A stretch of DNA of 64,000 bases from Perkinsus chesapeaki ATCC PRA-425 (taxonomy: Eukaryota > Protista > Perkinsozoa). The stretch lies in assembly GCA_013115145.1 (NCBI GenBank), contig JAAPAO010000102.1, positions 12,670 to 76,669 of the forward strand. Direction: 5' to 3'. The position numbers and the translations under genes are program-made. The notes beneath the pieces were generated by a model, which saw only the letters and a list, made by a program, of their open reading frames with translations, was not told the origin of the DNA and searched no databases. Of this stretch, positions 1 to 64,000 are shown piece after piece; position 1 is the first letter of the stretch; every line of letters starts with the position of its first letter.

Positions 1-428
1 GCTATAAGAGTAGGTGATCAATCTTTTGTGTGTAATACCGCTAACTTCTGTCCCCACTGAGGTAGACTGTACCCTAATTAGGGCAGTTGAAGTAGCCGTC
101 AAACCGGTAATAGGCTGACAATACGGAGCTATCAGAACATGTAGGAAAAAAACTGACCAGACGAACCAAAGTGAGGAGCACAGAGAATCATGCTATTAAG
201 AAAAAGGGTGGCGCAAACTCTCTCTCAGGACACTTTCAACACAATCCAACAATAGCCAACACTAACGATCGTTGTATAAAGCAGTAAGTGCTGCACTTTT
301 CCCATTCCGTAATAGCACCTGCATCGGGCCGTCCCGATGATTTGACGTTAATTGGTCTTTCTGAGGAGGAGAAGGACAGCGATCTCAGCAGTCACTCCTC
401 CCAGAAGCCCCGCAGAGGCAAGGCGTGA
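1..428 (+). CDS. 3' end of an unidentified multi-exon gene (tentative)
   Basis: Last exon reads ...SGRPDDLTLIGLSEEEKDSDLSSHSSQKPRRGKA-stop (TGA 426-428); no family motif seen. Confidence 0.3.
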
Positions 429-493
429 TGTGAAGTAAATGCGAGAACACACATAGAAAGAAACAGAGTCGTCGAAAAGCCTATCTCAGAAGC

Positions 494-2097
494 CTACTTA
501 GACCGAGCCTTCTTTTTCTTGTCATCTTGCTCTGTCGTCTGCTTTGATGATATCCAACCACGCTTGATTGCTAGCTTCAATGCTAGACCAACGAGTATAA
601 ACGCCACGGCAAATAGTTGGAACTGGGTGATATAAATGTTATCTAACCTCTCGTGGCCTCGATACCTCTCTACGAAAAATCTGACAAAGAACCACGGTGA
701 TGTCTGCTCACGCATCCTATCAAATTGCGGAGAACTTCCTTCCGGAGCTAGATTTACTTAGAGCAATTTGGAGACACCGCAAAGAACGCGACGGTCACCT
801 GCAGTAGATACTATCTCCCGAGCAAAGCACACGAGCGCTTCGCAGGAGTGCTAGCACTCGAATGACATTATGCTGCAGCGTTATTTGGTTATATATGTAC
901 GCCACGCACTTCTCCTTTACTCTCGCCTCGTGCGTTCTGTACGGTTTGCTAGTAGTCGTATGTTGACTGCCCGCCACCAACAAGAAAAGGAAAACCAAAT
1001 GTGTCAAAGGTTTAAAATTCACACATCGCATTATATTTGCACCGTTACCGGCCCACTTGTGGTCCAAGGTGTCCACAACCGCGGAAAATATCTCGAATAG
1101 GCAATTTCGTCGACATCCAAAGAGCCAAACTCGAGTCGTTCGCCCCTTCCACGAGAATCAAGAAGCTAACAACTAAGTGTCCCATACACACAGCTGAGGC
1201 ATAGGCTACTTCTAGAAAAGTTACAAAGTACAGCAGTACGGCTATGAACGACGCTGAATTATTTATCCGTTGTGGACGCGTGAGAAATCTTACCTTGTAG
1301 AACCCAAAAGGATGAAAAAATCTGACACTAGTGCCAGCGGAACCGATTCCACTTTCTTCCTTCTGTACCATAAAATCAAGCCACAGCTGCCAGAGGTAAT
1401 CATTTCGTACAACGGCGCTGGATGTACCGCTGAAGGAGATGTTCATGAGCAACTCATTTACGAAACAGACTTACGAGTGTTAGTTGGAGCGAGGCCGTTA
1501 GGAAAGCTCATAGCCCACGGTACATCAGTAGGGTAACCATAACAACCATCACCCGAAATAAAACAACCAACTTTGCCTGATATGGAAATGAAGGATGACG
1601 ACAACAGAAGGACATTACCGATTGCATGGCCGATGAGGAGGAGGGGAGCTAATGTATCCAACATTCGGCCGATTGATTCCCGACAGCAAAGCTTTGTGTA
1701 TCTTGAAGACAGACCTACCATTCGACTTAATTCCACCACCAGAATCACCCCGTGGTCCCGACTATCCCTCCGACTAGTCCACCTTGAAAGGAGTGTCCTG
1801 AATATCGATATCAAACATCTAGATTTCAGCAGGTTCTCACCTGTTGACATATCCCAGAAGGATACGTTACTTGAATCATTCCATGTAAGCATAAAATGAA
1901 AGCGTGAGCCGAGGATACCACCGATCATAGCACACATTAGAAGGACTGTCGAATCAATCTAAAAGAGTAAAAGTCGGCGATCCATGAATTCGTCTATTCT
2001 ACCTTCAATCCTTTCCTCTTTAGTTCCCCATCCCCCAACAGCAATGCTGACATGAACGACAAGGCCATACAGAGACCATAGCCGTACACAGGACGTC
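494..2097 (-). CDS. lgt: Prolipoprotein diacylglyceryl transferase (Lgt)-like membrane protein, intron-containing; 5' exon probably further upstream (to about 2400)
   Basis: Spliced exons give Lgt motifs in the correct order: GRPVYGYGLCMALSF, IGGILGSRFHF, GHSFQGGLVGG, DTLAPLLLIGHAIGKVGCFISGDGCYGYPTDVPWAMSFPNG, VHPAPLYE, RFFVERYRG...ITQFQ. Short GT-AG introns separate them. Confidence 0.85.
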
Positions 2098-2479
2098 CTG
2101 AGGATTATACATGTGGAAAAGATGGTAGTTACGTGGAACGAGAGCACGAAGATATACTTTCCTATTAGTTCAATAGGCAGCTAACAAAATCTGGGACGTC
2201 CCCCAAAAACGAGTTTTTGAATGAAGGTGGAATGACGTAGGAGCTAATACCGGCTGAATGAAACAGCCTGTCTCACACTTGTCGATCGACCCTTGCGCAA
2301 GTTTCGATGGCACCGAAGCGTTTTGCCGTAAACAGAAAATACTGATCGGTATCCCTGCCAATAGAACATGATGTGAGTGGGAATGGGAGGTAGTTCAGAA
2401 ATGGCATTCGGCATTTTCGCCAAGTTTCAGATGTAAACGTTATGATAAACTTTATATAACGTTAAGCATATGAAGCAGC

Positions 2480-4090
2480 ATTTTCTTGAACTTGAGACTT
2501 CTCATCCTCGCAGTTACACTGCTCCACCCATTCTTATCATAAATGGTGTTATGCGCATAACTCGAGTTCAGAGGCAAATCAAGTCCTGATTTTCGAGTAT
2601 TATACTATCCTTAGCCCTGCAGATGTTATAGCAATGGTATTTAATGTCGATTCCAGCCCAACCCTGAGAACTGAACACAGCGCGCCCAAACATCTCCACA
2701 ACTTCTTATCATAGAATCTACAGCATATATTCCGAATCCCGGTGTTGATTCTCAAGTCACGTGGTCAGTTTGTTCTATACATTCCAGTAGTGCGTGTTAG
2801 CAATTGCATTAGATATATAAAAACGTAAATACTCATCACTGAGTGGAAAATCGAAATAATATTTCACTTCATTGCGCCGGGCTGTACAGCCACGAGCATT
2901 AAGCCATTCCAACACTAACGAACCGCGGCAACGCCTGCTAGTTGGTCCCTGTCAGCTCACCGAATATAGTAAAGAGAACAGGCCTTGCAAAGTCCACAAC
3001 AATAGCCATGGTGGAGCCCAGTAAAGCTGTGCAAGGGTAGGATATACTACCACCGAATTCAATCATTCTAACTTCAACTCAATTCAAGAAGATAGGATGA
3101 CATCCAACGCATGGTAATCATACAAAAAACCGCGCGCCACAAATCTCATTCAGGAAGACATGCAGCACTGCAAAGGAGCGAACCAATATCCAGCCTCAAG
3201 TCGATGCCTTCTGGGCGTCGCCGGCTCACTCATCTGCAAAAAGATAATCTGATTCAGCCAACTTTCTCCTGTTTGTACCAGGCCATCCATATCTCCAGCA
3301 GATGCCATCGGCTGAACCGGCTTTCTATACCCTCTCGTTGGCGACGGTCCGGCTATGCTCGCCTGGCAAAACCTTCTAACCCACGGGATCTCACAGCTAT
3401 TCTATTCCCACTACAAAACATTATCAACTCTCAAAACTTCGAACGTTAGAATTTGAAGAATAGTAAATTCACGAAACGGGCCCATCCTAACCAGCACCAC
3501 CCAGCCCGATTCCTTGCTCACCTGCGGAGCCTTCAGCTCCCATTCATTAGTACTTCCGTATCCGTCGCGTTCAAGGGCCTGAGAGTGGCGAGTTACAGGA
3601 AGCCGCCACCCGAACTGCAACCCACATGATTGAGCTCGTCCAACTTGAAGTCATCAAGGGTCCCCTCCGGAACAAGCAACTGCCCCTACAGGCGATCAAC
3701 TAAATGTCACAGTATACCACCAACCTCACTTGTGTAGCGCGAAACTCAGCCAGAAGATCTTTCTCCTCGACCATCATGGTCTGAGCAGTAAAGTTAACCT
3801 GTGTATCAAACTCCGGTCAACTCCCACCTTAGGCGTAGGCAGCCCAAGAGCCTCAAACACCGGCCCCGCTTCCTTTGAATAAACGACTGGCTCTTTCGCA
3901 GAGTTCTTCCGCCACAGACCGCCCCGTACAGTCGGCAGGGCCAGGCAGCTGCCAAAAGATGGGAAGGATGTCAGCAAAATGCAGCTACCGATGGCACGTC
4001 CTCAGTAGAGCTTCGTCCGAGTCTAAGCTCGCCAGACTGTCGGACCTGAAAATTTTCAAAGTGTTATCGCGCTCGTGTGTATCATGTTTC
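2480..4090 (-). CDS. Hypothetical multi-exon protein
   Basis: Exon-like segments bounded by GT/AG (e.g. ALERDGYGSTNEWELKAPQ; LPTVRGGLWRKNSAKEPVVYSKEAG; TMAIVVDFARPVLFTIF); no recognisable family; boundaries approximate. Confidence 0.3.
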
Positions 4091-4233
4091 CATAAAAATC
4101 GCCAAAATCTCCACACACTAGAGGCTGCTCTGATTTAAAAGCCGAGACGCTCTCCACGCCCCTGCAGCGGGAGGCGAAAAGCCTCACATCTACAGCCTCC
4201 AAGAGCTATTCGCAAAGCGCTACCAAAAGATGT

Positions 4234-4687
4234 ATGTTCGAAGATGCAGATATCGGTATCGATTATGGACGAAGCCTTCGGTTTATGTTTACTGTGACGT
4301 TAGGTGGGTTATCGGGTAGAATTGTTGAATGTCTTCTTTGTTACCACCATATCTCTGCTCTAGCTGATCAGGACAGAAATACCTGGCAAAGTGATGATGC
4401 AAGTAGGAGAGCCCTGGACGAGGAGGATATAAAAAAACCAACCGTGGCTCAGGGCTTGACAACTTTGATGGCTGGAAAACGTGGAAACAAGCTCTTTTTC
4501 GACGAACAAAGAAGAATGGCTGGAGCGAGTTCAGTGGTAGAATGGGAGCACTAGACCCGTAATCGAAGAACAGACCGCCCAGCACGCCTTTAAAATGAAT
4601 GACAAGAATAATGACAAAGAATATCAACAAAACAAGAAGCACAAAGAAGGCCTCGTGCGGAAAGTACGAAAGAAAAAGCCACGGTAA
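4234..4687 (+). CDS. Small Lys-rich hypothetical protein
   Basis: MFEDADIGIDYG... start and a K-rich terminal frame ...EYQQNKKHKEGLVRKVRKKKPR-stop; exon joins not resolved. Confidence 0.3.
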
Positions 4688-4729
4688 CAGAACGATGATG
4701 TACATATCTGATTGATAAATGAGACCAAC

Positions 4730-7161
4730 CTACTTCGCCAGATCTTCGTGTAAATCCGTGACCACATGGTTCTTCTGCAACTGCCTCTCAGTCATCAGTT
4801 TTCTCGCTACGTTCCAAACTACATTCTTCAAGAAGGATGGTAAATTAACAAGATAAATGGCAGCCATTCGACCCATATAATGATGGGCTAGAACCTCACA
4901 GAAACTGCGTAACCATACCACCCAGTGTTGGAATATATGTATGTACTCGCCTGCATCAGTTGGCGAATAAAGAGAAAGGCTTGAGGGAATTTAACAACAT
5001 TCTTTTCGACCGTTGCAACTACCAGAATATATTACCCATAACGGAGCCACACATTACTTCTTACAATGTGCTATACTATAGCTATACATAGGTTATATAT
5101 CTTATATAGCCTATATTACTAAATGGGAAGAGAGTATATTGCCAAGGGAGTTTTACAGAAATCAATCGACAAAGATGGCGAGTATCCCAATACTGATCCC
5201 GAGAATTGTCAGACTATGATTTATTGTATCTGCCAGCTTGCTCTTTTCTACCATTTTCTTCTCACTACTACTGTATACACCGAGGATTGTTCACAGCTGC
5301 TTACTTTATAGAGGGCGTAAGCCGTTGAGAATGGCACGTCAAATCCAAGGCCACTAAAGTCTGCAATTACTACTATGGATTCTACTTTACTCGGCAGCAA
5401 CATGTACCTAACCAGTGCATGGCATTTGGGGACAGAAATTGTGTCCAAGTTACCGAGTGATGAACTCGAGGATGAAAACGCTTGTACGAATAGCTCTCTC
5501 TTTGGAGACTCGGGCTTTCACTAAAAGGCTCGGCCGCACCACTAGGCAGGGTCGCAATTGCTTATCGCGGCCACACACATACACAAATCCCTAAACACAA
5601 AAGGGCTGGGCCGAGAATCGAACTCGGGACCTCTCGCACCCAAAGCGAGAATCATACCACTAGACCACACAGCCGATACGAGAACCGTTATATAGAAAGC
5701 TACTCCTTATTATTGTCAAACTAACGTTTAACCAATCCTCACCGCATTCAACTCTCGTAACAAATCCGTATCTCCCACTGGCTGTTTGAAATACTCCAAT
5801 CCTACCAATGACACCACTTCTATCACTACTAGCTCAGTCTCTCACTCCATTCTTGAGTTTCAATCAGTTCCCTCGCCGCCCGATCAACATTAAAGCGGGC
5901 ATGATACAAGTACCTTTCACAGATGCCGATCATGACGGATAAGTCTCATACTAGCAATCGAATTAATCGGGATTCTGCTCAAAAGAGCTGCATTGAACAT
6001 CCTATATACCCGCTACAGTTGAGATGAGGTTCGTCCAACCATATCGCCCGGACGTTCTCAATACTATCATCTCAGCCATGCGTCTCACATAGTGGAGCAA
6101 GCCCCCGACCTCCGGTCGATTAACTAAGTTTATCATTGGATGCTATCACTGCAGGCTGAAAAGCTCTTACCATCACCGCCAGTGGTGGTAACAGATTTTC
6201 CAGTGGTCCATCGGTGGGGTTTGATGGGGCCAAAGCGGGCCAAAATTATTACAATAATAATATATAATATATTTTAATATACCTATAATATTACCCCGCA
6301 AAGAAATAGTTGAGATTCACAACATATACGTCACACCTTTCCGCACGTTTTTACCAGAGTTCCCGTTCGCCCAATAGTTCAGTACCCAACTCACAGCTAT
6401 CATTATGACTAATACGCATTATACTCATAACCTCACGAATCGGACGGCCTACCCAAAGTACTACCGTAAAATCCTGGGCTCCAACTGTCTGGCCAGCGTT
6501 ACTCCTCGTGCAGCCAGCACTCTGTACACTTCTTCGATGGCTTCCAGTTCATGGGGCATGAGATCTACCTGATACCCATCATGGAGGGGTGAGGATCCAA
6601 TTATGGAATCTATGGTCATCGAAAGAGAAACAAATCCATTTACGATGATAATAGTTTCATTTATATCCACTGAAGCTCAATTGCTGGACATCCAAACCAG
6701 CTGAGGGATTTCCGGAGTAACTTGTCCCCTTCAGTTGGCTGCTTACCACCATCAGTTGACAACTTTCTTGCTTTAAGTGCCAACTTGGCACTTGCAGCAA
6801 GTGAAAGCAAGTGTTTCACACTTTCCTAGAATAACTCGAATTCTGCCCTCATCAGTTATGCGTAGTACAGACTACCAGCCATGATGGATCCAAGCACTTG
6901 CAGGGTTTAGAGTTTGTATGGTTCAGCTATACAAACCCGAAACCCCACATTGCTGCCATTCGCCACGCACTACTACATTGAGGAATATTCTCCTTTCATA
7001 ATCCCCATTAGTAAACCTCGAGAACATGTCCGCATCTTCCAGCTCTCGCAGGAGCACTTCCGGTGGCAGTGTGTAGTCCCCTATGGCGGAGTCCACCGCA
7101 ATGCTCATACAGCAAACACAATCACTGTCCCCCCAACCTCATTATTAAGAACTCCAGCCAT
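4730..7161 (-). CDS. CRAL-TRIO / Sec14-like lipid-binding protein (3' end not resolved)
   Basis: Spliced: LEPRILR|YLYHARFNVDRAARELIETQEWR (CRAL-TRIO N), LRELNA|GFVYVCGRDKQLRPCLVVRP, VESIVVIADFSGLG, HYMGRMAAIYLVNLPSFLKNVVWNVARKLM. Confidence 0.85.
5603..5674 (-). tRNA. tRNA-Pro(TGG), sense, inside CRAL-TRIO intron 5591-5742
   Basis: GGCTGTGTGGTCTAGTGGTATGATTCTCGCTTTGGGTGCGAGAGGTCCCGAGTTCGATTCTCGGCCCAGCCC, 72 nt cloverleaf with one acceptor-stem mismatch, followed by TTTTGTGTTTAG (terminator plus 3' splice site). Confidence 0.95.
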
Positions 7162-7265
7162 TAACACTTATACGGGAAACAAACTCGATTGCGGTATTTT
7201 ATGGTAACCAACTATTATGAATGAATAAAGCACAGAGAATAGAAACAGCTTCGCACGGCCAGCGC

Positions 7266-7731
7266 CTAGTACGCCGCCGGGGACCCTCGGATCAAGCTCT
7301 TCTCTTTGCGGTCTTTGCGCCCCTTAATCCATCCAAAGAAGAATATGAGACCGGTCCCGACGGGGAAAACCCATTTCCAATTATCAGAGGAATAGTCATC
7401 GATGGTCGGACCGCCAGTCGGATTAGCCCAGGCTGACACGAACGATCCATCTTCACGCGCCACGAAATTGCCCATTATTACTGATAGGATTTCCCAGCTC
7501 CTTAGACTTGCTGTATTCCTGATGCGTTTGCTCTCCCTCCCCTCCAGCGTGGCTTTCCTCTTGATGAGCCTCGTCCGCAGTAGCCGTCGTACTGAACCCC
7601 CGTCCCGCAGGCACACGGAACGTCGGGGCTGCCATCGCCGTCGAGAGACGGATAAGTGCTGGGCGAGCCATGGCAGGGCCGAACCGGGTGAGGAGAGTCG
7701 AGCCACTGTAGAGCACGCGAGTCGATAACAT
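7266..7731 (-). CDS. Small probable mitochondrial single-pass membrane protein
   Basis: Arg/Ser/Thr-rich, acid-free N-terminus (MLSTRVLYSGSTLLTRFGPAMARPALIRLST...RGFSTTA); one intron; ELGNPITWANPTGGPTIDDY then hydrophobic WKWVFPVGTGLIFFFGW. Confidence 0.55.
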
Positions 7732-7850
7732 ATGAATGGCAATCCTAGCTTGGCTGACCAGTAATTTCATGGCGCAGTGACGCAACAGACGCTCGTTAGC
7801 CTCACAGAAAAATGTCCTATCAGCGAAAACGCACGTCACATTCTCTCTTC

Positions 7851-9056
7851 CTAATGCTTTGCCTCCGTCGGATCGATAGTGGCGATCTTGTACATCTTGT
7901 CCGGCAGCTGTGATGGCATCATCTGCTTGCTGACGTAGGGGTACTGCACTCCAGGATAGTTCTGGATGACCCAGTTCTCTCTGAGCTTCCACAGCTGATC
8001 TTTGGCCTCATTGATGGTGTAGGGATGGTCGAATCCTCTGTAGAAATAACGGATCTAACAGCACCGAAAATACATATGCAAGAAAATGCGATTATTCCAT
8101 CAAAAGCGATGCAGCAATACATCCATTACGAATGCATTGAGTCAGAAAATCCTGTTGGTTGCTTAGGATATCACTAGTACAAGGAGACAATCCAATAATA
8201 ACATTATATTGAAGGAATGATAGCAACCACATTGCTCAATGATGTCGCAGTGGAACCAAAATATCCTATAAAGACCTTCTACGCGCTGTATTTAATAATA
8301 TATTATTTTTACCACTACTTATACCACGACCATATACACAGGGCATTCATGTCACTGTACTCCAAGATCAATGGAAAAATCAAATACAAGTTATTATCAC
8401 TATATATACAATCTACAATTTAATATACGTTATTATATACAACATACCCATACAATATAAATCAATTAACTGCCATCACCACAAAAGGTCGCTAGCCCAT
8501 CTCCTCTCATTAAGTACCTTAGCCTGCTCCTGAGCAATCTTATACGCTGGCCTGCTACCAGGATTATGGTAAGCAGATTGCAGACGAAACTTAGCACCGT
8601 TCATGTAGTACCTTACACAAATCCAAGTGTTACTATCCCAGTAAAGGTAAATATTACTTATCCCTTCGTTCAACAGGAGCGGTATCGAACCAGCCAGTCC
8701 ACCAGAAGAATGCCATAGAAAACAGAAGGCCGGCGTGATGCACGGAGAAGAAGTGCTCTCTGAGAGAAAGAAAACAAATACGTTTATCAAGCGTCGGAGT
8801 ATTTCGCAGAAAGCATGTCGAGTTTTTCGATACACATTTCGATCTGCATATTGGAGAAATTCTGAAAAATCCGAAGAATTGGGGCCTGTTTTCGTATCTC
8901 CAAGCAGAAGAAGATTTCTAGTCCAGTCGAACTAGCTTTTGTTGAGCGCTGACGTAGATCGTGTAGAGTAAAGTCGTCACCTCGCCACGAATTGTTGAGT
9001 CCATATGAACTTCCAAAACGGCGCCCTTCTGAGATTAGGGATCTTGAACCCGCCAT
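7851..9056 (-). CDS. Hypothetical multi-exon protein (possibly mitochondrial)
   Basis: Exons MAGSRSLISEGRRFG..., YYMNGAKFRLQSAYHNPGSRPAYKIAQEQAKVLNERRWASDLLW, RVEGLYRIFWFHCD, RGFDHPYTINEAKDQLWKLRENWVIQNYPGVQYPYV...TEAKH-stop. Confidence 0.5.
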
Positions 9057-9304
9057 CGATTGCTCCACCTGAGATACACAGCTAGAGGTGTCAGAAAGAT
9101 AATGCACTACCAGCGCCGAGTTTCATGATGAACTCGGCCGGTTTGATGTTGCGAGCCAGGACACTGGGGGCGGAGGACATCAGAGAAAAATGAGTAGCGA
9201 CTGCACACCGAGGAAAAATCTAAAGGATCTCCCGGCAAACGTTAATTTTCCAGCCATAAAACTTTGAAACAGTTTTCCTTGGTAAAGAGAACGGTAGCAT
9301 TATT

Positions 9305-10608
9305 TTACACTTGCACTAGATGAGGAGGCTCCTCCGTGTCGGAGACAGAAGCGGCCTTTTTCCGCCCGGCTTTCCCTTTATTTTTCCGCTTTTCCTTCTG
9401 CTGTTTCTTCAACTCCTTCTTGCTCAATTTCGGAGCATCAACCTCGGATACTTCTGTGGAACAAAACTTTTCTCTCACCTGAGCTGCATTGCAAACTATC
9501 CACCCGACCGTCTTCACTTACCTCCGCGAGAGTCCGGTCCTCCCGGTCTGCCCAAACAACCGAGTTGTAGTGTTCTCCGTCATGGTATGATAGAATGATA
9601 CACTGAGTCACCTCGGGATCGACCTCTTTTGCCTTTATTTCGTAATGAACCTACCAGAACATCGACGACCCTAGGGACACTATTTAAAATGGTTTACACC
9701 TTCCGCTCGGATGACTAGCGCTGCGACATCATAGGCACCACAGAGAGCAGTGAGTTCGACCTGAGCAAGCGACTTGGCATCAATTGAGAAAATCTGGTGG
9801 GGAAATTGCCATGATTTTTATCCGAAAAATGGTAAATAAATTTCACAGAAACTACATTAAAAATATTTCCGTATCGAGGAAAACGAGTAACAACGGCGAG
9901 TGAGTACCGAGCAGAGATCCTACCTGCCCTCCCCATGTGCCAGATCTCCGCATGTTACCAACGTAATCGCTGTAGTGTTCAAAGCCCTCCTCAGAAAGAT
10001 CGACAAAATCACCAAACCTGCTGGGGACTATGGAATAGTTAGAGCTCATTGGCCTACACGTCTTCGTGGGACTCAAGCCAATCACAACAGGCTTGTCGAT
10101 ATTCATCGTGGAAAGTCTCGACGCCTTTCAATTGTAAGGCAAAACTGCGGAAGAGGCAGTTGCCGTCAGGGAGGGCCTGAGGACGGGAAAAGCCGACAGA
10201 GGTAACTATACCGATAAGTTCAGTGTGAATACTGGAGGGATTGCTGGTAACCGAAACCAGAAAATCAATGAATTTCTGTATCATTTCATTTCTATTGAGA
10301 AACGAAATTATTTTGACCAGGAAGATTGAATAACTGGGATACGTTCAGAAATTTATTAAAAACCCGTTACGGACATCTACACGAAAGCTCTGGTAATCAC
10401 CTGCCAGTTGGCAACTCGAGACTGGAGTCTCAATGTGCCTCAACGAGCACAAGAATATCTTCCAACCTTCCCGGATTTCGCCTACCTCCTGGATGAGCAG
10501 GCCACGCTTCTGCAGCATCCGACGGACTTGATTGAGGTCTTCCGGGGGCGATGATCTGTCATGCCGTTGGTGCTTCGGAGCGCCTTTCTTTTTGCTGCCT
10601 CGGGCCAT
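9305..10608 (-). CDS. OTU-domain deubiquitinase (OTUD3-like)
   Basis: PDGNCLFRSFALQL catalytic Cys box, YRQACCDWLESH, YVGNMRRSGTWGGQ; basic N- and C-termini. Confidence 0.88.
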
Positions 10609-11100
10609 ATTTTCGTGGCGCGCGGTCAATCAATTTGCTGTGACCGTTGAACAAACATAAGTGCGCAAGATTATATATCTTCCCCGAGTCTCCACGTCAG
10701 CTCGAAATCTACGGCGAGCCCGGCAACCCTTACGCTTCGCTGACTTGGAAAGATCTAATGAGACTGAACTCAATCTCCTGGGAGTGTACTCAAATTGATT
10801 CCCAAAATTCTATAAAATTGGTTTCCGTGGGAGTATCCTGCGAATACCGCTTTCCCCTTATTTTTTGTTATCTTAACCTTGGCATATCTTTTACGTCCTC
10901 CCTCTTCACTACATTATTTTCACATGGTCAACAGCTAACCTACCGCGTTTCCGTTAAACCTCCTCAGACGACTTTCTATGATCAACGTTCGATGAAAGAT
11001 TGAAAGTTAATCTAATCAGCGCCCCTCTTCATCAACACTCGCTCTATCAATATCTATTCAGTGTACTCGTCACTCCTTCATCAAGAAGCTGCTAAGTCTT

Positions 11101-12144
11101 GTGCCGTCCTACACTGTAGCCATACGCTCAGTATCGACCAATTTAAGCCCAGATCCCCAGCAAGGAGCTCCCTTAGCAACCTTCCATGCCGACCAAACCA
11201 GTACCATCTTTCGTTCGTTCAGGATGTTCGAAAATAGAAGGATTGAATTTGAAACGATCGATGGACGTCAAACATACTGCGATTGGGATTTCAATTATAT
11301 CTCCGACCTAAGATACATCCTCTTCACACTATCTGGTCCGTGCAGCTCATTGTTCCCGAGCTCACCGAACGAGGAAAAGGATCTTGTTCTCAACCTCGAG
11401 GAATCTAAGGCGAGCATTCAAGATCCTCCCAACCCGATTAGGCTCACTTTTCGCGGTGGAATTGACGGTGGTATCGAGCGGTTGATGAATCTCCATATAT
11501 CTGATCCTTCTCCACCGTCGCCGAGCTACTCTCTATAACTTGCTGTTGCTGTCCGGTGTATGTTGTATAGGAAAATGTAGCGTTCGTCACAAAGTGGGTT
11601 GGAGGGGGAATATAAGTTACCGATGAAAATACTGTAAACTGAATTTGGTCAGCATAGTCACCTTCATTTCATGAGAGCATTCCTAGCTGTTGTGGCACAC
11701 CTCACTGTAACCATTACAGCGATAAAGAGGGGTGTTCAGCCAGCATTCCCGCCGCAATAGAAAGCGTTCGCCGTTTTCTATGCTTTGGAGGCGAACAACA
11801 CGATGCACTCGCTTTCGATGTATGAAGGGGGAATCCTTGATGTTGTGAGCCGTGATGGATCACATAACGAATGCCAATTCGAGAAGGTCGAAGAAGAGCA
11901 AGAACTAATCACTTTCCGTATCACCGGCGAATGCTGCTCACTGTACACCTTAACACAACGTCCCAGCCAAATGCTTCTTCTTGAGTTGGAAATGGAGGCC
12001 GCCGTGATTCGTGGACCTGTAACGGGTGATCCCGAGCTCAAGTTCGCTGGGAAAATTGACGGCGGTCTCGCTCGTCTGCGAAGCCCAGTGCCAGAAGTCC
12101 CAGATCCCTTGGAGAAATGGATCCCAGTGACCCCTATAGACTAA
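11101..12144 (+). CDS. Hypothetical protein(s) with an internally repeated module
   Basis: Two ORFs ending in similar motifs: LTFRGGIDGGIERL and LKFAGKIDGGLARL; possible upstream exon(s) from about 10650. Confidence 0.4.
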
Positions 12145-12487
12145 TGTATCTGTTGGTTAAGTCAGATGTTATCATGTCGCATATTCATCTCTTTATTCAT
12201 GTGCTTGTGTGTGCGTAGACAAGCTTTGCGTTTTGACATGAGGGGGGACACGAACCTTTGCGGGCATTGAGCATAACACAACAATGCTCCTCTGTCGACA
12301 GGCAACACAGAGGAGGAGGCTCGCTGGTCTCGGCTGAGCGAGTCGCTTGGTGTATTAAATGAGAATATAGGGAATGTAGATAGCCACGGTTCTCGAGGGA
12401 CAAATCAAGTATATACTTTCCAATCTCTTGATAACGAATATGATAGCCCCCTCCTACTACTTTATACAGTACGGTTTAAAATATCGT

Positions 12488-12862
12488 ATAATAGAGTTGA
12501 AGATATCTTATAGTAGAGTTAAAGACATCTTATAGTAGAGTTAAAGATATCTTATAGTAGAGTTAAAGGTATCTTATAGTAGAGTTAAAGATATCTTATA
12601 GTAGAGTTAAAGATATCCTTTAATGGAGTTAAAGATATCTTATAGNNNNNNNNNNNNNNNNNNNNNNNNNNNNNNNNNNNNNNNNNNNNNNNNNNNNNNN
12701 NNNNNNNNNNNNNNNNNNNNNNNNNNNNNNNNNNNNNNNNNNTATCTTATAGTAGAGTTAAAGATATCTTATAGTAGAGTTAAAGATATCCTTTAATGGA
12801 GTTAAAGATATCTTATAATAGAGTTAAGGATATCCTTTAATGGAACTAAAGATATCTTATAG
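12488..12862. repeat. AT-rich 22-bp minisatellite spanning an assembly gap (N run 12646-12742)
   Basis: Units TATAGTAGAGTTAAAGATATCT interleaved with variant CCTTTAATGGAGTTAAAGATAT on both sides of the N run. Confidence 0.95.
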
Positions 12863-12878
12863 TTAATGTTGATCTAGT

Positions 12879-15800
12879 ATGGTGGCCAAATCATCAATGC
12901 CAGAATCTCAAGCAAGAGTATCTCGATCAGTCAAGCCTGCATGGAAAGCCAAGTGAGTAGTTATGATCTACCCGCACTTCAGATAGACAGCCATTTAGTT
13001 TAGCTTCATCAGCGCGGCTTGAAAATTAGTAGCGACCATCTCAATGAGAATATTCTCTATCAAACTTTTCATTATATATTGACGCCAAGAACCCTTCCCA
13101 GAGTTGCAAGCTTTAAAGAACTTGGATGGACTTCTGTCGAGTGAGACATATTGATACCTATTTTAGGAGTCGTAAGCGTCGAGGCCTCCCATCTGTTTTA
13201 TACAGCCGATGGATTGCTTTCTGCAGCACTATAGTCGACAAAGTCTGGTGAGTCCGGATGCAAATCACATTCGTGCACGACCATGCCAGGTTTTCTACCA
13301 CCACAACAATTCTAACACTTTACGCCTTGTTCGGTGATGATGTCCGAATGGCCAGTTTTGACAGCGATGCAGACCAGTCAGTTCTCTTGCTTGGCTTCCT
13401 CCTTATTCTGAATAAGGAGGAAGCCAAGCAAGGTGAATAAGTTATTCACCTGTCAGGACCTTCAACGTCATAACAGTGATCTGTCTGCTTGTCTTCGGTC
13501 TGGAGATCGTGTTCCAATCCTTCGGCAAGCCCGGCTACTTGGGCGGATTTTTCTTCTTCCTCGACGTCCTGTCATCGGCATCTCTGGTTCTAGATGTAAG
13601 CTGCGCCTAACTCACTCCTTCCCAGAGTCCTCTCGCTGTCAGCTCACGTACGTCGCTGAGGACCTGTTCGGTGACGGCTCGGGAGCCGCTGGCCAAGGTG
13701 CCCAGATCGCTCACGCTTCACACTGATACGCTTCACCTCAGGCGATGTTGCCCGAGCTGGGAGAATGTCTCGTGCTGGAACCAAAGCCGGAAGAGTCGTT
13801 CGAATCATTCGGCTGATCCGTCTCATCCGTATCGTGAAGATGTGACGACTTTTCACAACTGCGCGCTGCCCGTTAACGCCGCCACGCAAGGTACAAGGCG
13901 TTCCTCGACGCTCAGCAGCGAGAATCCAAACGGAAAGATCCGAGGCAGTCCAGACCGGGCAATGTTCTCCAGGATAACGAAAGCGATCACCTTCCTGACG
14001 ACGAGTCCGCGGTGCGCAGTTCGGTCGTGAGCATATCGTTCGGAGTTCTCCCAATTCAGTTGCCGGATGACTTCTTCGAAGAGTTTGATAAGTCCATCGA
14101 GCCCGAGGATGACGAGCCGGAATCGAGAGTTGGCAAGAAGCTGAGCGAAAGGACGACCCAGAAGCTCATCGTAACGACTGCGATGGGGAGACCCCTTCCT
14201 GAGTGTTACTCAGATTCTCATTCTCCTGATGTTGTTCATGATACCTGTGTTCACTGTGTCGGACGTCGTCCCTCAATCGGCACAGTACGGGGTGGACACC
14301 GTGTACTCCTCCTATTTGAGGTACGTCGTTACGTTTACAAGCAGAAGTTTGGTATAGTGGAAGCGTATCTGTCTGTCAAGCATATGGTCGTGGGTCGATC
14401 AGTTACGTTAACGAGTGTCTTACCACCGGTCCGCTCAGCCCAGAGACTCTAACCCATCGATCACTGTAAGCAGATGTCCACTGCTTGATTGAGACCGCTC
14501 GGCCAGATACGCTGATAAGCTCTTTCACTTCCTCTATGCGCACAACTGGGAGTCCCGTGAAGAGCCATGTGAGTTCAGATTATCGGCCAGCTATTGCAAC
14601 TGTCATTACTCGCTGCTTTCTCAGGTTCCAGCAGTGGCGCTATGTGCGTTTCCGATTACGTCAGCCATCTCGCTTGGGTTGGGTAGGCTAGGGGAGAATC
14701 TGGTTTGTCAGAGCTACTGAAACTACTTGGCTCGAGATGCATTGTTTCCGACCTTATATCACAATTCTTAACGGTTTTGAGAATTGAGGACTCCCAGTGT
14801 GAGGTCAACACGCTGTATTTTCGCCTTCGGCGCAAGAAGTTCACTCAGTTGTTGGTGATCATCTTCATCATTGACAATAGTTCATTGAGGAGTCCAAACA
14901 CAGCGCCTTGTTCGCTATTTTCGTAGAACTTCGCGAAGATCTACTCGTCAACTCAGTTACTACTCCGAGGGAACCGACCCCTGCTGGACGCATCCCCACC
15001 TGGAGAACGTCACCGCCAATGAGATACGTCTAGAGTAGTCCCTGAAAAAGCCCAAACGCGATAACTGAAATACCCAGATACGATGAAGCGTTCAACGGCG
15101 ATGATTTCCTGGTTAAGTCAGGCGACCTCAGCGACTTGACCGTAGAAAGGATTACGAAGCCGTGGGCATCCTGCGGAACTGATGCAGCTATTCCAGAAGG
15201 GGTAGGCTCGACAAGAGGGTATCTGGTCTCTCTAAACCCTATGAGTTGTAGCTGTTAAGGAGACCAGACTGTTACAGTCTATAACATTACAGTCACTAAG
15301 AGAAGAGGACGTCGAACTGATAGATTAGAGTGTTAATTGATCTCAGGCTACAGGGGTCTCGTTGATAGCTGACATCGAGTGCCCGGGCGACCTACGCTTC
15401 AACGAGAGGACTGCAGTGCTGCCCTGGCTGAGGAAAGAGACTGATCCTGACAACTATAACACCTACTTTATAGTGCGGCACTGGCCTCAGTGTTGCTGAT
15501 AGTGTGCTCGCTTAGTTCGTGATGGATGACAGATTAAAGGCCTACTGGGAGGCTGTACTCAATATGTGCCAAACGCTTTTCATCTGCCTTGTTCTCGGCA
15601 TCGGTGCACTGTTCTTCTCCAGGGACGCCAATGTAGGAGGCAACCAACTTAGTACATCTATCGCTCTCGCCGAGCAGGTGCTGGTCTTGGGTCCGATCGA
15701 GCGTATGATTGTTAAACTTGCAAAAATCAAAGACAATCCACTGGCGGCAACAACGCTTGGTGTGGACGGAGGGGTATGCTGTGGGGAATGCGAGTCACTT

Positions 15801-17769
15801 AGGCGATGAGGAGTTCAGAAGGGAGGAGACAGCAAGAGCAAGAGACGCAGCTCGCCAGGCTCGAACGGGCCTGTCGAGATTGTGGGACATCGTTACGGTA
15901 GGGCCTCCTGATCGTGGGAGTGTTTTTATTGTTTTTCTATCAGTTCCAAGGCGCCCGCTCCAGTGACGGAGGTCATGAGTAAGTCGTACTACTTTCATAC
16001 TGTTCAACTTGATCCTCTCATTCGTAGACCGCTCGAGACCGTCATGCTCGAAAAGACTATCATCAAGATCGGTAGCCTGTTGGCTCTGGGATTCGGGGAG
16101 GCGGGGGCCGAAATCATCGGCAAGAATATGCAGGTGAGCAACGTCTGGTAAAAAGCGCCTTGCAGGGCGGAAAACGCCGTCTTAGGGAGCTGAGAGGTCG
16201 GCCGGAGTGAATGCCATGATTCCTGGACGAAAGGTCAACGCTGTTTTTGGCTTTTGCGACATTCGCAACTTCACTGATGCCACTGAAGTTCTCAAGGACA
16301 AAGTGATGCTGTTCGTGAACCAGGTGAGCCTATTTGACATAGCCGCAATCACGCCACCTTGTTGGTTCAGATTGGAGAGATCGTGCACGGCATAGTCGAC
16401 GAGTTCCATGGCGCCCCCAACAAAAATATCGGCGATGCATTCCTTGTGAGCGCTGAAGCGACACTCTTCATACTTACTAACTGACAGATCGTTTGGCGAT
16501 TACCGGAGGACAACTCGGACCGGCGAAGAAAAATGTGTGACATGGCGATCATGTCATTCGTCAAGGTAAAGCTGCAAACCAGCGAAAACCTTCAAGCTCA
16601 GCTCTCCAGGTTGTCGCTGCCATTAATCGAAGTCCAGTACTGTATGAGTATCGGCAGCATCCGGGATTGCAAATGCGATTGGCAAACTACAGGTGGGCCA
16701 ACTCGGTGACTATCTCTCATGCTTGGAAATCGTTTCAGGGTTCGAATGGGCTTCGGTATGCATTGTGGATGGGCTATCGAAGGTGCCATAGGCTCGGAGT
16801 TTAAGATCGATGCAAGCTATTTGTCACCTAACGTCAATGTTGCTGGTCAATTAGAAGCTGCCACGAAGGCATATGGGGTAAAGATTATCCGGGCCGTTGG
16901 AAATGGGATCTCTCGTGTGGGTGTGTAGCTCAGTGGTAGAGCGGCTGACTGCAGATCAGCAGGTCCTCGGTTCAAATCCGGGCGCGCCCTTTGTTTTAGG
17001 TTTGCATGCTCCTATCCGGCGCTCTGATTGACTCTTGCAACAAGGAATTGCGACGGTACCACTCATGAACCTTTTAGCATTCCGAACCCTTTCTCATTCT
17101 ATCAGGCATTGTCGTATCATAGACAGAGTCATGATACACGGCGCTCCAATGGGCCTCTTCACCATCGATTTGGTCTACGAGCATCTCTCACTCGCGGAAA
17201 GCGCATGTAAGTCTTCATTAATGAACTTGTCCTCCCACTGGCATCTCTGCAGCGAAGCCTCTCCGAGTGCATATTAAAGGAGACCATCATACCAGCGCCA
17301 GCGCCCAACGGTGAGTACATCTCTGTTTTTCTGTGATGTCATCCTATATCGTTGCTGTCAGATTCAGAACCCGACAAGAACGGGAGGCAAGGAAGGCGAA
17401 TAAATGGGCACCGAATTACTGCATTGCTGATTTGTTTGATCACCATGAAGACGTAATCGAGATGCGGAAGATCTTTACAGCCGAGTTTTTTAAGAAGTTC
17501 GATATGGGTTTTCGGTGAGCTCTATCGCGGCGACTATCTCTGCAGCACATTCTAGGAACTACGAAGCTGGCGAGTGGGAAGTGGCGTACAATATGTTTTG
17601 CGTGACTGAAAAGTTGCTCGCTTCAGAAGGATACACTGATGGGCCGAGTGCGGCTTTGAAGAGGTGGATCATAATGTATCGCGGTAACCTTGACTGTGAC
17701 TTTAGGTATATGGACAAGTATAATAGGGAAGCCCCACCGACATGGAACGGTGCCCGAGAGTTACCGTAG
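12879..17769 (+). CDS. Class III adenylyl cyclase, alveolate AC-alpha type (ion-channel-like TM domain plus cyclase)
   Basis: TILTLYALFGDDVRMASFD, an S4-like Arg-rich segment RVVRIIRLIR, PIERMIVKL, PGRKVNAVFGFCDIRNFTDATEVL, GAPNKNIGDAFL, GFGMHCGWAIEGAIGSEFKIDASYLSPNVN; K and D specificity residues indicate ATP. Confidence 0.92.
16919..16990 (+). tRNA. tRNA-Cys(GCA), sense, inside cyclase intron 16878-16999
   Basis: GGGTGTGTAGCTCAGTGGTAGAGCGGCTGACTGCAGATCAGCAGGTCCTCGGTTCAAATCCGGGCGCGCCCT, complete 72-nt cloverleaf (G-U pairs included), followed by TTGTTTTAG; splicing restores ATKAYG|VCMLLSG. Confidence 0.97.
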
Positions 17770-17916
17770 CCGTTGTCAAAAAATTTACCAAGATGTCATG
17801 CAACATTGTTACTGTCGCGTTAGGCGATCTCTGTTGTGTTCGCAGTGCTTATCGACTCAAACACGAGACTCTAGACTTTCTTAAACGTTACATTATATCG
17901 TTACAGCTCTAGGGGC

Positions 17917-19617
17917 TCAAGCACCTTCACTGAAATCAAAATGCGCCGCCCCGCTCCTGCTAGCCACCGGAGTGTGAGGAACAACTCCAGAGGATACGCA
18001 ACCGACAACTCGCTCGTGGAAGCCCCAAGGCTCCTCGTAGGAGGTCTGAAAGACAAACAATCGAATTCGCGGCAATGCGGGTTTTACCTGTATGGTGACC
18101 AAGTCGGCACGGTCCTCAGTGGCTCCCAAATTGCTGTAACGTACATAGAGGATGAAACCTATGGTGACGCCCACGACGCCGAATAGAGAATAAGGGGAAA
18201 AGGTTTCAGCATGGTCCTTGCCCATGAGAAAGGAACTGGTGTACAAGAGGCTCGATACCGGCAATTTAACAGCATAGGCTAGGGAGCACATAATAGCTCC
18301 AACCTGCAGTGCTGAGCCATAGCGGGTCACGGCAACACCAAGAACATTGAAAACCAGATTAACCACACAGTAGGCCAAAAGGAGGGCACCGGCCGGACCT
18401 ACTGAGAAGGTGAATGCATCCAGAAAGTTGAATACGACCGCGTGCGGCGCGAGCGGCACGCCGCCTGGTTGACCAGAGAGATAGGGAATGCATTGAAGGA
18501 AGCCGAGGCCGAATGATATAATAGTTTGGTAGCCAGCCACGTAGGCAGTCAGAGTCCAAACGCCCACACTGTAGTTACTGAAACCGGATTCCTTGTAGAC
18601 GTTGGAGAGGGCCATTGGTATGTTGGACAGGAAATACCTGAGGAACGAAGTTGTCGAGGAATCTCGAATGAGAGAAACTCGTTTTGGAAGAGTCGGAGGA
18701 TTTGAAAAGTGGACTAGAAATGTGGATGCCGTGATAACCTAAAATTAGGAAATCGCAGTTAGGAAGTAACTTATCTAAAACTAACTACTAATTTCGAGTA
18801 ACTCGTCACTCGTTGCTCTCGCAATTCCACCGAATACTTACAAACAGACCGACAACCCGCTGCAGTTGGCCACAGTTACCCCACTGAACGAAGGGATCAC
18901 GGTTATGCAAGCGCTGATGAAGACGATCGAGGCCGCGCCCTGAAACCAGCACTTTTGTTCAACTCCATCTTATCAAATCCTACTATCGATTTCATGCTGT
19001 AAGTGGTACCGAGTACCAACGCGCTGCACACCATCGTGACGGGGATCAGAGTCTGGTTGAGAACCGTCTGGAACTGACCAGGGGTTGACACCCCTCCAAT
19101 GCTGCTGAGGAGTGTCCCCAGCCCGTCTAATAGGCCCATAATAGCGAACTTGTATCTATGCGGGCTGGTAAGCAAATCCGAGGCTATTTTCCTACTGTGG
19201 TGGGACGCTTTCCTCGGGTCGCTTGGAGGCCTTCTTCTCGCTTTTCAGGACCATGGCGGGGATAGCGGTCATGACCATATACCCGACATTGCAGAATTGG
19301 TCCACGAAAAATGCGTAACTACGAGGAGACGCTGCCGCCGTCGGCCCTGGACTGGCCACTCACTCCTGGCCGTAGATGTTTTGAACTATTTTACAGGACA
19401 CATCGTTGATGCTTCCCGCAATACAAAGAAGTAGTGCAAGCACTATAAGCACGTTGCGTGGTTGGCAGAGATACTCTGTGCACGTTTGGCGGCGCGGTGT
19501 TGCCTCCTGAATAAAAAGAGTAACCGAAAGGTCCCCGGTTCGATCCGCGCTTCTTACAGTTTGCGCCAAGAGCGGTATCTCGAGTGGCGGCTGGACGCTG
19601 CCTTTAGTAGTTGCCAT
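17917..19617 (-). CDS. CRT-like (chloroquine resistance transporter family / DMT superfamily) transporter
   Basis: GLLDGLGTLLSSIGGVSTPGQFQTVLNQTLIPVTMVCSALVLG, PMALSNVYKE, YCVVNLVFNVLGVAVTRYGSA; about 10 hydrophobic segments. Confidence 0.8.
19520..19558 (+). pseudogene. tRNA 3'-half relic (Val/Asn-like), antisense, in CRT-like intron 19507-19557
   Basis: GTAACCGAAAGGTCCCCGGTTCGATCCGCGCTTCTTACA: variable loop, T-arm/B-box and acceptor strand; its 3' end read on the minus strand is the GTAAG donor. Confidence 0.7.
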
Positions 19618-19753
19618 TGTAGAAGTATAAAACAGAAATCGCCAACTACCACAGGCCATCCTGCACTTCACTAATAAACCCAAATCCTTTTGAAAAGCAA
19701 TCAAATAGTACAAATGAAACCAATGAAGGTAATTATAATAGACGTTATTATCA

Positions 19754-22700
19754 TCATCTCTGGGCTGCCATTCGCCGCCGTTTCCCGGCCACCACGCTAG
19801 ACTGTGCGTTCTTCGGCGTGGAGCTCCTGACGCCCACAACTACTGCGAGTCGGCATACTACCGTCTCGGGCTTACTTTTTGGTGCTACTGTCATCCATGG
19901 GGTCGCCACCAGCTTCTCCAAAGTCAGTCTCGATCTGCTTCAACCGAGTAAATGCAAATTTCTCCAGTTCGCGAGCGCATCTGACGCTCAAAGATTCTCC
20001 TCGAGGTCGCTTGGCGCCGCCTACTTCACGTAGATATTGCCGTCATCGCCGTTGTAAAATCTGCAGTTGTCGAATATCCACATCATTTCTGTCTTGTACT
20101 CCTCAATGGTGGTGATCTGTTGACTCTGCAACTTCTTCTTTATCGACGACAAATCCGACGGGTGCTTTATAATCTACCCGGAGATCGAATTTCATGGCGC
20201 GCGAGAAACGATAGGTCACCATATAATAGTCGGGCGCATCCTTGACAGCCACCGGAACTCGGAAAGGCCAGCTTGACTTGTGCTGCAAACAGGCGTCCGT
20301 AAGCCCCAGCAGTCGACTCTCCAGCGTCCTAAAAACACTGGAACCAAAAATGGCAAATTCGCGCGCTCACTCGGGAATGGTGCTGGCCTCTTCGTTGCTG
20401 AGGGAATCGTCCCCCGCCGATGGACTTGCCTTTGATACCGAATAGTTGGAGAATTCGATCTGAAATCTTGCCATCTTGCATTTCCTCAACGCACGACAAC
20501 CTAACCTACCCCTGGCAGGCGTGACGGCGGCAGCGGGTCAGGCAGAGGAGTTGCTGATTTCGACAGCGGCGGCATCTCTACTGGTGGCTTTTCCTTCCTG
20601 ACACGCAAACGGCATACGTAGGGCGTCTGGCGACTAAGATCGACAGAAGGTGGATTCAAGCCACGTAGTCGGGAGTACTACAAGTGGGTAGGAGGAGGAG
20701 GAGGCAGATTGAAAAGGCGACTCAGATTGAAGCTCGTACGTATCGAACCACGCGACAAGAGCGCCGGTGTGAAGGCAAATGTTATCTCAAAGAACAGTTT
20801 ATCCTATATTCTCGCCTTGAGCGTATAAAAGCAGCCGGAACATGCACTGCCACTCTCACAGTGTGATTAACAGAGCCTCTTTCTGGTCAGAAAGAGCCTC
20901 AATAAACTAACACACGACAGGATTCCTGCCTCAGTAACCCTTAGCGACAAGCCTCATATACCGATATTATCCTTGCAGACTGCTGCTATACCCATTCGAC
21001 GTGGTAAAGGTACCGATGGATGGATCTGTGCCTATTGCTGACCAGTGCCCATATTCCCCTGAACCTACAATGCTGCCTGCCAAACTGCCTCTCTAGTATC
21101 CGATAGCATGTCCGCAACCCGCAGATAGTTCACATCCAAGGCGAGCTCCACCGACATCATATGAGCCCCCTCGTACGATTTGATCATCCTAAATTACCGC
21201 GCGCCGTAAAATTCACAATCCACCGGTCTTCTTACCCCGACCAGATATATTTCGGTATCTTAACATGTTTCGTGAACCCCTGAACCGACCAGAATTATTG
21301 GGCGCGCGGTCACAGCTACTCACCTGCTTGGCGAAGTATCCTACAGCGGCGTTGTCAGCATAAGTGATGAAATGCGTTATTGGCCGATATTCCGGACTTG
21401 CCGCCTCTATATGAGGATTGCACTGTTTAATAAATTCCTTCAACCGATTCATCAGCCGCGTACCATATCCCTGCCAAACAACAGTGGCGAATACCAACAG
21501 TAACAAAAAAGCCGTCAGATACAGTACCCCTGTCATTTTTATTTCTTTCACAAAGACAAGGCATCGCAGGAAGCAAGGAAGGTTGCACCGATGACTACCA
21601 TAACAGAACTCTCCCTGAACAGTTGCTACGTGGCATCTTGACACGATGAAACGACTGCGCCACTCCACTGCGCCATTTCTCGCTAGTTTACAAAAGTGCA
21701 TCATAATAATAACATGCTCTACGAAACTATTCAAAAGGTTGACGTCAAAGGAATCAAATTAACCTTTGGGATGCCCTTCCCCGTCCGTAGCGTCCAAGAT
21801 AATACACCCATCGATGGATAACGATACTTCTCGACTTTGCACAACTTCACGGATTGAATCTTCCCCAATTTGTCCCCCCAATCCCCCTTTTCCAACATTA
21901 TTACTTTAACCTGCTCATCGCTGGTGACCGCTAAAAATGCTATCTCCAATAGACCGTACTTGAAGTAACACCGGAAGCATACCGCCCCAATCAGTGATGA
22001 CCCTTTCCACATAGTGTAGGTTGTATGCCGACGATCGAAAACCAATTTTGCAATGTACCTTACACCAGCACGAAGAGAGTAGAGACTGTAGATCGCGGAG
22101 CCGTTTCTACTGCCTCATTACTCCTTCGGCATCTTCGGTAGTTGCCGGGCAAACAGGTTCTTGCACGCCACTAGCTTCTTCAATCGGCCTATCTGTTCCT
22201 CACTAGGATTGACGATCGGCACGTCATTGGTGATACACTCGAAGGCTACCTCTCCCGAGCTCTCCTCAGCCGCCACAGCTGACAACGCACATGTGCAGTC
22301 TCAACAATGTACATAATCGACAACTACTGAACATCATTCACAGGTACATCTTATAAAATATAACGCAAAATTTTCAACCTTTCAAGGTCCGTAGCGCATA
22401 CTGAACTCGACCACTTCAAACGTTCAATCCCATCGGCTCCACCGAGGCACTCCGATCTAGTAGACCGTTCCCCAATGCTTCACCGCCCGCTAGTACCCGT
22501 ATTGCGGGCAGCAAACCCTGTAGAGTCCTTCCCTTCCGACGGCCTATCCTTCTGGCCTCTTCGTGCACTACCAGAGGACACAGACCTGCCGTCAGTTGCA
22601 TGCTGATTTTGCACAGTGCCTACTTTGGCTTCTCCGGCCCCAGTGCCCGCGGCCTTCGCTTGAACAAGAAATCTTGACCGTCATCGTTGCTGGCCTCGTC

Positions 22701-22887
22701 ACCCTAACCCCGGACCATCCCTTTGGGTCGCCCACACCAGCCGAGCAACTACCGATAGCTGAAGGAGCATGTCCAGCTCCTGGGACTCCTCTGTGGAGGA
22801 TTTGATAGAGACTGCGACGTCGCCATTGCTCGTCGATCGATCTGCCACGCCCGCAGCCGCCTTGGACGCTGCTCGGCGAGGAGGCAT
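19754..22887 (-). CDS. GCN5: GCN5 histone acetyltransferase with C-terminal bromodomain
   Basis: [44 protein letters not shown]|[28 protein letters not shown]; bromodomain SWPFRVPV...APDYY...[14 protein letters not shown]. Confidence 0.95.
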
Positions 22888-23092
22888 ACGGTACAGGGAG
22901 CTCTGGGATCTCATCACTGGTTCCCCCGTGGAGATTGAAAACTCCAACGCAAAGCTATTGGGGATAAATAAAATGATTTAAGATGCGGCTGAGGGCCCCT
23001 GACAGTTTGAGTAGGGACCGTGCGCAGTTAGACTGATAATACCGCCAGACGAAACGTCACCGGCGACCTCGGCTACATTGATTTAAGATACT

Positions 23093-25034
23093 TTACTCCT
23101 TCGGCGGCTTCAAGGACGACATGATCTCCTGGGCGATTTCACCGACCGCGCCAGGATTGTGGGGAATGAAGATAGTCTGCGACTTCGACGAAGAGGCAAG
23201 ATCCTGAAGTATAGGAGGTAGTTGAAAAGATGCGAAATTGCATCCAAAGCTAACATGAGAACCAAGTTAGCAATAATGACGTTCTTAGAGCGACCGTGGC
23301 TTGACACAATATTTCCCAAATTCAGGGAGCCACTGCACTTGAACCGTAACCAACGACGTGGTACTGTAACGAAGAATAGTTTTGCATCACCGACAATGCG
23401 AGCATGCACTCAATTGAAGATGTGAGTGTCCCCCCTCTCCTCCCCTTCTACCTTAATGGTGTCAAAGTGCTGTGTGATGAGCAGCAGCTCCATGACGTCT
23501 TTCGATGATATTCCCTGAGTCCCCTCCGTGAAGCTTTCAACACTGGTCTTCAACCCTTCAATTATTGCCTGGGAGATCAATAACCCACGGATCAGCGACG
23601 CACAGTATTAACCTGTCTCTGCCTGGCGATACCCTGACCGGCCAGGAACTTAGACTCGGCTTCGGCTTCCGCGTTCTTCACCAACATGATTTTCTCAGCT
23701 TCGGCCTTCTCCTGGGCCGCTATACGCAAACGACGACCTGAACGGAAATTCTCGCCCTGCAGAGACGATCGACAGATATGTTAGGGGGCGGAGGATATAT
23801 CCCCGTATCCCTGTACTCCCGGTTTCGCTTATTTCACTGCAAGCTTCGCTGAATCTTATTATTACACATTTAGACAGTATCGCTTGTGGATGACGTTTAG
23901 GCCATCCTTGTCTGGCATTCCTGCATCCCCATAAGCCCTTGAGTGAACTGCCGTTAAGATATGCCCTTGTTTTCCTCGCAATTTCATTCTCCATAACTTA
24001 TCCATTTCAACCAGCATTTCGGTGACATCATTTCCTCAGCCTCTCGCACAATTGTGCATTATATCAACACAGACGGTCTTCGAGTCTACTCTCAGCGCGC
24101 GTCCTTGCTTCCTAGTAATTTATCCCCTCCACCACATGCCTGTTATATCTTATCCTTACTACAATTAATTCCGAATTCCACGACTACCACCAATTCACTA
24201 ATGGCTCTACAGACGCTCAAATCGCCATGTATTTCTCGAGTGTCGACAGACGTTCTTCGACAGGAAATATGTTGGTGACAAGCGAAGTGCCGAATTCGCT
24301 CCTCCTGCGCCTTCTATGGCTCATCGTTGGTATTATAATAGAGCTGGTTACTTGTCTCGTGTACACCGTATCGTATACCCGTCATCTTTCGCAGCTGTTA
24401 TATTCCACAGACAGTATCACAGCACCACACATTGAACCAGTTCCCCTCTTCTTACTGGCATTTTGCTCGTTCATGGCCTCCTTCACGGTGTAGTCCGGCT
24501 CGATGTCGACAACCAATGCGTCCAAAATACGGAAACCAAATCCGGTCATAGCATCAATCAGCTGGTTCTTAATCTGAACATCACTTCGCTCACACAACAC
24601 AGATTCCTCAGCAGCCCACATCAACCGCAATCTTCTGCTTCTCCTCGAAGACCTCATCCAAGGCCATCGTTGGCGCCGACGACCGTACCACATCGTAAAC
24701 GTAAGAGTTTATCTGTCCAGCGGGCGAGGTTAGCCGATAGAAAGCATCGTACGCCTGACAAAGGTCAAGTCGGCATTTCAGTTCCCGAAAATGCTCTCAC
24801 TTTCTCTGGAATCGCCTCGTACTGCACCGACACTTCCATAATTATAAAAACGTTGTCGGCAGTTTTTGTCTCGACTCTGACATTGAGCTGCCTCACATTC
24901 AGAGGAACCATCCCCGTGACGCCGGTAACGCAGGGAATCAGGCAGACGCATCCGGGATGCTCGGTCCTATCGAACTTGCCGAATCTCTCGACGACGCCGA
25001 TGTGAGCCTCGGGAACAACAGCACAGCAACCCAT
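23093..25034 (-). CDS. SPFH / band-7 protein (HIR-like)
   Basis: [35 protein letters not shown]...[16 protein letters not shown]...VSVQY; [39 protein letters not shown]; MGCC acylation-type N-terminus. Confidence 0.92.
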
Positions 25035-25176
25035 TCCGGGGAGAGAATCTTTAACCTACCGCGACCACTCGCAATCATCAACATTGAAAACTCAACAGAC
25101 AAATAATATTTTCAGAAGCAAGCTACAGTCCCGTTTACAGCATCCGGAATCACAACGCTACTAAACGATGGTTCGT

Positions 25177-25624
25177 TTAGGCACCGATCTTCCTGGTGTA
25201 GATGAGAGCACGAGAGTGAGGCTGGCCGACCCTCTGGATCTGACCGGTGCTCTCGAGCATACGGAGGGCCTGGCGAGCCAAAGAGCCGTTAACCTACAAC
25301 AAGAACCGTAACTCTCAGTAAGCCTAACGACTGCAGCTGAGCACTGGCGACCCTGTACTACCTTAATACGCTCGGACACAATGGCGGGGGTGATAAGCTT
25401 GGCTTTGGGAATCTCCTTCTGGAGCTTGGAAACAGTGGCCTTGTCCCAGCAGACAGCGTTGTTAAGCTTCTCCTGGACCTGTAAACCGATACCGATGAAT
25501 TCTAGACCATTAGAGTAAAGTGTGGTATTACCTTTCCCTTGGACCACTTCTTCTTCTTACCCTTGCCACCGGCCATAGCGGCCTTGGCCTTTGCCTCCTT
25601 TGACTTTTGAATCTTAGGTCCCAT
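25177..25624 (-). CDS. RPS25: 40S ribosomal protein S25 (eS25)
   Basis: MGPKIQKSKEAKAKAAMAGGKGKKKKWSKGK|VQEKLNNAVCWDKATVSKLQKEIPKAKLITPAIVSERIK|VNGSLARQALRML; two introns. Confidence 0.96.
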
Positions 25625-25797
25625 GCCGAAACAGACCTGCTCGCGGACTGAGTTTGAGGTGGAGAACCCGTCGCGGAATTAGCTGTAAGCAAATCGATCA
25701 CTCGGGCGTGCGAGAGATGAAAATCGACAAACCTGCGCAGTGTTTACAGCGGAGCGATGTGGCTGGCATGCTTGTCACAGTGAAAGGTGAAGCCGTG

Positions 25798-26432
25798 CTA
25801 TCTGGGATCTAACGCATTAAAGCGATTGCTAAGCAATAGGGTATCCTTGGGTGGATAATTACGCTCCAAGGGAAAGTTGAACGGAGTAAAAAAGTTGGAT
25901 ATTTTGGAGGTCGGGATATGTCCCAATGTGTTCAACACAGGAGTATTTTGGAGGATGATCAAGGGGGGATTAAGTTTGTTAGCAGCCATCAGACTTGAGA
26001 GATAGATCTTCCGTTCTCTTCTTAAGAAGCATCGCTGAGCTAGTCCAACGAACCCGTCTGAGGTGAACCCATGACAGTACGCGAATTAGAGGCTACCATA
26101 TACTTAGGAATAAACTGTAACACTCGGCTACTTAGTTAACTTCACTGCGGGCGTGAGACCCACTTCTCAACTGCATAATTAGCCTGCTGAACTGGCCCTT
26201 CAATGGGCTACAGATTGCACAATGAGACACAATCGCGCACCGTATAAATCTGCAACAGCAGCTGCACCGTCATGGTTCCACACACGAGTACTCGTGGTTC
26301 GATAACAATACTTAACGAACAAGAGCTTGTAGATCATGAGCATTCTCCTCAGCGCTCTTCGTACCCCGGCCAATATGTCTCCTCATCCACGTAGTTGTGT
26401 ATAGTTGAATCCGGTTGCTGTTCGTTGCTCAT
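25798..26432 (-). CDS. Hypothetical protein
   Basis: MSNEQQPDSTIHNYVDEETYWPG... and last exon ...SLMAANKLNPPLIILQ...NALDPR-stop; no family seen. Confidence 0.35.
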
Positions 26433-26808
26433 GGATCGTCACCCCCTAGTTCGACCATAGTAACTTCGATTTCGACGGGCAAACGAGATCTACGTTAATA
26501 TTGTCGTTTAGTAGCCTCGAGTTCCCCTGGGAGGAGGTGGTTCAAGAACTTCAAATTCGCCACAATCGTCTAGGAGTAACAATTTCGGAGCTTCAGTGAA
26601 AACAATTTCGACTATAGGAAATTCAAGCTCGACACATACTTCCTAACTCGACAAGGTTGACTTAGAATCATAGAATACCAAATCCATGCTAGAAAAGAAA
26701 AGCAATGCTTCATTAGACTAGTTGTTTTATTCAACCTCTGTGCTCTCATCTCAATCTACCGGCCTCAGTTCGATAACGCTTTGCGTTGTTTCGAGTGCAC
26801 CTGAGACC

Positions 26809-29800
26809 ATGTTGCGTTCTCAATTGCCGGGTAAACAGTATGACCTCATCTTAGGGTCCAGCGCTACCATGCTGGTATCATCATCACCACCTGTAAAGCG
26901 GTTAGCTACCATTGCTGCACCGCGTTTGGTGAGGGGGAGGAAGCCGCCGGCTAATACTCGAGATGTAACCTACTATCCTAGTACGAACGTTTGCCAAGGC
27001 ATCTATGTAGTCGCCGAAATCCACAAGCTCGATTGGCTTCTACGAGCAGCTGGCTCGCGAGAGCCCCCTGTGCAAAGCCGCACTGGAGTTGAGGTCTCGA
27101 GCAAGAACAGAACGTCGATCACCGAAGTTGCAGAAGGAATGGGCAGGGCTAGCCCGGCGTATCACCGCTTCGGTAAGTGGAGAAAATTTGCGGTTTGTGA
27201 TTTCGGCGATGGCAGGCGGGCGATTTGAAGCCCAGCGAGGCTGCGGTTTTGTGTCATTTTCTGTCGGGGAATCTCCCACAGGACCACAGGGATGCGAAGG
27301 AAGCATTGGCTGCAGTAGCTGCGTCTCACTTTTATTCGAAGCTGGCAAACTGGACGGGGAAAGTGAGTTTGGGACGGTGGAAATCGGTTTGCATTATTGT
27401 CGTTAACTTGGGCTCGTTTACCTGAGTATTTCGTCGCAGTAAGCCTCTTATGCCAGATAGATTCCGCCTAGTGGTGAAGCACGGGTTCTACGGGTCAGTT
27501 GTTGGTCGAACTGCGCCCTCGGACTGGCAGGCCAACTCTTTGTGGATAAACTAGGCAGCATCAAACCATCGTTGCTCTTCATCATCTCTGTCCGAGTTCC
27601 GGTTGAATTTTGCACACCTCGCTTAGGGCCCTTGCTCAGCGTACTTACTCTGAAACCAGTCGCCCACTGTCGCCGTCCGCCCCCGGACGAAATCCCCGGG
27701 CAGCTCGAATACCCTGCAATGCTGGCCGTTGCAACAGCACACGGCGGATGTTGCTCTGTTATTCATTTAGTGTACAGAGCATTAGGTCTGGTTTTATTTA
27801 GGAGCTCGCCATGTGGTCCACCGCGGCAACGGTACATTTCCCCATTGTCACTCGAGAGGCTTATCGAGTCTTCCTGGATCACATAGGGAAGAACATCGAT
27901 CACCTGGATGCGAACGACGCCGCTGTGCTGGCCTCAGCGCTGATGCGGAACAAGGAAAAGATGCATTCTAGTCTGAGGAAGCATGTCAACGATGTGAGAA
28001 TGCACTCTGTGGGATTCGAACCTGCGCCGTTGTGTGGCCGTATTGTTATATTGACTACTATATTGTGAACTTCGATACATTCTCTCCCACGTAATTCCAG
28101 CGTCAGTTATTCATCTCGACTCGACGTGCCTAACAAACGCGGGCCCGTTTTATAATAGTCGTATCAGGATGAGACTGCAGTATATGCTTTCTATTTGCAC
28201 TGAGCTGCGTATTCAAGACTTTCCTCCATTTACCGTAAGCTCACGTGTACGCCTCACACGCTGCAGCCTGCGGTTGTATTCAGCCTCTCGAGCTAGGTTG
28301 AGCTATTACTACCGCTGGTCTGTACTGTTCTACTGGAATATCTTCCTTGAGGGGTGAAAGTATCCCTACCGCGAAGATATCTTCTTTAAAGGGGGGAGCT
28401 CCGAATGCTAACCTCCTGAGAGTATTTGAGCATCTCTATCACTTCTTAGGTTGCGAGGAATCTGGTGAAGTCGCTTCCAGCAAAGTTGCCATCAATGACC
28501 CCGATGTCGATAGTGCAAGCTGCCCAACTAGTCCCCGCTGGCAAGGTCGGCACTCACCGGCTGATCATGCAAGAGCTGGCCACTCGAACCGACATCACAG
28601 CCGCTACGTGGGGCCAGATCCTGCGACTCTATGCCGAGGGGAATAATGAGTGGATTGGTGAGGTGTGGGGGAAGATAAACGAAGCTTTGTTGGCAGCCGA
28701 TGGCAAAACGACGGCGATTGTTCTCAACGCGCTCGCTCGAGCTCACCCGAAAAGCGCTAACATACGGCAGTTCGTTTTGCAAGTAGAGGAGCGGCCAAGG
28801 GGCTGGGACGTGCACAGTGCGGCCATCACGTGCATTTCCATGGCGAGACTTGGTCAAGTCCAGAATGCCATCGACAGCCCTGAGCTCGACGGCAACTTCG
28901 CGAAGCTGCAAGAATACCTGCTCACGCAGGACCTACGGCGATCAAGTATGTTGCAGTTGAAGCAGATTGCATTAGGGTTTTCCTTGGCCTTTAACACCAA
29001 GGTTTCTAAGGAGCTTTGGAAAGCCATAGCTTTGGCGGCTGTCGACGAGCAGATCCCGGGCACGGCGGAAGACCGAATAGGTGTCTTAGGGTGCCTGTCG
29101 ACCGGATATCCACTGGGCAAGGCAACCCGAGAAATTGAAGCGCTTGTGAAATCGGTCGGTGAGAAAACCGATTTTCGAAAGTTGAGCTCCAGAAGCCTGA
29201 ACCTGTTTACAATGAAGCTGGTCAAGATGCGATATTTTCCGAGTGACACCATGGCCAAAGTCGAGGCGTGCATTGTCGAAGATCCCGATAAGTTCGTTCC
29301 GAACGGTGAGGCCGTACTCTCGGTGATTCACTACCTATTTGCCTGCAATTCTGGCAACCTGGCGTTGTGGAAAACTGTCGAGGCCAAACTGAATGCGTTG
29401 CATGAGACGATGCGAACGGAGGATCTGTTGCCTTCTGTGGGCTTCATGACTACCTCCAACCGCCGCCCTTCGGAGAGCGTCGCAACTGATGTGTTGGCGC
29501 GTTCAGCAGAGCCGGGAGCGGACGTGCAGGAAGCTTTAAGAGCACTGGTTGGGTTGTGCAAAGCGGATCTCGCGCTTGATCTGCCTGTGCATCACCCAAC
29601 GCTGGAAATCCTGATGACTATACACAAGAAGGAGCTTCAAACGGAAGTTTTGCGCGACTGTATCGATATGGTGTGCCAGGTGGCTCTCTATTCTGGGTCC
29701 TCTGAACTGATATGCGAAATAATTTGTAATTTTTCTAAAGTCAAATTGCGGAATACCAACATGGCTTGGCTAGCTTGGTCTTCGGCTATGCTGAGCTCCT

Positions 29801-30122
29801 TGGAGCTGCTGCCGGTGTCGCTCATACGATCGATGCTACGCGTTAATCTGGATTATCGTCATCCAGTTGCAGGGCTCTGCCGTGATAGTCGGATGGCCCG
29901 AGGGGTCCAAGAAGCTCTTGTGAGCCTCGGCCACGACTTCAACGCAGAAAGCGTGATTGGCGGGTTTCAGATAGACTTTGTTTCTACGTGAGAGTTTTTT
30001 GTTGTGTTCGCAGTCCCGATCGAACGAAGTGTCCGCATTTCAGTGGGAGATTCTGGTACTCCGCAAAGCACCCGCAACCGACTAATCGGAGTGAGCTCGA
30101 TGCCAACAAAGACCGTATATAA
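26809..30122 (+). CDS. Helical-repeat (HPR/OPR-like) protein with RAP-like C-terminus, probably organellar RNA-binding
   Basis: Long 508-aa exon of Leu/Ala-rich helical repeats ending VQEALVSLGHDFNAESVIGGFQIDFV (start of a RAP-like domain); upstream exons with similar repeats (LKPSEAAVLCHFL, LDANDAAVLASAL); presequence-like N-terminus. Confidence 0.65.
28001..28028 (-). pseudogene. tRNA 3'-end relic (Leu-like), antisense, in intron 27994-28100
   Basis: GGCGCAGGTTCGAATCCCACAGAGTGCA with T-stem mismatches; lies 7 nt after the GTGAG donor. Confidence 0.6.
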
Positions 30123-30191
30123 CCCCGGCGGGACTTGAACCCGCAACCTTCGGCTCCGGAAACCGACGCGCTTCCATTGCGCCACGAGGTC
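30120..30191 (-). tRNA. tRNA-Arg(CCG), copy 1
   Basis: GACCTCGTGGCGCAATGGAAGCGCGTCGGTTTCCGGAGCCGAAGGTTGCGGGTTCAAGTCCCGCCGGGGTTA; 72-nt cloverleaf, anticodon loop TTCCGGA. Confidence 0.93.
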
Positions 30192-30439
30192 GACAAGTAT
30201 CCGAAATCAACAACTGGTTTATCGTAATAGATAACATTATGTTACCACTCTTCCGCCAAATCGTCAATGAATAAGACGAGTGAGGGCCTAAAGAGGATGT
30301 CTTTGTTTAACCTTAGATCGCAACATTTGTCTATACGACTATTCCACCGATGATGATACATACGCTACATCCGAACCAATTTAATTGGAAACTGGATGAA
30401 AGAAACTAGATAGCTGAGGTGGCTTATTCTGAAACCATT
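30120..30439. repeat. 320-bp direct repeat, copy 1 (tRNA-Arg(CCG) plus its 5' flank)
   Basis: Matches 33735-34054 with about 6 substitutions by eye, all outside the tRNA. Confidence 0.97.
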
Positions 30440-30811
30440 CATGTCAAGATATTTCTCTGTGTAGCAAATGGTGCTCAGCGGACTTCGTTGTTTGCCGCTG
30501 GTAGTTCGTCACGGGCGTGGTTCAACCTCGGTCGTAAATACAGTATACGACAAATGATTTCACTTTAGGTAATCCTCATTAAGCATCCTCATACTTGAAT
30601 GGACCATCCACCAGCAAGTTGCTTCCAATTTACAAGTAGACACGACATATTATGATTTGCTTGGAAAACTAACGAGAACAGCGACGCGAGCGCGGAGATC
30701 AGATCCTAGTCGCATTTCTGGCATTCGGCAATGGGATGGATAGTGATAGAGATAGTAACGGATTAGTCGCATTGGGCTGGGCGAAACAGCGGCGTTGTTG
30801 AAGGATTCTGC

Positions 30812-31934
30812 GGGGTGTATCTCATCTGAACCAGTATAATTACGTCCAGTGGCCAGTTGGTCCAGTGGTGTCATTTTCTCTTCTCTGTTGATCCACCATT
30901 ATTTCATCCATCGTTATTTCATCCAGCTTGGCAGTTTTGCTGTCGTTTCAAAAGAGAAATGCGTTTCAGATGTGTTCGTCCAGTACCATTTCATCCAACG
31001 TACACGTCCCGCTTCAACCCAACTGTGGTAGAGCACTTTGGGAAGCTTCATAGTATGATACAACCTAAGCAACCACGACGATACCGCAATACACGTAACT
31101 TAATAAGCTCACACATATTAATACATCAGAAATATGCGGCTGCAGAAGAGGTGTTGGAGCCTGTTTGCAACGGGTTGTTGCAGGGTGAACCTCATCGTAG
31201 GCGTCCCTTGGTGACGCGGGACCTTCTCAGCTCTGGTTAGAACAAGGCTGCAGGTTTTTAGATGAGTGACACGTATATTGACAATCAGGTAGAGAGTTAG
31301 GAGATGGGTGCCAAGTGGTTCCACAATATTGTGGGAAGTTAGCGTTACAGGTTCGCTGAAGTGTTAGTCCAAACTCTTTTCGGTTGGTACTGGGTTTTTG
31401 ATGATTGTCACCACATACCAGTCCGTAAAATAATCGGTCATATTTATCATATTGGTCTGAGGATCTCAGACAGAGAGAACTAAAGCGAGTTGGCAGGAGA
31501 CGTATATGAACCAAATTGTTAAGCGTGTGATAATATGCTTCGGCCAAGTTCGATTTTCTTTCACTGCAGCCATCACTGAGTGTTTTCGACGAACGTGGGA
31601 AGGATGTCGATGACTTGGGGCCCTTGGGTTAAATCCAACAAGATATGAGCTCGATCAAACATGTAGGGCAAGGACAATAGGCAATAAAAAACAACTAAGA
31701 GAGGAGTGATTACTAATGACTAATAGGCATATGGATTCCCCGACGGAATCATAACTCAGGCGTTTCAGAGGCAGGTTAGAGCCATGTCAGAGTTCTTCAG
31801 AGTCGCATTAGCCTAGCAGTTAGTCCGGTGGTAGCCGAAGTGAGATGGAGGGGGTGTGAGTATGAGTGTGGGTGGAATAAGAATGGACTAACTGGCCACT
31901 GGACGTAATTAGACTGGATCAGATGGGTTACCCC
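30812..31934. mobile_element. Non-autonomous TIR DNA transposon (Mutator-like), 1123 bp, 9-bp TSD
   Basis: TSD GGATTCTGC at 30803-30811 and 31935-31943; imperfect TIRs of about 45 bp: GGGGTGTATCTCATCTGAACCAGTATAATTACGTCCAGTGGCCAGTT versus reverse complement of AACTGGCCACTGGACGTAATTAGACTGGATCAGATGGGTTACCCC; no transposase seen. Confidence 0.85.
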
Positions 31935-32128
31935 GGATTCTGCGCAGTCTATGTGCATGCGTGCTATAATAATCCATAGCTAAGCGGCCGACGCGGTTGG
32001 TTATGGCCTGCCCTTGGTGTGTTCTTCATTATCACTACTATCTCTAGCGTAAGCTAACTATCCCTCAAGGTCCCTCCTGTTGTGTTAACGCATCTGAGCC
32101 TCTAGTCCTATATCAACTAACTAGTTAA

Positions 32129-32767
32129 CTAGCAATATGCACGCATGGGCCGAGTAGCTACATCGTGAGGGGGGGGCAACGTAACAATTTGATGCCATAA
32201 TTGGGGCCCAGTCAGCCACAGGAATCGTAGCCTCAGGTCAAAGGGCATGCACTGTTTGAAGCCTGGAACACCTGAGACGGAGCGGGCAATGCTCCAACGG
32301 GAAAGGTGCATGACGTGCGTTAATCGCATAACTCGCTCTGACTTTTCAAGATTTACAGTATCGCTCAAATCATAGACGCCCACAGTTGGATTACCAATAA
32401 GTCATTGTCCCTTTAGTGCAAATTCGACTCTATGGTAAGCCTTACCAGGTAAGGGCTAGCAGCTTTGATTATCAGTCCTGTAAGATGCGACTGAAAAAGA
32501 AACTCAAGGTGAGCCCAGCAGATGTAGCTTTATACGCCACGCGAGAGAAAAGCCACGAGAGTATGGTCACCGCCAGTGACTCACTAGCCGTGAAAGAGTT
32601 ATCGACATGATTAGAGACGTAGAGATCTGTTCGTAAAAGGAATGAGGGAATAGGGCGAAGCCTGTCGATGTGCGAGCAGGGACACGTGGTTCAACTTGTT
32701 TGATTGTTGCAAGTCTGACAAGGAAAGTTCCAGTCTGAGCATCCGTGCGGTGACGGCTATCCGCCAC
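32129..32767 (-). CDS. Hypothetical multi-exon protein
   Basis: Exon-like frames with GT/AG ends (MADSRHRTDAQ...TLSRL|, YICWAHLEFLFQSHL...|, VGVYDLSDTVNLEK...); 3' end unclear, lies next to the TIR element. Confidence 0.3.
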
Positions 32768-32792
32768 AGCAAACCTGTAGTGGAGAACAACT

Positions 32793-33221
32793 ATGACAGC
32801 GATGGTCTCTCATGTTCGCCATTTTCTCATCAGCGTCGTGACTAGCCTCGTTTGCCTGCCGCACGGGAGTCTGCAGTATCCCCAGGGTACATACATTACC
32901 CAGGATACCGATTGGGTAATCACTGGTAGCCTGTCCTTTCACAAAGGCGAGTCCCTGTTCGATATAGACGTAGAAATGGTATTGCGGAATTTTATTGGTA
33001 ACGAGGTTGACTGTGACGTCGTAGCTGATAACGTACCTTACAGCATGGGTCCTTCTAATGTTATCCTTATTACTATGACACCTGATTTGGAAGAAAGCTT
33101 GAGGCCTTGCTACCCCGTTGTGAAAAAAGGGGACTTCAAAAACATGACCTTCGACCCTCAGAAGGATGCTGTGGTTTATGACTACCGAGATGTGATGGAG
33201 GCATACTTTCTGAAAAAGTGA
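32793..33221 (+). CDS. Small intronless secreted protein (Perkinsus-type hypothetical family)
   Basis: Hydrophobic signal-like N-terminus, YPQGTY motif right after it, two Cys, 142 aa. Confidence 0.7.
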   Translation: MTAMVSHVRHFLISVVTSLVCLPHGSLQYPQGTYITQDTDWVITGSLSFHKGESLFDIDVEMVLRNFIGNEVDCDVVADNVPYSMGPSNVILITMTPDLEESLRPCYPVVKKGDFKNMTFDPQKDAVVYDYRDVMEAYFLKK

Positions 33222-33734
33222 AGTCGAGATATCCGTGTGGATCTAATAATCCGATAATCCGATAATCGTACTCACCCATCCTCATCTCACTTGGTTGGGT
33301 CTAACCGATCATTCGTTGATAATACAGTAGATATCTCTTTATGTATCCAACTTAAGTGTTCGAGTTTTTAAGTTCGGAGCTGAATGCATACCAATACATA
33401 CTGTAGTTCTCCTGGAGAACTTCTCCACTCCAATGATAGGCAAATTCCGTAACGGCACTACCGTAAAAACCGATGGTCAACTAGCGTACCAACACTTTGA
33501 GGCTGACGTCGATGTCTACAACTTAAAATTTGATTCTACTCACTCGCCGATTCGCTCGCCGAATTGCCTCGCGATAAAGCCAGAAGGAAAAGTGAAGGGC
33601 CTCAGTGGCAAGACAAGTCAAGGGGAAGCAAGTCTTATGCCGCAAGACAAACAGCAGGAGGGCTGCCTCGCTGCTGCGACATAACTTGCTGGCGCTCGCA
33701 ACAAACCTGGTTGAAGCAACTGACTGTACTGAAT

Positions 33735-33806
33735 TAACCCCGGCGGGACTTGAACCCGCAACCTTCGGCTCCGGAAACCGACGCGCTTCCATTGCGCCAC
33801 GAGGTC
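33735..33806 (-). tRNA. tRNA-Arg(CCG), copy 2 (identical to copy 1)
   Basis: Same 72-nt sequence as 30120-30191. Confidence 0.93.
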
Positions 33807-34054
33807 GACAAGTGGCCGAAATCAATAACTGGTTTATCGTGATAGATAACATTATGTTACCACTCTTCCGCCAAATCGTCAATGAATAAGACGAGTGAGG
33901 GCCTAAAGAGGATGTCTTTGTTTAACCTTAGATCGCAACATTTGTCTATACGACTATTCCACCGATGATGATACATACGCTACATCCGAACCAATTTAAT
34001 TGGAAACTGGATGAAAGGAACAAGATAGCTGAGGTGGCTTATTCTGAAACCATT
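33735..34054. repeat. 320-bp direct repeat, copy 2
   Basis: Matches 30120-30439. Confidence 0.97.
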
Positions 34055-34409
34055 GCAACACTGTTAACGGTTATCATGGCCTATATCGTTGTCCAAACAG
34101 GTTTTTGCTTATTCTCGAAAGAGCTATCGTAGATGTGACAGCCTACTCTTCAGTCACCCCACTATAGAAGAGGGCAGTAAGCCCTGGACGTATTCAGAGC
34201 CAGATTGAGCGGTTTCAGTCATTGCCTGCGGCTAGCAGGCCCCTATCGTTCTAGACTCGTCATTTTCCCGTCCATAAACTACTGCATGTCAGTTGGTAAA
34301 GGTACGTCGGTTTTGAAGGCACGGAGGTATGCTAACGGGAATTCGCCCTCACGATTCACATTGACGCGTTGAACCCTCAATAACTCAAATCACCACATCA
34401 AATGTTTTG

Positions 34410-35895
34410 TCAGAAAATAAATTCCTCGTCGGGGATATTGGTTCCTTTGCTATGGAGTTGCTCAACACGTTCCCGTCTGGAAGCCAATACACATTGCAAA
34501 CAAGGATATTGCTCACTAACCTGCATCTTTCCATCTCAATCCTCTTTAATTCCCGTACTCGCTCTTCTCGCTAGAAAAAGAACAACTGCTAGGGCACAAA
34601 GGTTGAGAAGGGTTAGTCTTACCCGGGCCGCTGCCTCACTAGCCAGGCGCTGTTGCTCTTCCTTAGCTCGTCGACTGAACATGAAATGCCGTACTAACTT
34701 TCAAGGAAGATTTTACGCGTTATCGTCCATAATTTTCTCAAGCTCCTCACTGCTACGCTGCTTCTCTTCCAGCTGCGATTTGAACTCATCCAAGAGTCGC
34801 CTCTTTTCGGCTGCTATCTCGACTGCCTGACGAACAATACGCGGAGCCTCTCCTTGGGAAGTCTCCGACTATGTTTTCGGAAGCATTTCACATTAGGATA
34901 GATCGAATTCTGGCACCATCGAGGAAAGCACAGTCTATGACCTACAACGTTCTCCAAGGCCTTCTCCCTCTCTTTCTCTTTTTCCTCCGCTAATCTTGTT
35001 TGGAATTCTCCACTCGCCAAAAACTCGCTCAGTCTTCTATCAACCTCTTCTACTATCCTGACCACATTAAGCATTAAGTTACCAACATTAACTCTCCCAG
35101 ACCTTTTCTCCTCCTTAGCTTCAAGGCTCTTTTCCTCACAAACCGGGAGTGCCGATATTGGACCTAACCCTACTCTGCCGAATCTTCGCACCCCTTGAGA
35201 TCAGCTGGCATCAATTTGTTACCTCTGCCCTGTGCTCGTCGCCTTCGATGTCTTTCACCTCTCAAATCCTCTTCTTCTGACTTTTCGCGTGACCGGTCCC
35301 TGATAGTGAACTTACACTTTAAACCGAAGTAAAAGTGCATTTCAGACGAGCGATTGGTGGCTGCTGAACAAGCCCATCACGCATCACATTTTGCCCGTCA
35401 GGAATCTGCGGACATGTATTGACAGCTTGTGGGACATGCGCATCGACAGCTTCTCCGTATCCCCAGGCAGGCTGCTACTCACCTTTGCCCGTCCCGGCTG
35501 CGTCTTTTATTGCCCTCGCGTTCTCGATACCCATATCCGAAGGAGTCTTCACCACGTCGCGTATCCCTACTTCTCCGTCGATGACGTTCTTCTCGCGAGC
35601 GACTTCTATCATCATCGCGACGGTGGTGATGGCGAGATCTCGAACTGTCCCTGCAAAACACGCTCATCCAGTGGCACGGAAAACTGCGTTAACCGCTAGA
35701 ATTAGCGGCCATGCCTACCTGCCCGAATGTCCGCTGCTTTCTCGACGACTCCGAGGTGACCTGATTATGGGAGCGCAAGTTTCTCTCTCCCAGTCTGGCT
35801 TTCCTCAAGCCCGCCAAGCGACCCGCTTCTCACCTTCGCTCTCGGCTTCGGTGACTTCTTGAAGATGAAGATTCCGAACGATGGTGTCGGTGCAT
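34410..35895 (-). CDS. Arginine/glutamate-rich protein (ARGLU1-like): RS-rich N-terminus plus coiled coil
   Basis: MHRHHRSESSSSRSHRSRERR..., RSRHHHRRDDDRSRSREERHRRRSR, IVEEVDRRLSEF...EKEREKALEN, SEELEKIMDDN. Confidence 0.7.
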
Positions 35896-36627
35896 CGGAA
35901 CTAACGCTCACTAAAACCGCAGCTTTGAACGTCTCACTAGACCGTCATCACTAGCCAGTTCCGGTCAGTTTTAATTAGTCAGCCAGCTTTTCTCATGATA
36001 ATGCCGCTAATTGTACCACGGGTTCCTCTCTATAGCTCGCCACAGCGTGTAGGCTACCATGCGCCAGCCGTATTGGCCTCCATCGTATCGGTGACCTCAC
36101 TACTACATGAACTCAAAGCGACGCTTTTTAATAGTCAACAATGATACATTATTCCACCAAAAGCATGGTACACTGCTAACTGCGATAAGCACGTTGAAGA
36201 ACGTAACCTCAGATGTCTTTGATGCTTTCACTCAATCTGACATAATCGGCGATGGATCACGTAATCACTACCACAATTCTACCACAACATCGCTAGCGGT
36301 ATCGCTAAGCCCCAATGAGCCAGGAATGAGCTTGGGTCTTCCCCTGCTATGTGGTCGAGATTGCGGCGGCCTCAAGGGTAGACTGCCTGGCTGCTGTTTT
36401 CCTCTGGTGCGGACTGGCGGGGTTGCCTAAATGGTAGTTTCTGATAGATGCAAGCCCAATAGAGGTGCTACCCGCTGAGGATTTGCAAGGAATGGTGGAA
36501 CCAACGACAACGCTCCTGGCAGTTGAGGAAGAGGGGTAGCGGGTACGGTGGTGTCCTACGAGGAATCAGAATCACTCTTGAATTTCATGTCTTAAAGGCT
36601 CCCCAAGTGAGTAAAAGAATAGAAAAA

Positions 36628-36701
36628 TACCCGATGCAGGATTCGAACCTACGACCATCTGCTCCGTAGGCAGACATTCTATCCAGCTGAACTAATCGGG
36701 C
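36628..36701 (-). tRNA. tRNA-Arg(ACG), antisense within a probable + strand intron (36607-36737)
   Basis: GCCCGATTAGTTCAGCTGGATAGAATGTCTGCCTACGGAGCAGATGGTCGTAGGTTCGAATCCTGCATCGGGTA then TTTTT; 74 nt. Flanked on + by GTGAGT and CTCTTTTCAG. Confidence 0.95.
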
Positions 36702-36737
36702 GATGATTTCTTTCCTCAAATCGAATACTCTTTCAGA

Positions 36738-37264
36738 TATTACCTCTGCGTCGGGGGGAGGATACATCGGTCTGGTCGCTGAAGACTCCTGAATGCACAA
36801 AATTGAACGGCGCCGAACACTCGTTCAAGTCGGCGGCAAACAACGCGAAACTATTTTATAGACTTCTCCTTACCACATCTGTTGCTTCGATTTCTCCACC
36901 AAACGAGACCGTGGGTGGTGAACTAGGGACTGCTCCAGATACCTATAACACAGCGTACTCATCTCCGCACATGACACGTGACAAGCCCAATTACCTCCGA
37001 GAACCGATGTCTTCCCAAAGACGCTCTTCCACTACTGGAGAACAACTAACTACTCCATATGATACAATGTCCTACCTCATCGACCCTCGCTTTAACGAGC
37101 TCCGCTGGGAAGTTCGCTGCCGCACGTCCTACAACAGCAAGACTATGCCCTCCGAAATCATGTCGCTTTACTTCCTGTATTCTCGCCAACTCTCGCATGC
37201 GCTCCGACACAGCCACGAGGCCCTCCTCCAACTGCAAGAATCTCGCACCCACACTCTAAGATAG
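36738..37264 (+). CDS. Hypothetical protein (exon after the tRNA-Arg(ACG) intron; 5' exons unresolved)
   Basis: Open frame from the AG at 36737 continuing into ORF 36803-37264. Confidence 0.35.
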
Positions 37265-37542
37265 TTTCCGTCCCAACAACTGTGAGAACTCCCTACCTGT
37301 TCCACCAGGCTCAGAATCCTGCCTTCAATCGAGGGGAGGTCTCCGTCACCATCCTCGCCAGCATTATCGTGGACCGCTGGAGCATCGCCACTCCTGATAG
37401 GCGCCAATTCTAACCAGCCGAGGCCTCATTAGTACGTCGGGAGCTCTGAACTCCTCGGGGACACCTTTGCCTGTTTCGGCATCTCTCTAATCATCCGATG
37501 AGTTCGTTCTGAGGGAATTTTCAAATCTCGCGCGCCACAAAA

Positions 37543-40500
37543 TTAACCCTTACTGTCCGCACGGCGATCATGTACCAAATCATCGGACTCCTCGTTCGGC
37601 GGAGGCTCCGGGTCGGGGACTAGCCTACCGCCAACGGCCATCCGACCGACGCAGGTTCGATTCCCCCTCATGGCATTTTACCTTTCTGACGATTTCCTCT
37701 TTTCCCTGTCGTAGAGCCATTCTCTATATGATGCTGCTGAGGACTCAGACGCTCGCCGAGCATCTTGAATGTCAGGGCTGATCAGTCCCAAAAAGGGAGT
37801 TCCCGCCGTGGACAGTCTGACGAGAAAATGTCGCCGCCAGGGTTCGAACTCGGGTGCCCACCGTCGCATGCTATCCTGGACCGAGTGTCTCACCGACGAC
37901 CTCCGAGATACATCTGGGGTCCCTACCGACTCCGTCTTATCACGCTAAGGAGCACAATCGTCCCATTTCCCGCGCGCCATGAAATTACCTCCGTGCCCTC
38001 AACACTATCTCTTTCGCCCGTTTTAAAACGATAGAGAAACGTTTCCGGAAACATCGTTCTGGCGAATTCCGCGAACGAGATCGAACCCGACATATCTTCG
38101 TCGAACACCTGGCACACTGGGTGTTCAATCAACCTTCCAGGAATCTTACGTGGAAGAGCTCAATGATTCGGTCCTCTCTCAGCCCTGTTCCCATCGTCGT
38201 CATCATCAGGCGAAACTCATCGATGTCGATCTCACCGGAGCTGTCTTGGTCAAAAGCCTTGAACGCTTCCTCAACCTGATTTGAGGGAAAGTCGGTATGA
38301 GATCCTTTCAGCCTCCACAGCAAAAACGATGACAAGCTTAGCAAGACCTGTCCATGCTCCCAGTGGAGGAAGAAACCCCCTCAGGCCAACCAACATTCGG
38401 GGCCTTTTCCTATCCACCTCTGCCGTCCATGAACCCGTAGTGGGACACACAACATGTGTCGTTTTCTATCAGCTGCATATTTCGAGCTACACTTTCTATA
38501 ATATGTCCCCGTCAGTAATATTTATCGGGAGAAGCAGAAAGTTTCCGCGAGGTGGCCCTATCTCCGTGGGACCGCACGAGCCCTGGTTGATACCGCTGAT
38601 GAGCCATAGCCAAGGTCCGTGAGCCTTTGCTTAGTTTTCTCAACCACCAGGATCTTATCCCTATCCAACCACACCAACGTGAAATTGGACCCCACAATCG
38701 ACAGAGGCATCGCCATGTACCTAGCAAGGAATAAAATAATAACAACAATCCCGCACGGGTTCGATCCCGGGTAGCTCCATTTTGAACTTACATCACTCCA
38801 GCTATTATGAGTACAGCACTGATCAACTGACCAGCGACAGTCTCAGGCGAGACATCTCCATACCCAACAGTGCTGATGGTAACTATACTGAACCACATAG
38901 CCTGAGGAATACCTAACAAAAATCATGAAACATGAATCGCTTCGCTCCGCTCATTTTCGTTACTGTCAATTTTGGGGTTGGTTTCCCGTTCAAAAAAGTA
39001 TATTAAAGCTGCACTGGAGATAACCATAATCAACAATAAGAATAGCGGCACCTGAAGACCATACAGATGGTGTAATAACAAGCCCGAAGCTCGCTCGCCA
39101 CCACGGCCTTCTAGTGGCCACGATTCCGCTGGTAGAGCTCTTGAGCTTGAGAACTGGGGGATATCGAACAGCTGGCTGGTACGTAACGTACCAGTCAGCT
39201 GTTCGATACCTTGAGGGGCACGTAATGTACGTTAAGTGCAGTGGATAGCGGGAGAGAACTGGATCGAGAGCAAAGCATTCTTTATAGGTTCCGGAGTCCA
39301 TGGTAGGAACGCATACATGTGCGGGCCTATCTATGTTGGGGAGGAACGAAAACTTTAAGGAAATTCCAGAAAATTGCGAAAAATTTTTCCATTTTCCGCC
39401 ATTAACAAGAGTACTTATCAGAAACCACTGGCGAGGTAATGTCACTCCTCGCCTGACTGAAGGAGCGGATGGAACCTTTTCCATCTTTTCTAACTTTTTT
39501 CGAACGTGTCGAGCTGCAAGGAGCTACGCGCTGACATTGCACTCACCGGAAGGGACTCCGCCGACATGCTCAAAGCACGGATGAGTAGCTGAAAGCCATC
39601 GAAGTTTCGGGTAACCTGTGACGCTTCGCTCCGCTAAATATGTTTGCGACATTTACCTTCAATAGACGAAGAATAGGCCGAAGGATGTTTATAAGCTCAA
39701 AAGCGGCATCTTCCTGGGCCTCGGGGAACAAAACCCAAATATAAAATGGCAGAATGGTTAATATCTACGTGCAATAATCGATCGACGCGAGTTCGAATCC
39801 CAGCTAGTACATCAATGCAATTGTAGAAGTTCCTCAAGAACTTCCTCCTGTTCGGGTACACTGCTACTCGTATAAGCAACTGACCCGAGAACTCCACCAA
39901 CACTGGATTCCGCCGTCCCACCTCAGCCGTGAAAATCATATTAACAACGACATCTATGGTCGTCCAAAATCCATAATTATGATACTCCGGCACGGTTTGC
40001 AACTGAAAGCACCTAACGTCCACCGGAGATAAAACATGAATTTGAGCCCAGATACCCTAGAAATGACAACGACTTCTCGAACTGGGGATATCAAACCGTG
40101 ATGTAACCATACGATTTTAATGTGATGTAACGACTAGCTCGAATAGCTCGATCGAACTGGGGAAATTGAGCAGCTCGAGTACAGTCTATCTTTTTTATCG
40201 ACTATCCCGCACTCGATAGAATTCTGTTCGTCAGATCATTCGTCCTTTATAACTCAGGCTTCGCCTATCTAAACTCACGGTGGTGAACACCTCCGCCCAA
40301 CCCATCAAAGTAATGCTCTACCAACCTCACAAGCATCTTTGGCGTTATTGCCTGTCGATATAACTAGACAATTTTATGCGACGTGGAAGGATAAGGTTCA
40401 AGTGACGGGACCGAACAAATTGGGCGATATCATCCGATTCTGTGAGATTCTTCCTCCGTGCTGGCGTCCAACGCCAAAGGAAGTTCTACCTTGTCAAGAT

Positions 40501-40890
40501 TAAGATGAGAGTGATGCTAAACATTTCAAATGTTTCATACAAAATTGTTTCCCGTTTATTCCCTTCAAAGAAGTAAAGAACGCCAGCAAGCCATGCCGAT
40601 TTGCTTACGATAATCGCAGTGACGGAAGATACGATAATGAAGCTCATCATAGATGAATAGGCCAAAGCCATCCGACTGCTATCTAAAAAATAAAAATACC
40701 GCGACAGGGATTGAACCAACGCCCTCTATAATGGAAGTGAGGCGCTTTCCCTGCTGATCTAGTAGACCTCCTCCTACTTGGCTCCTCCATAAATAACCAG
40801 AGCCTTTCCCGCCATGATCGCGTTACGCCAACTCCTCCAAATTTATCAAGAAGTATCCTCCTCGAACTACGCCGTCGCATATCCACCTGA
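37543..40890 (-). CDS. Voltage-gated K+ channel (Kv-like) with two C-terminal EF-hands; start not resolved
   Basis: RERLWLFMEEPN|SSRMALAYSSMMSFIIVSSV (S1), IFTAE...NCID|ILTILPFYI (S2/S3), pore ISTVGYGDVSPETVAGQLI, S6 MAMPLSIVGSNF; EF loops DQDSSGEIDIDEF and DEDMSGSISFAEF. Confidence 0.9.
37646..37675 (+). pseudogene. tRNA 3'-end relic (Leu-like), antisense, in Kv intron 37625-37681
   Basis: CCGACGCAGGTTCGATTCCCCCTCATGGCA then TTTTAC (minus strand GTAAAA donor). Confidence 0.65.
37829..37862 (-). pseudogene. tRNA 3'-half relic, sense, in Kv intron 37817-37893
   Basis: GGTGGGCACCCGAGTTCGAACCCTGGCGGCGACA then TTTTCTCGTCAG (terminator-like tract plus acceptor). Confidence 0.65.
38756..38779 (+). 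pseudogene. tRNA 3'-end relic (Ala-like), antisense, in Kv intron 38721-38791
   Basis: CGGGTTCGATCCCGGGTAGCTCCA then TTTTGAACTTAC (minus strand GTAAG donor). Confidence 0.65.
39784..39811 (+). pseudogene. tRNA 3'-end relic, antisense, in 46-nt Kv intron 39765-39810
   Basis: GACGCGAGTTCGAATCCCAGCTAGTACA; removing the intron restores the S3 helix NCID|ILTILPFYI. Confidence 0.65.
40697..40768 (-). pseudogene. Full-length (72 nt) degenerate tRNA, anticodon position TCC, sense, in Kv intron 40683-40777
   Basis: GGTCTACTAGATCAGCAGGGAAAGCGCCTCACTTCCATTATAGAGGGCGTTGGTTCAATCCCTGTCGCGGTA then TTTTTATTTTTTAG; A-box, anticodon loop and B-box at tRNA spacing, but the stems no longer pair. Confidence 0.7.
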
Positions 40891-41838
40891 TTTATACGTG
40901 CTTCAACCTAAGATACCTCTCCATCGAGCGCATCTAGAGTTCATTACAATCCATAAGCGGAACTGAATTCCAATTTTCAACCGCAAAATGCAGTCAAGAC
41001 CATCCTTCAGAAGTAAGAGCGTACTCGACCACACATGTACGAGCAAAACCAATAAAACTGGGCAGAATCTTGGTCAATTCTTCCCGACTCCCTAGTGCTA
41101 AGAACTCAGGATAAAAAGTATATAGTAATGATTGTAGTGATAGGTGACTGTGATGCAGTGAATGATAGTAATGATATACCAGGATTGGTAAAACCACATC
41201 CTGTCATTAAGTCGCAATTCCACTTCAGCGTTATTTTACACTTTGTCTTCATAACTTAGCTCTGCCAACTGCCGTACCGTTCTTATAGAGCTATGGAGCG
41301 TACGAAAAAGGCTATCTAGTCGTGTAAGTTAAAGTTTAAGGAACGAAGATGAATAGAAAAATAACAGATCAATGCTTTCATATAATGTTTAATAAAATAC
41401 CAAGTGAATGAGTAGTTCAGTCTCCTACATGACCCCTCGAAATACGGTTTTTCTATCAGAATCCATCCCAGTATACTACTGTAGGCCTCCTCTCATCATC
41501 AGAAGGAACCTCCGATTCGCAGACCACTACACTCTGTCTGGAAACAGTAGTCGAGCCTCTGAAAATTGCACAATTCAATCTGTCCCCTCCAGGCCTCAGC
41601 CCAGCAATAGGCATTACGTTGCTCGCTTTTCATGTTCGTCACTATCTGGCGTTTCTAAACGCTCATTAGCCATCGACTGGTGTTCAACAGTTCAAAGGAA
41701 GGACAACTCACAAACTGCGCAGATGTAAAAAGCGCACGCCCGACTAATCGATTTAGCGCGCAGAATTCCTCGGCATCAAATGGCTAGAAAATACATCATA
41801 TACTTGACCATACGGGTAAAACTAGGTGTCGTAAAATT

Positions 41839-42540
41839 ATGTTATTGGTTTGCAAAGGGAGATATCATTCATCATCAGATGTAGCTAAATTTCCTGTGAC
41901 CTTAGCGAATTCATCCCGGTCACCTCGGGCATTCTTTAAAAGTTGGTATCACAGCGGTCTGTCCCTCGATTTTGCAAATCATATATATTATCTGTCATGG
42001 TTCACATACATCCCGATTCAACGATCCATCTGTTCAGTCATTTCGTACATTATGTGTTTATATGTCTGTTGTGCCTGTTGCTGCGCCAGTGGTGCTGGCT
42101 GTATGGCCTATCAGTGCCGAGGTGATGCTAGAGAAATGAGAAAATTAGAAAAAGGCGAAGCCAGGTAAATCCTCATTGAGCCTCACTTTACGATCGTGAG
42201 TCCATCCTGCACCCATTCGACCAGCTCCTCCAGCCCTCTGGAAGGTGAAAACTGTAGAATAGTTGGTTTTTGCAAAAATATTTCGATTCCGGGATTATTC
42301 GACATAGTACCGCTTCCTTAAGAAGATATCTGTCCCCTTTTCAGACGCCTTGAATTCCCTCCGGAAAGCTTCTCCGCACCAGGCGAGCCTCTACTAACAG
42401 ATGAAGACGAGCAGGATTATCGGCAATATGAAAATGCCGTTTTCGTAGAGAAATCGGCAGAGTCGGGGTCACTGAAGATATGGTAATATACGTTGGCTCT
42501 CCAGGAATCCCTTAATGAGTGGGTTTACTCAGTAAAGTAG
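41839..42540 (+). CDS. Hypothetical membrane protein with Cys-rich segment
   Basis: ICSVISYIMCLYVCCACCCASGAGCMAYQCRGDAREMRKLEKGEAR|... and acidic exon RLEFPPESFSAPGEPLLTDEDEQDY. Confidence 0.35.
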
Positions 42541-42869
42541 CGCGTAATGAACTAGTCTACTATCCGCGTAAAACTCGATCTGTCTTGGCTCTAGGGCTCA
42601 GTTATGTTGATAGTACTTCCTATTAGGCTCTTCCATCATGTAGCACTCGTAGTAGTATGGCCATACAATTCACTCTTTGGTATTAACAAGTAGACACGCC
42701 GCTGCTCTAAATCGAAAATATGTGATTGATACTCTTGCACAAATTCAGTATTGGTGATTTTGCGATCTTCTCGGTTGGCCACGAGAAACCGAGTCCCAGC
42801 GTCGACCACTGCTGAGGGGCTTAGCGCAGTCGCGGTCTGCGTAGGGTAGTACCAAATTAATTTGGATTG

Positions 42870-44999
42870 GGGGATAAAGTCGTTATCGTTAAGCTGTGCA
42901 AAAGCAACATAAGAACGTCGAGACAGTGCAATGTAAGTTGTATGATTGCGCTGCCCATACCTTTTCCAGAAGGCTTAAATTATTACCATAAATCCGTCTG
43001 ATCGTATTGTTTTATACCCTCTCTGTTCCCGTAGGTACAAGACATATTTCCCAGCTTCCGAGGGTGACATCACCTGTATTATAGTTGGTTATCATCCTTA
43101 TATAAGCAACTCGGAGTATCTAATGAAGAACCATGCAAGGTGGGTCCTATCTCAACCTAACCTCGAAAATATCTTTGCAGATGCCTTCGACATTTCGAAA
43201 AGGCCGCTGTGATATTATTCGATCAGCCTAGTTGTGGTCGAAGTGACGGTCTTTGGGGGTAGTAGTGACCGAGAGGGCAATTTTGAGGTAATTCTTGTGC
43301 AGGTTCATGCCCTCCTGGGAGGACCATGTTGCTTTGACTGAGAAGTTCGTACGCAAGGTAACTCCGGGCGTTCGGGGAATAAGGAATATTGCAAACCAGA
43401 TGCGATGTTGCCCCTTGGAGTGCTTGGCCTTGATTCTCTCCGCAGTGCCATATATTGTGCGAGCGTAATAGGTCATTTCAAAACCCACATCGCTCCGCTA
43501 AATAATACGGAGATTCCGAAAAAGTGGAAGTTTTGTATCTTTAGAAGTCAGCTTCGCAGGATTTGTGTGTTTAGAGTCATCCTTTGTTGTTCGGTACGGC
43601 TCGTCTCGTCCTGCTCCGCCGTGTCGAAGCGGCTTCTGCTGTCCGTTACCGCTTCACACTTTTGTTTTGTGTCAGGTCGTTGTCCCCCTTCGAGACCGTA
43701 TAACCTCCGAGCAGCATAAGTTCATACCGATTTATGGTTTCGGTGAGGATATCGGCGCTAATGTCCTCGCCACATCTGCATTGCGATCGTAAGCCGTTGC
43801 GCATGCGTGCATTCCATACCGCTCTCTCCTCTAGGCCTGATATTTATAACGGTATCATTCTGGCCTCTCCCTTCATCCGCGATGGCGATGCGGTTAAAGC
43901 TGGTGGATTCGCTAGTAAGTTGTAGACAGTCATTTTCATACCGCTCCTTCCTATTCGAACCTTAAATTATTGCACAGTATCCTGCAGCTCAACTCTGACA
44001 GAATGCGGTTTTTCTATCAGATTTTCTGGCCAAATGTGAAGGCTCCATCTTTCCCAAGTACCCCGGCGCGCCTTTGAAGGAGGCTTTAGATAAGCGTTTT
44101 GTAGACAAGGACTTCTCCGACTACACCAGTAAGTTGCTCCTTACTAGCTCACACTCCTACCGACCGAGTTCATGAGAGGCCAAGATCTCTCCAGAAACCT
44201 AAGCCCTGAAATCAGGCTCGAGAGCTTGATTACGCATAATGTTTTTCGGGAGTATTTAGTAGCGATCGTATTTCGTACAGAGAAACTGGAGGGGCTAAGA
44301 AGTTCCATCACAGCTTGGGATTTGGTCTGTTATTGTTGTTGCTAAGATGGATTATGAGGATCCTATAGGTACCGAGAACAAATTAATGTGGAGAATGCCG
44401 CTTAGAATGAAAACAAATAAGTCGATCAAACAGGGACAGAAATGGCTCGAGAAACATTCTGCCGAGCTGACAACTCCGATCTTGGTAGGGGTCTTTTTCT
44501 AGACTGGCGAGTGGGATGGGTTGATTTGGCAGATTCTTCAATCGTCCAATGATAAGATAACTTCGCCTGACGGATCTAAGCTGCTGTATGATTTGTGTGG
44601 AAGTAAAGACAAGTGTATAAAGATGTATGATGACTGCCCCGAGGCGGGACTAAAGTAGGGCAGCCGAGGATCGAACCGGGGTCGTTAGCATGACAGGCTT
44701 GTGTTAGGTATGCTCACGAACTGCTCAGTGCAGAGCCTGCTGAAATGTCCAAGCCGGTCTATAATGACATCACGACGTGGGTGAGTGCTCGTAAAATCCG
44801 TGCAGAACCTCTTCATTCGTCAACTCCACGAGGACAACATACCGCAGCTTCAACTCCTCAAATTGCACCCTCGGGGGCCGCTTCGGCCGGTGCCACCCAA
44901 GCTGCTCCTTCGGCCGGTGCCACCCAAGCTGCTCCTTCGGCCGGTGCCACCCAAGCCGCTCCTTCGGCCGGTGCCACTCAAGCCGCTCCTCATAATTGA
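42870..44999 (+). CDS. Monoacylglycerol lipase-like alpha/beta hydrolase, paralog 1 (nucleophile Ser replaced by Asp); start approximate
   Basis: IIVGYHPYISNSEYLMKNHAR, IPIYGFGEDIGANVLATSALR, RPDIYNGIILASP, KDKCIKMYD...K|YAHELLSAEP...VYNDITTW. Confidence 0.8.
44658..44700 (-). pseudogene. tRNA-Asp(GTC)-like relic (anticodon arm to 3' end), antisense, filling intron 44655-44707
   Basis: AAGCCTGTCATGCTAACGACCCCGGTTCGATCCTCGGCTGCCC: loop CTGTCAT, variable region, T-arm. Confidence 0.7.
44881..44988 (+). repeat. 27-bp tandem repeat x4 (encodes SAGATQAAP units if coding)
   Basis: CTTCGGCCGGTGCCACCCAAGCTGCTC repeated four times with 1-2 substitutions. Confidence 0.95.
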
Positions 45000-45074
45000 G
45001 GTTTATTTATCAGTTAGCCAACGATTCATTTAGTCGTTCGGCATTCCTGTCTTGTTTGCACTTTATCTACTCTT

Positions 45075-47042
45075 ATGCTGTCCTCTAACTCCGCGAAGGT
45101 TTCGTGTGTCCTATTTTGTGGTGTTGTTGAGTTCCAGTCAGTATACACCCGACAGTATAGAAGGATCAACGACTGGCAGACACTTCACCATAAACGAAGA
45201 ACTCTCTAGCCCACCAAACGTGTCGTGTCGAAGGTGTCGCAATTGCTCTGAAGCACTCTGCGCGTTGTTGATAGTTCCTCTCGGAGAACCAAAACCTTCT
45301 CACCATGGGCCTTTGCGATCGCCGAAACAAGACAGACCTGACGACAGGTGCCGGCAGGTAAGACTGGGAGTCTCAGCGACGGCTTCAACACCTCTCAGGC
45401 GCTTGGCGTTCCAAGAGGAGGGGCATCCGCATCCAGACGAACCACTGCTGGAGGCTGAGGACGAGAAAGGCTGCTGGGAAAAGGACGGCATGGTGACGGT
45501 GAAACAGAAGGGTCAAGATGTTCAGCTGTGGTAGGGCGCATTGGTTCTTTTTGAGGTTAGTTTAGAGAAAGCAGGTATAGAATTTACAATCTCCCCGAAG
45601 GCGAGACTCCGTCCTGTATCATTATTGGCTATCACGGCTACTCTGATCACTCTGATTTCCTCATGCACAATCATGCCAGGTTGGAAGAGCTTTTCTAAGG
45701 GAGAAGTTGGGCTGCCATTTTAGAGTCCTACGTCACAATAATAAGGCCCTCGTCGTTCTCTTTGATCAACCTAGCAGCGGCAGAAGTGACGGCCTCTGGT
45801 GGTGGGTCGACATCTTTGTGTTAATAAGTCTTCAGATGCAGCTGTCAGGTACATTCCCTCCTGGGAGGAGCACATCGGCGCCACTGAGCAATTCATTGAC
45901 AAGGTGAGCTGTTGAAGAAACCTAGAAGCGACTGAAACGTTTATTGAGCGCTAAAATATATTGGTCTTAAGTTCCTCTACTGGAGAAGCTCGAGGAGGCT
46001 TCTCTCAGCCGCCGACACAAAATATCTTTTTCAGATTGCAAAACCCCTCCAGAAAGAGATAGAAGACAAGGTCGAGATGAAGGTCCCAATGTTCGCCTTG
46101 GGTGTCTCCCTGGGCGGTGGCCTGGTCTGCCAAGCCGCAATAAGAAGGTCCGTCATTCTGTACTATATCATCGCATTGCCTTCTGGTCAGGCCTGAAGTT
46201 TACGATGGCGTCATTTTAGTAAGTCCCATGGTGAAGGTTGATGAAGCCATCAAACCACCAAAGTTCGTCGGTAGTTATATCTTTTTGGTTAGCCAGAGGT
46301 AGCTTCGATTCTCAGAGGTCACTTTTCGAAAGCTCGGCGGTCTGATGCCGAAAATGCCGATAACGCCTACGAAGGACATTCTGGACAAGTGCTTTGTGTA
46401 CAAGGATTGGGCAGACTATGCAAGTGAGAGTGCCCCCCCCCTTGGTTTTCGGAGCTAAGCCGTTGTGTTCAGGAGACAATAACAAGTTGCTCTATCCAAG
46501 CAAGCCTCGTCTTGGGACAGCCATCGAGATTCTTTTTGTTCAAGATTGGCTCTGCGAACATATGGAAGATCTCAAGACGCCCGTCTTGGTGAGTTCTTGT
46601 TCAATCGAATGACCTATGAATTTCGTCGTAGATTTTGCACGGCAAACATGACCAAGTGACTTCGTGCTCGAGTTCGGAGGAGCTCTTCAGAAGATGCTCC
46701 AGCGAGGATAAAAAGATCCTCATCTACGATTCGGACTCGGAGACCGGAGAACGGTGAGCCTTTAATTCGGGACTTGACAGCTTGGAACCGTTGGCAGATA
46801 CACACACGTCATTTTTGGAGGCCAGCCAGCGTGCATGTCAAAGAAGGTGTTTGATGATGTACGGGATTGGCTCAACGAAAGAAAGTGATTTTTTCAATAT
46901 TTTACTTTCAAAAAGGGCGCGTTGTGTTCTCGCAAGTTCGGAGAGCCTTGAGGAGAAAAGAACGGGTGATACACCAGAACCGCCTATCAATAACGGCTTG
47001 CAGCCCCGGGAGCGCCGGCCGTGGCCGATGGATGAGGAATGA
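45075..47042 (+). CDS. Monoacylglycerol lipase-like alpha/beta hydrolase, paralog 2 (intact GxSxG); start approximate
   Basis: IIIGYHGYSDHSDFLMHNHAR, VPMFALGVSLGGGLVCQAAIR|RPEVYDGVILVSPMVK, PRLGTA, EDKKILIYD...R|YTHVIFG...VFDDVRDWL. Confidence 0.88.
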
Positions 47043-47140
47043 GGTCGTTCATTAAAGCTTGTTCACACGTATTGCTCACATAGAAAGCACCTATCTCCCG
47101 GTTAGTGTTTCCAGGGATAACGCATAGAAGTGGTTGTCCA

Positions 47141-47208
47141 GGAGCCCGTTCAAGTGCTCAACTGTTCCGAAATGTGCGCTCGGAAAAGTGGGTACTTGAA
47201 CGGGCTCC
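47141..47208. other. Long hairpin between convergent genes
   Basis: GGAGCCCGTTCAAGTGCTCA ... TGGGTACTTGAACGGGCTCC (20-bp stem, two G-U pairs on the + strand) enclosing a second stem TTCCGA/TCGGAA. Confidence 0.8.
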
Positions 47209-47260
47209 AGGAAGTCTCTACTGATTGAAACTCAACCCTTCAGTGTATATCGAGCTGCAA

Positions 47261-48391
47261 TTACAATGATGATTTTTTGCATACAAAATCAAGCCACACT
47301 CCACTGGAGCTGCTGGCAACATACGCTTCAGCATCAGCAATTAGCTCGGATGCTGGACGCCACGAGGATTTTCCAGTGAACACGTCTTGTTGGACGACTG
47401 GCGATGGGCCAGAGGCGCAACCAAAGGGGACGAACCGCGGACAGTAAAGCATTTGATTTGTTACCTTCATCATCTGACCATACCCAAGATCCACGAGGGA
47501 CTCAATGGCGCCAGCAACGCTCTCGGCTGTACTGAACGGCCCTTCTAGCTGCAGCAATGCTGGCCGCTGTTCGACAGGGATAAGATAGAAAGATGCCAGG
47601 CACGCCAAGTCGTGGCCTTGGATGTCGATCTTCATGAACCGAATCGGTCCGCTGGTTCTCGTAACGCGTCTGATGATTTGGGCGCACGTTACTGCTTTGA
47701 CTTTCTGAACTTTCCTGCATTGCTGAGAGTCCCCATCTGCGAGAACGTGGGTCATTTCCCAGTCCTGTTCGCAGACCTCGACTGCTGCTGAGGTGACGTT
47801 GCGAACTACGGCGAAGTTGTACGGTATCATTTTTCCTTGCGCAACTTTGAGTTTGAACCACTTGTTGAAGTGTAGCGATCGGATAGCTGTGGGATTGGCG
47901 TCCACTGAGTGTGTGGTGAAATTTAGAGATAGAAAATACAGCGTATCCTGTCCACGGTCCATACCAAGGTCGATGACTGTCCCACCAGTGGGAGCATCGA
48001 ATTTGCGTTGCTGCAAGGTTGAGGCCGTCGTTAGCATGCCATCAAGTTTGACTATCGAATTGATATCCGCCTGGCCGATTGAAAGTTGCTGCTGAGGCGG
48101 TTTGGCGAGATCTCCTTCCATGTACTCGAGGAGCACCCGAGAGTAAAGGGCGTAATGCATTATCCACGGGGACACATTATGACGGACGGTAAAGATGTCG
48201 CTCCAGCTTGGTTCCTCGGCACAATCCGTAAGGATGAGATTCATCAAGTGCAGGCCTGCTCTGACTGTATGGGCCTCTTCAACGTTAACAGGCGCCCAGT
48301 ATTGCCAAGTATAATAGGACAGCAATACTGCCGAAATGCAGGCCCCTTCGCCGTTCACTAGTCCCAGCTCGTCAGCCACTGTACGAGACAA
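47261..48391 (-). CDS. FkbM-family methyltransferase domain protein (large last exon; upstream exons likely to about 49370)
   Basis: SAM-binding GGTVIDLGMDRGQDTLYFL...SVDANP and FkbM motif IRFMKIDIQGHDLACL...LLQLE. Confidence 0.8.
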   Translation of the reverse strand: MSRTVADELGLVNGEGACISAVLLSYYTWQYWAPVNVEEAHTVRAGLHLMNLILTDCAEEPSWSDIFTVRHNVSPWIMHYALYSRVLLEYMEGDLAKPPQQQLSIGQADINSIVKLDGMLTTASTLQQRKFDAPTGGTVIDLGMDRGQDTLYFLSLNFTTHSVDANPTAIRSLHFNKWFKLKVAQGKMIPYNFAVVRNVTSAAVEVCEQDWEMTHVLADGDSQQCRKVQKVKAVTCAQIIRRVTRTSGPIRFMKIDIQGHDLACLASFYLIPVEQRPALLQLEGPFSTAESVAGAIESLVDLGYGQMMKVTNQMLYCPRFVPFGCASGPSPVVQQDVFTGKSSWRPASELIADAEAYVASSSSGVWLDFVCKKSSL

Positions 48392-49486
48392 GAATCTGAA
48401 AGGTAGCGTTACTCCACACGTGAAGCGCGTCTCTTCTGAGTTTTAATGTATTCATTCGCTCGGCGAGATCCCTTAAGTCCTACCTAACCATCCTAAGGGA
48501 GGACGAAGTAATACCGAGCTGCCACACGTTGAGCCCAAAAGGAAAGCAATTGATAATCCCTCTCTCACTAAAAACATACTCCCCGATTTCTGACGAATGT
48601 CTGCACTAGCTACACTTCTCCACCCACCACGGTGAGGTCAATACGAAAGTGATGGGCGATTCCGGCGAATGCTCACGGTTCCGGCCGGCTGCCAACATAT
48701 GCATTGATAATCCCAACTGCCTCATCCAAAACGCCATGTGGATCGGCGTAGAAGTCGCTGTGCTTCGGATGCTGAATGAACCCCCAAACCTTGGGCCAGG
48801 AATTATACAAGAAATGTGATGGTTCGATGGTAGCTTCACCACGGTGACAGTGCAGTTCGCCCGGTGTAGCGGACAGGTCCGCTACGGCGAAGCATGCCGC
48901 AGAGAGGCTTGGGGCGACCATTACTAGACTTAATTAATAGAGGAATTAATGGCACACGCGTTCTTCAAGATTTGCACTTCGCTCTTTCAGTTGCGAACAA
49001 AAGCCAGCGAGCATTGAGATTGAGAGAGAGTGAACCCGCAGTAGGTTAGAATCGGCGTGTCTACAGACCGATTGATCGGCCAACTCGGCCCCAGTGGGAA
49101 CCGCCGTATTAGCTTCCGGTGCTGGTTGATAACCGCGACGACGGTACTGACAAACGCAGTGCAGCAGTATGGGTGGAAATGGCGGACAGATGTAACGCAT
49201 GCAATCAATTCATGTTTATGGGGTGCCATCATCATCATAATCAGCATCCAGCGGTGGCCTCGGAGATCTACGTGTCATCGGTGAGGCCCCGTCAACGTTC
49301 CTTCTGGAGATTGGGCTCTAAAGAGGCACCCACGCCTGCGTGATCGTATGTGATTATCACCGCTCACCATCATGCCTGCCACCACGATTTCCTCGTGGCT
49401 CTCCTCCACCGCTGGCTGAAGTGCTTCGATAGCGTTACAAATCCTTCTCATTATTTCCTACGGAAGACATGACATCGCTGACAGCA

Positions 49487-52400
49487 CTAGCCTACTTTGC
49501 TGTTGATCCCTAGAAGCTCACACCAGACTTCGACATCTCTCTCGTCAGCTAGTGTCACCGTGACATCATCCAACGAGCCAGTCTCCCGGTCTTCCCGACT
49601 CTTAATACGCTCGATCCAAGCCTCGCTCTGATGGCAAATGAATCTAGCTTCATAGTCGGCATGAAGATCTGCCCTATCTATATAAGCCATACAAAATGTC
49701 TGGAGTTCTTCGACACCGAATGAAAGCAAGTGGGAAATAGACCTATTTCTCACAGCAGTATTTCTCACCAAAAGACTGCCGACTCCCCAACTGCCAGGTC
49801 CTTGACGTAGGTTAGTATCAGCAAAACAGTCATTCACCAGATAGCTGCTCATCTCCAAGTTAAGTTCCGACACACAGACACCCAAACAGTAATTCCCTAA
49901 GAAAACTGTCCCACCGCGGCCAGGCACCTAATGATGCCCACCGTTGATTTCATCTTGCTGGTCAACGACCTCCTCCAGAGACTCCTCGCCGTACTTCGAG
50001 CGGATCTATCACAAATTTCGAGTAATATTTTATTCACATCATCTTCACCTTTTCAAGCAGCAGCTTAGCCGTGTCGTACTTCTGATTGGCTATGGCGCAG
50101 TAAACCGGCGTACGTCCATCGAAGTCAGTGAGGCGAGGATCCGCTTCGTTTTCTGAAAGGGCCAACATTGGCCTATGCAGCTTGCACAGCGCCATAGCCT
50201 CTGCAGTCTTGGGGGGCGTATTGTGCAAGCCGATAGTCGTCAACGAGTGCAAGGCTTTCCAATCAACATCGAGAGCTATTGAAAGTATCGAACTGAGCTC
50301 CTGCGCTATAATGAGCCTTGTGTTTTCCTAGTAGAAGTTCTGCGGGGCCTTTACCAAGGAGGGCCACGAGATTCTCGATATTATTATTAATAATAAAATA
50401 TTGATTGTTCAATCCGACCTTTCCAAGGCGCAAAGGTGGCCAAACCTACCGCAGCCCAGCAGATAGGAAAACGTACATCAAGAGGAAAGATGCGGTTCCG
50501 GTTGAGCTCTGATCCTCACCTATCAAGAATTCTATCACAGCGGTTGAATTCCTTCCAGCAGCGGCGTAGTGCAGTGCCGTGGCCCCAGTCTTCGGGTTGA
50601 CAAAGGTAGCATCGCAATCAAACAGGTTCACCAGCTTCTTCAGAACCGGTAAAGCGTTTTTATCGTGCGGTTTTTGGCATACCTTCTGGGAGCTATTAAG
50701 ATCTCCATAGGTAAACTTACCTGAAGCACCACTGTATCGCCTGTGTCGGGGTTGGGCTCGTCCGGAGCGGCGCCGCTGTCCACCAGCAGGCCGAGGAGCT
50801 TGTGATCGCAGTTCTTCTCCAGAGCAACGCGGAAAGGACTTAGCTGATGATTGGAGTACACATTGACCTGCGCACCATACAGATTCCGAAAGATACTCTT
50901 CTGCGCACGCGTGCGGTTACACTAGCTCCAGCCTTCAAAAGCAGCTTCACCAGCACGTCCCTCGACTTTGGTTTCTTCAGAGCAGCGAAGAGCGGCGTCT
51001 CTCCATTGCCGATTTTCTTGTCCGGATCGGCTCTATACTGTAGCAGTATCTCGCACATCTTAGGCACCCCTCGATTAGCCGCCGCATAGAGCGGACTGAA
51101 CCCTGTGGAAGGTGCCGTATTAGGATCAGCCTTGCCTGATTGACAACGGTCAAATATTCTCTTTTACATCACATAGCTTCGTTTCTACTACGAACTATTG
51201 GCTTATACTTGTAATAGTACAAATTGTAAAGTGTCAGTAATAGAATAATTGGCACTACTATACGTTATTAAACATACACCTAGCAATCAAAGTGAACGTG
51301 CAACACAGGTAGGTAGTACATCACGCAGAAATTGGGAAGCAAAATAGAGCCGTAACTGTTCAGCCGTTCGCTGTCAAGTGTGATGGAGAGACCAGTGCAC
51401 TCGAGTTCAACAGTATGTGCACACAGCAATGGCATCAGGAAAGGCCGAGAAATGCCGAAACCTTTCCGCCCTCTAACAAATGAGCGACCATGAAGCACTA
51501 AAAGACCGGGACCAAGGAGCTGCCTACCATCCAGCAGTAAAGTGACCATTTCCTCATGCACCTTGTCCACTGCTGCGTAGAGGGCTGTTGTTCCGGTCTT
51601 AGGGTGCACCCAGTTGAGATCGATACCGCCCTCAATAGCTGCTCGACAAGCCTCAATATCGTTGTTTCTGACACAACGAATGCAAAAATTTCAACTCATG
51701 AAACGCTTCGCTCCGCCTACCTGGCGGCAGTATGCAAATCCATAGCCTGTAGAAGAGCAATCATATCTTTATCGTCCGTCAGGTCGATCGGGGTGCGACC
51801 AATACTGTCCGTCACACCAAGCTGAGCGCCGCGAGTTATCAAAGATTTGACCTGCCGGAAGCAATCTCCGAGGTCCCGGGTTCGATCCCCCGTCTTGCCA
51901 TTTCACGATCGTTGTTAATAACCGCCAGCATAAGAGGAGTTAGACCGCCGACTGGACTGACGTCATTCGGGTCGGCAGAATGATCCAATAGTATCGAAAT
52001 CATCTCAACACTGCAGGAGCTTCCCACTGCCTGAGGAAACAGATGTGACAAATATAAAAGTGGATATAAGGATTATTAAAAAACATAGAAAACAAAGGGG
52101 ACTAGGAAAGAGCAGACTATAGCGAAGGCTGAAGGAAGCTGTGAGAAAGAAAGACGAAAATAGTATGACACTATTAGGATACTAAATAGCAAATGCCCAG
52201 TGAGAATCCATGGATCCAAGAGGGTGCTCTCTGAATTGTTAAAATATATGCCGGTGGTCCCTAACACAACATGCCTAATGTCGACGAAATTCCGCAAAAT
52301 TTTGATCGAATTTTACACTGAATTGATATTTCATTTGAGAAGCTGATGATGCGATTTTGGAGCTCAGTCTCGCAAGACCAATAGATATGCCCTCGGTGCT

Positions 52401-54109
52401 CACCAGTAAAAGCAATGTCTCGTTGGTCTCTGGATCGACATAGCTGGCGTCAACTCCTCCACTCCTCAGGAGCTCCTGCATACTGTAACACGCGTCTCGC
52501 GCCTTCGGTATCTCGTTCGCCGAGCCACTGCTCTCGCTGGCGAAACTCGAGACCAGGTTGCCTCCTGCACCCTGAAATATAGCTCGATACCGGACCGGGG
52601 AGCAATCCAGGCTCTCAGAAATATGTTGCTCAAAGATCGACAAGTGTTCCTAATGCGGAAGAGACGCGAGGAAAGGTCTGCTAAAAAATGAAGCATCGAG
52701 GGCTGCCGTTCTGGGGCCAACGGCTGATGTTCCCTTATAACTCCCCATCCCGACCAGACTCCTGGCCGGTCCAATCAGCATTTCAGAAAACAATTCCCTA
52801 TGGTGGAGGGCCCTGTTTTCACAGTGGTGGTGGGCCCCACCACAGGAAGGCCAAGGAAACAGCGACGGCGTTAATTTGGAAGCTCCGACCCGCCCGTCGG
52901 ACACTTACTCCAACCCATTTCTCAGCAAACTGCGAAAGCACCCCCGAAGAGCTCCGCTTGGGCCCCGACTCGGACCTGATACACAAGATATTTGAGCGTG
53001 TTTCCGTAACGAGCCGCCTCGACAGCTGGAGCGGAACCCTCACAAAAATGTGCCAGAAAATGGTGAGGCAGCTGTGTTGGAGTATAGGCACACCTCCAAA
53101 AAATAGCGAACTTTCGTCGGTATTTTTGGCAAAAATACCGACCAAAGTTCGCTATTTTTTTCTAATTTTGAGCCTCCCACGCAAAGCAGCGTGCACGTGG
53201 CGAGAGTATTTTAGGACTGATGCAAAAAGATGTGACACGAAGATTACAACTACGGGACACACGAAAGTTACTCATCTGAATCGAACGATGATGGATAGTT
53301 TTCTCCATTTCCACCGGTTTTTCCCGGCTCGTCCACCTCCTCATAAAGGTTGCCGTGCCTAAAAAACACCACTGCTGGGATTCGAACCTCAGACCTCAGC
53401 CAAAGCACTTGCACAATGCGACAGCAAAAATGTTCCGGAGTTCTTGGAGCTTCGCAAGAGACTCTTCAGTGTCGCAATCCTCCGCATCTGTCACGAATCA
53501 CATAATCCGTCAAATCAGCGCACCGCCGCCAGCTTACGCTCCAACACGAAGCCCTCCAAAACCGATCCCTCGCGAGATGATACCCTCTTGAATATCTTAG
53601 GTGTCCCATGGAGGAAGCTGCCTCGAGGGGTCTGCTGCCGCTGTATCACAGGCATATGCGAATCACTCAGACTCATGAAACCTATAAAATCTTGCAATCT
53701 TGCAAGTCCTCAACGCTCACACACCTGTTCCGGCCGGCAATAGAAGTGATTTCCTCCGAACAGCGTGTGTCGGTACAGTGGCAGTCGAGTAGGAGATTGG
53801 TGTGTCGCCGTTTAAATCGGTTAATAACGGGCTCGCTCCATCGGCGAGCAGAATCGATACAATCTCGACATTGAGTTGCCTCACTGCAATGTGCAGGGGG
53901 GTGCCTGTAGAGCGTCAATTCAAAATTGTCGTCTTGGGTGGCAGCAGCTTACAGTGGTCCAGCGGGCTGAGCACGTTGACAGATGCATCGGCGTTGAGCA
54001 AGAACTGGACAACCTCTTCGATGTTTCTGCGGACTGCCAGCAAAAGTAATGTGTCTTTCGAATGGAGGTGATCCACAGCATCAACCGAGACCTCATCGCT
54101 CTGTACCAT
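49487..54109 (-). CDS. Multi-ankyrin-repeat protein (may be more than one gene)
   Basis: Repeated ANK motifs: DTLLLLAVRRNIEEVVQFLL, GLTPLMLAVINND, GTTALYAAVDK, GETPLFAALK, GATALHYAAAGRN, GRTPVYCAIANQKYDTAKLLL. Confidence 0.88.
51870..51900 (+). pseudogene. tRNA 3'-half relic, antisense, in ankyrin intron 51852-51906
   Basis: GAGGTCCCGGGTTCGATCCCCCGTCTTGCCA then TTTCAC (minus strand GTGAAA donor). Confidence 0.7.
53367..53402 (-). pseudogene. tRNA 3'-half relic, sense, ending at the 3' splice site 53359 of an ankyrin intron
   Basis: TGGCTGAGGTCTGAGGTTCGAATCCCAGCAGTGGTG then TTTTTTAG. Confidence 0.6.
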
Positions 54110-54289
54110 GGTGAATAATATCTGAAGAAAGCAGGAGGGCGGTCAGAAAAAGGGATCGCCGATCCGACTTCGGGATAAATGAAAAATTCAAGGTTCGCGT
54201 TTTCTCATGAGGGTATTCCGAAGATTGATCGGTTCGAACTTCGAACGGATGAGGGGTCGACGAAGAGCCTCAATGGGCCCTGAACTCAA

Positions 54290-57200
54290 AATACCCTTAT
54301 TGTTCTATAAACCTTAGTACGAACTCCACAGGAATGAAAATTGGCAGACCCAGCAGGACTCAAAACTTTCCCGAAAGTGGGAACACTAATTGACTCTGGA
54401 GTGTTATTGAATATGGTTACGGTTAATGAGCGCAGAGACTGGCACCGACAACACTTAGACGCCCCTTCGGTGTCCTTACGTCAAAGTGTCCTTTTTCAAG
54501 GCATATAACCGCCTTAATGTCGAGGTACAGCGTGAGAGCATCACCAGCGGCGTATATCTTATCTCGAAGCTCGTCCCTCTTGAGATGCATAAGTTCGGTG
54601 AAGCTACTGCAGATTCCAGTGGATTCGTGCTCCTCCTAAACCCATAATGCGACACACTTTTTGTTCTCGGTAGGAGCGCATCTAATGCTTCTTATTGCTC
54701 TAGAAACACAATAACTGTTATATTTCTGCAAGCCATTCTAGATCCTACAGGATCCTACATTTTCTATTTCAATTTCTATAATTTCTCTGCACTAGGAAAA
54801 ATGCTGATCTTCGACGAACGTTTCCTGAATGAATTTCTGAGCACAATAATATCACACGCCAGAAATAACTGCTTTATATATGAATATTAATAATAACAAT
54901 ATAATATATATCCGGACTCCCCTGCATTGTTTCCCAAAAATGCCCTATTTCCAATATAGTTCCCCGCACGGCGAATATATCGCCAACACGTCCGGCGTTC
55001 GAGAGCTCTTCAAAGTGGTTTTCTCAACAGCATAATATTCGTGATGATATTTGATGGAGTGACTTGAAATACGAATTTCACATTAAAAAACTGTTTTAAT
55101 ACATTGATCTGATAAAACTTTTTCTATTAAGAAGGATAGCTTAGCTATTACGTATTCCATTATACTACATCTTACCTGCTCTTCCTATATTTTCGAGAAT
55201 TCCCCCCGCTGAAGAGGTTATTCAACGAAGTACATTTTCCGAGCTCAACCTGTATACGCAATAATAGGACCTTACCTCCACGAAGAGAGCATGTTGCCCA
55301 ACGTATTCCTGCGGTCCTAGACTCGACAACTTGGTCGTCGGCGCTGTAGATCCCGCCGAAGCCACATTGGTGCTTGAAGACGCTGACGGTGACCCCACGA
55401 AGACACTCGATCGACGCCGCGAAGCACCGAGGCTGCTGCCAGACCGCATCCTAAACTGCAATTTGAAGTTATCAAATCACTTACTGGCTTACTGGCTGAA
55501 ACGGCTCCTCGCTGCCGATCCTTCCGATTCCTGTGCGGAGCTCCCGCCAACTATCATCATAATAGTTACGGCGCCCTTGCGGACGAAATACCTTACAGTG
55601 ATGCCTTGTATGCTAATTAATGTAAACGATGTACTGCAACCAGATGAATTCCACGCAAAGATTACAAAACCAGTGCTCGGCCATCTAATGCTGGGAAGCC
55701 CCCAGCTCTCGGGGTTCGGAGCCCGCCAGATAGCTCGCCAAATACAGTAATTCGAGGGTTCAGGAGTGTAAGAATTAATTGGAAAGCCTTATGGAGTATG
55801 TTCGGTTAGTGTTCTGGTTGGAAGACTTGTTACTATTGTTAATTATTCTGGTCTGATCGCTTGCCACAAGGGGGTGAAGCAAGAAAAGGAGTACTGAGGG
55901 TCCAGAAGAAACAGCTCGTGAGCTGAACTCACAATGCTCCCCATAGGAGAACTCACTGAGTTCATAGAGTTAGTTCATAGTTCATAGGAAGCATGGAGTT
56001 GATAGCTGCATCAATCATCTACAGTTAGCTTGTCTTCAGCGATTCCAGGATCGCACCAGAAATAACATAATCGAAATCAGTGTGAGTTGATAGATGTTAC
56101 TCTTCCTTCGTTCCGTAATAACTCTTTGGCAAAATCGAAATAATTACGAGAAAAATAAAAAAATCCAAATGACCAGCTTAGTCATTCTGCTGGTAAGTCA
56201 CCAGTGATCGCCCCGGTTTTTTAACATACCACTAATATCGACCAACCACTTACATCCCGTCTGCATTCTCCCCTTGATAAAATACGACATCACCAGGCGC
56301 GCAGAATATAGGTTTGCAAATCATACAGATTCGTCCGACGATTTCTTCACGTAACATCGTGAAGAAACTGTACCTAAGAGAGATGCTGGCCTCGCTGGAA
56401 GCTGCTCACGATCTTACTGTTTCAGAAGCTTTCCCATAAGGGTCAACTGCACTTCATTTTGGAGAGAGTCAGACAACTAAGACGGGACGCTGCGAATTTC
56501 GTGGCGAGTGACGCTACCATGGTCATCAACTCGGATTTGGCCTTGAATTCAAACTGGTTGTCCAACAGGTGCTCGATGTATCGCTTAATTCGGACCTGAA
56601 ACTAATATCGTGGCGCGTGACAATCACGTTTGATGTATGAATAGCGAGCGAGCTGCATATAAGCAATATGCCATCCTAGCGAGCATTGTGATTCGTCTCT
56701 TGAAACGAATGCGTGTCTGGTTGTGCTAGTAGACGAATCATCTTCTGAAACTCCTGCTGGTCAAGGGCGCCGCCTAGGCTTATATCACAGGACTGAGGGT
56801 CCTCTAGGAATGTAAAAGGTGACTCAAAAATAGAAGAGGTACAAATTCTAAAAAAGAAACGAATGGGGAAAGGAATTTGAAATTTCTTCGGGGCACTTGG
56901 TAGGATTCTCCTCACCGCCTTACCTGTAGCTGAGCCTCGACATTATTTGCCCGCATGAACTTCATGGCCCTTTTCATCCTCTGCCGATACTCAGTCTTAT
57001 GCTCTCCAAAAGATACAACCAAATTCGTCACGGAACCTGCGATGTCAGCAATAGGCCATCCGTCACGCGCCGCGAAATTCTTACCAACAACAACAGCGAA
57101 GATGACACCGGCTGCAAGCATCATGACCATCGTGAAGATCCTTTCCCCGTCATTCGATGCAATGATATCGCCGTACATAGTTGAAACAATTGACACAGCG

Positions 57201-60200
57201 TAAAACAGAGACCTCAGATATCTGCCAAATGTTTCTGCGCCAAGAATATCACCAAGTGGTGCCGGGCAACACTTAATCGAGGTAATTTTATGGAGTTTCC
57301 TCCGATTCCTGGACATCCAGTCTGCCACAATTCACGCATTCAGGATAGAGTCAGCTGGCCTCGCGTAACTACGTTCCGCGAATAGTACTCCTGATGCGGA
57401 GATACGTGGAGGGGACTTTGCCAGGAGATATGTTATTAAATATTAAATACTTTCGTCCTGAGAACATGTTCGAGGATCAGCTGTTCATGGCCCCTAACTC
57501 AGGCAAGTTTCAGACCGGGGATTCAGCAGTGACAACGAAGACGACTTCAGCGAGGCGAGCCTAGTGCCTCGCCACCACGCTTCTCGAGACCCCCTTCCTC
57601 GCTTACTTGTTAGCAAGCAAACCCTCCTGCTCGAGCTCATTATCCCTTATCCAGTTCATCTCCTGTGCCACACCACTGACACCGATGAACCACCAAACAC
57701 ACGCTATCCAATGACTCAGACAGAACAGGCCGAGGAACATCTTTGCCATAGTGAAACCGGCCAACCAAATATCGGAATCTATGTGTTCCTCAAGTTTCGC
57801 CAGCAACGTTTTGATTCTCATCAGACGCAGCAGGCGTACGATACCTGTCGCCAGGTATGGATTACACAAGTCTTAGGGCTTACGCGCGAACTTGACGATC
57901 CTAATCACTCTGAGGAGCTTGCTAGCCGATTGTCGACTGTCCTCCACATCACCTGAAGAGGAGGGAGGAGGTGAGCTCCAACTAAATGCATGGGCCAACT
58001 ACCTGAGCTCAGTATCCAGTCGAATGGTATGGATGCCACAAGATCCACAAAGAGCCAGGTTTGGATGTAGTATCGAACAATGTCACGATGCTTCAAATTG
58101 AGAACCTACCAAAGACAACATTCAGGGCAAATCTCAGGAGCCCTCGACTGGGGAAAGGGGGTTCTATTCTGTGATAGAAAATGCCTAAGTTGACGGCCAG
58201 CACGACCACGCCAGCATCTACGGAACTCCTACTGACCAGATAATTTTCAGCCGTAACACAAAACAATAAGTCCGTGACCACTCGGAAAAGACATAAATAT
58301 TCTAATATACTGTATTAATTCTGAACGATTTTTTCTGAATATAAAAGTAATGGAGGCTTAGATATTTCAACATCCGAACGATTATCACCAAAATACTGCT
58401 GACAGGGTGAGTCCCAAAGTGATCATTCGATGGAAAAATACCAACTGATAGAGCCGAATGAGCCTTTCGTCGCACTCACTCCTCGATTCCAGTATCCGGT
58501 GACGAAGTTCAGAGCTATGTCACAGAGGAAATATATATCGATACATCTGTCTAGATCAGCCATGAACCCCGTCAGATCGGTTTCAAAACTCAAGGTATAC
58601 GGCACCTGTTCGATGATGAGAAGAGGAGCTGGTCATCATACACCTTACCAGAAAGCCCTGATAGACTATAAAGAGTAGACCGGCAACATCCCAGGTAAGC
58701 CTGAACTTACCGTCTGGATAGATGATCCAGCGGTCCGAACCTGCGCGGTCAAGCACAAGGGATATCATTAAGAAATCATCAACACTGAGCGTCAGCAGAG
58801 GCGAGCAAAGCCGAGAGCTACATTGGGTTTGATACCAGAGAGCCCGCCATCTACATTGCCATGAGCTAATAATACGTAACATTACATTGCCAAGTTGATC
58901 GCAAACGATTAAGAAATGAACGAAGACAAGGAAAGGTACTCATACCAGCAGAGAGCTATGTACACCCCCGGTACACAAACGGAGCATTTGCTCCAAATCC
59001 CAGACCGTTCTCACCATCAGTCGGCTTCGAAGATGCATCGTCAAGTGATAAATGCTTAGCATGGCTCTCCACCTTCAACTGTGCTATCGTCTGCGCTCTA
59101 TCAACCTGCACATTAGTTCCCTAAAGATGAACCTATGCCGTTACTACCACAGTCTTGCCACTGCTCCTTAACGTCCCTCGTCCCCCGAACTTCTGTGGGC
59201 CCCCGCCCGACAAGGCTGAATCAACAAAGATTACTGCCCATCACCTTCACCTATCACCAGCACTACTCTGCTTTGGCTGCTGCACGGCGGAATAGGCGGC
59301 AACCAACGCCTCCAGTGCCGACTTAACTGGCGGAACCTTTTCTCTGGAGCTTCTTATGTCATCGACGGCAGAAGGGTGCTCTAGATCTACCACAGAGGGT
59401 CAGGGATTAAGTAGAAGACTGCCCGCAGGAAATTGGCTCAAGTGTTGAATGGAAGTTGTTGAAGCGGAAGACGGACTAGAAACAGGACCACAGAATTTAG
59501 AAATTGGAGACACCGAAATTTCGGAAAATTTCCCTTTTAATTTTCATTGGTCAGCACAACGGTGTTGATATGAAAGATGCTCAGGTAGCGTCGAAAGAAA
59601 TCAGCTCGCCGCCGAATGCCATCAAGTCTTGAAACGAGTTTTCCCCGTAAAAGATGATGGAAAAAATGATAAAAGTGTGGGATTGAACAGAAAAAATCTT
59701 GCCAGTGCGAATGAATTACAGAAAATAATATTTCTAGTGCAAAAATATGACGTATCTTTTCCCGCAGTGGCGACCATCTCTCTGGACGGCTATTCTTCAT
59801 CTTTTACCCTCTCCCCCCAATATTACTATCCACAGTGCCCACAAACTGAGGAGGGCTGAATGCCACACTTTGCTGCCTCTTCAGTCCTGCACCAGCAGCA
59901 GGCTGGGCATCGGTAGTAACAGCAGCAGCAGCTGACGGCGATGGCGAAGGATCAGGGGGGCTCTCCGCGAGAGATGACATAGACTTGGCCAACGGATGTG
60001 GAGGTGCCGATTGAGGAGTGTCAGAAAGGTTAGACTGGAATGCTTTAATAGGAGCATCCATATTAGAGATGAATGCCGCCTTAGCTGCCTCCACTGCGGC
60101 CGTGCCTGAGGAAGCCATCCGAATTGGCTCTGTTCTTTATTTGAGAATGTAATTGTTAGTATCATTATTGACAGTAGCAAGTACATAACGAGGCTCCTGC

Positions 60201-61355
60201 CGTCTGATATCCCACTAGACCGAATCACGTTCCAGAGTAACAGAGGATTCCTCGTTCGCCAGAGCAGCAGATTGACTCACCAATGTTTCCTGTATGAGCG
60301 GGTGATCTTCTTCTCGATCGCGCCGCAGCCTTGCTCCTTTCACCAGCCTTGCTCTGATCACTTTCAGTACCAGCTGATTTAAGCTGATTAAAACACTCTT
60401 AATGCAATTAAATCTACTCCTCTACCGGTTCAGACGGCTTTAAAGGCTTCTTGCCGGATAGTGATCCCAATGCCGTCTCCCAGGAGGTAGAGCCTATCGA
60501 TCTCAGCTGCGGGCTGAGCACACCTACACCTCGATGTTAAGTTCCAAAGTGGCCGAGGTTTGACCTTCAATGGCCGGCAACTGCTCCGAGCTCCTTCTCG
60601 GACTATCGCCCTTCTTTCCCTAACATCACAGATGTCCTATCTCAAATGCCGCACCAAACAGGCACCTGCTGCTGTGGATCTGTCGAACCCACACGTAGGC
60701 TTCCCCGTCTGCTCCCTTCCGGGACTTCCTCTACAGCTTCCCGGCCGGCCGCCGATAACGGCGATTCAGGCCTCCCTATTGCACATCTGCGACTCGGTCC
60801 GAAGCTGCCATCAAAAATCTCCTTGCCCTTCCCTCCCCCCTTAGGACTGGCCACTGTGGGAGCGTCTTGATTAGCAGAAATTGCGATAGGCTCTCCGATC
60901 GGCGGCTCTACAACATCAATCGACGGCGGAGCAGCTTGACCTGCGCCCGCTGTTTGCTCGGCCTCCTCAGGCCTCCCCGCACGTGCGACTTTCGGAGCGA
61001 CAACCGATACGATGAAGTCCTGTATTTCCTCAACAATGCTTCTGTGATGGGCCGCCATATCTTGTGCCATCGCATGGAACAGTTCGAGCCGAAACTTATG
61101 CAGCTCGATTAGAACGTCCCCGATTTTCGCTTCGGTGACCCCCAGGCCACCAAATCCGGGAATAGTCCCGGCCAACTGCGACGCGGGCAGAGCGATCTGG
61201 GTGGTGTCTTGGTAGCCGTCCGTGGAGCTGACTGGGAACGCTGCATTCACTGCATTGACCGCTGCTCCATCGCCAGTTTCAGACGTATGTCGAGCCAGGC
61301 TTCGAAGCGGGCCGGGGGGGAATCTAGATATCCTTTTACGAGGGGAAAGTGACAT
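54290..61355 (-). CDS. Cyclic-nucleotide-gated / EAG-HCN-like 6TM channel with long low-complexity N-terminus (exons above about 59500 may belong to a separate gene; 3' end approximate)
   Basis: WIIYPDGKFRLTWDVAGLLFIVYQ, IDIYFLCDIALNFVTGY, IVRYYIQTWLFVDLVASIPFDWI, S4 RLLRLMRIKTLL, SHWIACVWWFIG, pore YLRSLFYAVSIVSTMYGDI, C-linker EYRQRMKRAMKFMRANNV...QVRIKRYIE. Confidence 0.85.
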
Positions 61356-62706
61356 GCTTGTGAACAGTCAGGCGAACTGCTCCCGGTAGTATTTATGATA
61401 AAAGATTTATCTCGAGTAGATAAATAATTTATGGAGGCGATATAAATATCTGGTAAGGAAGTCCCTAAGACTATATAGGCGCCAATACGACTACTAGCTC
61501 GAGTACACTTCGAATGCCATGACTCGTGAACAGAGAATTCTCAATTCTGATACCGTTCTCGGCAGAGTCAATACATTGAAATGGTATCAATGCTGCCCGT
61601 CAAAGTAAAAGTGTACACAAGTGCCATCTAGAGACAGACTGTCACACATAACACTTGTCCCATATCATTTTTTATATATTAATACTTAATTCAACGATAA
61701 TACTCTAATGTAGAGACGATAAAACAGGTGATTGTTGGCTGGGCCTCTTTGCACCCTTTAAGCATGGAGTCTGAAGGGACCTGCGAAATATCTTCTGAAG
61801 CAGGCCTTTGAAGCCAGCTTTGTTGCCCTAGCTGAATGGAAGTGTTTCCGTTGGACTTAATATCGGACTACACACTCTAAGACCTCTCTTTATCGTAATT
61901 AACAAAAATCCTCTCCGGAGGTTGTGAAAGATACGCCAATAAAAGTTGTAGAAGTTGTCTGCCAAGTTCACTCGGAATGACTCCAGGGTTGTGTAGTATA
62001 TCTTTCGGGTGCTGTGAGTAGGGCGAGCGAGTCGGACCTCTGCTCACCGCAGGTCTATATTGGTGTAGTTCTTGTTAAATGTTCTAATACTCATTAGCTT
62101 GGCATCTCCTACTTACCCTCCCTGGTGAAGCCTCTCCCCACAAGCTAGTATAGTGGTTCAAGTACTGATGCTATCTGATGACTGCTGAAGATCGCCCTAC
62201 TGGCCAACCACCACGTTTATACTTTATTATTATGGATACTTAGAATTTATAGAAATGCTAGAGGAAGTATCTGAAAGATACGCCAATTTAAAGATGATAT
62301 TCCGACAGGAAGCTCAACTTCACAGCAGCACGAAAAAGTGACACCAGTCCCGTACGTATAGATGTTTTACTCAGTCAGCACTCTAGAGTCACTTTCGTTG
62401 ATTTTCGGCAATCATTGAGTGTCCATACAACGCAATTAAAATAAAGGGCGTGCGCGGAACAAAACGCGCTGACAAACCGCACGCAAGCGCAATCATGCTT
62501 GCGTTCACTCACCCGCCGGCATATCTGAGGTTGAAGCATTCCTCCCTGTTCTTCGTATAGGGCATATTTACCAGTATAAACCTTTATTTGCCGCAGGCAT
62601 TTCCTTGGGCTAGGCTATAGGTCTTAAGGAGCGTTAGGGAAATGCGGGCGTGGTTCATCTCCGGACGCAGTCACCTTACTTTCCAGCTATCTCTCTAATT
62701 TTTCCC

Positions 62707-63642
62707 ATGGCGTCCAACAAGCAATCCGCGGACTCCTTTGTGAACAAGTATCCCATCTTGGTTGACTGGGCTGCTGGAGGAACTGCTGCTGGTATTTCTA
62801 AGACCCTCGTCGCCCCCATTGAGCGCGTAAAGATGCTCCTCCAAACCCAGGACTCCAATCCTGATATCCAATCTGGCAAGGTCGCTCGCTACACTGGTAT
62901 CGTCAACTGTTTCAGCCGTGTAGCCAGCGAGCAAGGTTTCTGGACTCTATGGCGTGGTAACATGGCTAATGTTATCCGTTACTTCCCCACACAAGCCTTC
63001 AACTTCGCCTTTAAGGACACCTTCAAGCGGATGTTCCCCAAGTACGACCCCAAGACCGAATTCTGGCACTTCTTCGCCACTAATCTTGCGTCGGGTGGTA
63101 TGGCTGGTGCCGCTTCTCTGTGTATTGTCTACCCGCTCGATTTCGCAAGAACTCGTTTGGCCGCCGATGTTGGTAAGGGTGCCGATAGGGAGTTCACTGG
63201 CCTTTGGAACTGCTTGTCCAAGACTGCTAGTCGTACAGGCTATGGTTCGTTGTATCAAGGCTTTGGTGTCTCCGTACAAGGTATCATCGTCTATCGTGGT
63301 GCTTACTTCGGTCTCTACGACTCGGTGAAGAGCGTCATTTTTGCGGACGAAAAGAATGCCAATATCGTCTTGAAGTTTTTGGTTGCCCAGTGCGTGACCG
63401 CAGCTTCCGGCGTTATCTCCTATCCCTTCGATACCGTCCGTAGACGAATGATGATGATGGCTGGCCGTAAGGGCGGTGATGCTGTGCAGTACACCGGTAC
63501 CATGGACTGCTGGAAAAAGGTATATCAACAGGAAGGTGTCGGTGGCTTCTTCAAAGGCGCCTTCTCGAATGTACTTCGTGGTGCTGGTGCTGCTCTAGTA
63601 CTCGTTCTTTACGACGAAGTCAAGAAGGTTATCTATGGCTAG
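62707..63642 (+). CDS. ANT: Mitochondrial ADP/ATP carrier (adenine nucleotide translocase), intronless
   Basis: [47 protein letters not shown], signature RRRMMM. Confidence 0.98.
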
Positions 63643-64000
63643 ACCATTGTACGTTTTCCGAGTGCCATCGATTTTTCATCGCGGGCATTCAAGCCTTAAA
63701 GCTTCTCTTCTTTTTTTGAAGATATGGTTGAAGCAATATTTGTAAGTGGTATGAAAAGGAATGGTATAATGTGTCAGCATTTCCCCGATAGCGTCGCTTG
63801 CGTTCCAGTTCCCTCCCCGATCCACTTTATCGTATCCCATCGAAAGCATCAAAATTTACAAATACCAACACAAGTCCTCACGGAACACTCAATTCCCTAA
63901 GGAATATAGGGGACTGCGCTTTTTGAATGCGAGGTCAATCGGAGAGTACTCGGGGCACGTGTGATCCGGGTGATCAAGGATTGGCCGGTCAAAATCATGA

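What the first reader, a model, noticed from the sequence alone, without database searches (positions are those of the whole stretch)
494..2097. Bacterial lipoprotein-maturation enzyme Lgt encoded as an intron-rich eukaryotic gene
Seen: full Lgt motif series with introns, so not contamination. Deviations: GHSFQGG at the position of E. coli H103 (SFHGG) and GKVGCF in place of the GR-x-G signature Arg. Established: Lgt transfers diacylglyceryl from phosphatidylglycerol to lipobox Cys and is regarded as a bacterial enzyme; the GC(F/Q)xxGDG-x-YG variant occurs in several bacterial groups. Inference: horizontal or endosymbiotic transfer. It could lipidate organellar or secreted proteins (for example in a cryptic plastid) or have a new activity.
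Basis: partly seen in the sequence, partly recalled or inferred. Interest (0 to 1): 0.75.

Follow-up and report, generated by a model that had tools for sequence, protein, structure and literature searches.

The report
Eukaryotic ER-type Lgt gene in Perkinsus
A clam parasite, Perkinsus chesapeaki, carries an intact, intron-split nuclear gene for a relative of the bacterial enzyme that fastens lipids onto proteins. The gene belongs to an old family shared with dinoflagellates that looks adapted to work in the endoplasmic reticulum, and databases already list it, although no study of it was found.

Summary
The window's minus strand encodes an intact Lgt-family protein of 272 aa. It has no targeting peptide.

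The window is Perkinsus chesapeaki contig JAAPAO010000102.1. The gene is copy 1 of four intact tandem paralogues. NCBI merges it into a 1023-aa CRAL_TRIO+LGT model. The scan had already noted this array from an overlapping window (s1-241970).

The gene is not unique to Perkinsus. Homologues occur in Amoebophrya, Symbiodiniaceae, Crypthecodinium and uncultured perkinsid-like alveolates. Together they form one clade (support 100/99) nested inside a bacterial 'GC-x3-GDGCYG' Lgt subfamily.

Features specific to this clade:
- **Catalytic pocket:** Lys replaces E. coli Arg143 in 98% of members, against Arg in 99% of bacterial relatives. His103 is lost, and two new His residues appear.
- **C-terminus:** 72 of 89 members end in a di-lysine KKXX/KXKXX motif. 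This copy ends in ARSK and does not.

R143K and H103Q each inactivate E. coli Lgt, so the chemistry is uncertain. My best reading is an ER-resident, lumen-facing lipid transferase. A plastid role is not supported. P. marinus homologues were already annotated, and an EST was listed in 2010. No RNA reads could be laid on this copy.

The parts
494..3009 (-). Whole gene from ATG to stop. It is Lgt-family paralogue copy 1 of a four-copy tandem array, with 8 exons, a CDS of 819 nt and a 272-aa product.
   Evidence: Splice model; tblastn with P0001; the window equals JAAPAO010000102.1 positions 12670-76669.
2961..3009 (-). Exon 1 (49 nt). It holds the start codon and the N-terminal beta-strand segment MAIVVDFARPVLFTIF(G). 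There is no signal or transit peptide.
   Evidence: the same 49-nt exon occurs in copies 2-4.
2098..2960 (-). Intron 1, 863 nt, GT-AG. It is unusually long for this gene.
2003..2097 (-). Exon 2 (95 nt). It encodes TM1, including Tyr23 (E. coli Tyr26), and the cytosolic KRKGLK loop.
1841..1958 (-). Exon 3 (118 nt). It encodes TM2 and the lumenal arm with sequons N75-D-S and N79-V-S.
1749..1797 (-). Exon 4 (49 nt). It holds the motif GHSFQGGL. Gln92 (1786-1784) sits at the position of E. coli His103.
1619..1701 (-). Exon 5 (83 nt). It encodes TM4, including the clade-specific His129 (1628-1626).
1475..1576 (-). Exon 6 (102 nt). It holds the signature G-K133-V-G-C136-F-I-S-G-D141-G-C143-Y-G and the short head domain. 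Lys133 (1574-1572) replaces E. coli Arg143.
   Evidence: NCBIfam NF000777 and NF000778 hit this exon alone.
1294..1429 (-). Exon 7 (136 nt). It encodes VHPAPLYE, TM5, the cytosolic RRKK loop and TM6.
681..1293 (-). Intron 7, 613 nt, GT-AG.
494..680 (-). Exon 8 (187 nt including the TAG stop). It encodes Arg211 (split codon), Glu215 and Arg218 (E. coli R239, E243, R246), His220, TM7 and a Lys-rich cytosolic tail ending ARSK.

Best explanation
Window 494-3009 (minus strand) is an intact 8-exon nuclear gene of Perkinsus chesapeaki. It is the first of four tandem paralogues and encodes a 272-aa, seven-helix membrane enzyme of the Lgt family (phosphatidylglycerol:prolipoprotein diacylglyceryl transferase). 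It belongs to a clade that holds every identified eukaryotic homologue and no identified bacterial one: Perkinsus, uncultured perkinsid-like alveolates, Amoebophrya and core dinoflagellates. This clade arose once from a bacterial 'GC-x3-GDGCYG' Lgt subfamily. Afterwards it gained spliceosomal introns, a remodelled catalytic pocket (Lys for Arg143, loss of His103, new His129 and His220), and in most members a C-terminal di-lysine ER-retrieval signal. Shown here: gene structure, family and fold membership, monophyly and bacterial ancestry, purifying selection, and the clade-specific residues and C-terminal motif. Inferred: the enzyme sits in the ER or early secretory membrane, with the N-terminus and active site in the lumen and the C-tail in the cytosol. 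There it would transfer a diacylglyceryl group from a phospholipid to a cysteine thiol of secretory precursors with lipobox-like leaders. That would be the first step of a bacterial-type lipoprotein pathway transplanted into the eukaryotic secretory system.
For: Gene and family: the splice model has all GT-AG introns and no internal stop. PF01790 hits single exon pieces and gives 141-158 bits on paralogues. The AlphaFold model of paralogue P0001 (84% identical) has pLDDT 92.6 and 7 TM helices. Its only significant PDB match is E. coli Lgt 5AZB (E 1e-10, TM 0.74). Function retained: dN/dS between copy 1 and copy 3 is 0.21 overall and 0.11 over exons 3-7. Tyr26, Arg239, Glu243 and Arg246 equivalents are conserved. 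Clade: all named eukaryotic sequences fall in one clade, with support 99 (FastTree, 224 rows), 99 (IQ-TREE quick) and 100/99 (IQ-TREE careful with LG+C20 PMSF). Rooted on E. coli Lgt, that clade nests among bacterial sequences. Eukaryotic context: the nearest unnamed members lie among TRAPP, LSM, CUE, reticulon and ankyrin genes. The neighbouring LAMMER kinase hits Perkinsus marinus first and then only alveolates. ER signal: 72 of 89 clade members carry KKXX/KXKXX, against 9 of 56 on the bacterial side. Lys is at position -3 in 90% and at -4 in 67%, and shuffled tails give 16.6 motifs with a maximum of 28. Lgt topology puts the C-terminus in the cytoplasm and the active site on the far side of the membrane (PMC4728403). 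Transcription of relatives: a P. marinus EST (PMC2868825) and Crypthecodinium and other MMETSP or EukProt transcripts. Leads not tested here: earlier scan notes report an LspA-like gene and several secreted families with lipobox-like leaders in this genome.
Against: In E. coli Lgt the substitutions R143A/E/K and H103A/N/Q/R/Y all abolish complementation (PMC4728403). The Perkinsus protein has exactly K and Q at those sites. Perkinsus proteins score below the NCBIfam equivalog cut-off (TIGR00544: 84-100 bits against 118.9). To my knowledge the bacterial sister subfamily is itself biochemically uncharacterised. This particular copy ends in ARSK and lacks the canonical di-lysine motif, as do the other three P. 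chesapeaki copies. A lipobox scan of the window found nothing above chance. LspA and the candidate substrates were not verified here. From general knowledge, phosphatidylglycerol is a minor ER lipid.
Confidence: 0.55

Rival explanations
1. A neofunctionalised Lgt-fold enzyme. The clade keeps the 7-TM scaffold and lipid-binding cavity, but it uses a different lipid donor or acceptor, or acts as a lipid hydrolase or remodelling enzyme. On this reading it does not lipidate lipobox cysteines.
For: Lys at R143 is found in 98% of the clade, against Arg in 99% of bacterial relatives. His103 is lost, and His129 and His220 are new clade-specific residues. R143K and H103Q are null in E. coli. The head domain is shorter than in E. 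coli. Scores fall below the equivalog cut-offs. [quoted passage not shown]
Against: The R239-E243-R246 network, Tyr26, and the GG and GDG motifs are all kept. The bacterial sister group already lacks His103 and Asn146, and one of its members passes TIGR00544 (P0011, 122.8 bits). Earlier notes report lipobox-like leaders and an LspA-like gene in the same genome (untested here).
Confidence: 0.3
2. Organellar lipoprotein maturation. The enzyme would be imported into the cryptic plastid or the mitochondrion, where phosphatidylglycerol is abundant, and would lipidate organellar proteins. This would be a relic of endosymbiotic gene transfer.
For: From general knowledge, phosphatidylglycerol is enriched in organelle membranes. 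Perkinsus has a relict plastid. Some dinoflagellate and Amoebophrya homologues have N-terminal extensions.
Against: The Perkinsus proteins start directly at the conserved Lgt N-terminus with no presequence. The di-lysine motif present in 72 of 89 members is an ER-retrieval signal. The nearest bacteria are Calditrichota, Poribacteria, KSB1, Actinomycetota and similar groups. No cyanobacteria or alphaproteobacteria are among the 80 best genome hits.
Confidence: 0.07
3. A non-functional relic, a redundant decaying duplicate, or an assembly or annotation artefact.
For: The gene is one of four tandem copies. It has two unusually long introns. NCBI does not call it as a separate gene. It lacks the canonical KKXX motif. 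There are no RNA data for this copy.
Against: It has an intact ORF with canonical splice sites. dN/dS is 0.11-0.21. All catalytic-pocket residues typical of the clade are present. The exon structure is identical in all four copies.
Confidence: 0.05

Closest known systems
E. coli Lgt (phosphatidylglycerol:prolipoprotein diacylglyceryl transferase; PDB 5AZB/5AZC; TIGR00544; PF01790)
   Same: Same Pfam family and the same 7-TM fold (TM 0.74). Tyr26, the GG of the HGGL motif, Gly154, Arg239, Glu243 and Arg246 are conserved. The predicted topology is the same, with N-terminus out and C-terminus in.
   Different: About 25% identity. Arg143 becomes Lys, His103 becomes Gln, Asn146 becomes Cys and Glu151 becomes Asp. 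The head domain is shorter. It is a nuclear gene with 7 introns, and its eukaryotic clade carries a C-terminal di-lysine motif. It scores below the TIGR00544 cut-off.
Bacterial 'G-R-x-G-C-x3-G-D-G-C-Y-G' Lgt subfamily (Calditrichota, Poribacteria, KSB1, Actinomycetota, Thermodesulfobacteriota, Kangiellaceae; best NCBIfam model NF000778)
   Same: 31-38% identity, similar length (about 250-270 aa), and the same GC...GDGCYG...PWAMSFP...VHPTPLYE motifs. This is the group within which the eukaryotic clade nests.
   Different: The bacterial members keep Arg143 (134 of 137) and mostly have Tyr at the His103 position. They lack His129 and His220 and show no positional Lys enrichment at -3 and -4. Their own function has not been tested, as far as I know.
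Perkinsus marinus 'Prolipoprotein diacylglyceryl transferase, putative' (P0003, P0008) and P. chesapeaki FOL47_000229 / FOL47_000228 (P0001, P0006)
   Same: These are orthologues and paralogues of the window gene, at 84% identity to P0001. They share the 8-exon structure and the CRAL_TRIO-LgtA-LgtB synteny.
   Different: The window copy is not called as a separate gene. It lies inside a merged 1023-aa model. The P. marinus and P. olseni proteins end in canonical KKTN, KKAD, KKKG or KKDD, whereas the P. chesapeaki copies do not.
Second, divergent Lgt paralogue of Mycobacterium smegmatis
   Same: It is a precedent for an Lgt-family member with substitutions at conserved residues and uncertain activity (PMC12462473).
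   Different: It is bacterial, and it was neither compared by sequence nor placed in the tree. This is an analogy only.

Membership tests
Lgt family (Pfam PF01790) | A profile HMM match above the gathering score of 24.9 bits. | tested here: met
The exon piece window:1461-1700:- scores 25.0 bits. Paralogues P0001, P0003, P0006 and P0008 score 141-158 bits over the whole profile.
Lgt equivalog (NCBIfam TIGR00544 / NF000778) | A score above the curated equivalog cut-off (118.9 and 334 bits respectively). | tested here: not met
   Perkinsus proteins score 84-100 bits on TIGR00544 and 110-118 bits on NF000778. Bacterial relative P0011 passes TIGR00544 with 122.8 bits.
Lgt family | A seven-transmembrane fold with a small extracytoplasmic head domain. 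| tested here: met
   The AF2 model of P0001 has pLDDT 92.6 and helices at 22-44, 51-74, 91-109, 114-139, 170-188, 198-217 and 230-250. Foldseek finds 5AZB at E 1e-10 and TM 0.74, with no other hit below E 0.2.
Canonical Lgt (E. coli type) | The signature motif G142-R143-L-G-N146-...-E151-...-G154, in which Arg143 binds the lipid donor. | tested here: not met
   The window protein has G-K133-V-G-C136-F-I-S-G-D141-G-C-Y-G. R143K is inactive in E. coli (PMC4728403).
Canonical Lgt (E. coli type) | His103 of the HGGL motif. | tested here: not met
   The window protein has Gln92 followed by G-G-L. H103Q fails to complement in E. coli. The bacterial sister subfamily also lacks His here, with Tyr in 103 of 137 sequences.
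Lgt family | The Arg239-Glu243-Arg246 hydrogen-bond network and Tyr26. | tested here: met
   Arg211, Glu215, Arg218 and Tyr23 are present in the window protein. All four are kept in at least 8 of the 9 Perkinsus sequences, and the Arg-Glu-Arg network is kept in every other clade member (Tyr26 is Phe in some).
Lgt family | Catalysis of diacylglyceryl transfer from phosphatidylglycerol to a lipobox cysteine. | not testable with these tools
   This needs an enzyme assay, complementation or mass spectrometry.
Bacterial-type lipoprotein pathway | The partner enzyme LspA and lipobox-bearing substrates in the same genome. | not tested
   Only earlier unchecked scan notes bear on this (s1-225840, s1-221137, s1-221136). 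A lipobox scan of this window gave 2 hits against 1.8 expected.
Di-lysine (KKXX/KXKXX) ER-resident membrane proteins | Lys at -3 and at -4 or -5 of a cytosolic C-terminus. | tested here: inconclusive
   The motif is present in 72 of 89 clade members. It is not met by this copy (ARSK) or by the other three P. chesapeaki copies (ANSK, KVSK, KYAP). The cytosolic placement of the tail is inferred from Lgt topology and the positive-inside pattern.

The most novel reading that the evidence does not exclude
Dinozoan alveolates (perkinsids, Syndiniales and dinoflagellates) run a bacterial-type lipoprotein pathway inside their ER. In it, an Lgt-derived enzyme with a Lys/His-remodelled pocket, followed by an LspA-like peptidase, attaches a thioether-linked diacylglycerol to secreted or surface proteins. 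That would be a kind of eukaryotic protein lipid anchor not described so far.
Probability: 0.35. Interest if true: 0.85.

Novelty: new variant of a known kind. Interest (0 to 1): 0.6.

Why it matters
Reviews and drug-target papers treat Lgt as a purely bacterial enzyme. [quoted passage not shown] An ancient Lgt clade under purifying selection and carrying an ER-retrieval signal, found in a major protist lineage, would make a concrete question testable: do some eukaryotes make bacterial-style S-diacylglyceryl lipoproteins in their secretory pathway?

This matters in three ways:
- It bears on the surface biology of shellfish parasites (Perkinsus), of parasites of dinoflagellates (Amoebophrya), and of coral symbionts.
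- It offers a natural experiment on the Lgt mechanism. The clade fixed R143K and lost His103, and both changes are lethal in E. coli. It also gained two histidines.
- It flags a merged gene model in the public annotation of P. chesapeaki.

The gene's mere existence is not new. It is already in public databases.

Tried and rejected
1. My first guess for a 5' exon at 2243-2198 was wrong. Homology to the paralogue N-termini placed exon 1 at 3009-2961.

Later tool calls on the window stopped at 5500. One local regex script ran over the whole window file.

3. The joined spliced protein was never handed to a search, family or fold tool. Exons were searched by reference, and the 84%-identical database paralogue P0001 stood in for the full-length protein. 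The joined model was used only inside local scripts for alignment, the tree and dN/dS.

4. A lipobox (PS51257-like) scan of the window found 2 hits against 1.8 in shuffles, so it gave no information.

5. find_trnas on 1-5500 found no tRNA in the long introns.

6. The small conserved ORF upstream of LGT in the compact alveolate contigs is not LspA and matches no Pfam family.

7. A real CRAL_TRIO-Lgt fusion is rejected as unlikely. P. marinus has them as separate genes, and each Lgt copy starts with its own conserved Met.

8. Six literature searches found no paper on eukaryotic Lgt apart from a list entry in PMC2868825.

9. The exhaustive representative search was not run. It is costly, and the word-based profile search had already found the relatives.
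Full report
**What is in the sequence.** The finding lies on the minus strand. Three-frame translation and reading of the splice sites gave a model that I fixed by script. It has eight exons: 3009-2961, 2097-2003, 1958-1841, 1797-1749, 1701-1619, 1576-1475, 1429-1294 and 680-494, the last including the TAG stop. All introns are GT-AG, with lengths 863, 44, 43, 47, 42, 45 and 613 nt. The CDS is 819 nt and encodes 272 aa with no internal stop.

I first guessed a 5' exon at 2243-2198, which was wrong. The N-termini of database paralogues placed the true first exon at 3009-2961. The same 49-nt first exon is present in the three other copies. The protein begins directly with the conserved Lgt N-terminal strand, so there is no signal or transit peptide.

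**Source and annotation.** A locus fetched for the best database hit matches the window at 100% identity over 5268 nt. The window is therefore Perkinsus chesapeaki GCA_013115145.1, contig JAAPAO010000102.1, positions 12670-76669.

On that contig four Lgt genes lie head to tail:
- Copy 1 is the window gene.
- Copy 2 is intact with the same eight exons.
- Copy 3 is FOL47_000229 (P0001), 84% identical to copy 1.
- Copy 4 is FOL47_000228 (P0006), 56% identical to copy 1.

NCBI does not call the window gene separately. A 1023-aa model carrying CRAL_TRIO and LGT domains spans the upstream Sec14-like gene plus copies 1 and 2. In P. marinus the order CRAL_TRIO, LgtA, LgtB is conserved, and the three are separate genes of 372, 273 and 266 aa. 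I therefore read the P. chesapeaki model as a merge. This agrees with the earlier scan note s1-241970.

**Family membership.** PF01790 hits the piece window:1461-1700:- at 25.0 bits (gathering score 24.9) and window:1293-1442:- at 15.5 bits. NCBIfam Lgt models hit exon 6 alone. Full-length paralogues give 141-158 bits over the entire Pfam profile.

They fall below the NCBIfam equivalog cut-offs, with TIGR00544 at 84-100 bits against 118.9. By NCBI's rules they would therefore be 'family protein', not 'Lgt'.

An AlphaFold model of P0001, built on a 50-sequence alignment, has pLDDT 92.6, pTM 0.86 and seven TM helices. Its only significant PDB match is E. coli Lgt 5AZB, at E 1e-10 and TM 0.74.

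**Catalytic residues.** I used E. coli lgt taken from the annotated K-12 record as a ruler.

| E. coli residue | Window residue |
|---|---|
| Tyr26 | Tyr23 |
| His103 | Gln92 |
| Arg143 | Lys133 |
| Asn146 | Cys136 |
| Glu151 | Asp141 |
| Gly154 | Gly145 |
| Arg239 | Arg211 |
| Glu243 | Glu215 |
| Arg246 | Arg218 |

Mao et al. 2016 (PMC4728403) report that R143A/E/K and H103A/N/Q/R/Y all fail to complement in E. coli. By the E. coli yardstick this protein carries two 'lethal' residues.

**Relatives.** A profile of six Perkinsus proteins (A1) was searched against 5.8 billion proteins. It found two paralogue groups in P. marinus, P. olseni and P. chesapeaki. It also found named eukaryotic homologues:
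- Amoebophrya sp. A25 and A120
- Symbiodinium sp. CCMP2592 and S. necroappetens (annotated 'lgt')
- Durusdinium trenchii
- a Crypthecodinium cohnii MMETSP transcript
- a Dinoflagellata sp. EukProt transcript

The best non-Perkinsus hits are unnamed metagenome proteins. Their contigs are compact and intron-poor. They carry eukaryotic neighbours in a conserved order: TRAPP, a small membrane ORF, LGT, PCO_ADO, LSM, ankyrin, a kinase, then CUE, reticulon or RPL35. The neighbouring LAMMER kinase has P. marinus as its best named hit (E 2e-90). The hits after that are dinoflagellates, coccidia, Babesia and a ciliate. These contigs are therefore uncultured alveolates, probably related to perkinsids.

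A scan of one genome per bacterial and archaeal species found the nearest prokaryotic genes at 28-38% identity. They are in Calditrichota, KSB1, Poribacteria, Cytophagia, Actinomycetota, Thermodesulfobacteriota, Kangiellaceae and Myxococcota.

**Phylogeny.** Three trees agree:
- FastTree on 224 rows puts every sequence of known eukaryotic origin, and no known bacterial one, on one side of a branch with support 99.
- IQ-TREE on a 75-row subset, rooted on E. coli Lgt with LG+C20+F+G4 (PMSF), recovers the clade at 99 SH-aLRT in the quick search.
- The careful search recovers it at 100 UFBoot / 99 SH-aLRT.

The clade nests within the bacterial 'GC-x3-GDGCYG' subfamily. Its sister is a Calditrichia/Poribacteria/Deferribacteres-KSB1 group, with only 84/90 support. 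Perkinsus is monophyletic (100/99) with two paralogue groups, each containing all three species. The compact-genome alveolates are its sister (90/82).

The simplest reading is a single ancient bacterium-to-eukaryote transfer before the split of Perkinsozoa and dinoflagellates. It was not an endosymbiotic transfer from a plastid or mitochondrion. Intron positions are identical in paralogue groups A and B, so the introns predate that duplication. No apicomplexan, chromerid or ciliate appeared among the 120 best hits. The list was truncated, however, so absence from those groups is not proven.

**Features specific to the eukaryotic clade.** Four alignment columns are at least 90% one residue in the clade and at most 10% that residue on the bacterial side:

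| Window residue | E. coli position | Bacterial side |
|---|---|---|
| Phe91 | F102 | Trp |
| His129 | L139 | mostly Tyr |
| Lys133 | R143 | Arg in 99% |
| His220 | P248 | mostly Asn |

The Arg-to-Lys change is therefore a fixed synapomorphy. It is accompanied by a new His one helical turn away on TM4 and another His in the loop over the pocket. This looks like a remodelled site under constraint, not like decay.

The second feature is the C-terminus. 72 of 89 clade members end in KKXX or KXKXX, against 9 of 56 on the bacterial side. Lys occupies position -3 in 90% and -4 in 67% of clade members, against 16-33% at neighbouring positions. Shuffling each tail gives 16.6 motifs on average, with a maximum of 28 in 1000 trials.

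KKXX on a cytosolic tail is the classical COPI-dependent ER-retrieval signal (established knowledge). Lgt has its C-terminus in the cytoplasm and its active site on the far side of the membrane (PMC4728403). The Perkinsus loops also obey the positive-inside rule (KRKGLK and RRKK loops, Lys-rich tail).

One caveat applies to this window. The four P. chesapeaki copies end in ARSK, KYAP, ANSK and KVSK and so lack the strict motif. P. marinus (KKTN, KKAD) and P. olseni (KKKG, KKDD) have it.

**Is this copy functional?** dN/dS against copy 3 is 0.21 overall (dN 0.105, dS 0.50) and 0.11 across exons 3-7. All clade-typical pocket residues are present.

Direct RNA evidence for this copy is missing. 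Only small 454 metatranscriptome runs share 6-10% of the stretch's words.

Relatives are transcribed. A P. marinus EST is listed as a BlastX hit to prolipoprotein diacylglyceryl transferase (PMC2868825), and dinoflagellate homologues come from transcriptomes.

**How it most likely works.** The shown parts are an intact nuclear gene, the Lgt fold and family, bacterial ancestry, one dinozoan-wide clade, purifying selection, and clade-fixed pocket changes plus a di-lysine tail.

The inferred part is the mechanism. The enzyme would sit in the ER or early secretory membrane with its pocket facing the lumen. It would transfer a diacylglyceryl group from a phospholipid to a cysteine of translocated precursors. 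I give this about 0.55.

The main rival, at about 0.3, is that the remodelled pocket reflects a changed donor or acceptor. Its grounds are that R143K and H103Q kill the E. coli enzyme, that the bacterial sister subfamily is itself untested, and that phosphatidylglycerol is scarce in the ER (the last from my own knowledge). An organellar role (about 0.07) and a dead copy or artefact (about 0.05) are poorly supported.

Earlier scan notes report an LspA-like gene and several secreted families with lipobox-like leaders in this genome. They fit the main reading, but I did not test them. My lipobox scan of this window was uninformative.

**Novelty.** The gene's existence is not new. P. marinus proteins have long been named 'Prolipoprotein diacylglyceryl transferase, putative', UniRef names the P. 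chesapeaki paralogues, and Symbiodinium models are called 'lgt'.

In six full-text searches I found no paper that analyses eukaryotic Lgt. [quoted passage not shown] The following points appear undescribed:
- the dinozoan-wide monophyletic clade
- the fixed Lys/His pocket
- the di-lysine tail that points to the ER
- the unannotated status of this particular copy

I therefore rate it a new variant of a known kind, of moderate to high interest. The key functional claim remains untested.

Noticed in passing
window 494-~7100 (minus); L001:1-7507: The NCBI gene model here is a 1023-aa product with CRAL_TRIO and LGT domains. It appears to merge three genes: the Sec14-like gene (exon pieces at about 7100-4300), Lgt copy 1 (the window gene) and Lgt copy 2. 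In P. marinus the same three positions hold separate genes (L090).
   Followed up: partly
L001:2260-14497; L090:6141-15683: P. chesapeaki has three group-A Lgt copies plus one group-B copy in tandem. P. marinus has one of each. The CRAL_TRIO-LgtA-LgtB order is conserved between the species. Whether the adjacent lipid-transfer (Sec14-like) gene is functionally linked is unknown.
   Followed up: partly
L002-L006, L088, L089: Lake and other metagenome contigs come from uncultured alveolates with very compact, intron-poor genomes, in which genes even overlap. They share the microsynteny TRAPP, a 105-108-aa membrane ORF, LGT, PCO_ADO, LSM across deeply diverged members. The small ORF has no Pfam family.
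   Followed up: partly
P0077, P0079 (early-branching members of the eukaryotic clade): These two proteins end in C-T-V-C and C-N-V-C, which are CaaX-like, instead of the di-lysine motif. Their organism is unknown.
   Followed up: no
window 1734-1726 and 1722-1714 (minus); residues N75-D-S and N79-V-S: Two N-glycosylation sequons lie in the predicted lumenal arm between TM2 and TM3. Group-A orthologues keep at least one sequon (NST, NSS), and group B has none.
   Followed up: no
window 2098-2960 and 681-1293; L001 copies 2-4: Intron positions are fixed, but which introns are long differs between copies. Copy 1 has 863 and 613 nt at introns 1 and 7. Copy 3 has 451, 364 and 328 nt at introns 1, 2 and 7. 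Copy 4 has 258 and 316 nt at introns 4 and 5. The other introns are 41-50 nt. No tRNA was found in the window copy's long introns.
   Followed up: partly
P0072, P0073 (Amoebophrya); P0098, P0118 (Crypthecodinium-like transcripts): The Amoebophrya homologues are 435-457 aa long, with long low-complexity N-terminal extensions. The Crypthecodinium-type transcripts have an Ala-rich hydrophobic N-terminal extension of about 30 aa that looks like a signal peptide. Perkinsus proteins have neither.
   Followed up: no
   Followed up: no

Follow-up and report, generated by a model that had tools for sequence, protein, structure and literature searches.

tRNA genes and tRNA remains in very short introns of Perkinsus, with B boxes possibly retained as TFIIIC sites

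tRNA genes and B-box motifs in the window

The window, i.e., the whole 64-kb stretch of DNA from the oyster parasite Perkinsus chesapeaki (contig JAAPAO010000102.1) that was analyzed, contains a guanylate-cyclase/RasGEF gene, a CRT-like gene, a K+ channel/EF-hand gene and an ankyrin-repeat gene, together with five intact tRNA genes detected by ARAGORN and the Rfam model RF00005. tRNA-Pro(TGG) (5603-5674, minus strand), tRNA-Cys(GCA) (16919-16990, plus strand) and tRNA-Arg(ACG) (36628-36701, minus strand) scored 53-68 bits, with 68 bits for tRNA-Cys(GCA). The other two, which were absent from the initial annotation, are an intact tRNA-Arg(CCG) (30120-30191, minus strand) and its likewise intact duplicate (33735-33806, minus strand). 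Both are intergenic, and in P. marinus and P. olseni the orthologous gene is likewise followed by tRNA-Arg(CCG) at the equivalent site. This pair serves as a contrast, showing that some tRNA genes in the window are not intronic.

The strict B-box consensus GGTTCRANNCC matched 11 times in the 64-kb window, as compared to 0.79 expected matches, i.e., about 14-fold more, and at least 11 matches were obtained in none of 100 shuffles. With the looser pattern GTTCRANNC, which had been used in the initial annotation, 38 matches were found versus 17.2 expected. In addition, about ten truncated tRNA 3' halves were located at the edges of short GT-AG intervals in the window. Together with the five intact genes, these data bear out the core observation made earlier, namely that tRNA genes and tRNA relics occur in introns. 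An excess of B boxes over shuffled controls was also seen in introns: in a set of 61 from three species, each backed by homology or annotation, nine carried a B box with at most one mismatch (mean of 1.86 and maximum of 5 in shuffles), while about 85% lacked the motif. The match density was 1.0 per kb in predicted introns versus 0.45 per kb in predicted exons.

At the corresponding loci of P. marinus and P. olseni, tRNA relics were found in introns in the same pattern as in P. chesapeaki, and tandem tRNA arrays were seen in P. olseni. Perkinsus genomes are rich in tRNA genes; P. marinus has been described as carrying five tRNA types in more than 500 copies (PMC3706591).

Introns with tRNA genes or relics

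The intron at 16878-16999 (plus strand) of the guanylate-cyclase/RasGEF gene, which is delimited by orthologous exon blocks, contains the intact tRNA-Cys(GCA) in sense orientation, with a 5' flank of 41 nt, a 3' gap of 9 nt and the trailer TTTGTTTTAG. Its P. olseni ortholog (L004 13996-14245) contains a pseudo-tRNA-Cys with 72% identity (z = 10.6). Between these two species, z was below 3 in 15 of 19 intron pairs of this gene; the remaining four were the tRNA-Cys pair, two pairs with probable missed micro-exons and one marginal pair (z = 3.6). A degenerate Asp-like pseudo-tRNA that had not been described before was found in the intron 14321-14402 (plus strand; covariance model E = 4.8), where the acceptor AG cuts its T loop. 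The P. olseni ortholog of this intron (L004 17325-17650) contains degenerate tRNA-like sequence as well. It is thus shown that tRNA genes occupy introns and that a gene still intact in one species can be a pseudogene in the orthologous intron of a second species. Since tRNA-Cys is intact in one species and a pseudogene in the other, and the Asp-like copy has decayed in both, tRNA genes reside and die in introns. One of the alternatives put forward in the initial annotation, the birth and death of tRNA genes within small introns, is supported by these two orthologous pairs.

The intact tRNA-Pro(TGG) lies in sense orientation in a probable intron (5591-5742, minus strand), with a 5' flank of 68 nt and a 3' gap of 12 nt that comprises an oligo-T tract and AG. 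The acceptor is supported because the CRAL_TRIO domain begins at the first residue of the exon 5453-5590, and the donor is putative. For tRNA-Arg(ACG), both the host intron and the host strand are uncertain. The plus strand previously proposed for the host intron (36607-36737) is probably wrong: open reading frames on the plus strand around the tRNA scored negative for codons, the annotated gene is on the minus strand, and the gene finder placed the tRNA inside a minus-strand intron (36441-36876).

Intron 1 of the CRT-like gene (19507-19557, minus strand; 51 nt), which is validated by the annotated protein and, in P. olseni, by both the ortholog and an in-frame stop, consists almost wholly of an antisense tRNA 3' half with a B box at 19537-19547 (plus strand). 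In P. olseni, this intron likewise has 51 nt and the identical truncation. The interspecies similarity of intron 1 reached z = 13.5 in local and 6.4 in global alignment, as compared to about 0 for introns 2-4; i.e., the relic is truncated in both species, the other introns of which are no longer alignable. In intron 4 of the same gene (18940-18983, minus strand), a new case from the intron set, an antisense B box with one mismatch is located about 7 nt from the donor, and no B box was found in the P. olseni ortholog of this intron.

For the intron described as 27994-28100 (plus strand), the donor was validated in three species, but the acceptor was not, the true end being 28449. The resulting intron of 456 nt (27994-28449) carries an antisense relic with its B box at 28012-28022, 18 nt from the donor. 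The other two species have a B-box-like motif at the equivalent position (L002 9885 for P. marinus, L003 11493 for P. olseni), with diverged flanks.

Two introns of the K+ channel/EF-hand gene, both on the minus strand, contain antisense relics and are supported by breaks in Pfam domains; both were also predicted independently by a splice-aware gene finder. The intron 38721-38791, with a B box at 38758-38768 (plus strand), is preceded by the exon 38794-38922, which matches positions 26-63 of 79 of Ion_trans_2 and ends at the donor. The intron 39765-39810, of 46 nt and with a B-box-like motif at 39790-39800 (plus strand), is preceded by the exon 39811-40056, which matches Ion_trans positions 25-72 and also ends at the donor; the frames on either side are open and have coding-like scores. 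Farther along the minus strand, at 37625-37893 (covariance model E = 1.3), two relics with B boxes at 37654-37664 (plus strand) and 37840-37850 (minus strand) lie in the GT-AG intervals 37625-37681 and 37817-37893, which are candidate introns. Neither was predicted as an intron by the gene finder, and three-frame reading indicated that the channel gene probably stops before or at these intervals. A further candidate intron, 40683-40777 (minus strand), contains a decayed full-length tRNA (40696-40768; covariance model E = 0.07) followed by a T-run and AG; its flanks are open, with weak codon scores.

The introns 44655-44707 (plus strand) and 53359/53360-53414 (minus strand; 53359-53414 in the prediction) are known from the gene finder only. 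In the former, the 3' end of an antisense relic with a B-box-like motif at 44667-44677 (minus strand) coincides with the donor, and the upstream exon matches Hydrolase_4 positions 195-229. The latter contains a sense relic with a B box at 53378-53388 (minus strand), followed by T6 and AG, and the tRNA covariance model matched 53371-53428 (E = 0.013). In the ankyrin-repeat gene, an intron with an antisense relic and a B box at 51879-51889 (plus strand) is supported at about 51852-51906 (minus strand), and ankyrin repeats in the upstream exon reach the donor; the exact borders are uncertain, as the reading frames do not fit them, and the gene finder proposed 51852-51922 instead. Altogether, nine of the 13 introns listed initially are supported, and 37625-37681, 37817-37893, 40683-40777 and 36607-36737 remain candidates. 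An assembly gap at 12646-12742, within a 25-nt minisatellite that resumes on either side, overlaps none of the listed introns.

Decay of the tRNA and persistence of the B box

The relics are only about 30-45 nt long and show the B-box consensus in the absence of a functional tRNA, an A box, a tail or a common body. Of 30 relics, 13 had the variable-loop motif AGGTC, and A73 together with a T-run was seen in many. With the Rfam tRNA model, no relic was found at E ≤ 10, and our own tRNA covariance model yielded E-values of 0.013, 0.07 and 0.11 for three of them, all others being matched less well. As noted initially, CCA does not follow position 73; T-rich trailers are found instead. These trailers and the missing CCA indicate that the relics derive from genes rather than from mature tRNA.

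The three outer T-stem pairs were standard in 46% of cases in 30 relics, or in 57% when the best of three registers was taken, as compared to 59% in random sequence. Neutral decay, given that a relic is still detectable, predicts about 80%. Moreover, all five orthologs that were located by position and not by motif kept the B box with at most one mismatch, and orthologous relics, when anchored, were 74% identical within the B box, as compared to 55% on its upstream and 50% on its downstream side. The persistence of the B box next to a randomized T stem fits selective retention, and its outlasting the rest of the tRNA across species suggests, from sequence comparison, that the motif is still used. 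The far slower decay of the B box, relative to adjacent positions, makes continued selection on it probable. The suggestion of the initial annotation that intronic B boxes are selectively kept thus gained support from the comparison with the T stem and from the orthologs found by position, although this support is indirect.

We give an even chance to the reading that relics and living tRNAs represent Pol III tRNA genes and their remains in very short introns, in either orientation, with the B box being kept, most simply as a TFIIIC site. Perkinsus introns have a median length of about 42-49 nt. As introns were compacted to this size, a tRNA-bearing intron would have retained only a splice site, a 5' flank of 20-70 nt, the tRNA itself and, pressed against the other splice site, the oligo-T tract. 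In sense orientation, the T-run would double as the pyrimidine tract, and in antisense orientation, its complement would provide donors of the GTAAAA or GTGAAA type. After the death of the tRNA, internal deletions would return the intron towards normal size, whereby the interior 5' half would be lost and the 3' half at the edge would stay against the splice site. The B box would then persist as a putative TFIIIC-binding site without a tRNA, by analogy with the extra-TFIIIC (ETC) sites of yeast. Against this reading, a TFIIIC site inside a gene might hinder the transcription of this gene.

The two fixed layouts that had been described, with the tRNA 3' end abutting the acceptor in sense and the donor in antisense orientation, were overstated and result for the most part from the compaction of introns and from the search. 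Because a search based on the B box finds only 3' halves, the layouts partly reflect the way in which the relics were found; remnants of the A box and of other portions of the tRNA were observed as well. The sense layout is broken in P. olseni, where 155-220 nt separate the orthologs of sense relics from the acceptor, and in P. chesapeaki the acceptor of 14321-14402 truncates the relic within its T loop.

It is unlikely that the relics form a neutral graveyard, in which the tRNA origin within introns would be unchanged, nothing would be selected, and the B box would only seem to persist, owing to recognition bias and a few lucky orthologs. This explanation is at odds with the retention of the B box in all orthologs found by position, with T-stem pairing at the random level beside B boxes with at most one mismatch, and with the similarity of the truncated CRT relic where the compared introns show none. 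In its favour, two P. olseni haplotypes differ at 5 of 51 positions of the CRT intron-1 relic, which equals the divergence of other introns and affects the B box; no constraint is apparent at such a short time scale. Some relics of P. olseni have no P. chesapeaki counterpart and vice versa, and, apart from the motif itself, the relics of the 27994 intron can hardly be aligned among the three species (z = 2.1, 2.6 and -0.6), which also agrees with neutrality.

Origin of the relic introns and relation to known systems

The initial annotation had further considered that tRNA genes create introns. tRNA or tRNA-derived units would insert into exons, and their 3' end and terminator would supply the splice signals, similar to introners, so that each insertion makes an intron spliceable in either orientation. 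No support was obtained for this alternative, which we regard as decidedly unlikely. Every relic intron that allowed a comparison was also present in the other species, and neither target-site duplications nor terminal inverted repeats at the borders of relic introns were in excess over control introns (boundary direct repeats with a mean of 4.0 nt versus 3.7 nt; terminal inverted repeats with a mean of 4.1 nt versus 3.6 nt). The sole lineage-specific intron seen had no tRNA-like match, and the pair of intact and pseudo-tRNA-Cys reflects decay in place. What speaks for insertion is that, in short cases, the relic and the splice signals make up nearly the entire intron, and that relics cluster in adjacent introns and genes, with 5-7 relics within 4 kb here and five within 1.4 kb in P. 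marinus. Such dense clusters sit awkwardly with each relic being a former tRNA gene.

A 29-nt block with sharp edges, found in unrelated, non-orthologous introns in both orientations, also speaks for insertion. In about 155 kb from three species, this was the only small group of similar relics, with the 29-nt core at three independent sites; otherwise, relics share nothing outside the tRNA-like core or B-box region. The P. marinus copies of the block have already-degenerate bases in common, which hints that a dead unit was copied. The GAGTAA end of the sense copies forms the donor, and antisense copies carry a branch-point-like TTACTC near AG. As a tentative extension, somewhat doubtful in our view, the B boxes of dead tRNAs may constitute a selected, genome-wide set of putative TFIIIC-type sites in mini-introns, possibly thousands, a part of which may spread by the copying of degenerate tRNA halves into new introns, i.e., as a tRNA-derived introner.

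Very unlikely is an element acting at the RNA level, for which the TTCGAA/TCGA core would be kept as a splicing signal of very short introns. The core, as read directly from the sequence, is palindromic, so that the pre-mRNA carries it whatever the orientation, and the motif is indeed kept in both orientations and, in introns of about 50 nt, is located near the centre. However, most supported introns lack the motif, it lies far from one splice site in introns of 456, 250 and 326 nt, and the conserved stretch runs asymmetrically into tRNA-specific bases such as AGGTC. Although tRNA-derived SINEs carry B boxes as internal promoters, a single SINE family or chance matches are barely credible: chance was rejected by the shuffles, and one family, as already doubted in the initial annotation, by the varied tRNA-like contexts, the short length and the lack of a common non-tRNA body, an A box and a tail.

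Placing tRNA genes and their decaying remains in very short introns, as preferred here, invites comparison with known systems. Of the 609 tRNA genes of C. elegans, 44% reside in introns, and the association of a tRNA with its host gene has been conserved across species (PMC4999229). Perkinsus resembles C. elegans in having intact Pol III genes in Pol II introns, in either orientation, and in the persistence of the pairing between tRNA-Cys and the guanylate-cyclase gene. Unlike in C. elegans, Perkinsus introns of about 120-150 nt are filled by the tRNA, its flank and the terminator against the splice site, and dead copies form the body of 40-70-nt introns. The ETC sites of budding yeast are few and mostly intergenic. 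In these and related B-box-only TFIIIC sites, as in the relics, the B-box consensus is accompanied by neither an A box nor a functional tRNA, and the motif is conserved as its neighbours diverge; the Perkinsus sites differ in being intronic, frequent (9/61) and by all appearances descended from tRNA genes, with TFIIIC occupancy being putative. The introners of Micromonas, Aureococcus and Amoebophrya, which are often strain-specific, belong to families whose members resemble each other and have direct repeats at their boundaries and inverted repeats at their ends (PMC7789003). Like introners, the relics are short units that, in short cases, fill nearly the whole intron, and some copies recur in unrelated introns; unlike introners, they lack a repeat excess and any body outside the tRNA-like core, and their introns are common to species. 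With SINEs and tRNA pseudogenes they share tRNA ancestry, a retained B box and a lost cloverleaf, but unlike SINEs they have no A box, no LINE-derived or A-rich tail and no target-site duplication, measure 30-45 nt and show varied isotype contexts. Dada DNA transposons of P. marinus, with 4.7-11 kb, insert into tRNA genes (PMC3706591). They come from the same genus and show that the tRNA load of Perkinsus is unusually large, but nothing Dada-sized or Dada-like flanks the relics. No report of tRNA-filled mini-introns or such relics was found for Perkinsus in the literature searched.

If the pattern holds genome-wide, about one-tenth of Perkinsus introns would consist of tRNA genes or what is left of them, so that a compact protist genome would offer a concrete and datable source of intron sequence. 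Such introns would also provide a series from intact gene via pseudogene to B-box-only relic for the origin of TFIIIC sites without tRNA. Perkinsus gene models and tRNA pseudogene calls should allow for overlap of introns and tRNAs. The findings are also relevant to the sharing of some 50-150 nt of DNA by Pol III units and the spliceosome. In P. olseni, a donor-like GTGAG was found 5-26 nt from the 3' end of tRNA-Val(CAC).

B boxes and tRNA remnants in three Perkinsus species

The longest ORF of the window was 100% identical to a Perkinsus chesapeaki protein, and the window belongs to contig JAAPAO010000102.1. The B box GGTTCRANNCC occurred 11 times in it compared with 0.79 expected, and no shuffle reached 11; the looser motif of the initial annotation occurred 38 times compared with 17.2 expected. 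Five intact tRNA genes (Pro, Cys, Arg-ACG and two Arg-CCG) were identified concordantly by ARAGORN and Rfam. The other strong B boxes were found in the context of a tRNA 3' half, often with an AGGTC variable loop, T loop, discriminator A and T-rich trailer. These relics, i.e., truncated or decayed tRNAs, were placed at the edges of short GT-AG intervals, and CCA was never seen after them. The Rfam tRNA model matched no relic at E ≤ 10, and our own covariance model detected the relics weakly. Perkinsus is unusually rich in tRNA genes (PMC3706591), and tRNA genes nested in introns are well known in other organisms (PMC4999229). Full-text literature searches yielded no description of intronic tRNA relics in Perkinsus.

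For comparison, ortholog loci from P. olseni and P. marinus were taken in as L002–L008. The gene at 27811-29991 has orthologs in both species (57–61% protein identity), and the CRT-like gene showed 78% protein identity in the comparison with these species. The guanylate-cyclase/RasGEF gene (+), aligned from 11761 to 17766, is orthologous to 20409-13242 of the P. olseni locus L004 with about 28 exon blocks; this alignment, in which similarity was weak upstream of 13162, yielded 19 intron pairs that served as controls. The junction at intron 1 lies outside the regions covered by the distant CRT-like homologs L009 and L010. For the K+ channel/EF-hand gene (channel gene), an exon-level homolog search found none; thus, its five relic introns lack orthologs for comparison.

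The relics are arranged in the same way, and densely, in the loci from P. marinus and P. olseni; the arrangement is, therefore, a genus-level property not peculiar to the window. B boxes were, as had been anticipated, commoner in introns than in shuffled controls: 9 of 61 supported introns from the three species contained a B box with at most one mismatch, compared with 1.86 in shuffles. The pattern is real and was reproduced in different species.

Support for individual introns

Among the 13 introns initially proposed, 16878-16999 (+), which contains tRNA-Cys, was validated by the orthologous exon blocks of L004. The annotated CRT-like protein places its intron 1 at 19507-19557 (-); the P. 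olseni ortholog matches, and read-through there meets a stop codon. In the channel gene (-), the Pfam ion-channel domains stop mid-profile at the proposed donors of 38721-38791 and 39765-39810, and both introns were also predicted by the gene finder, as were 44655-44707 (+) and 53359-53414 (-). The first version of this gene finder used codon usage only and was too weak; the second version, with splice-site weight matrices trained solely on other introns, was usable and gave fragmentary models. A greedy ORF-chaining walk was unreliable, and the ORF-continuity test by itself was not discriminating because of the short exons. The acceptor of the tRNA-Pro intron 5591-5742 (-) was supported, since the CRAL_TRIO domain begins with the first exon residue. 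The intron proposed at 27994-28100 kept its donor, which is common to three species, and lost its acceptor, the true intron being 27994-28449 (+). The putative introns 37625-37681 and 37817-37893 (both -) lie at or past a probable stop codon, the exact borders of 51852-51906 (-) are uncertain, and 40683-40777 (-) is a putative intron. A plus-strand host for tRNA-Arg-ACG was not borne out: the plus-strand ORFs score as non-coding, and the annotated gene is on the minus strand.

The long ORFs 38993-39523 (-), 36707-37261 (+) and 52685-53359 (+) had negative codon scores and are probably non-coding; the first of them (177 aa) had no homologs among 1.8 billion representative proteins. Intron 13381-13456 (+) carries a perfect palindrome (about 21+21 nt), with spurious weak tRNA-model matches at 13385-13433. 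Upstream of the annotated start of FOL47_000238 (27811), two exons at 26984-27398 match P. olseni residues 26-143, by which the 5' end of this P. chesapeaki model looks truncated. At 12540-12860, in the 5' portion of the guanylate-cyclase/RasGEF region, there is a minisatellite with repeats of about 25 nt. The assembly gap 12646-12742 lies inside it with the repeat present on both sides; copy number alone is missing, and no listed intron is affected.

Residence and decay of tRNA genes in introns

In P. olseni, the intron orthologous to the tRNA-Cys intron contains a pseudo-tRNA-Cys, whose D arm and anticodon loop are broken and whose B box is retained; the pseudo-tRNA shares 72% identity with the P. 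chesapeaki tRNA (z = 10.6). In comparison, 15 of the 19 guanylate-cyclase/RasGEF intron pairs had z < 3 and one marginal pair had z = 3.6; two other high-scoring pairs look like missed micro-exons. Intron 14321-14402 (+), absent from the initial list, harbors a decayed Asp-like tRNA with its T loop cut by the acceptor, and its P. olseni ortholog also contains a decayed tRNA-like sequence. CRT-like intron 1 has 51 nt and the same truncation in both species with a strongly conserved core (z = 13.5), whereas the remaining CRT-like introns compared were not alignable between species. Such orthologous introns with intact and pseudo copies or common relics indicate that tRNA genes were intron-resident before the species split and die in place, in agreement with the earlier proposal of tRNA birth and death within existing small introns. 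The relics are best interpreted as a graveyard of tRNA genes that resided in introns, with a surviving B box. They represent a variant of known things and not a new system.

The intact cases are compact: the supported ones have a 5' flank of 41 nt and a 3' gap of 9 nt (Cys) or 68 and 12 nt (Pro), and in P. olseni Val-CAC a donor-like GTGAG lies 5–26 nt from the tRNA 3' end. This fits introns that would have been reduced to the smallest size accommodating a Pol III unit. After gene death, internal deletions would take the interior 5' half and spare the peripheral 3' half. A-box remnants gave 9 matches compared with 1.75 expected, 4 of the 9 inside intact tRNAs; the B-box-based search detects 3' halves only. 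The two layouts had been described as fixed, which did not hold, since P. olseni sense relics lie 155–220 nt from the acceptor and one relic is cut within the T loop. Of the two layouts, antisense-at-donor is the more robust; it holds even in introns of 84, 177 and 456 nt, which form one orthologous set.

Beyond decay in place, the data leave room for copying of dead tRNA units. Unrelated introns contain copies of a sharp-edged 29-nt block in both orientations, the P. marinus copies of this block have degenerate bases in common, and the relics are strongly clustered. Creation of introns by tRNA insertion, as had also been considered, was not supported: boundary direct repeats and terminal inverted repeats were no longer than in control introns, no relic intron among those compared was missing from the sister species, and beyond the tRNA-like core the relics had no body in common. 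Amoebophrya introners differ in structure from the Perkinsus relic introns. Three further readings were rejected: retroposed mature tRNA on account of the absent CCA and the T-run trailers, split tRNA halves on account of acceptor strands not conserved between orthologs, and gene conversion from tRNA genes on account of derived bases that the relics share and that differ from the Val-CAC genes, the sole tRNA-Val genes sampled.

An intron gained or lost between species is the 308-nt P. olseni intron at L004 15748-16055, to which uninterrupted coding sequence corresponds at about 15672 in P. chesapeaki; it had no tRNA-like match.

B-box persistence and neighboring features

In 30 relics with no more than one B-box mismatch, the three T-stem pairs adjoining the motif were standard in 46%, or in 57% with three registers allowed, compared with 59% in random sequence and about 80% predicted by neutral decay conditional on relic detectability. 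The B box was kept in 5 of 5 orthologs located by position and not by motif, and anchored identity of orthologous relics was higher in the B box (74%) than upstream (55%) or downstream (50%) of it. Together, the random-level T stem, the positional orthologs and the B-box identity point to retention of the B box by selection. A comparison of two P. olseni haplotypes counts against it, since the relic intron differs as much as other introns and the B box itself has changed. To our knowledge, TFIIIC binding is the sole established DNA-level function of the B box, and the retained copies are putative TFIIIC sites. Alternatively, the motif may have a role at the RNA level, its TTCGAA core being palindromic.

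Synteny around the gene at 27811-29991 with P. marinus and P. olseni was limited to the gene itself, tRNA-Arg-CCG and a snoRNA-like block. This block of about 125 nt adjoins tRNA-Arg-CCG, is nearly invariant in the three species and contains a candidate C/D-box snoRNA at 30344-30422 (+) and 33959-34037 (+), with a terminal stem CCACC/GGTGG, C box GATGATGA and D box CTGA. The candidate had no Rfam match, and no spliced-leader RNA was found in the block. A 300-nt unit comprising tRNA-Arg-CCG and the block is duplicated at 30120-30419 and 33735-34034 (3615 nt apart, 98% identity). The bromodomain-gene introns at 19832-20207 have 34, 35 and 49 nt in P. chesapeaki, and their P. olseni orthologs (L008 846-1936) have 450, 162 and 221 nt. 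Between the CRT-like and guanylate-cyclase genes of P. olseni, adjoining the intron with the dead tRNA-Cys, lies a tandem array (L004 11147-12852) of at least 10 tRNA genes, in which Arg-CCT and Cys-GCA alternate, with extra covariance-model matches.
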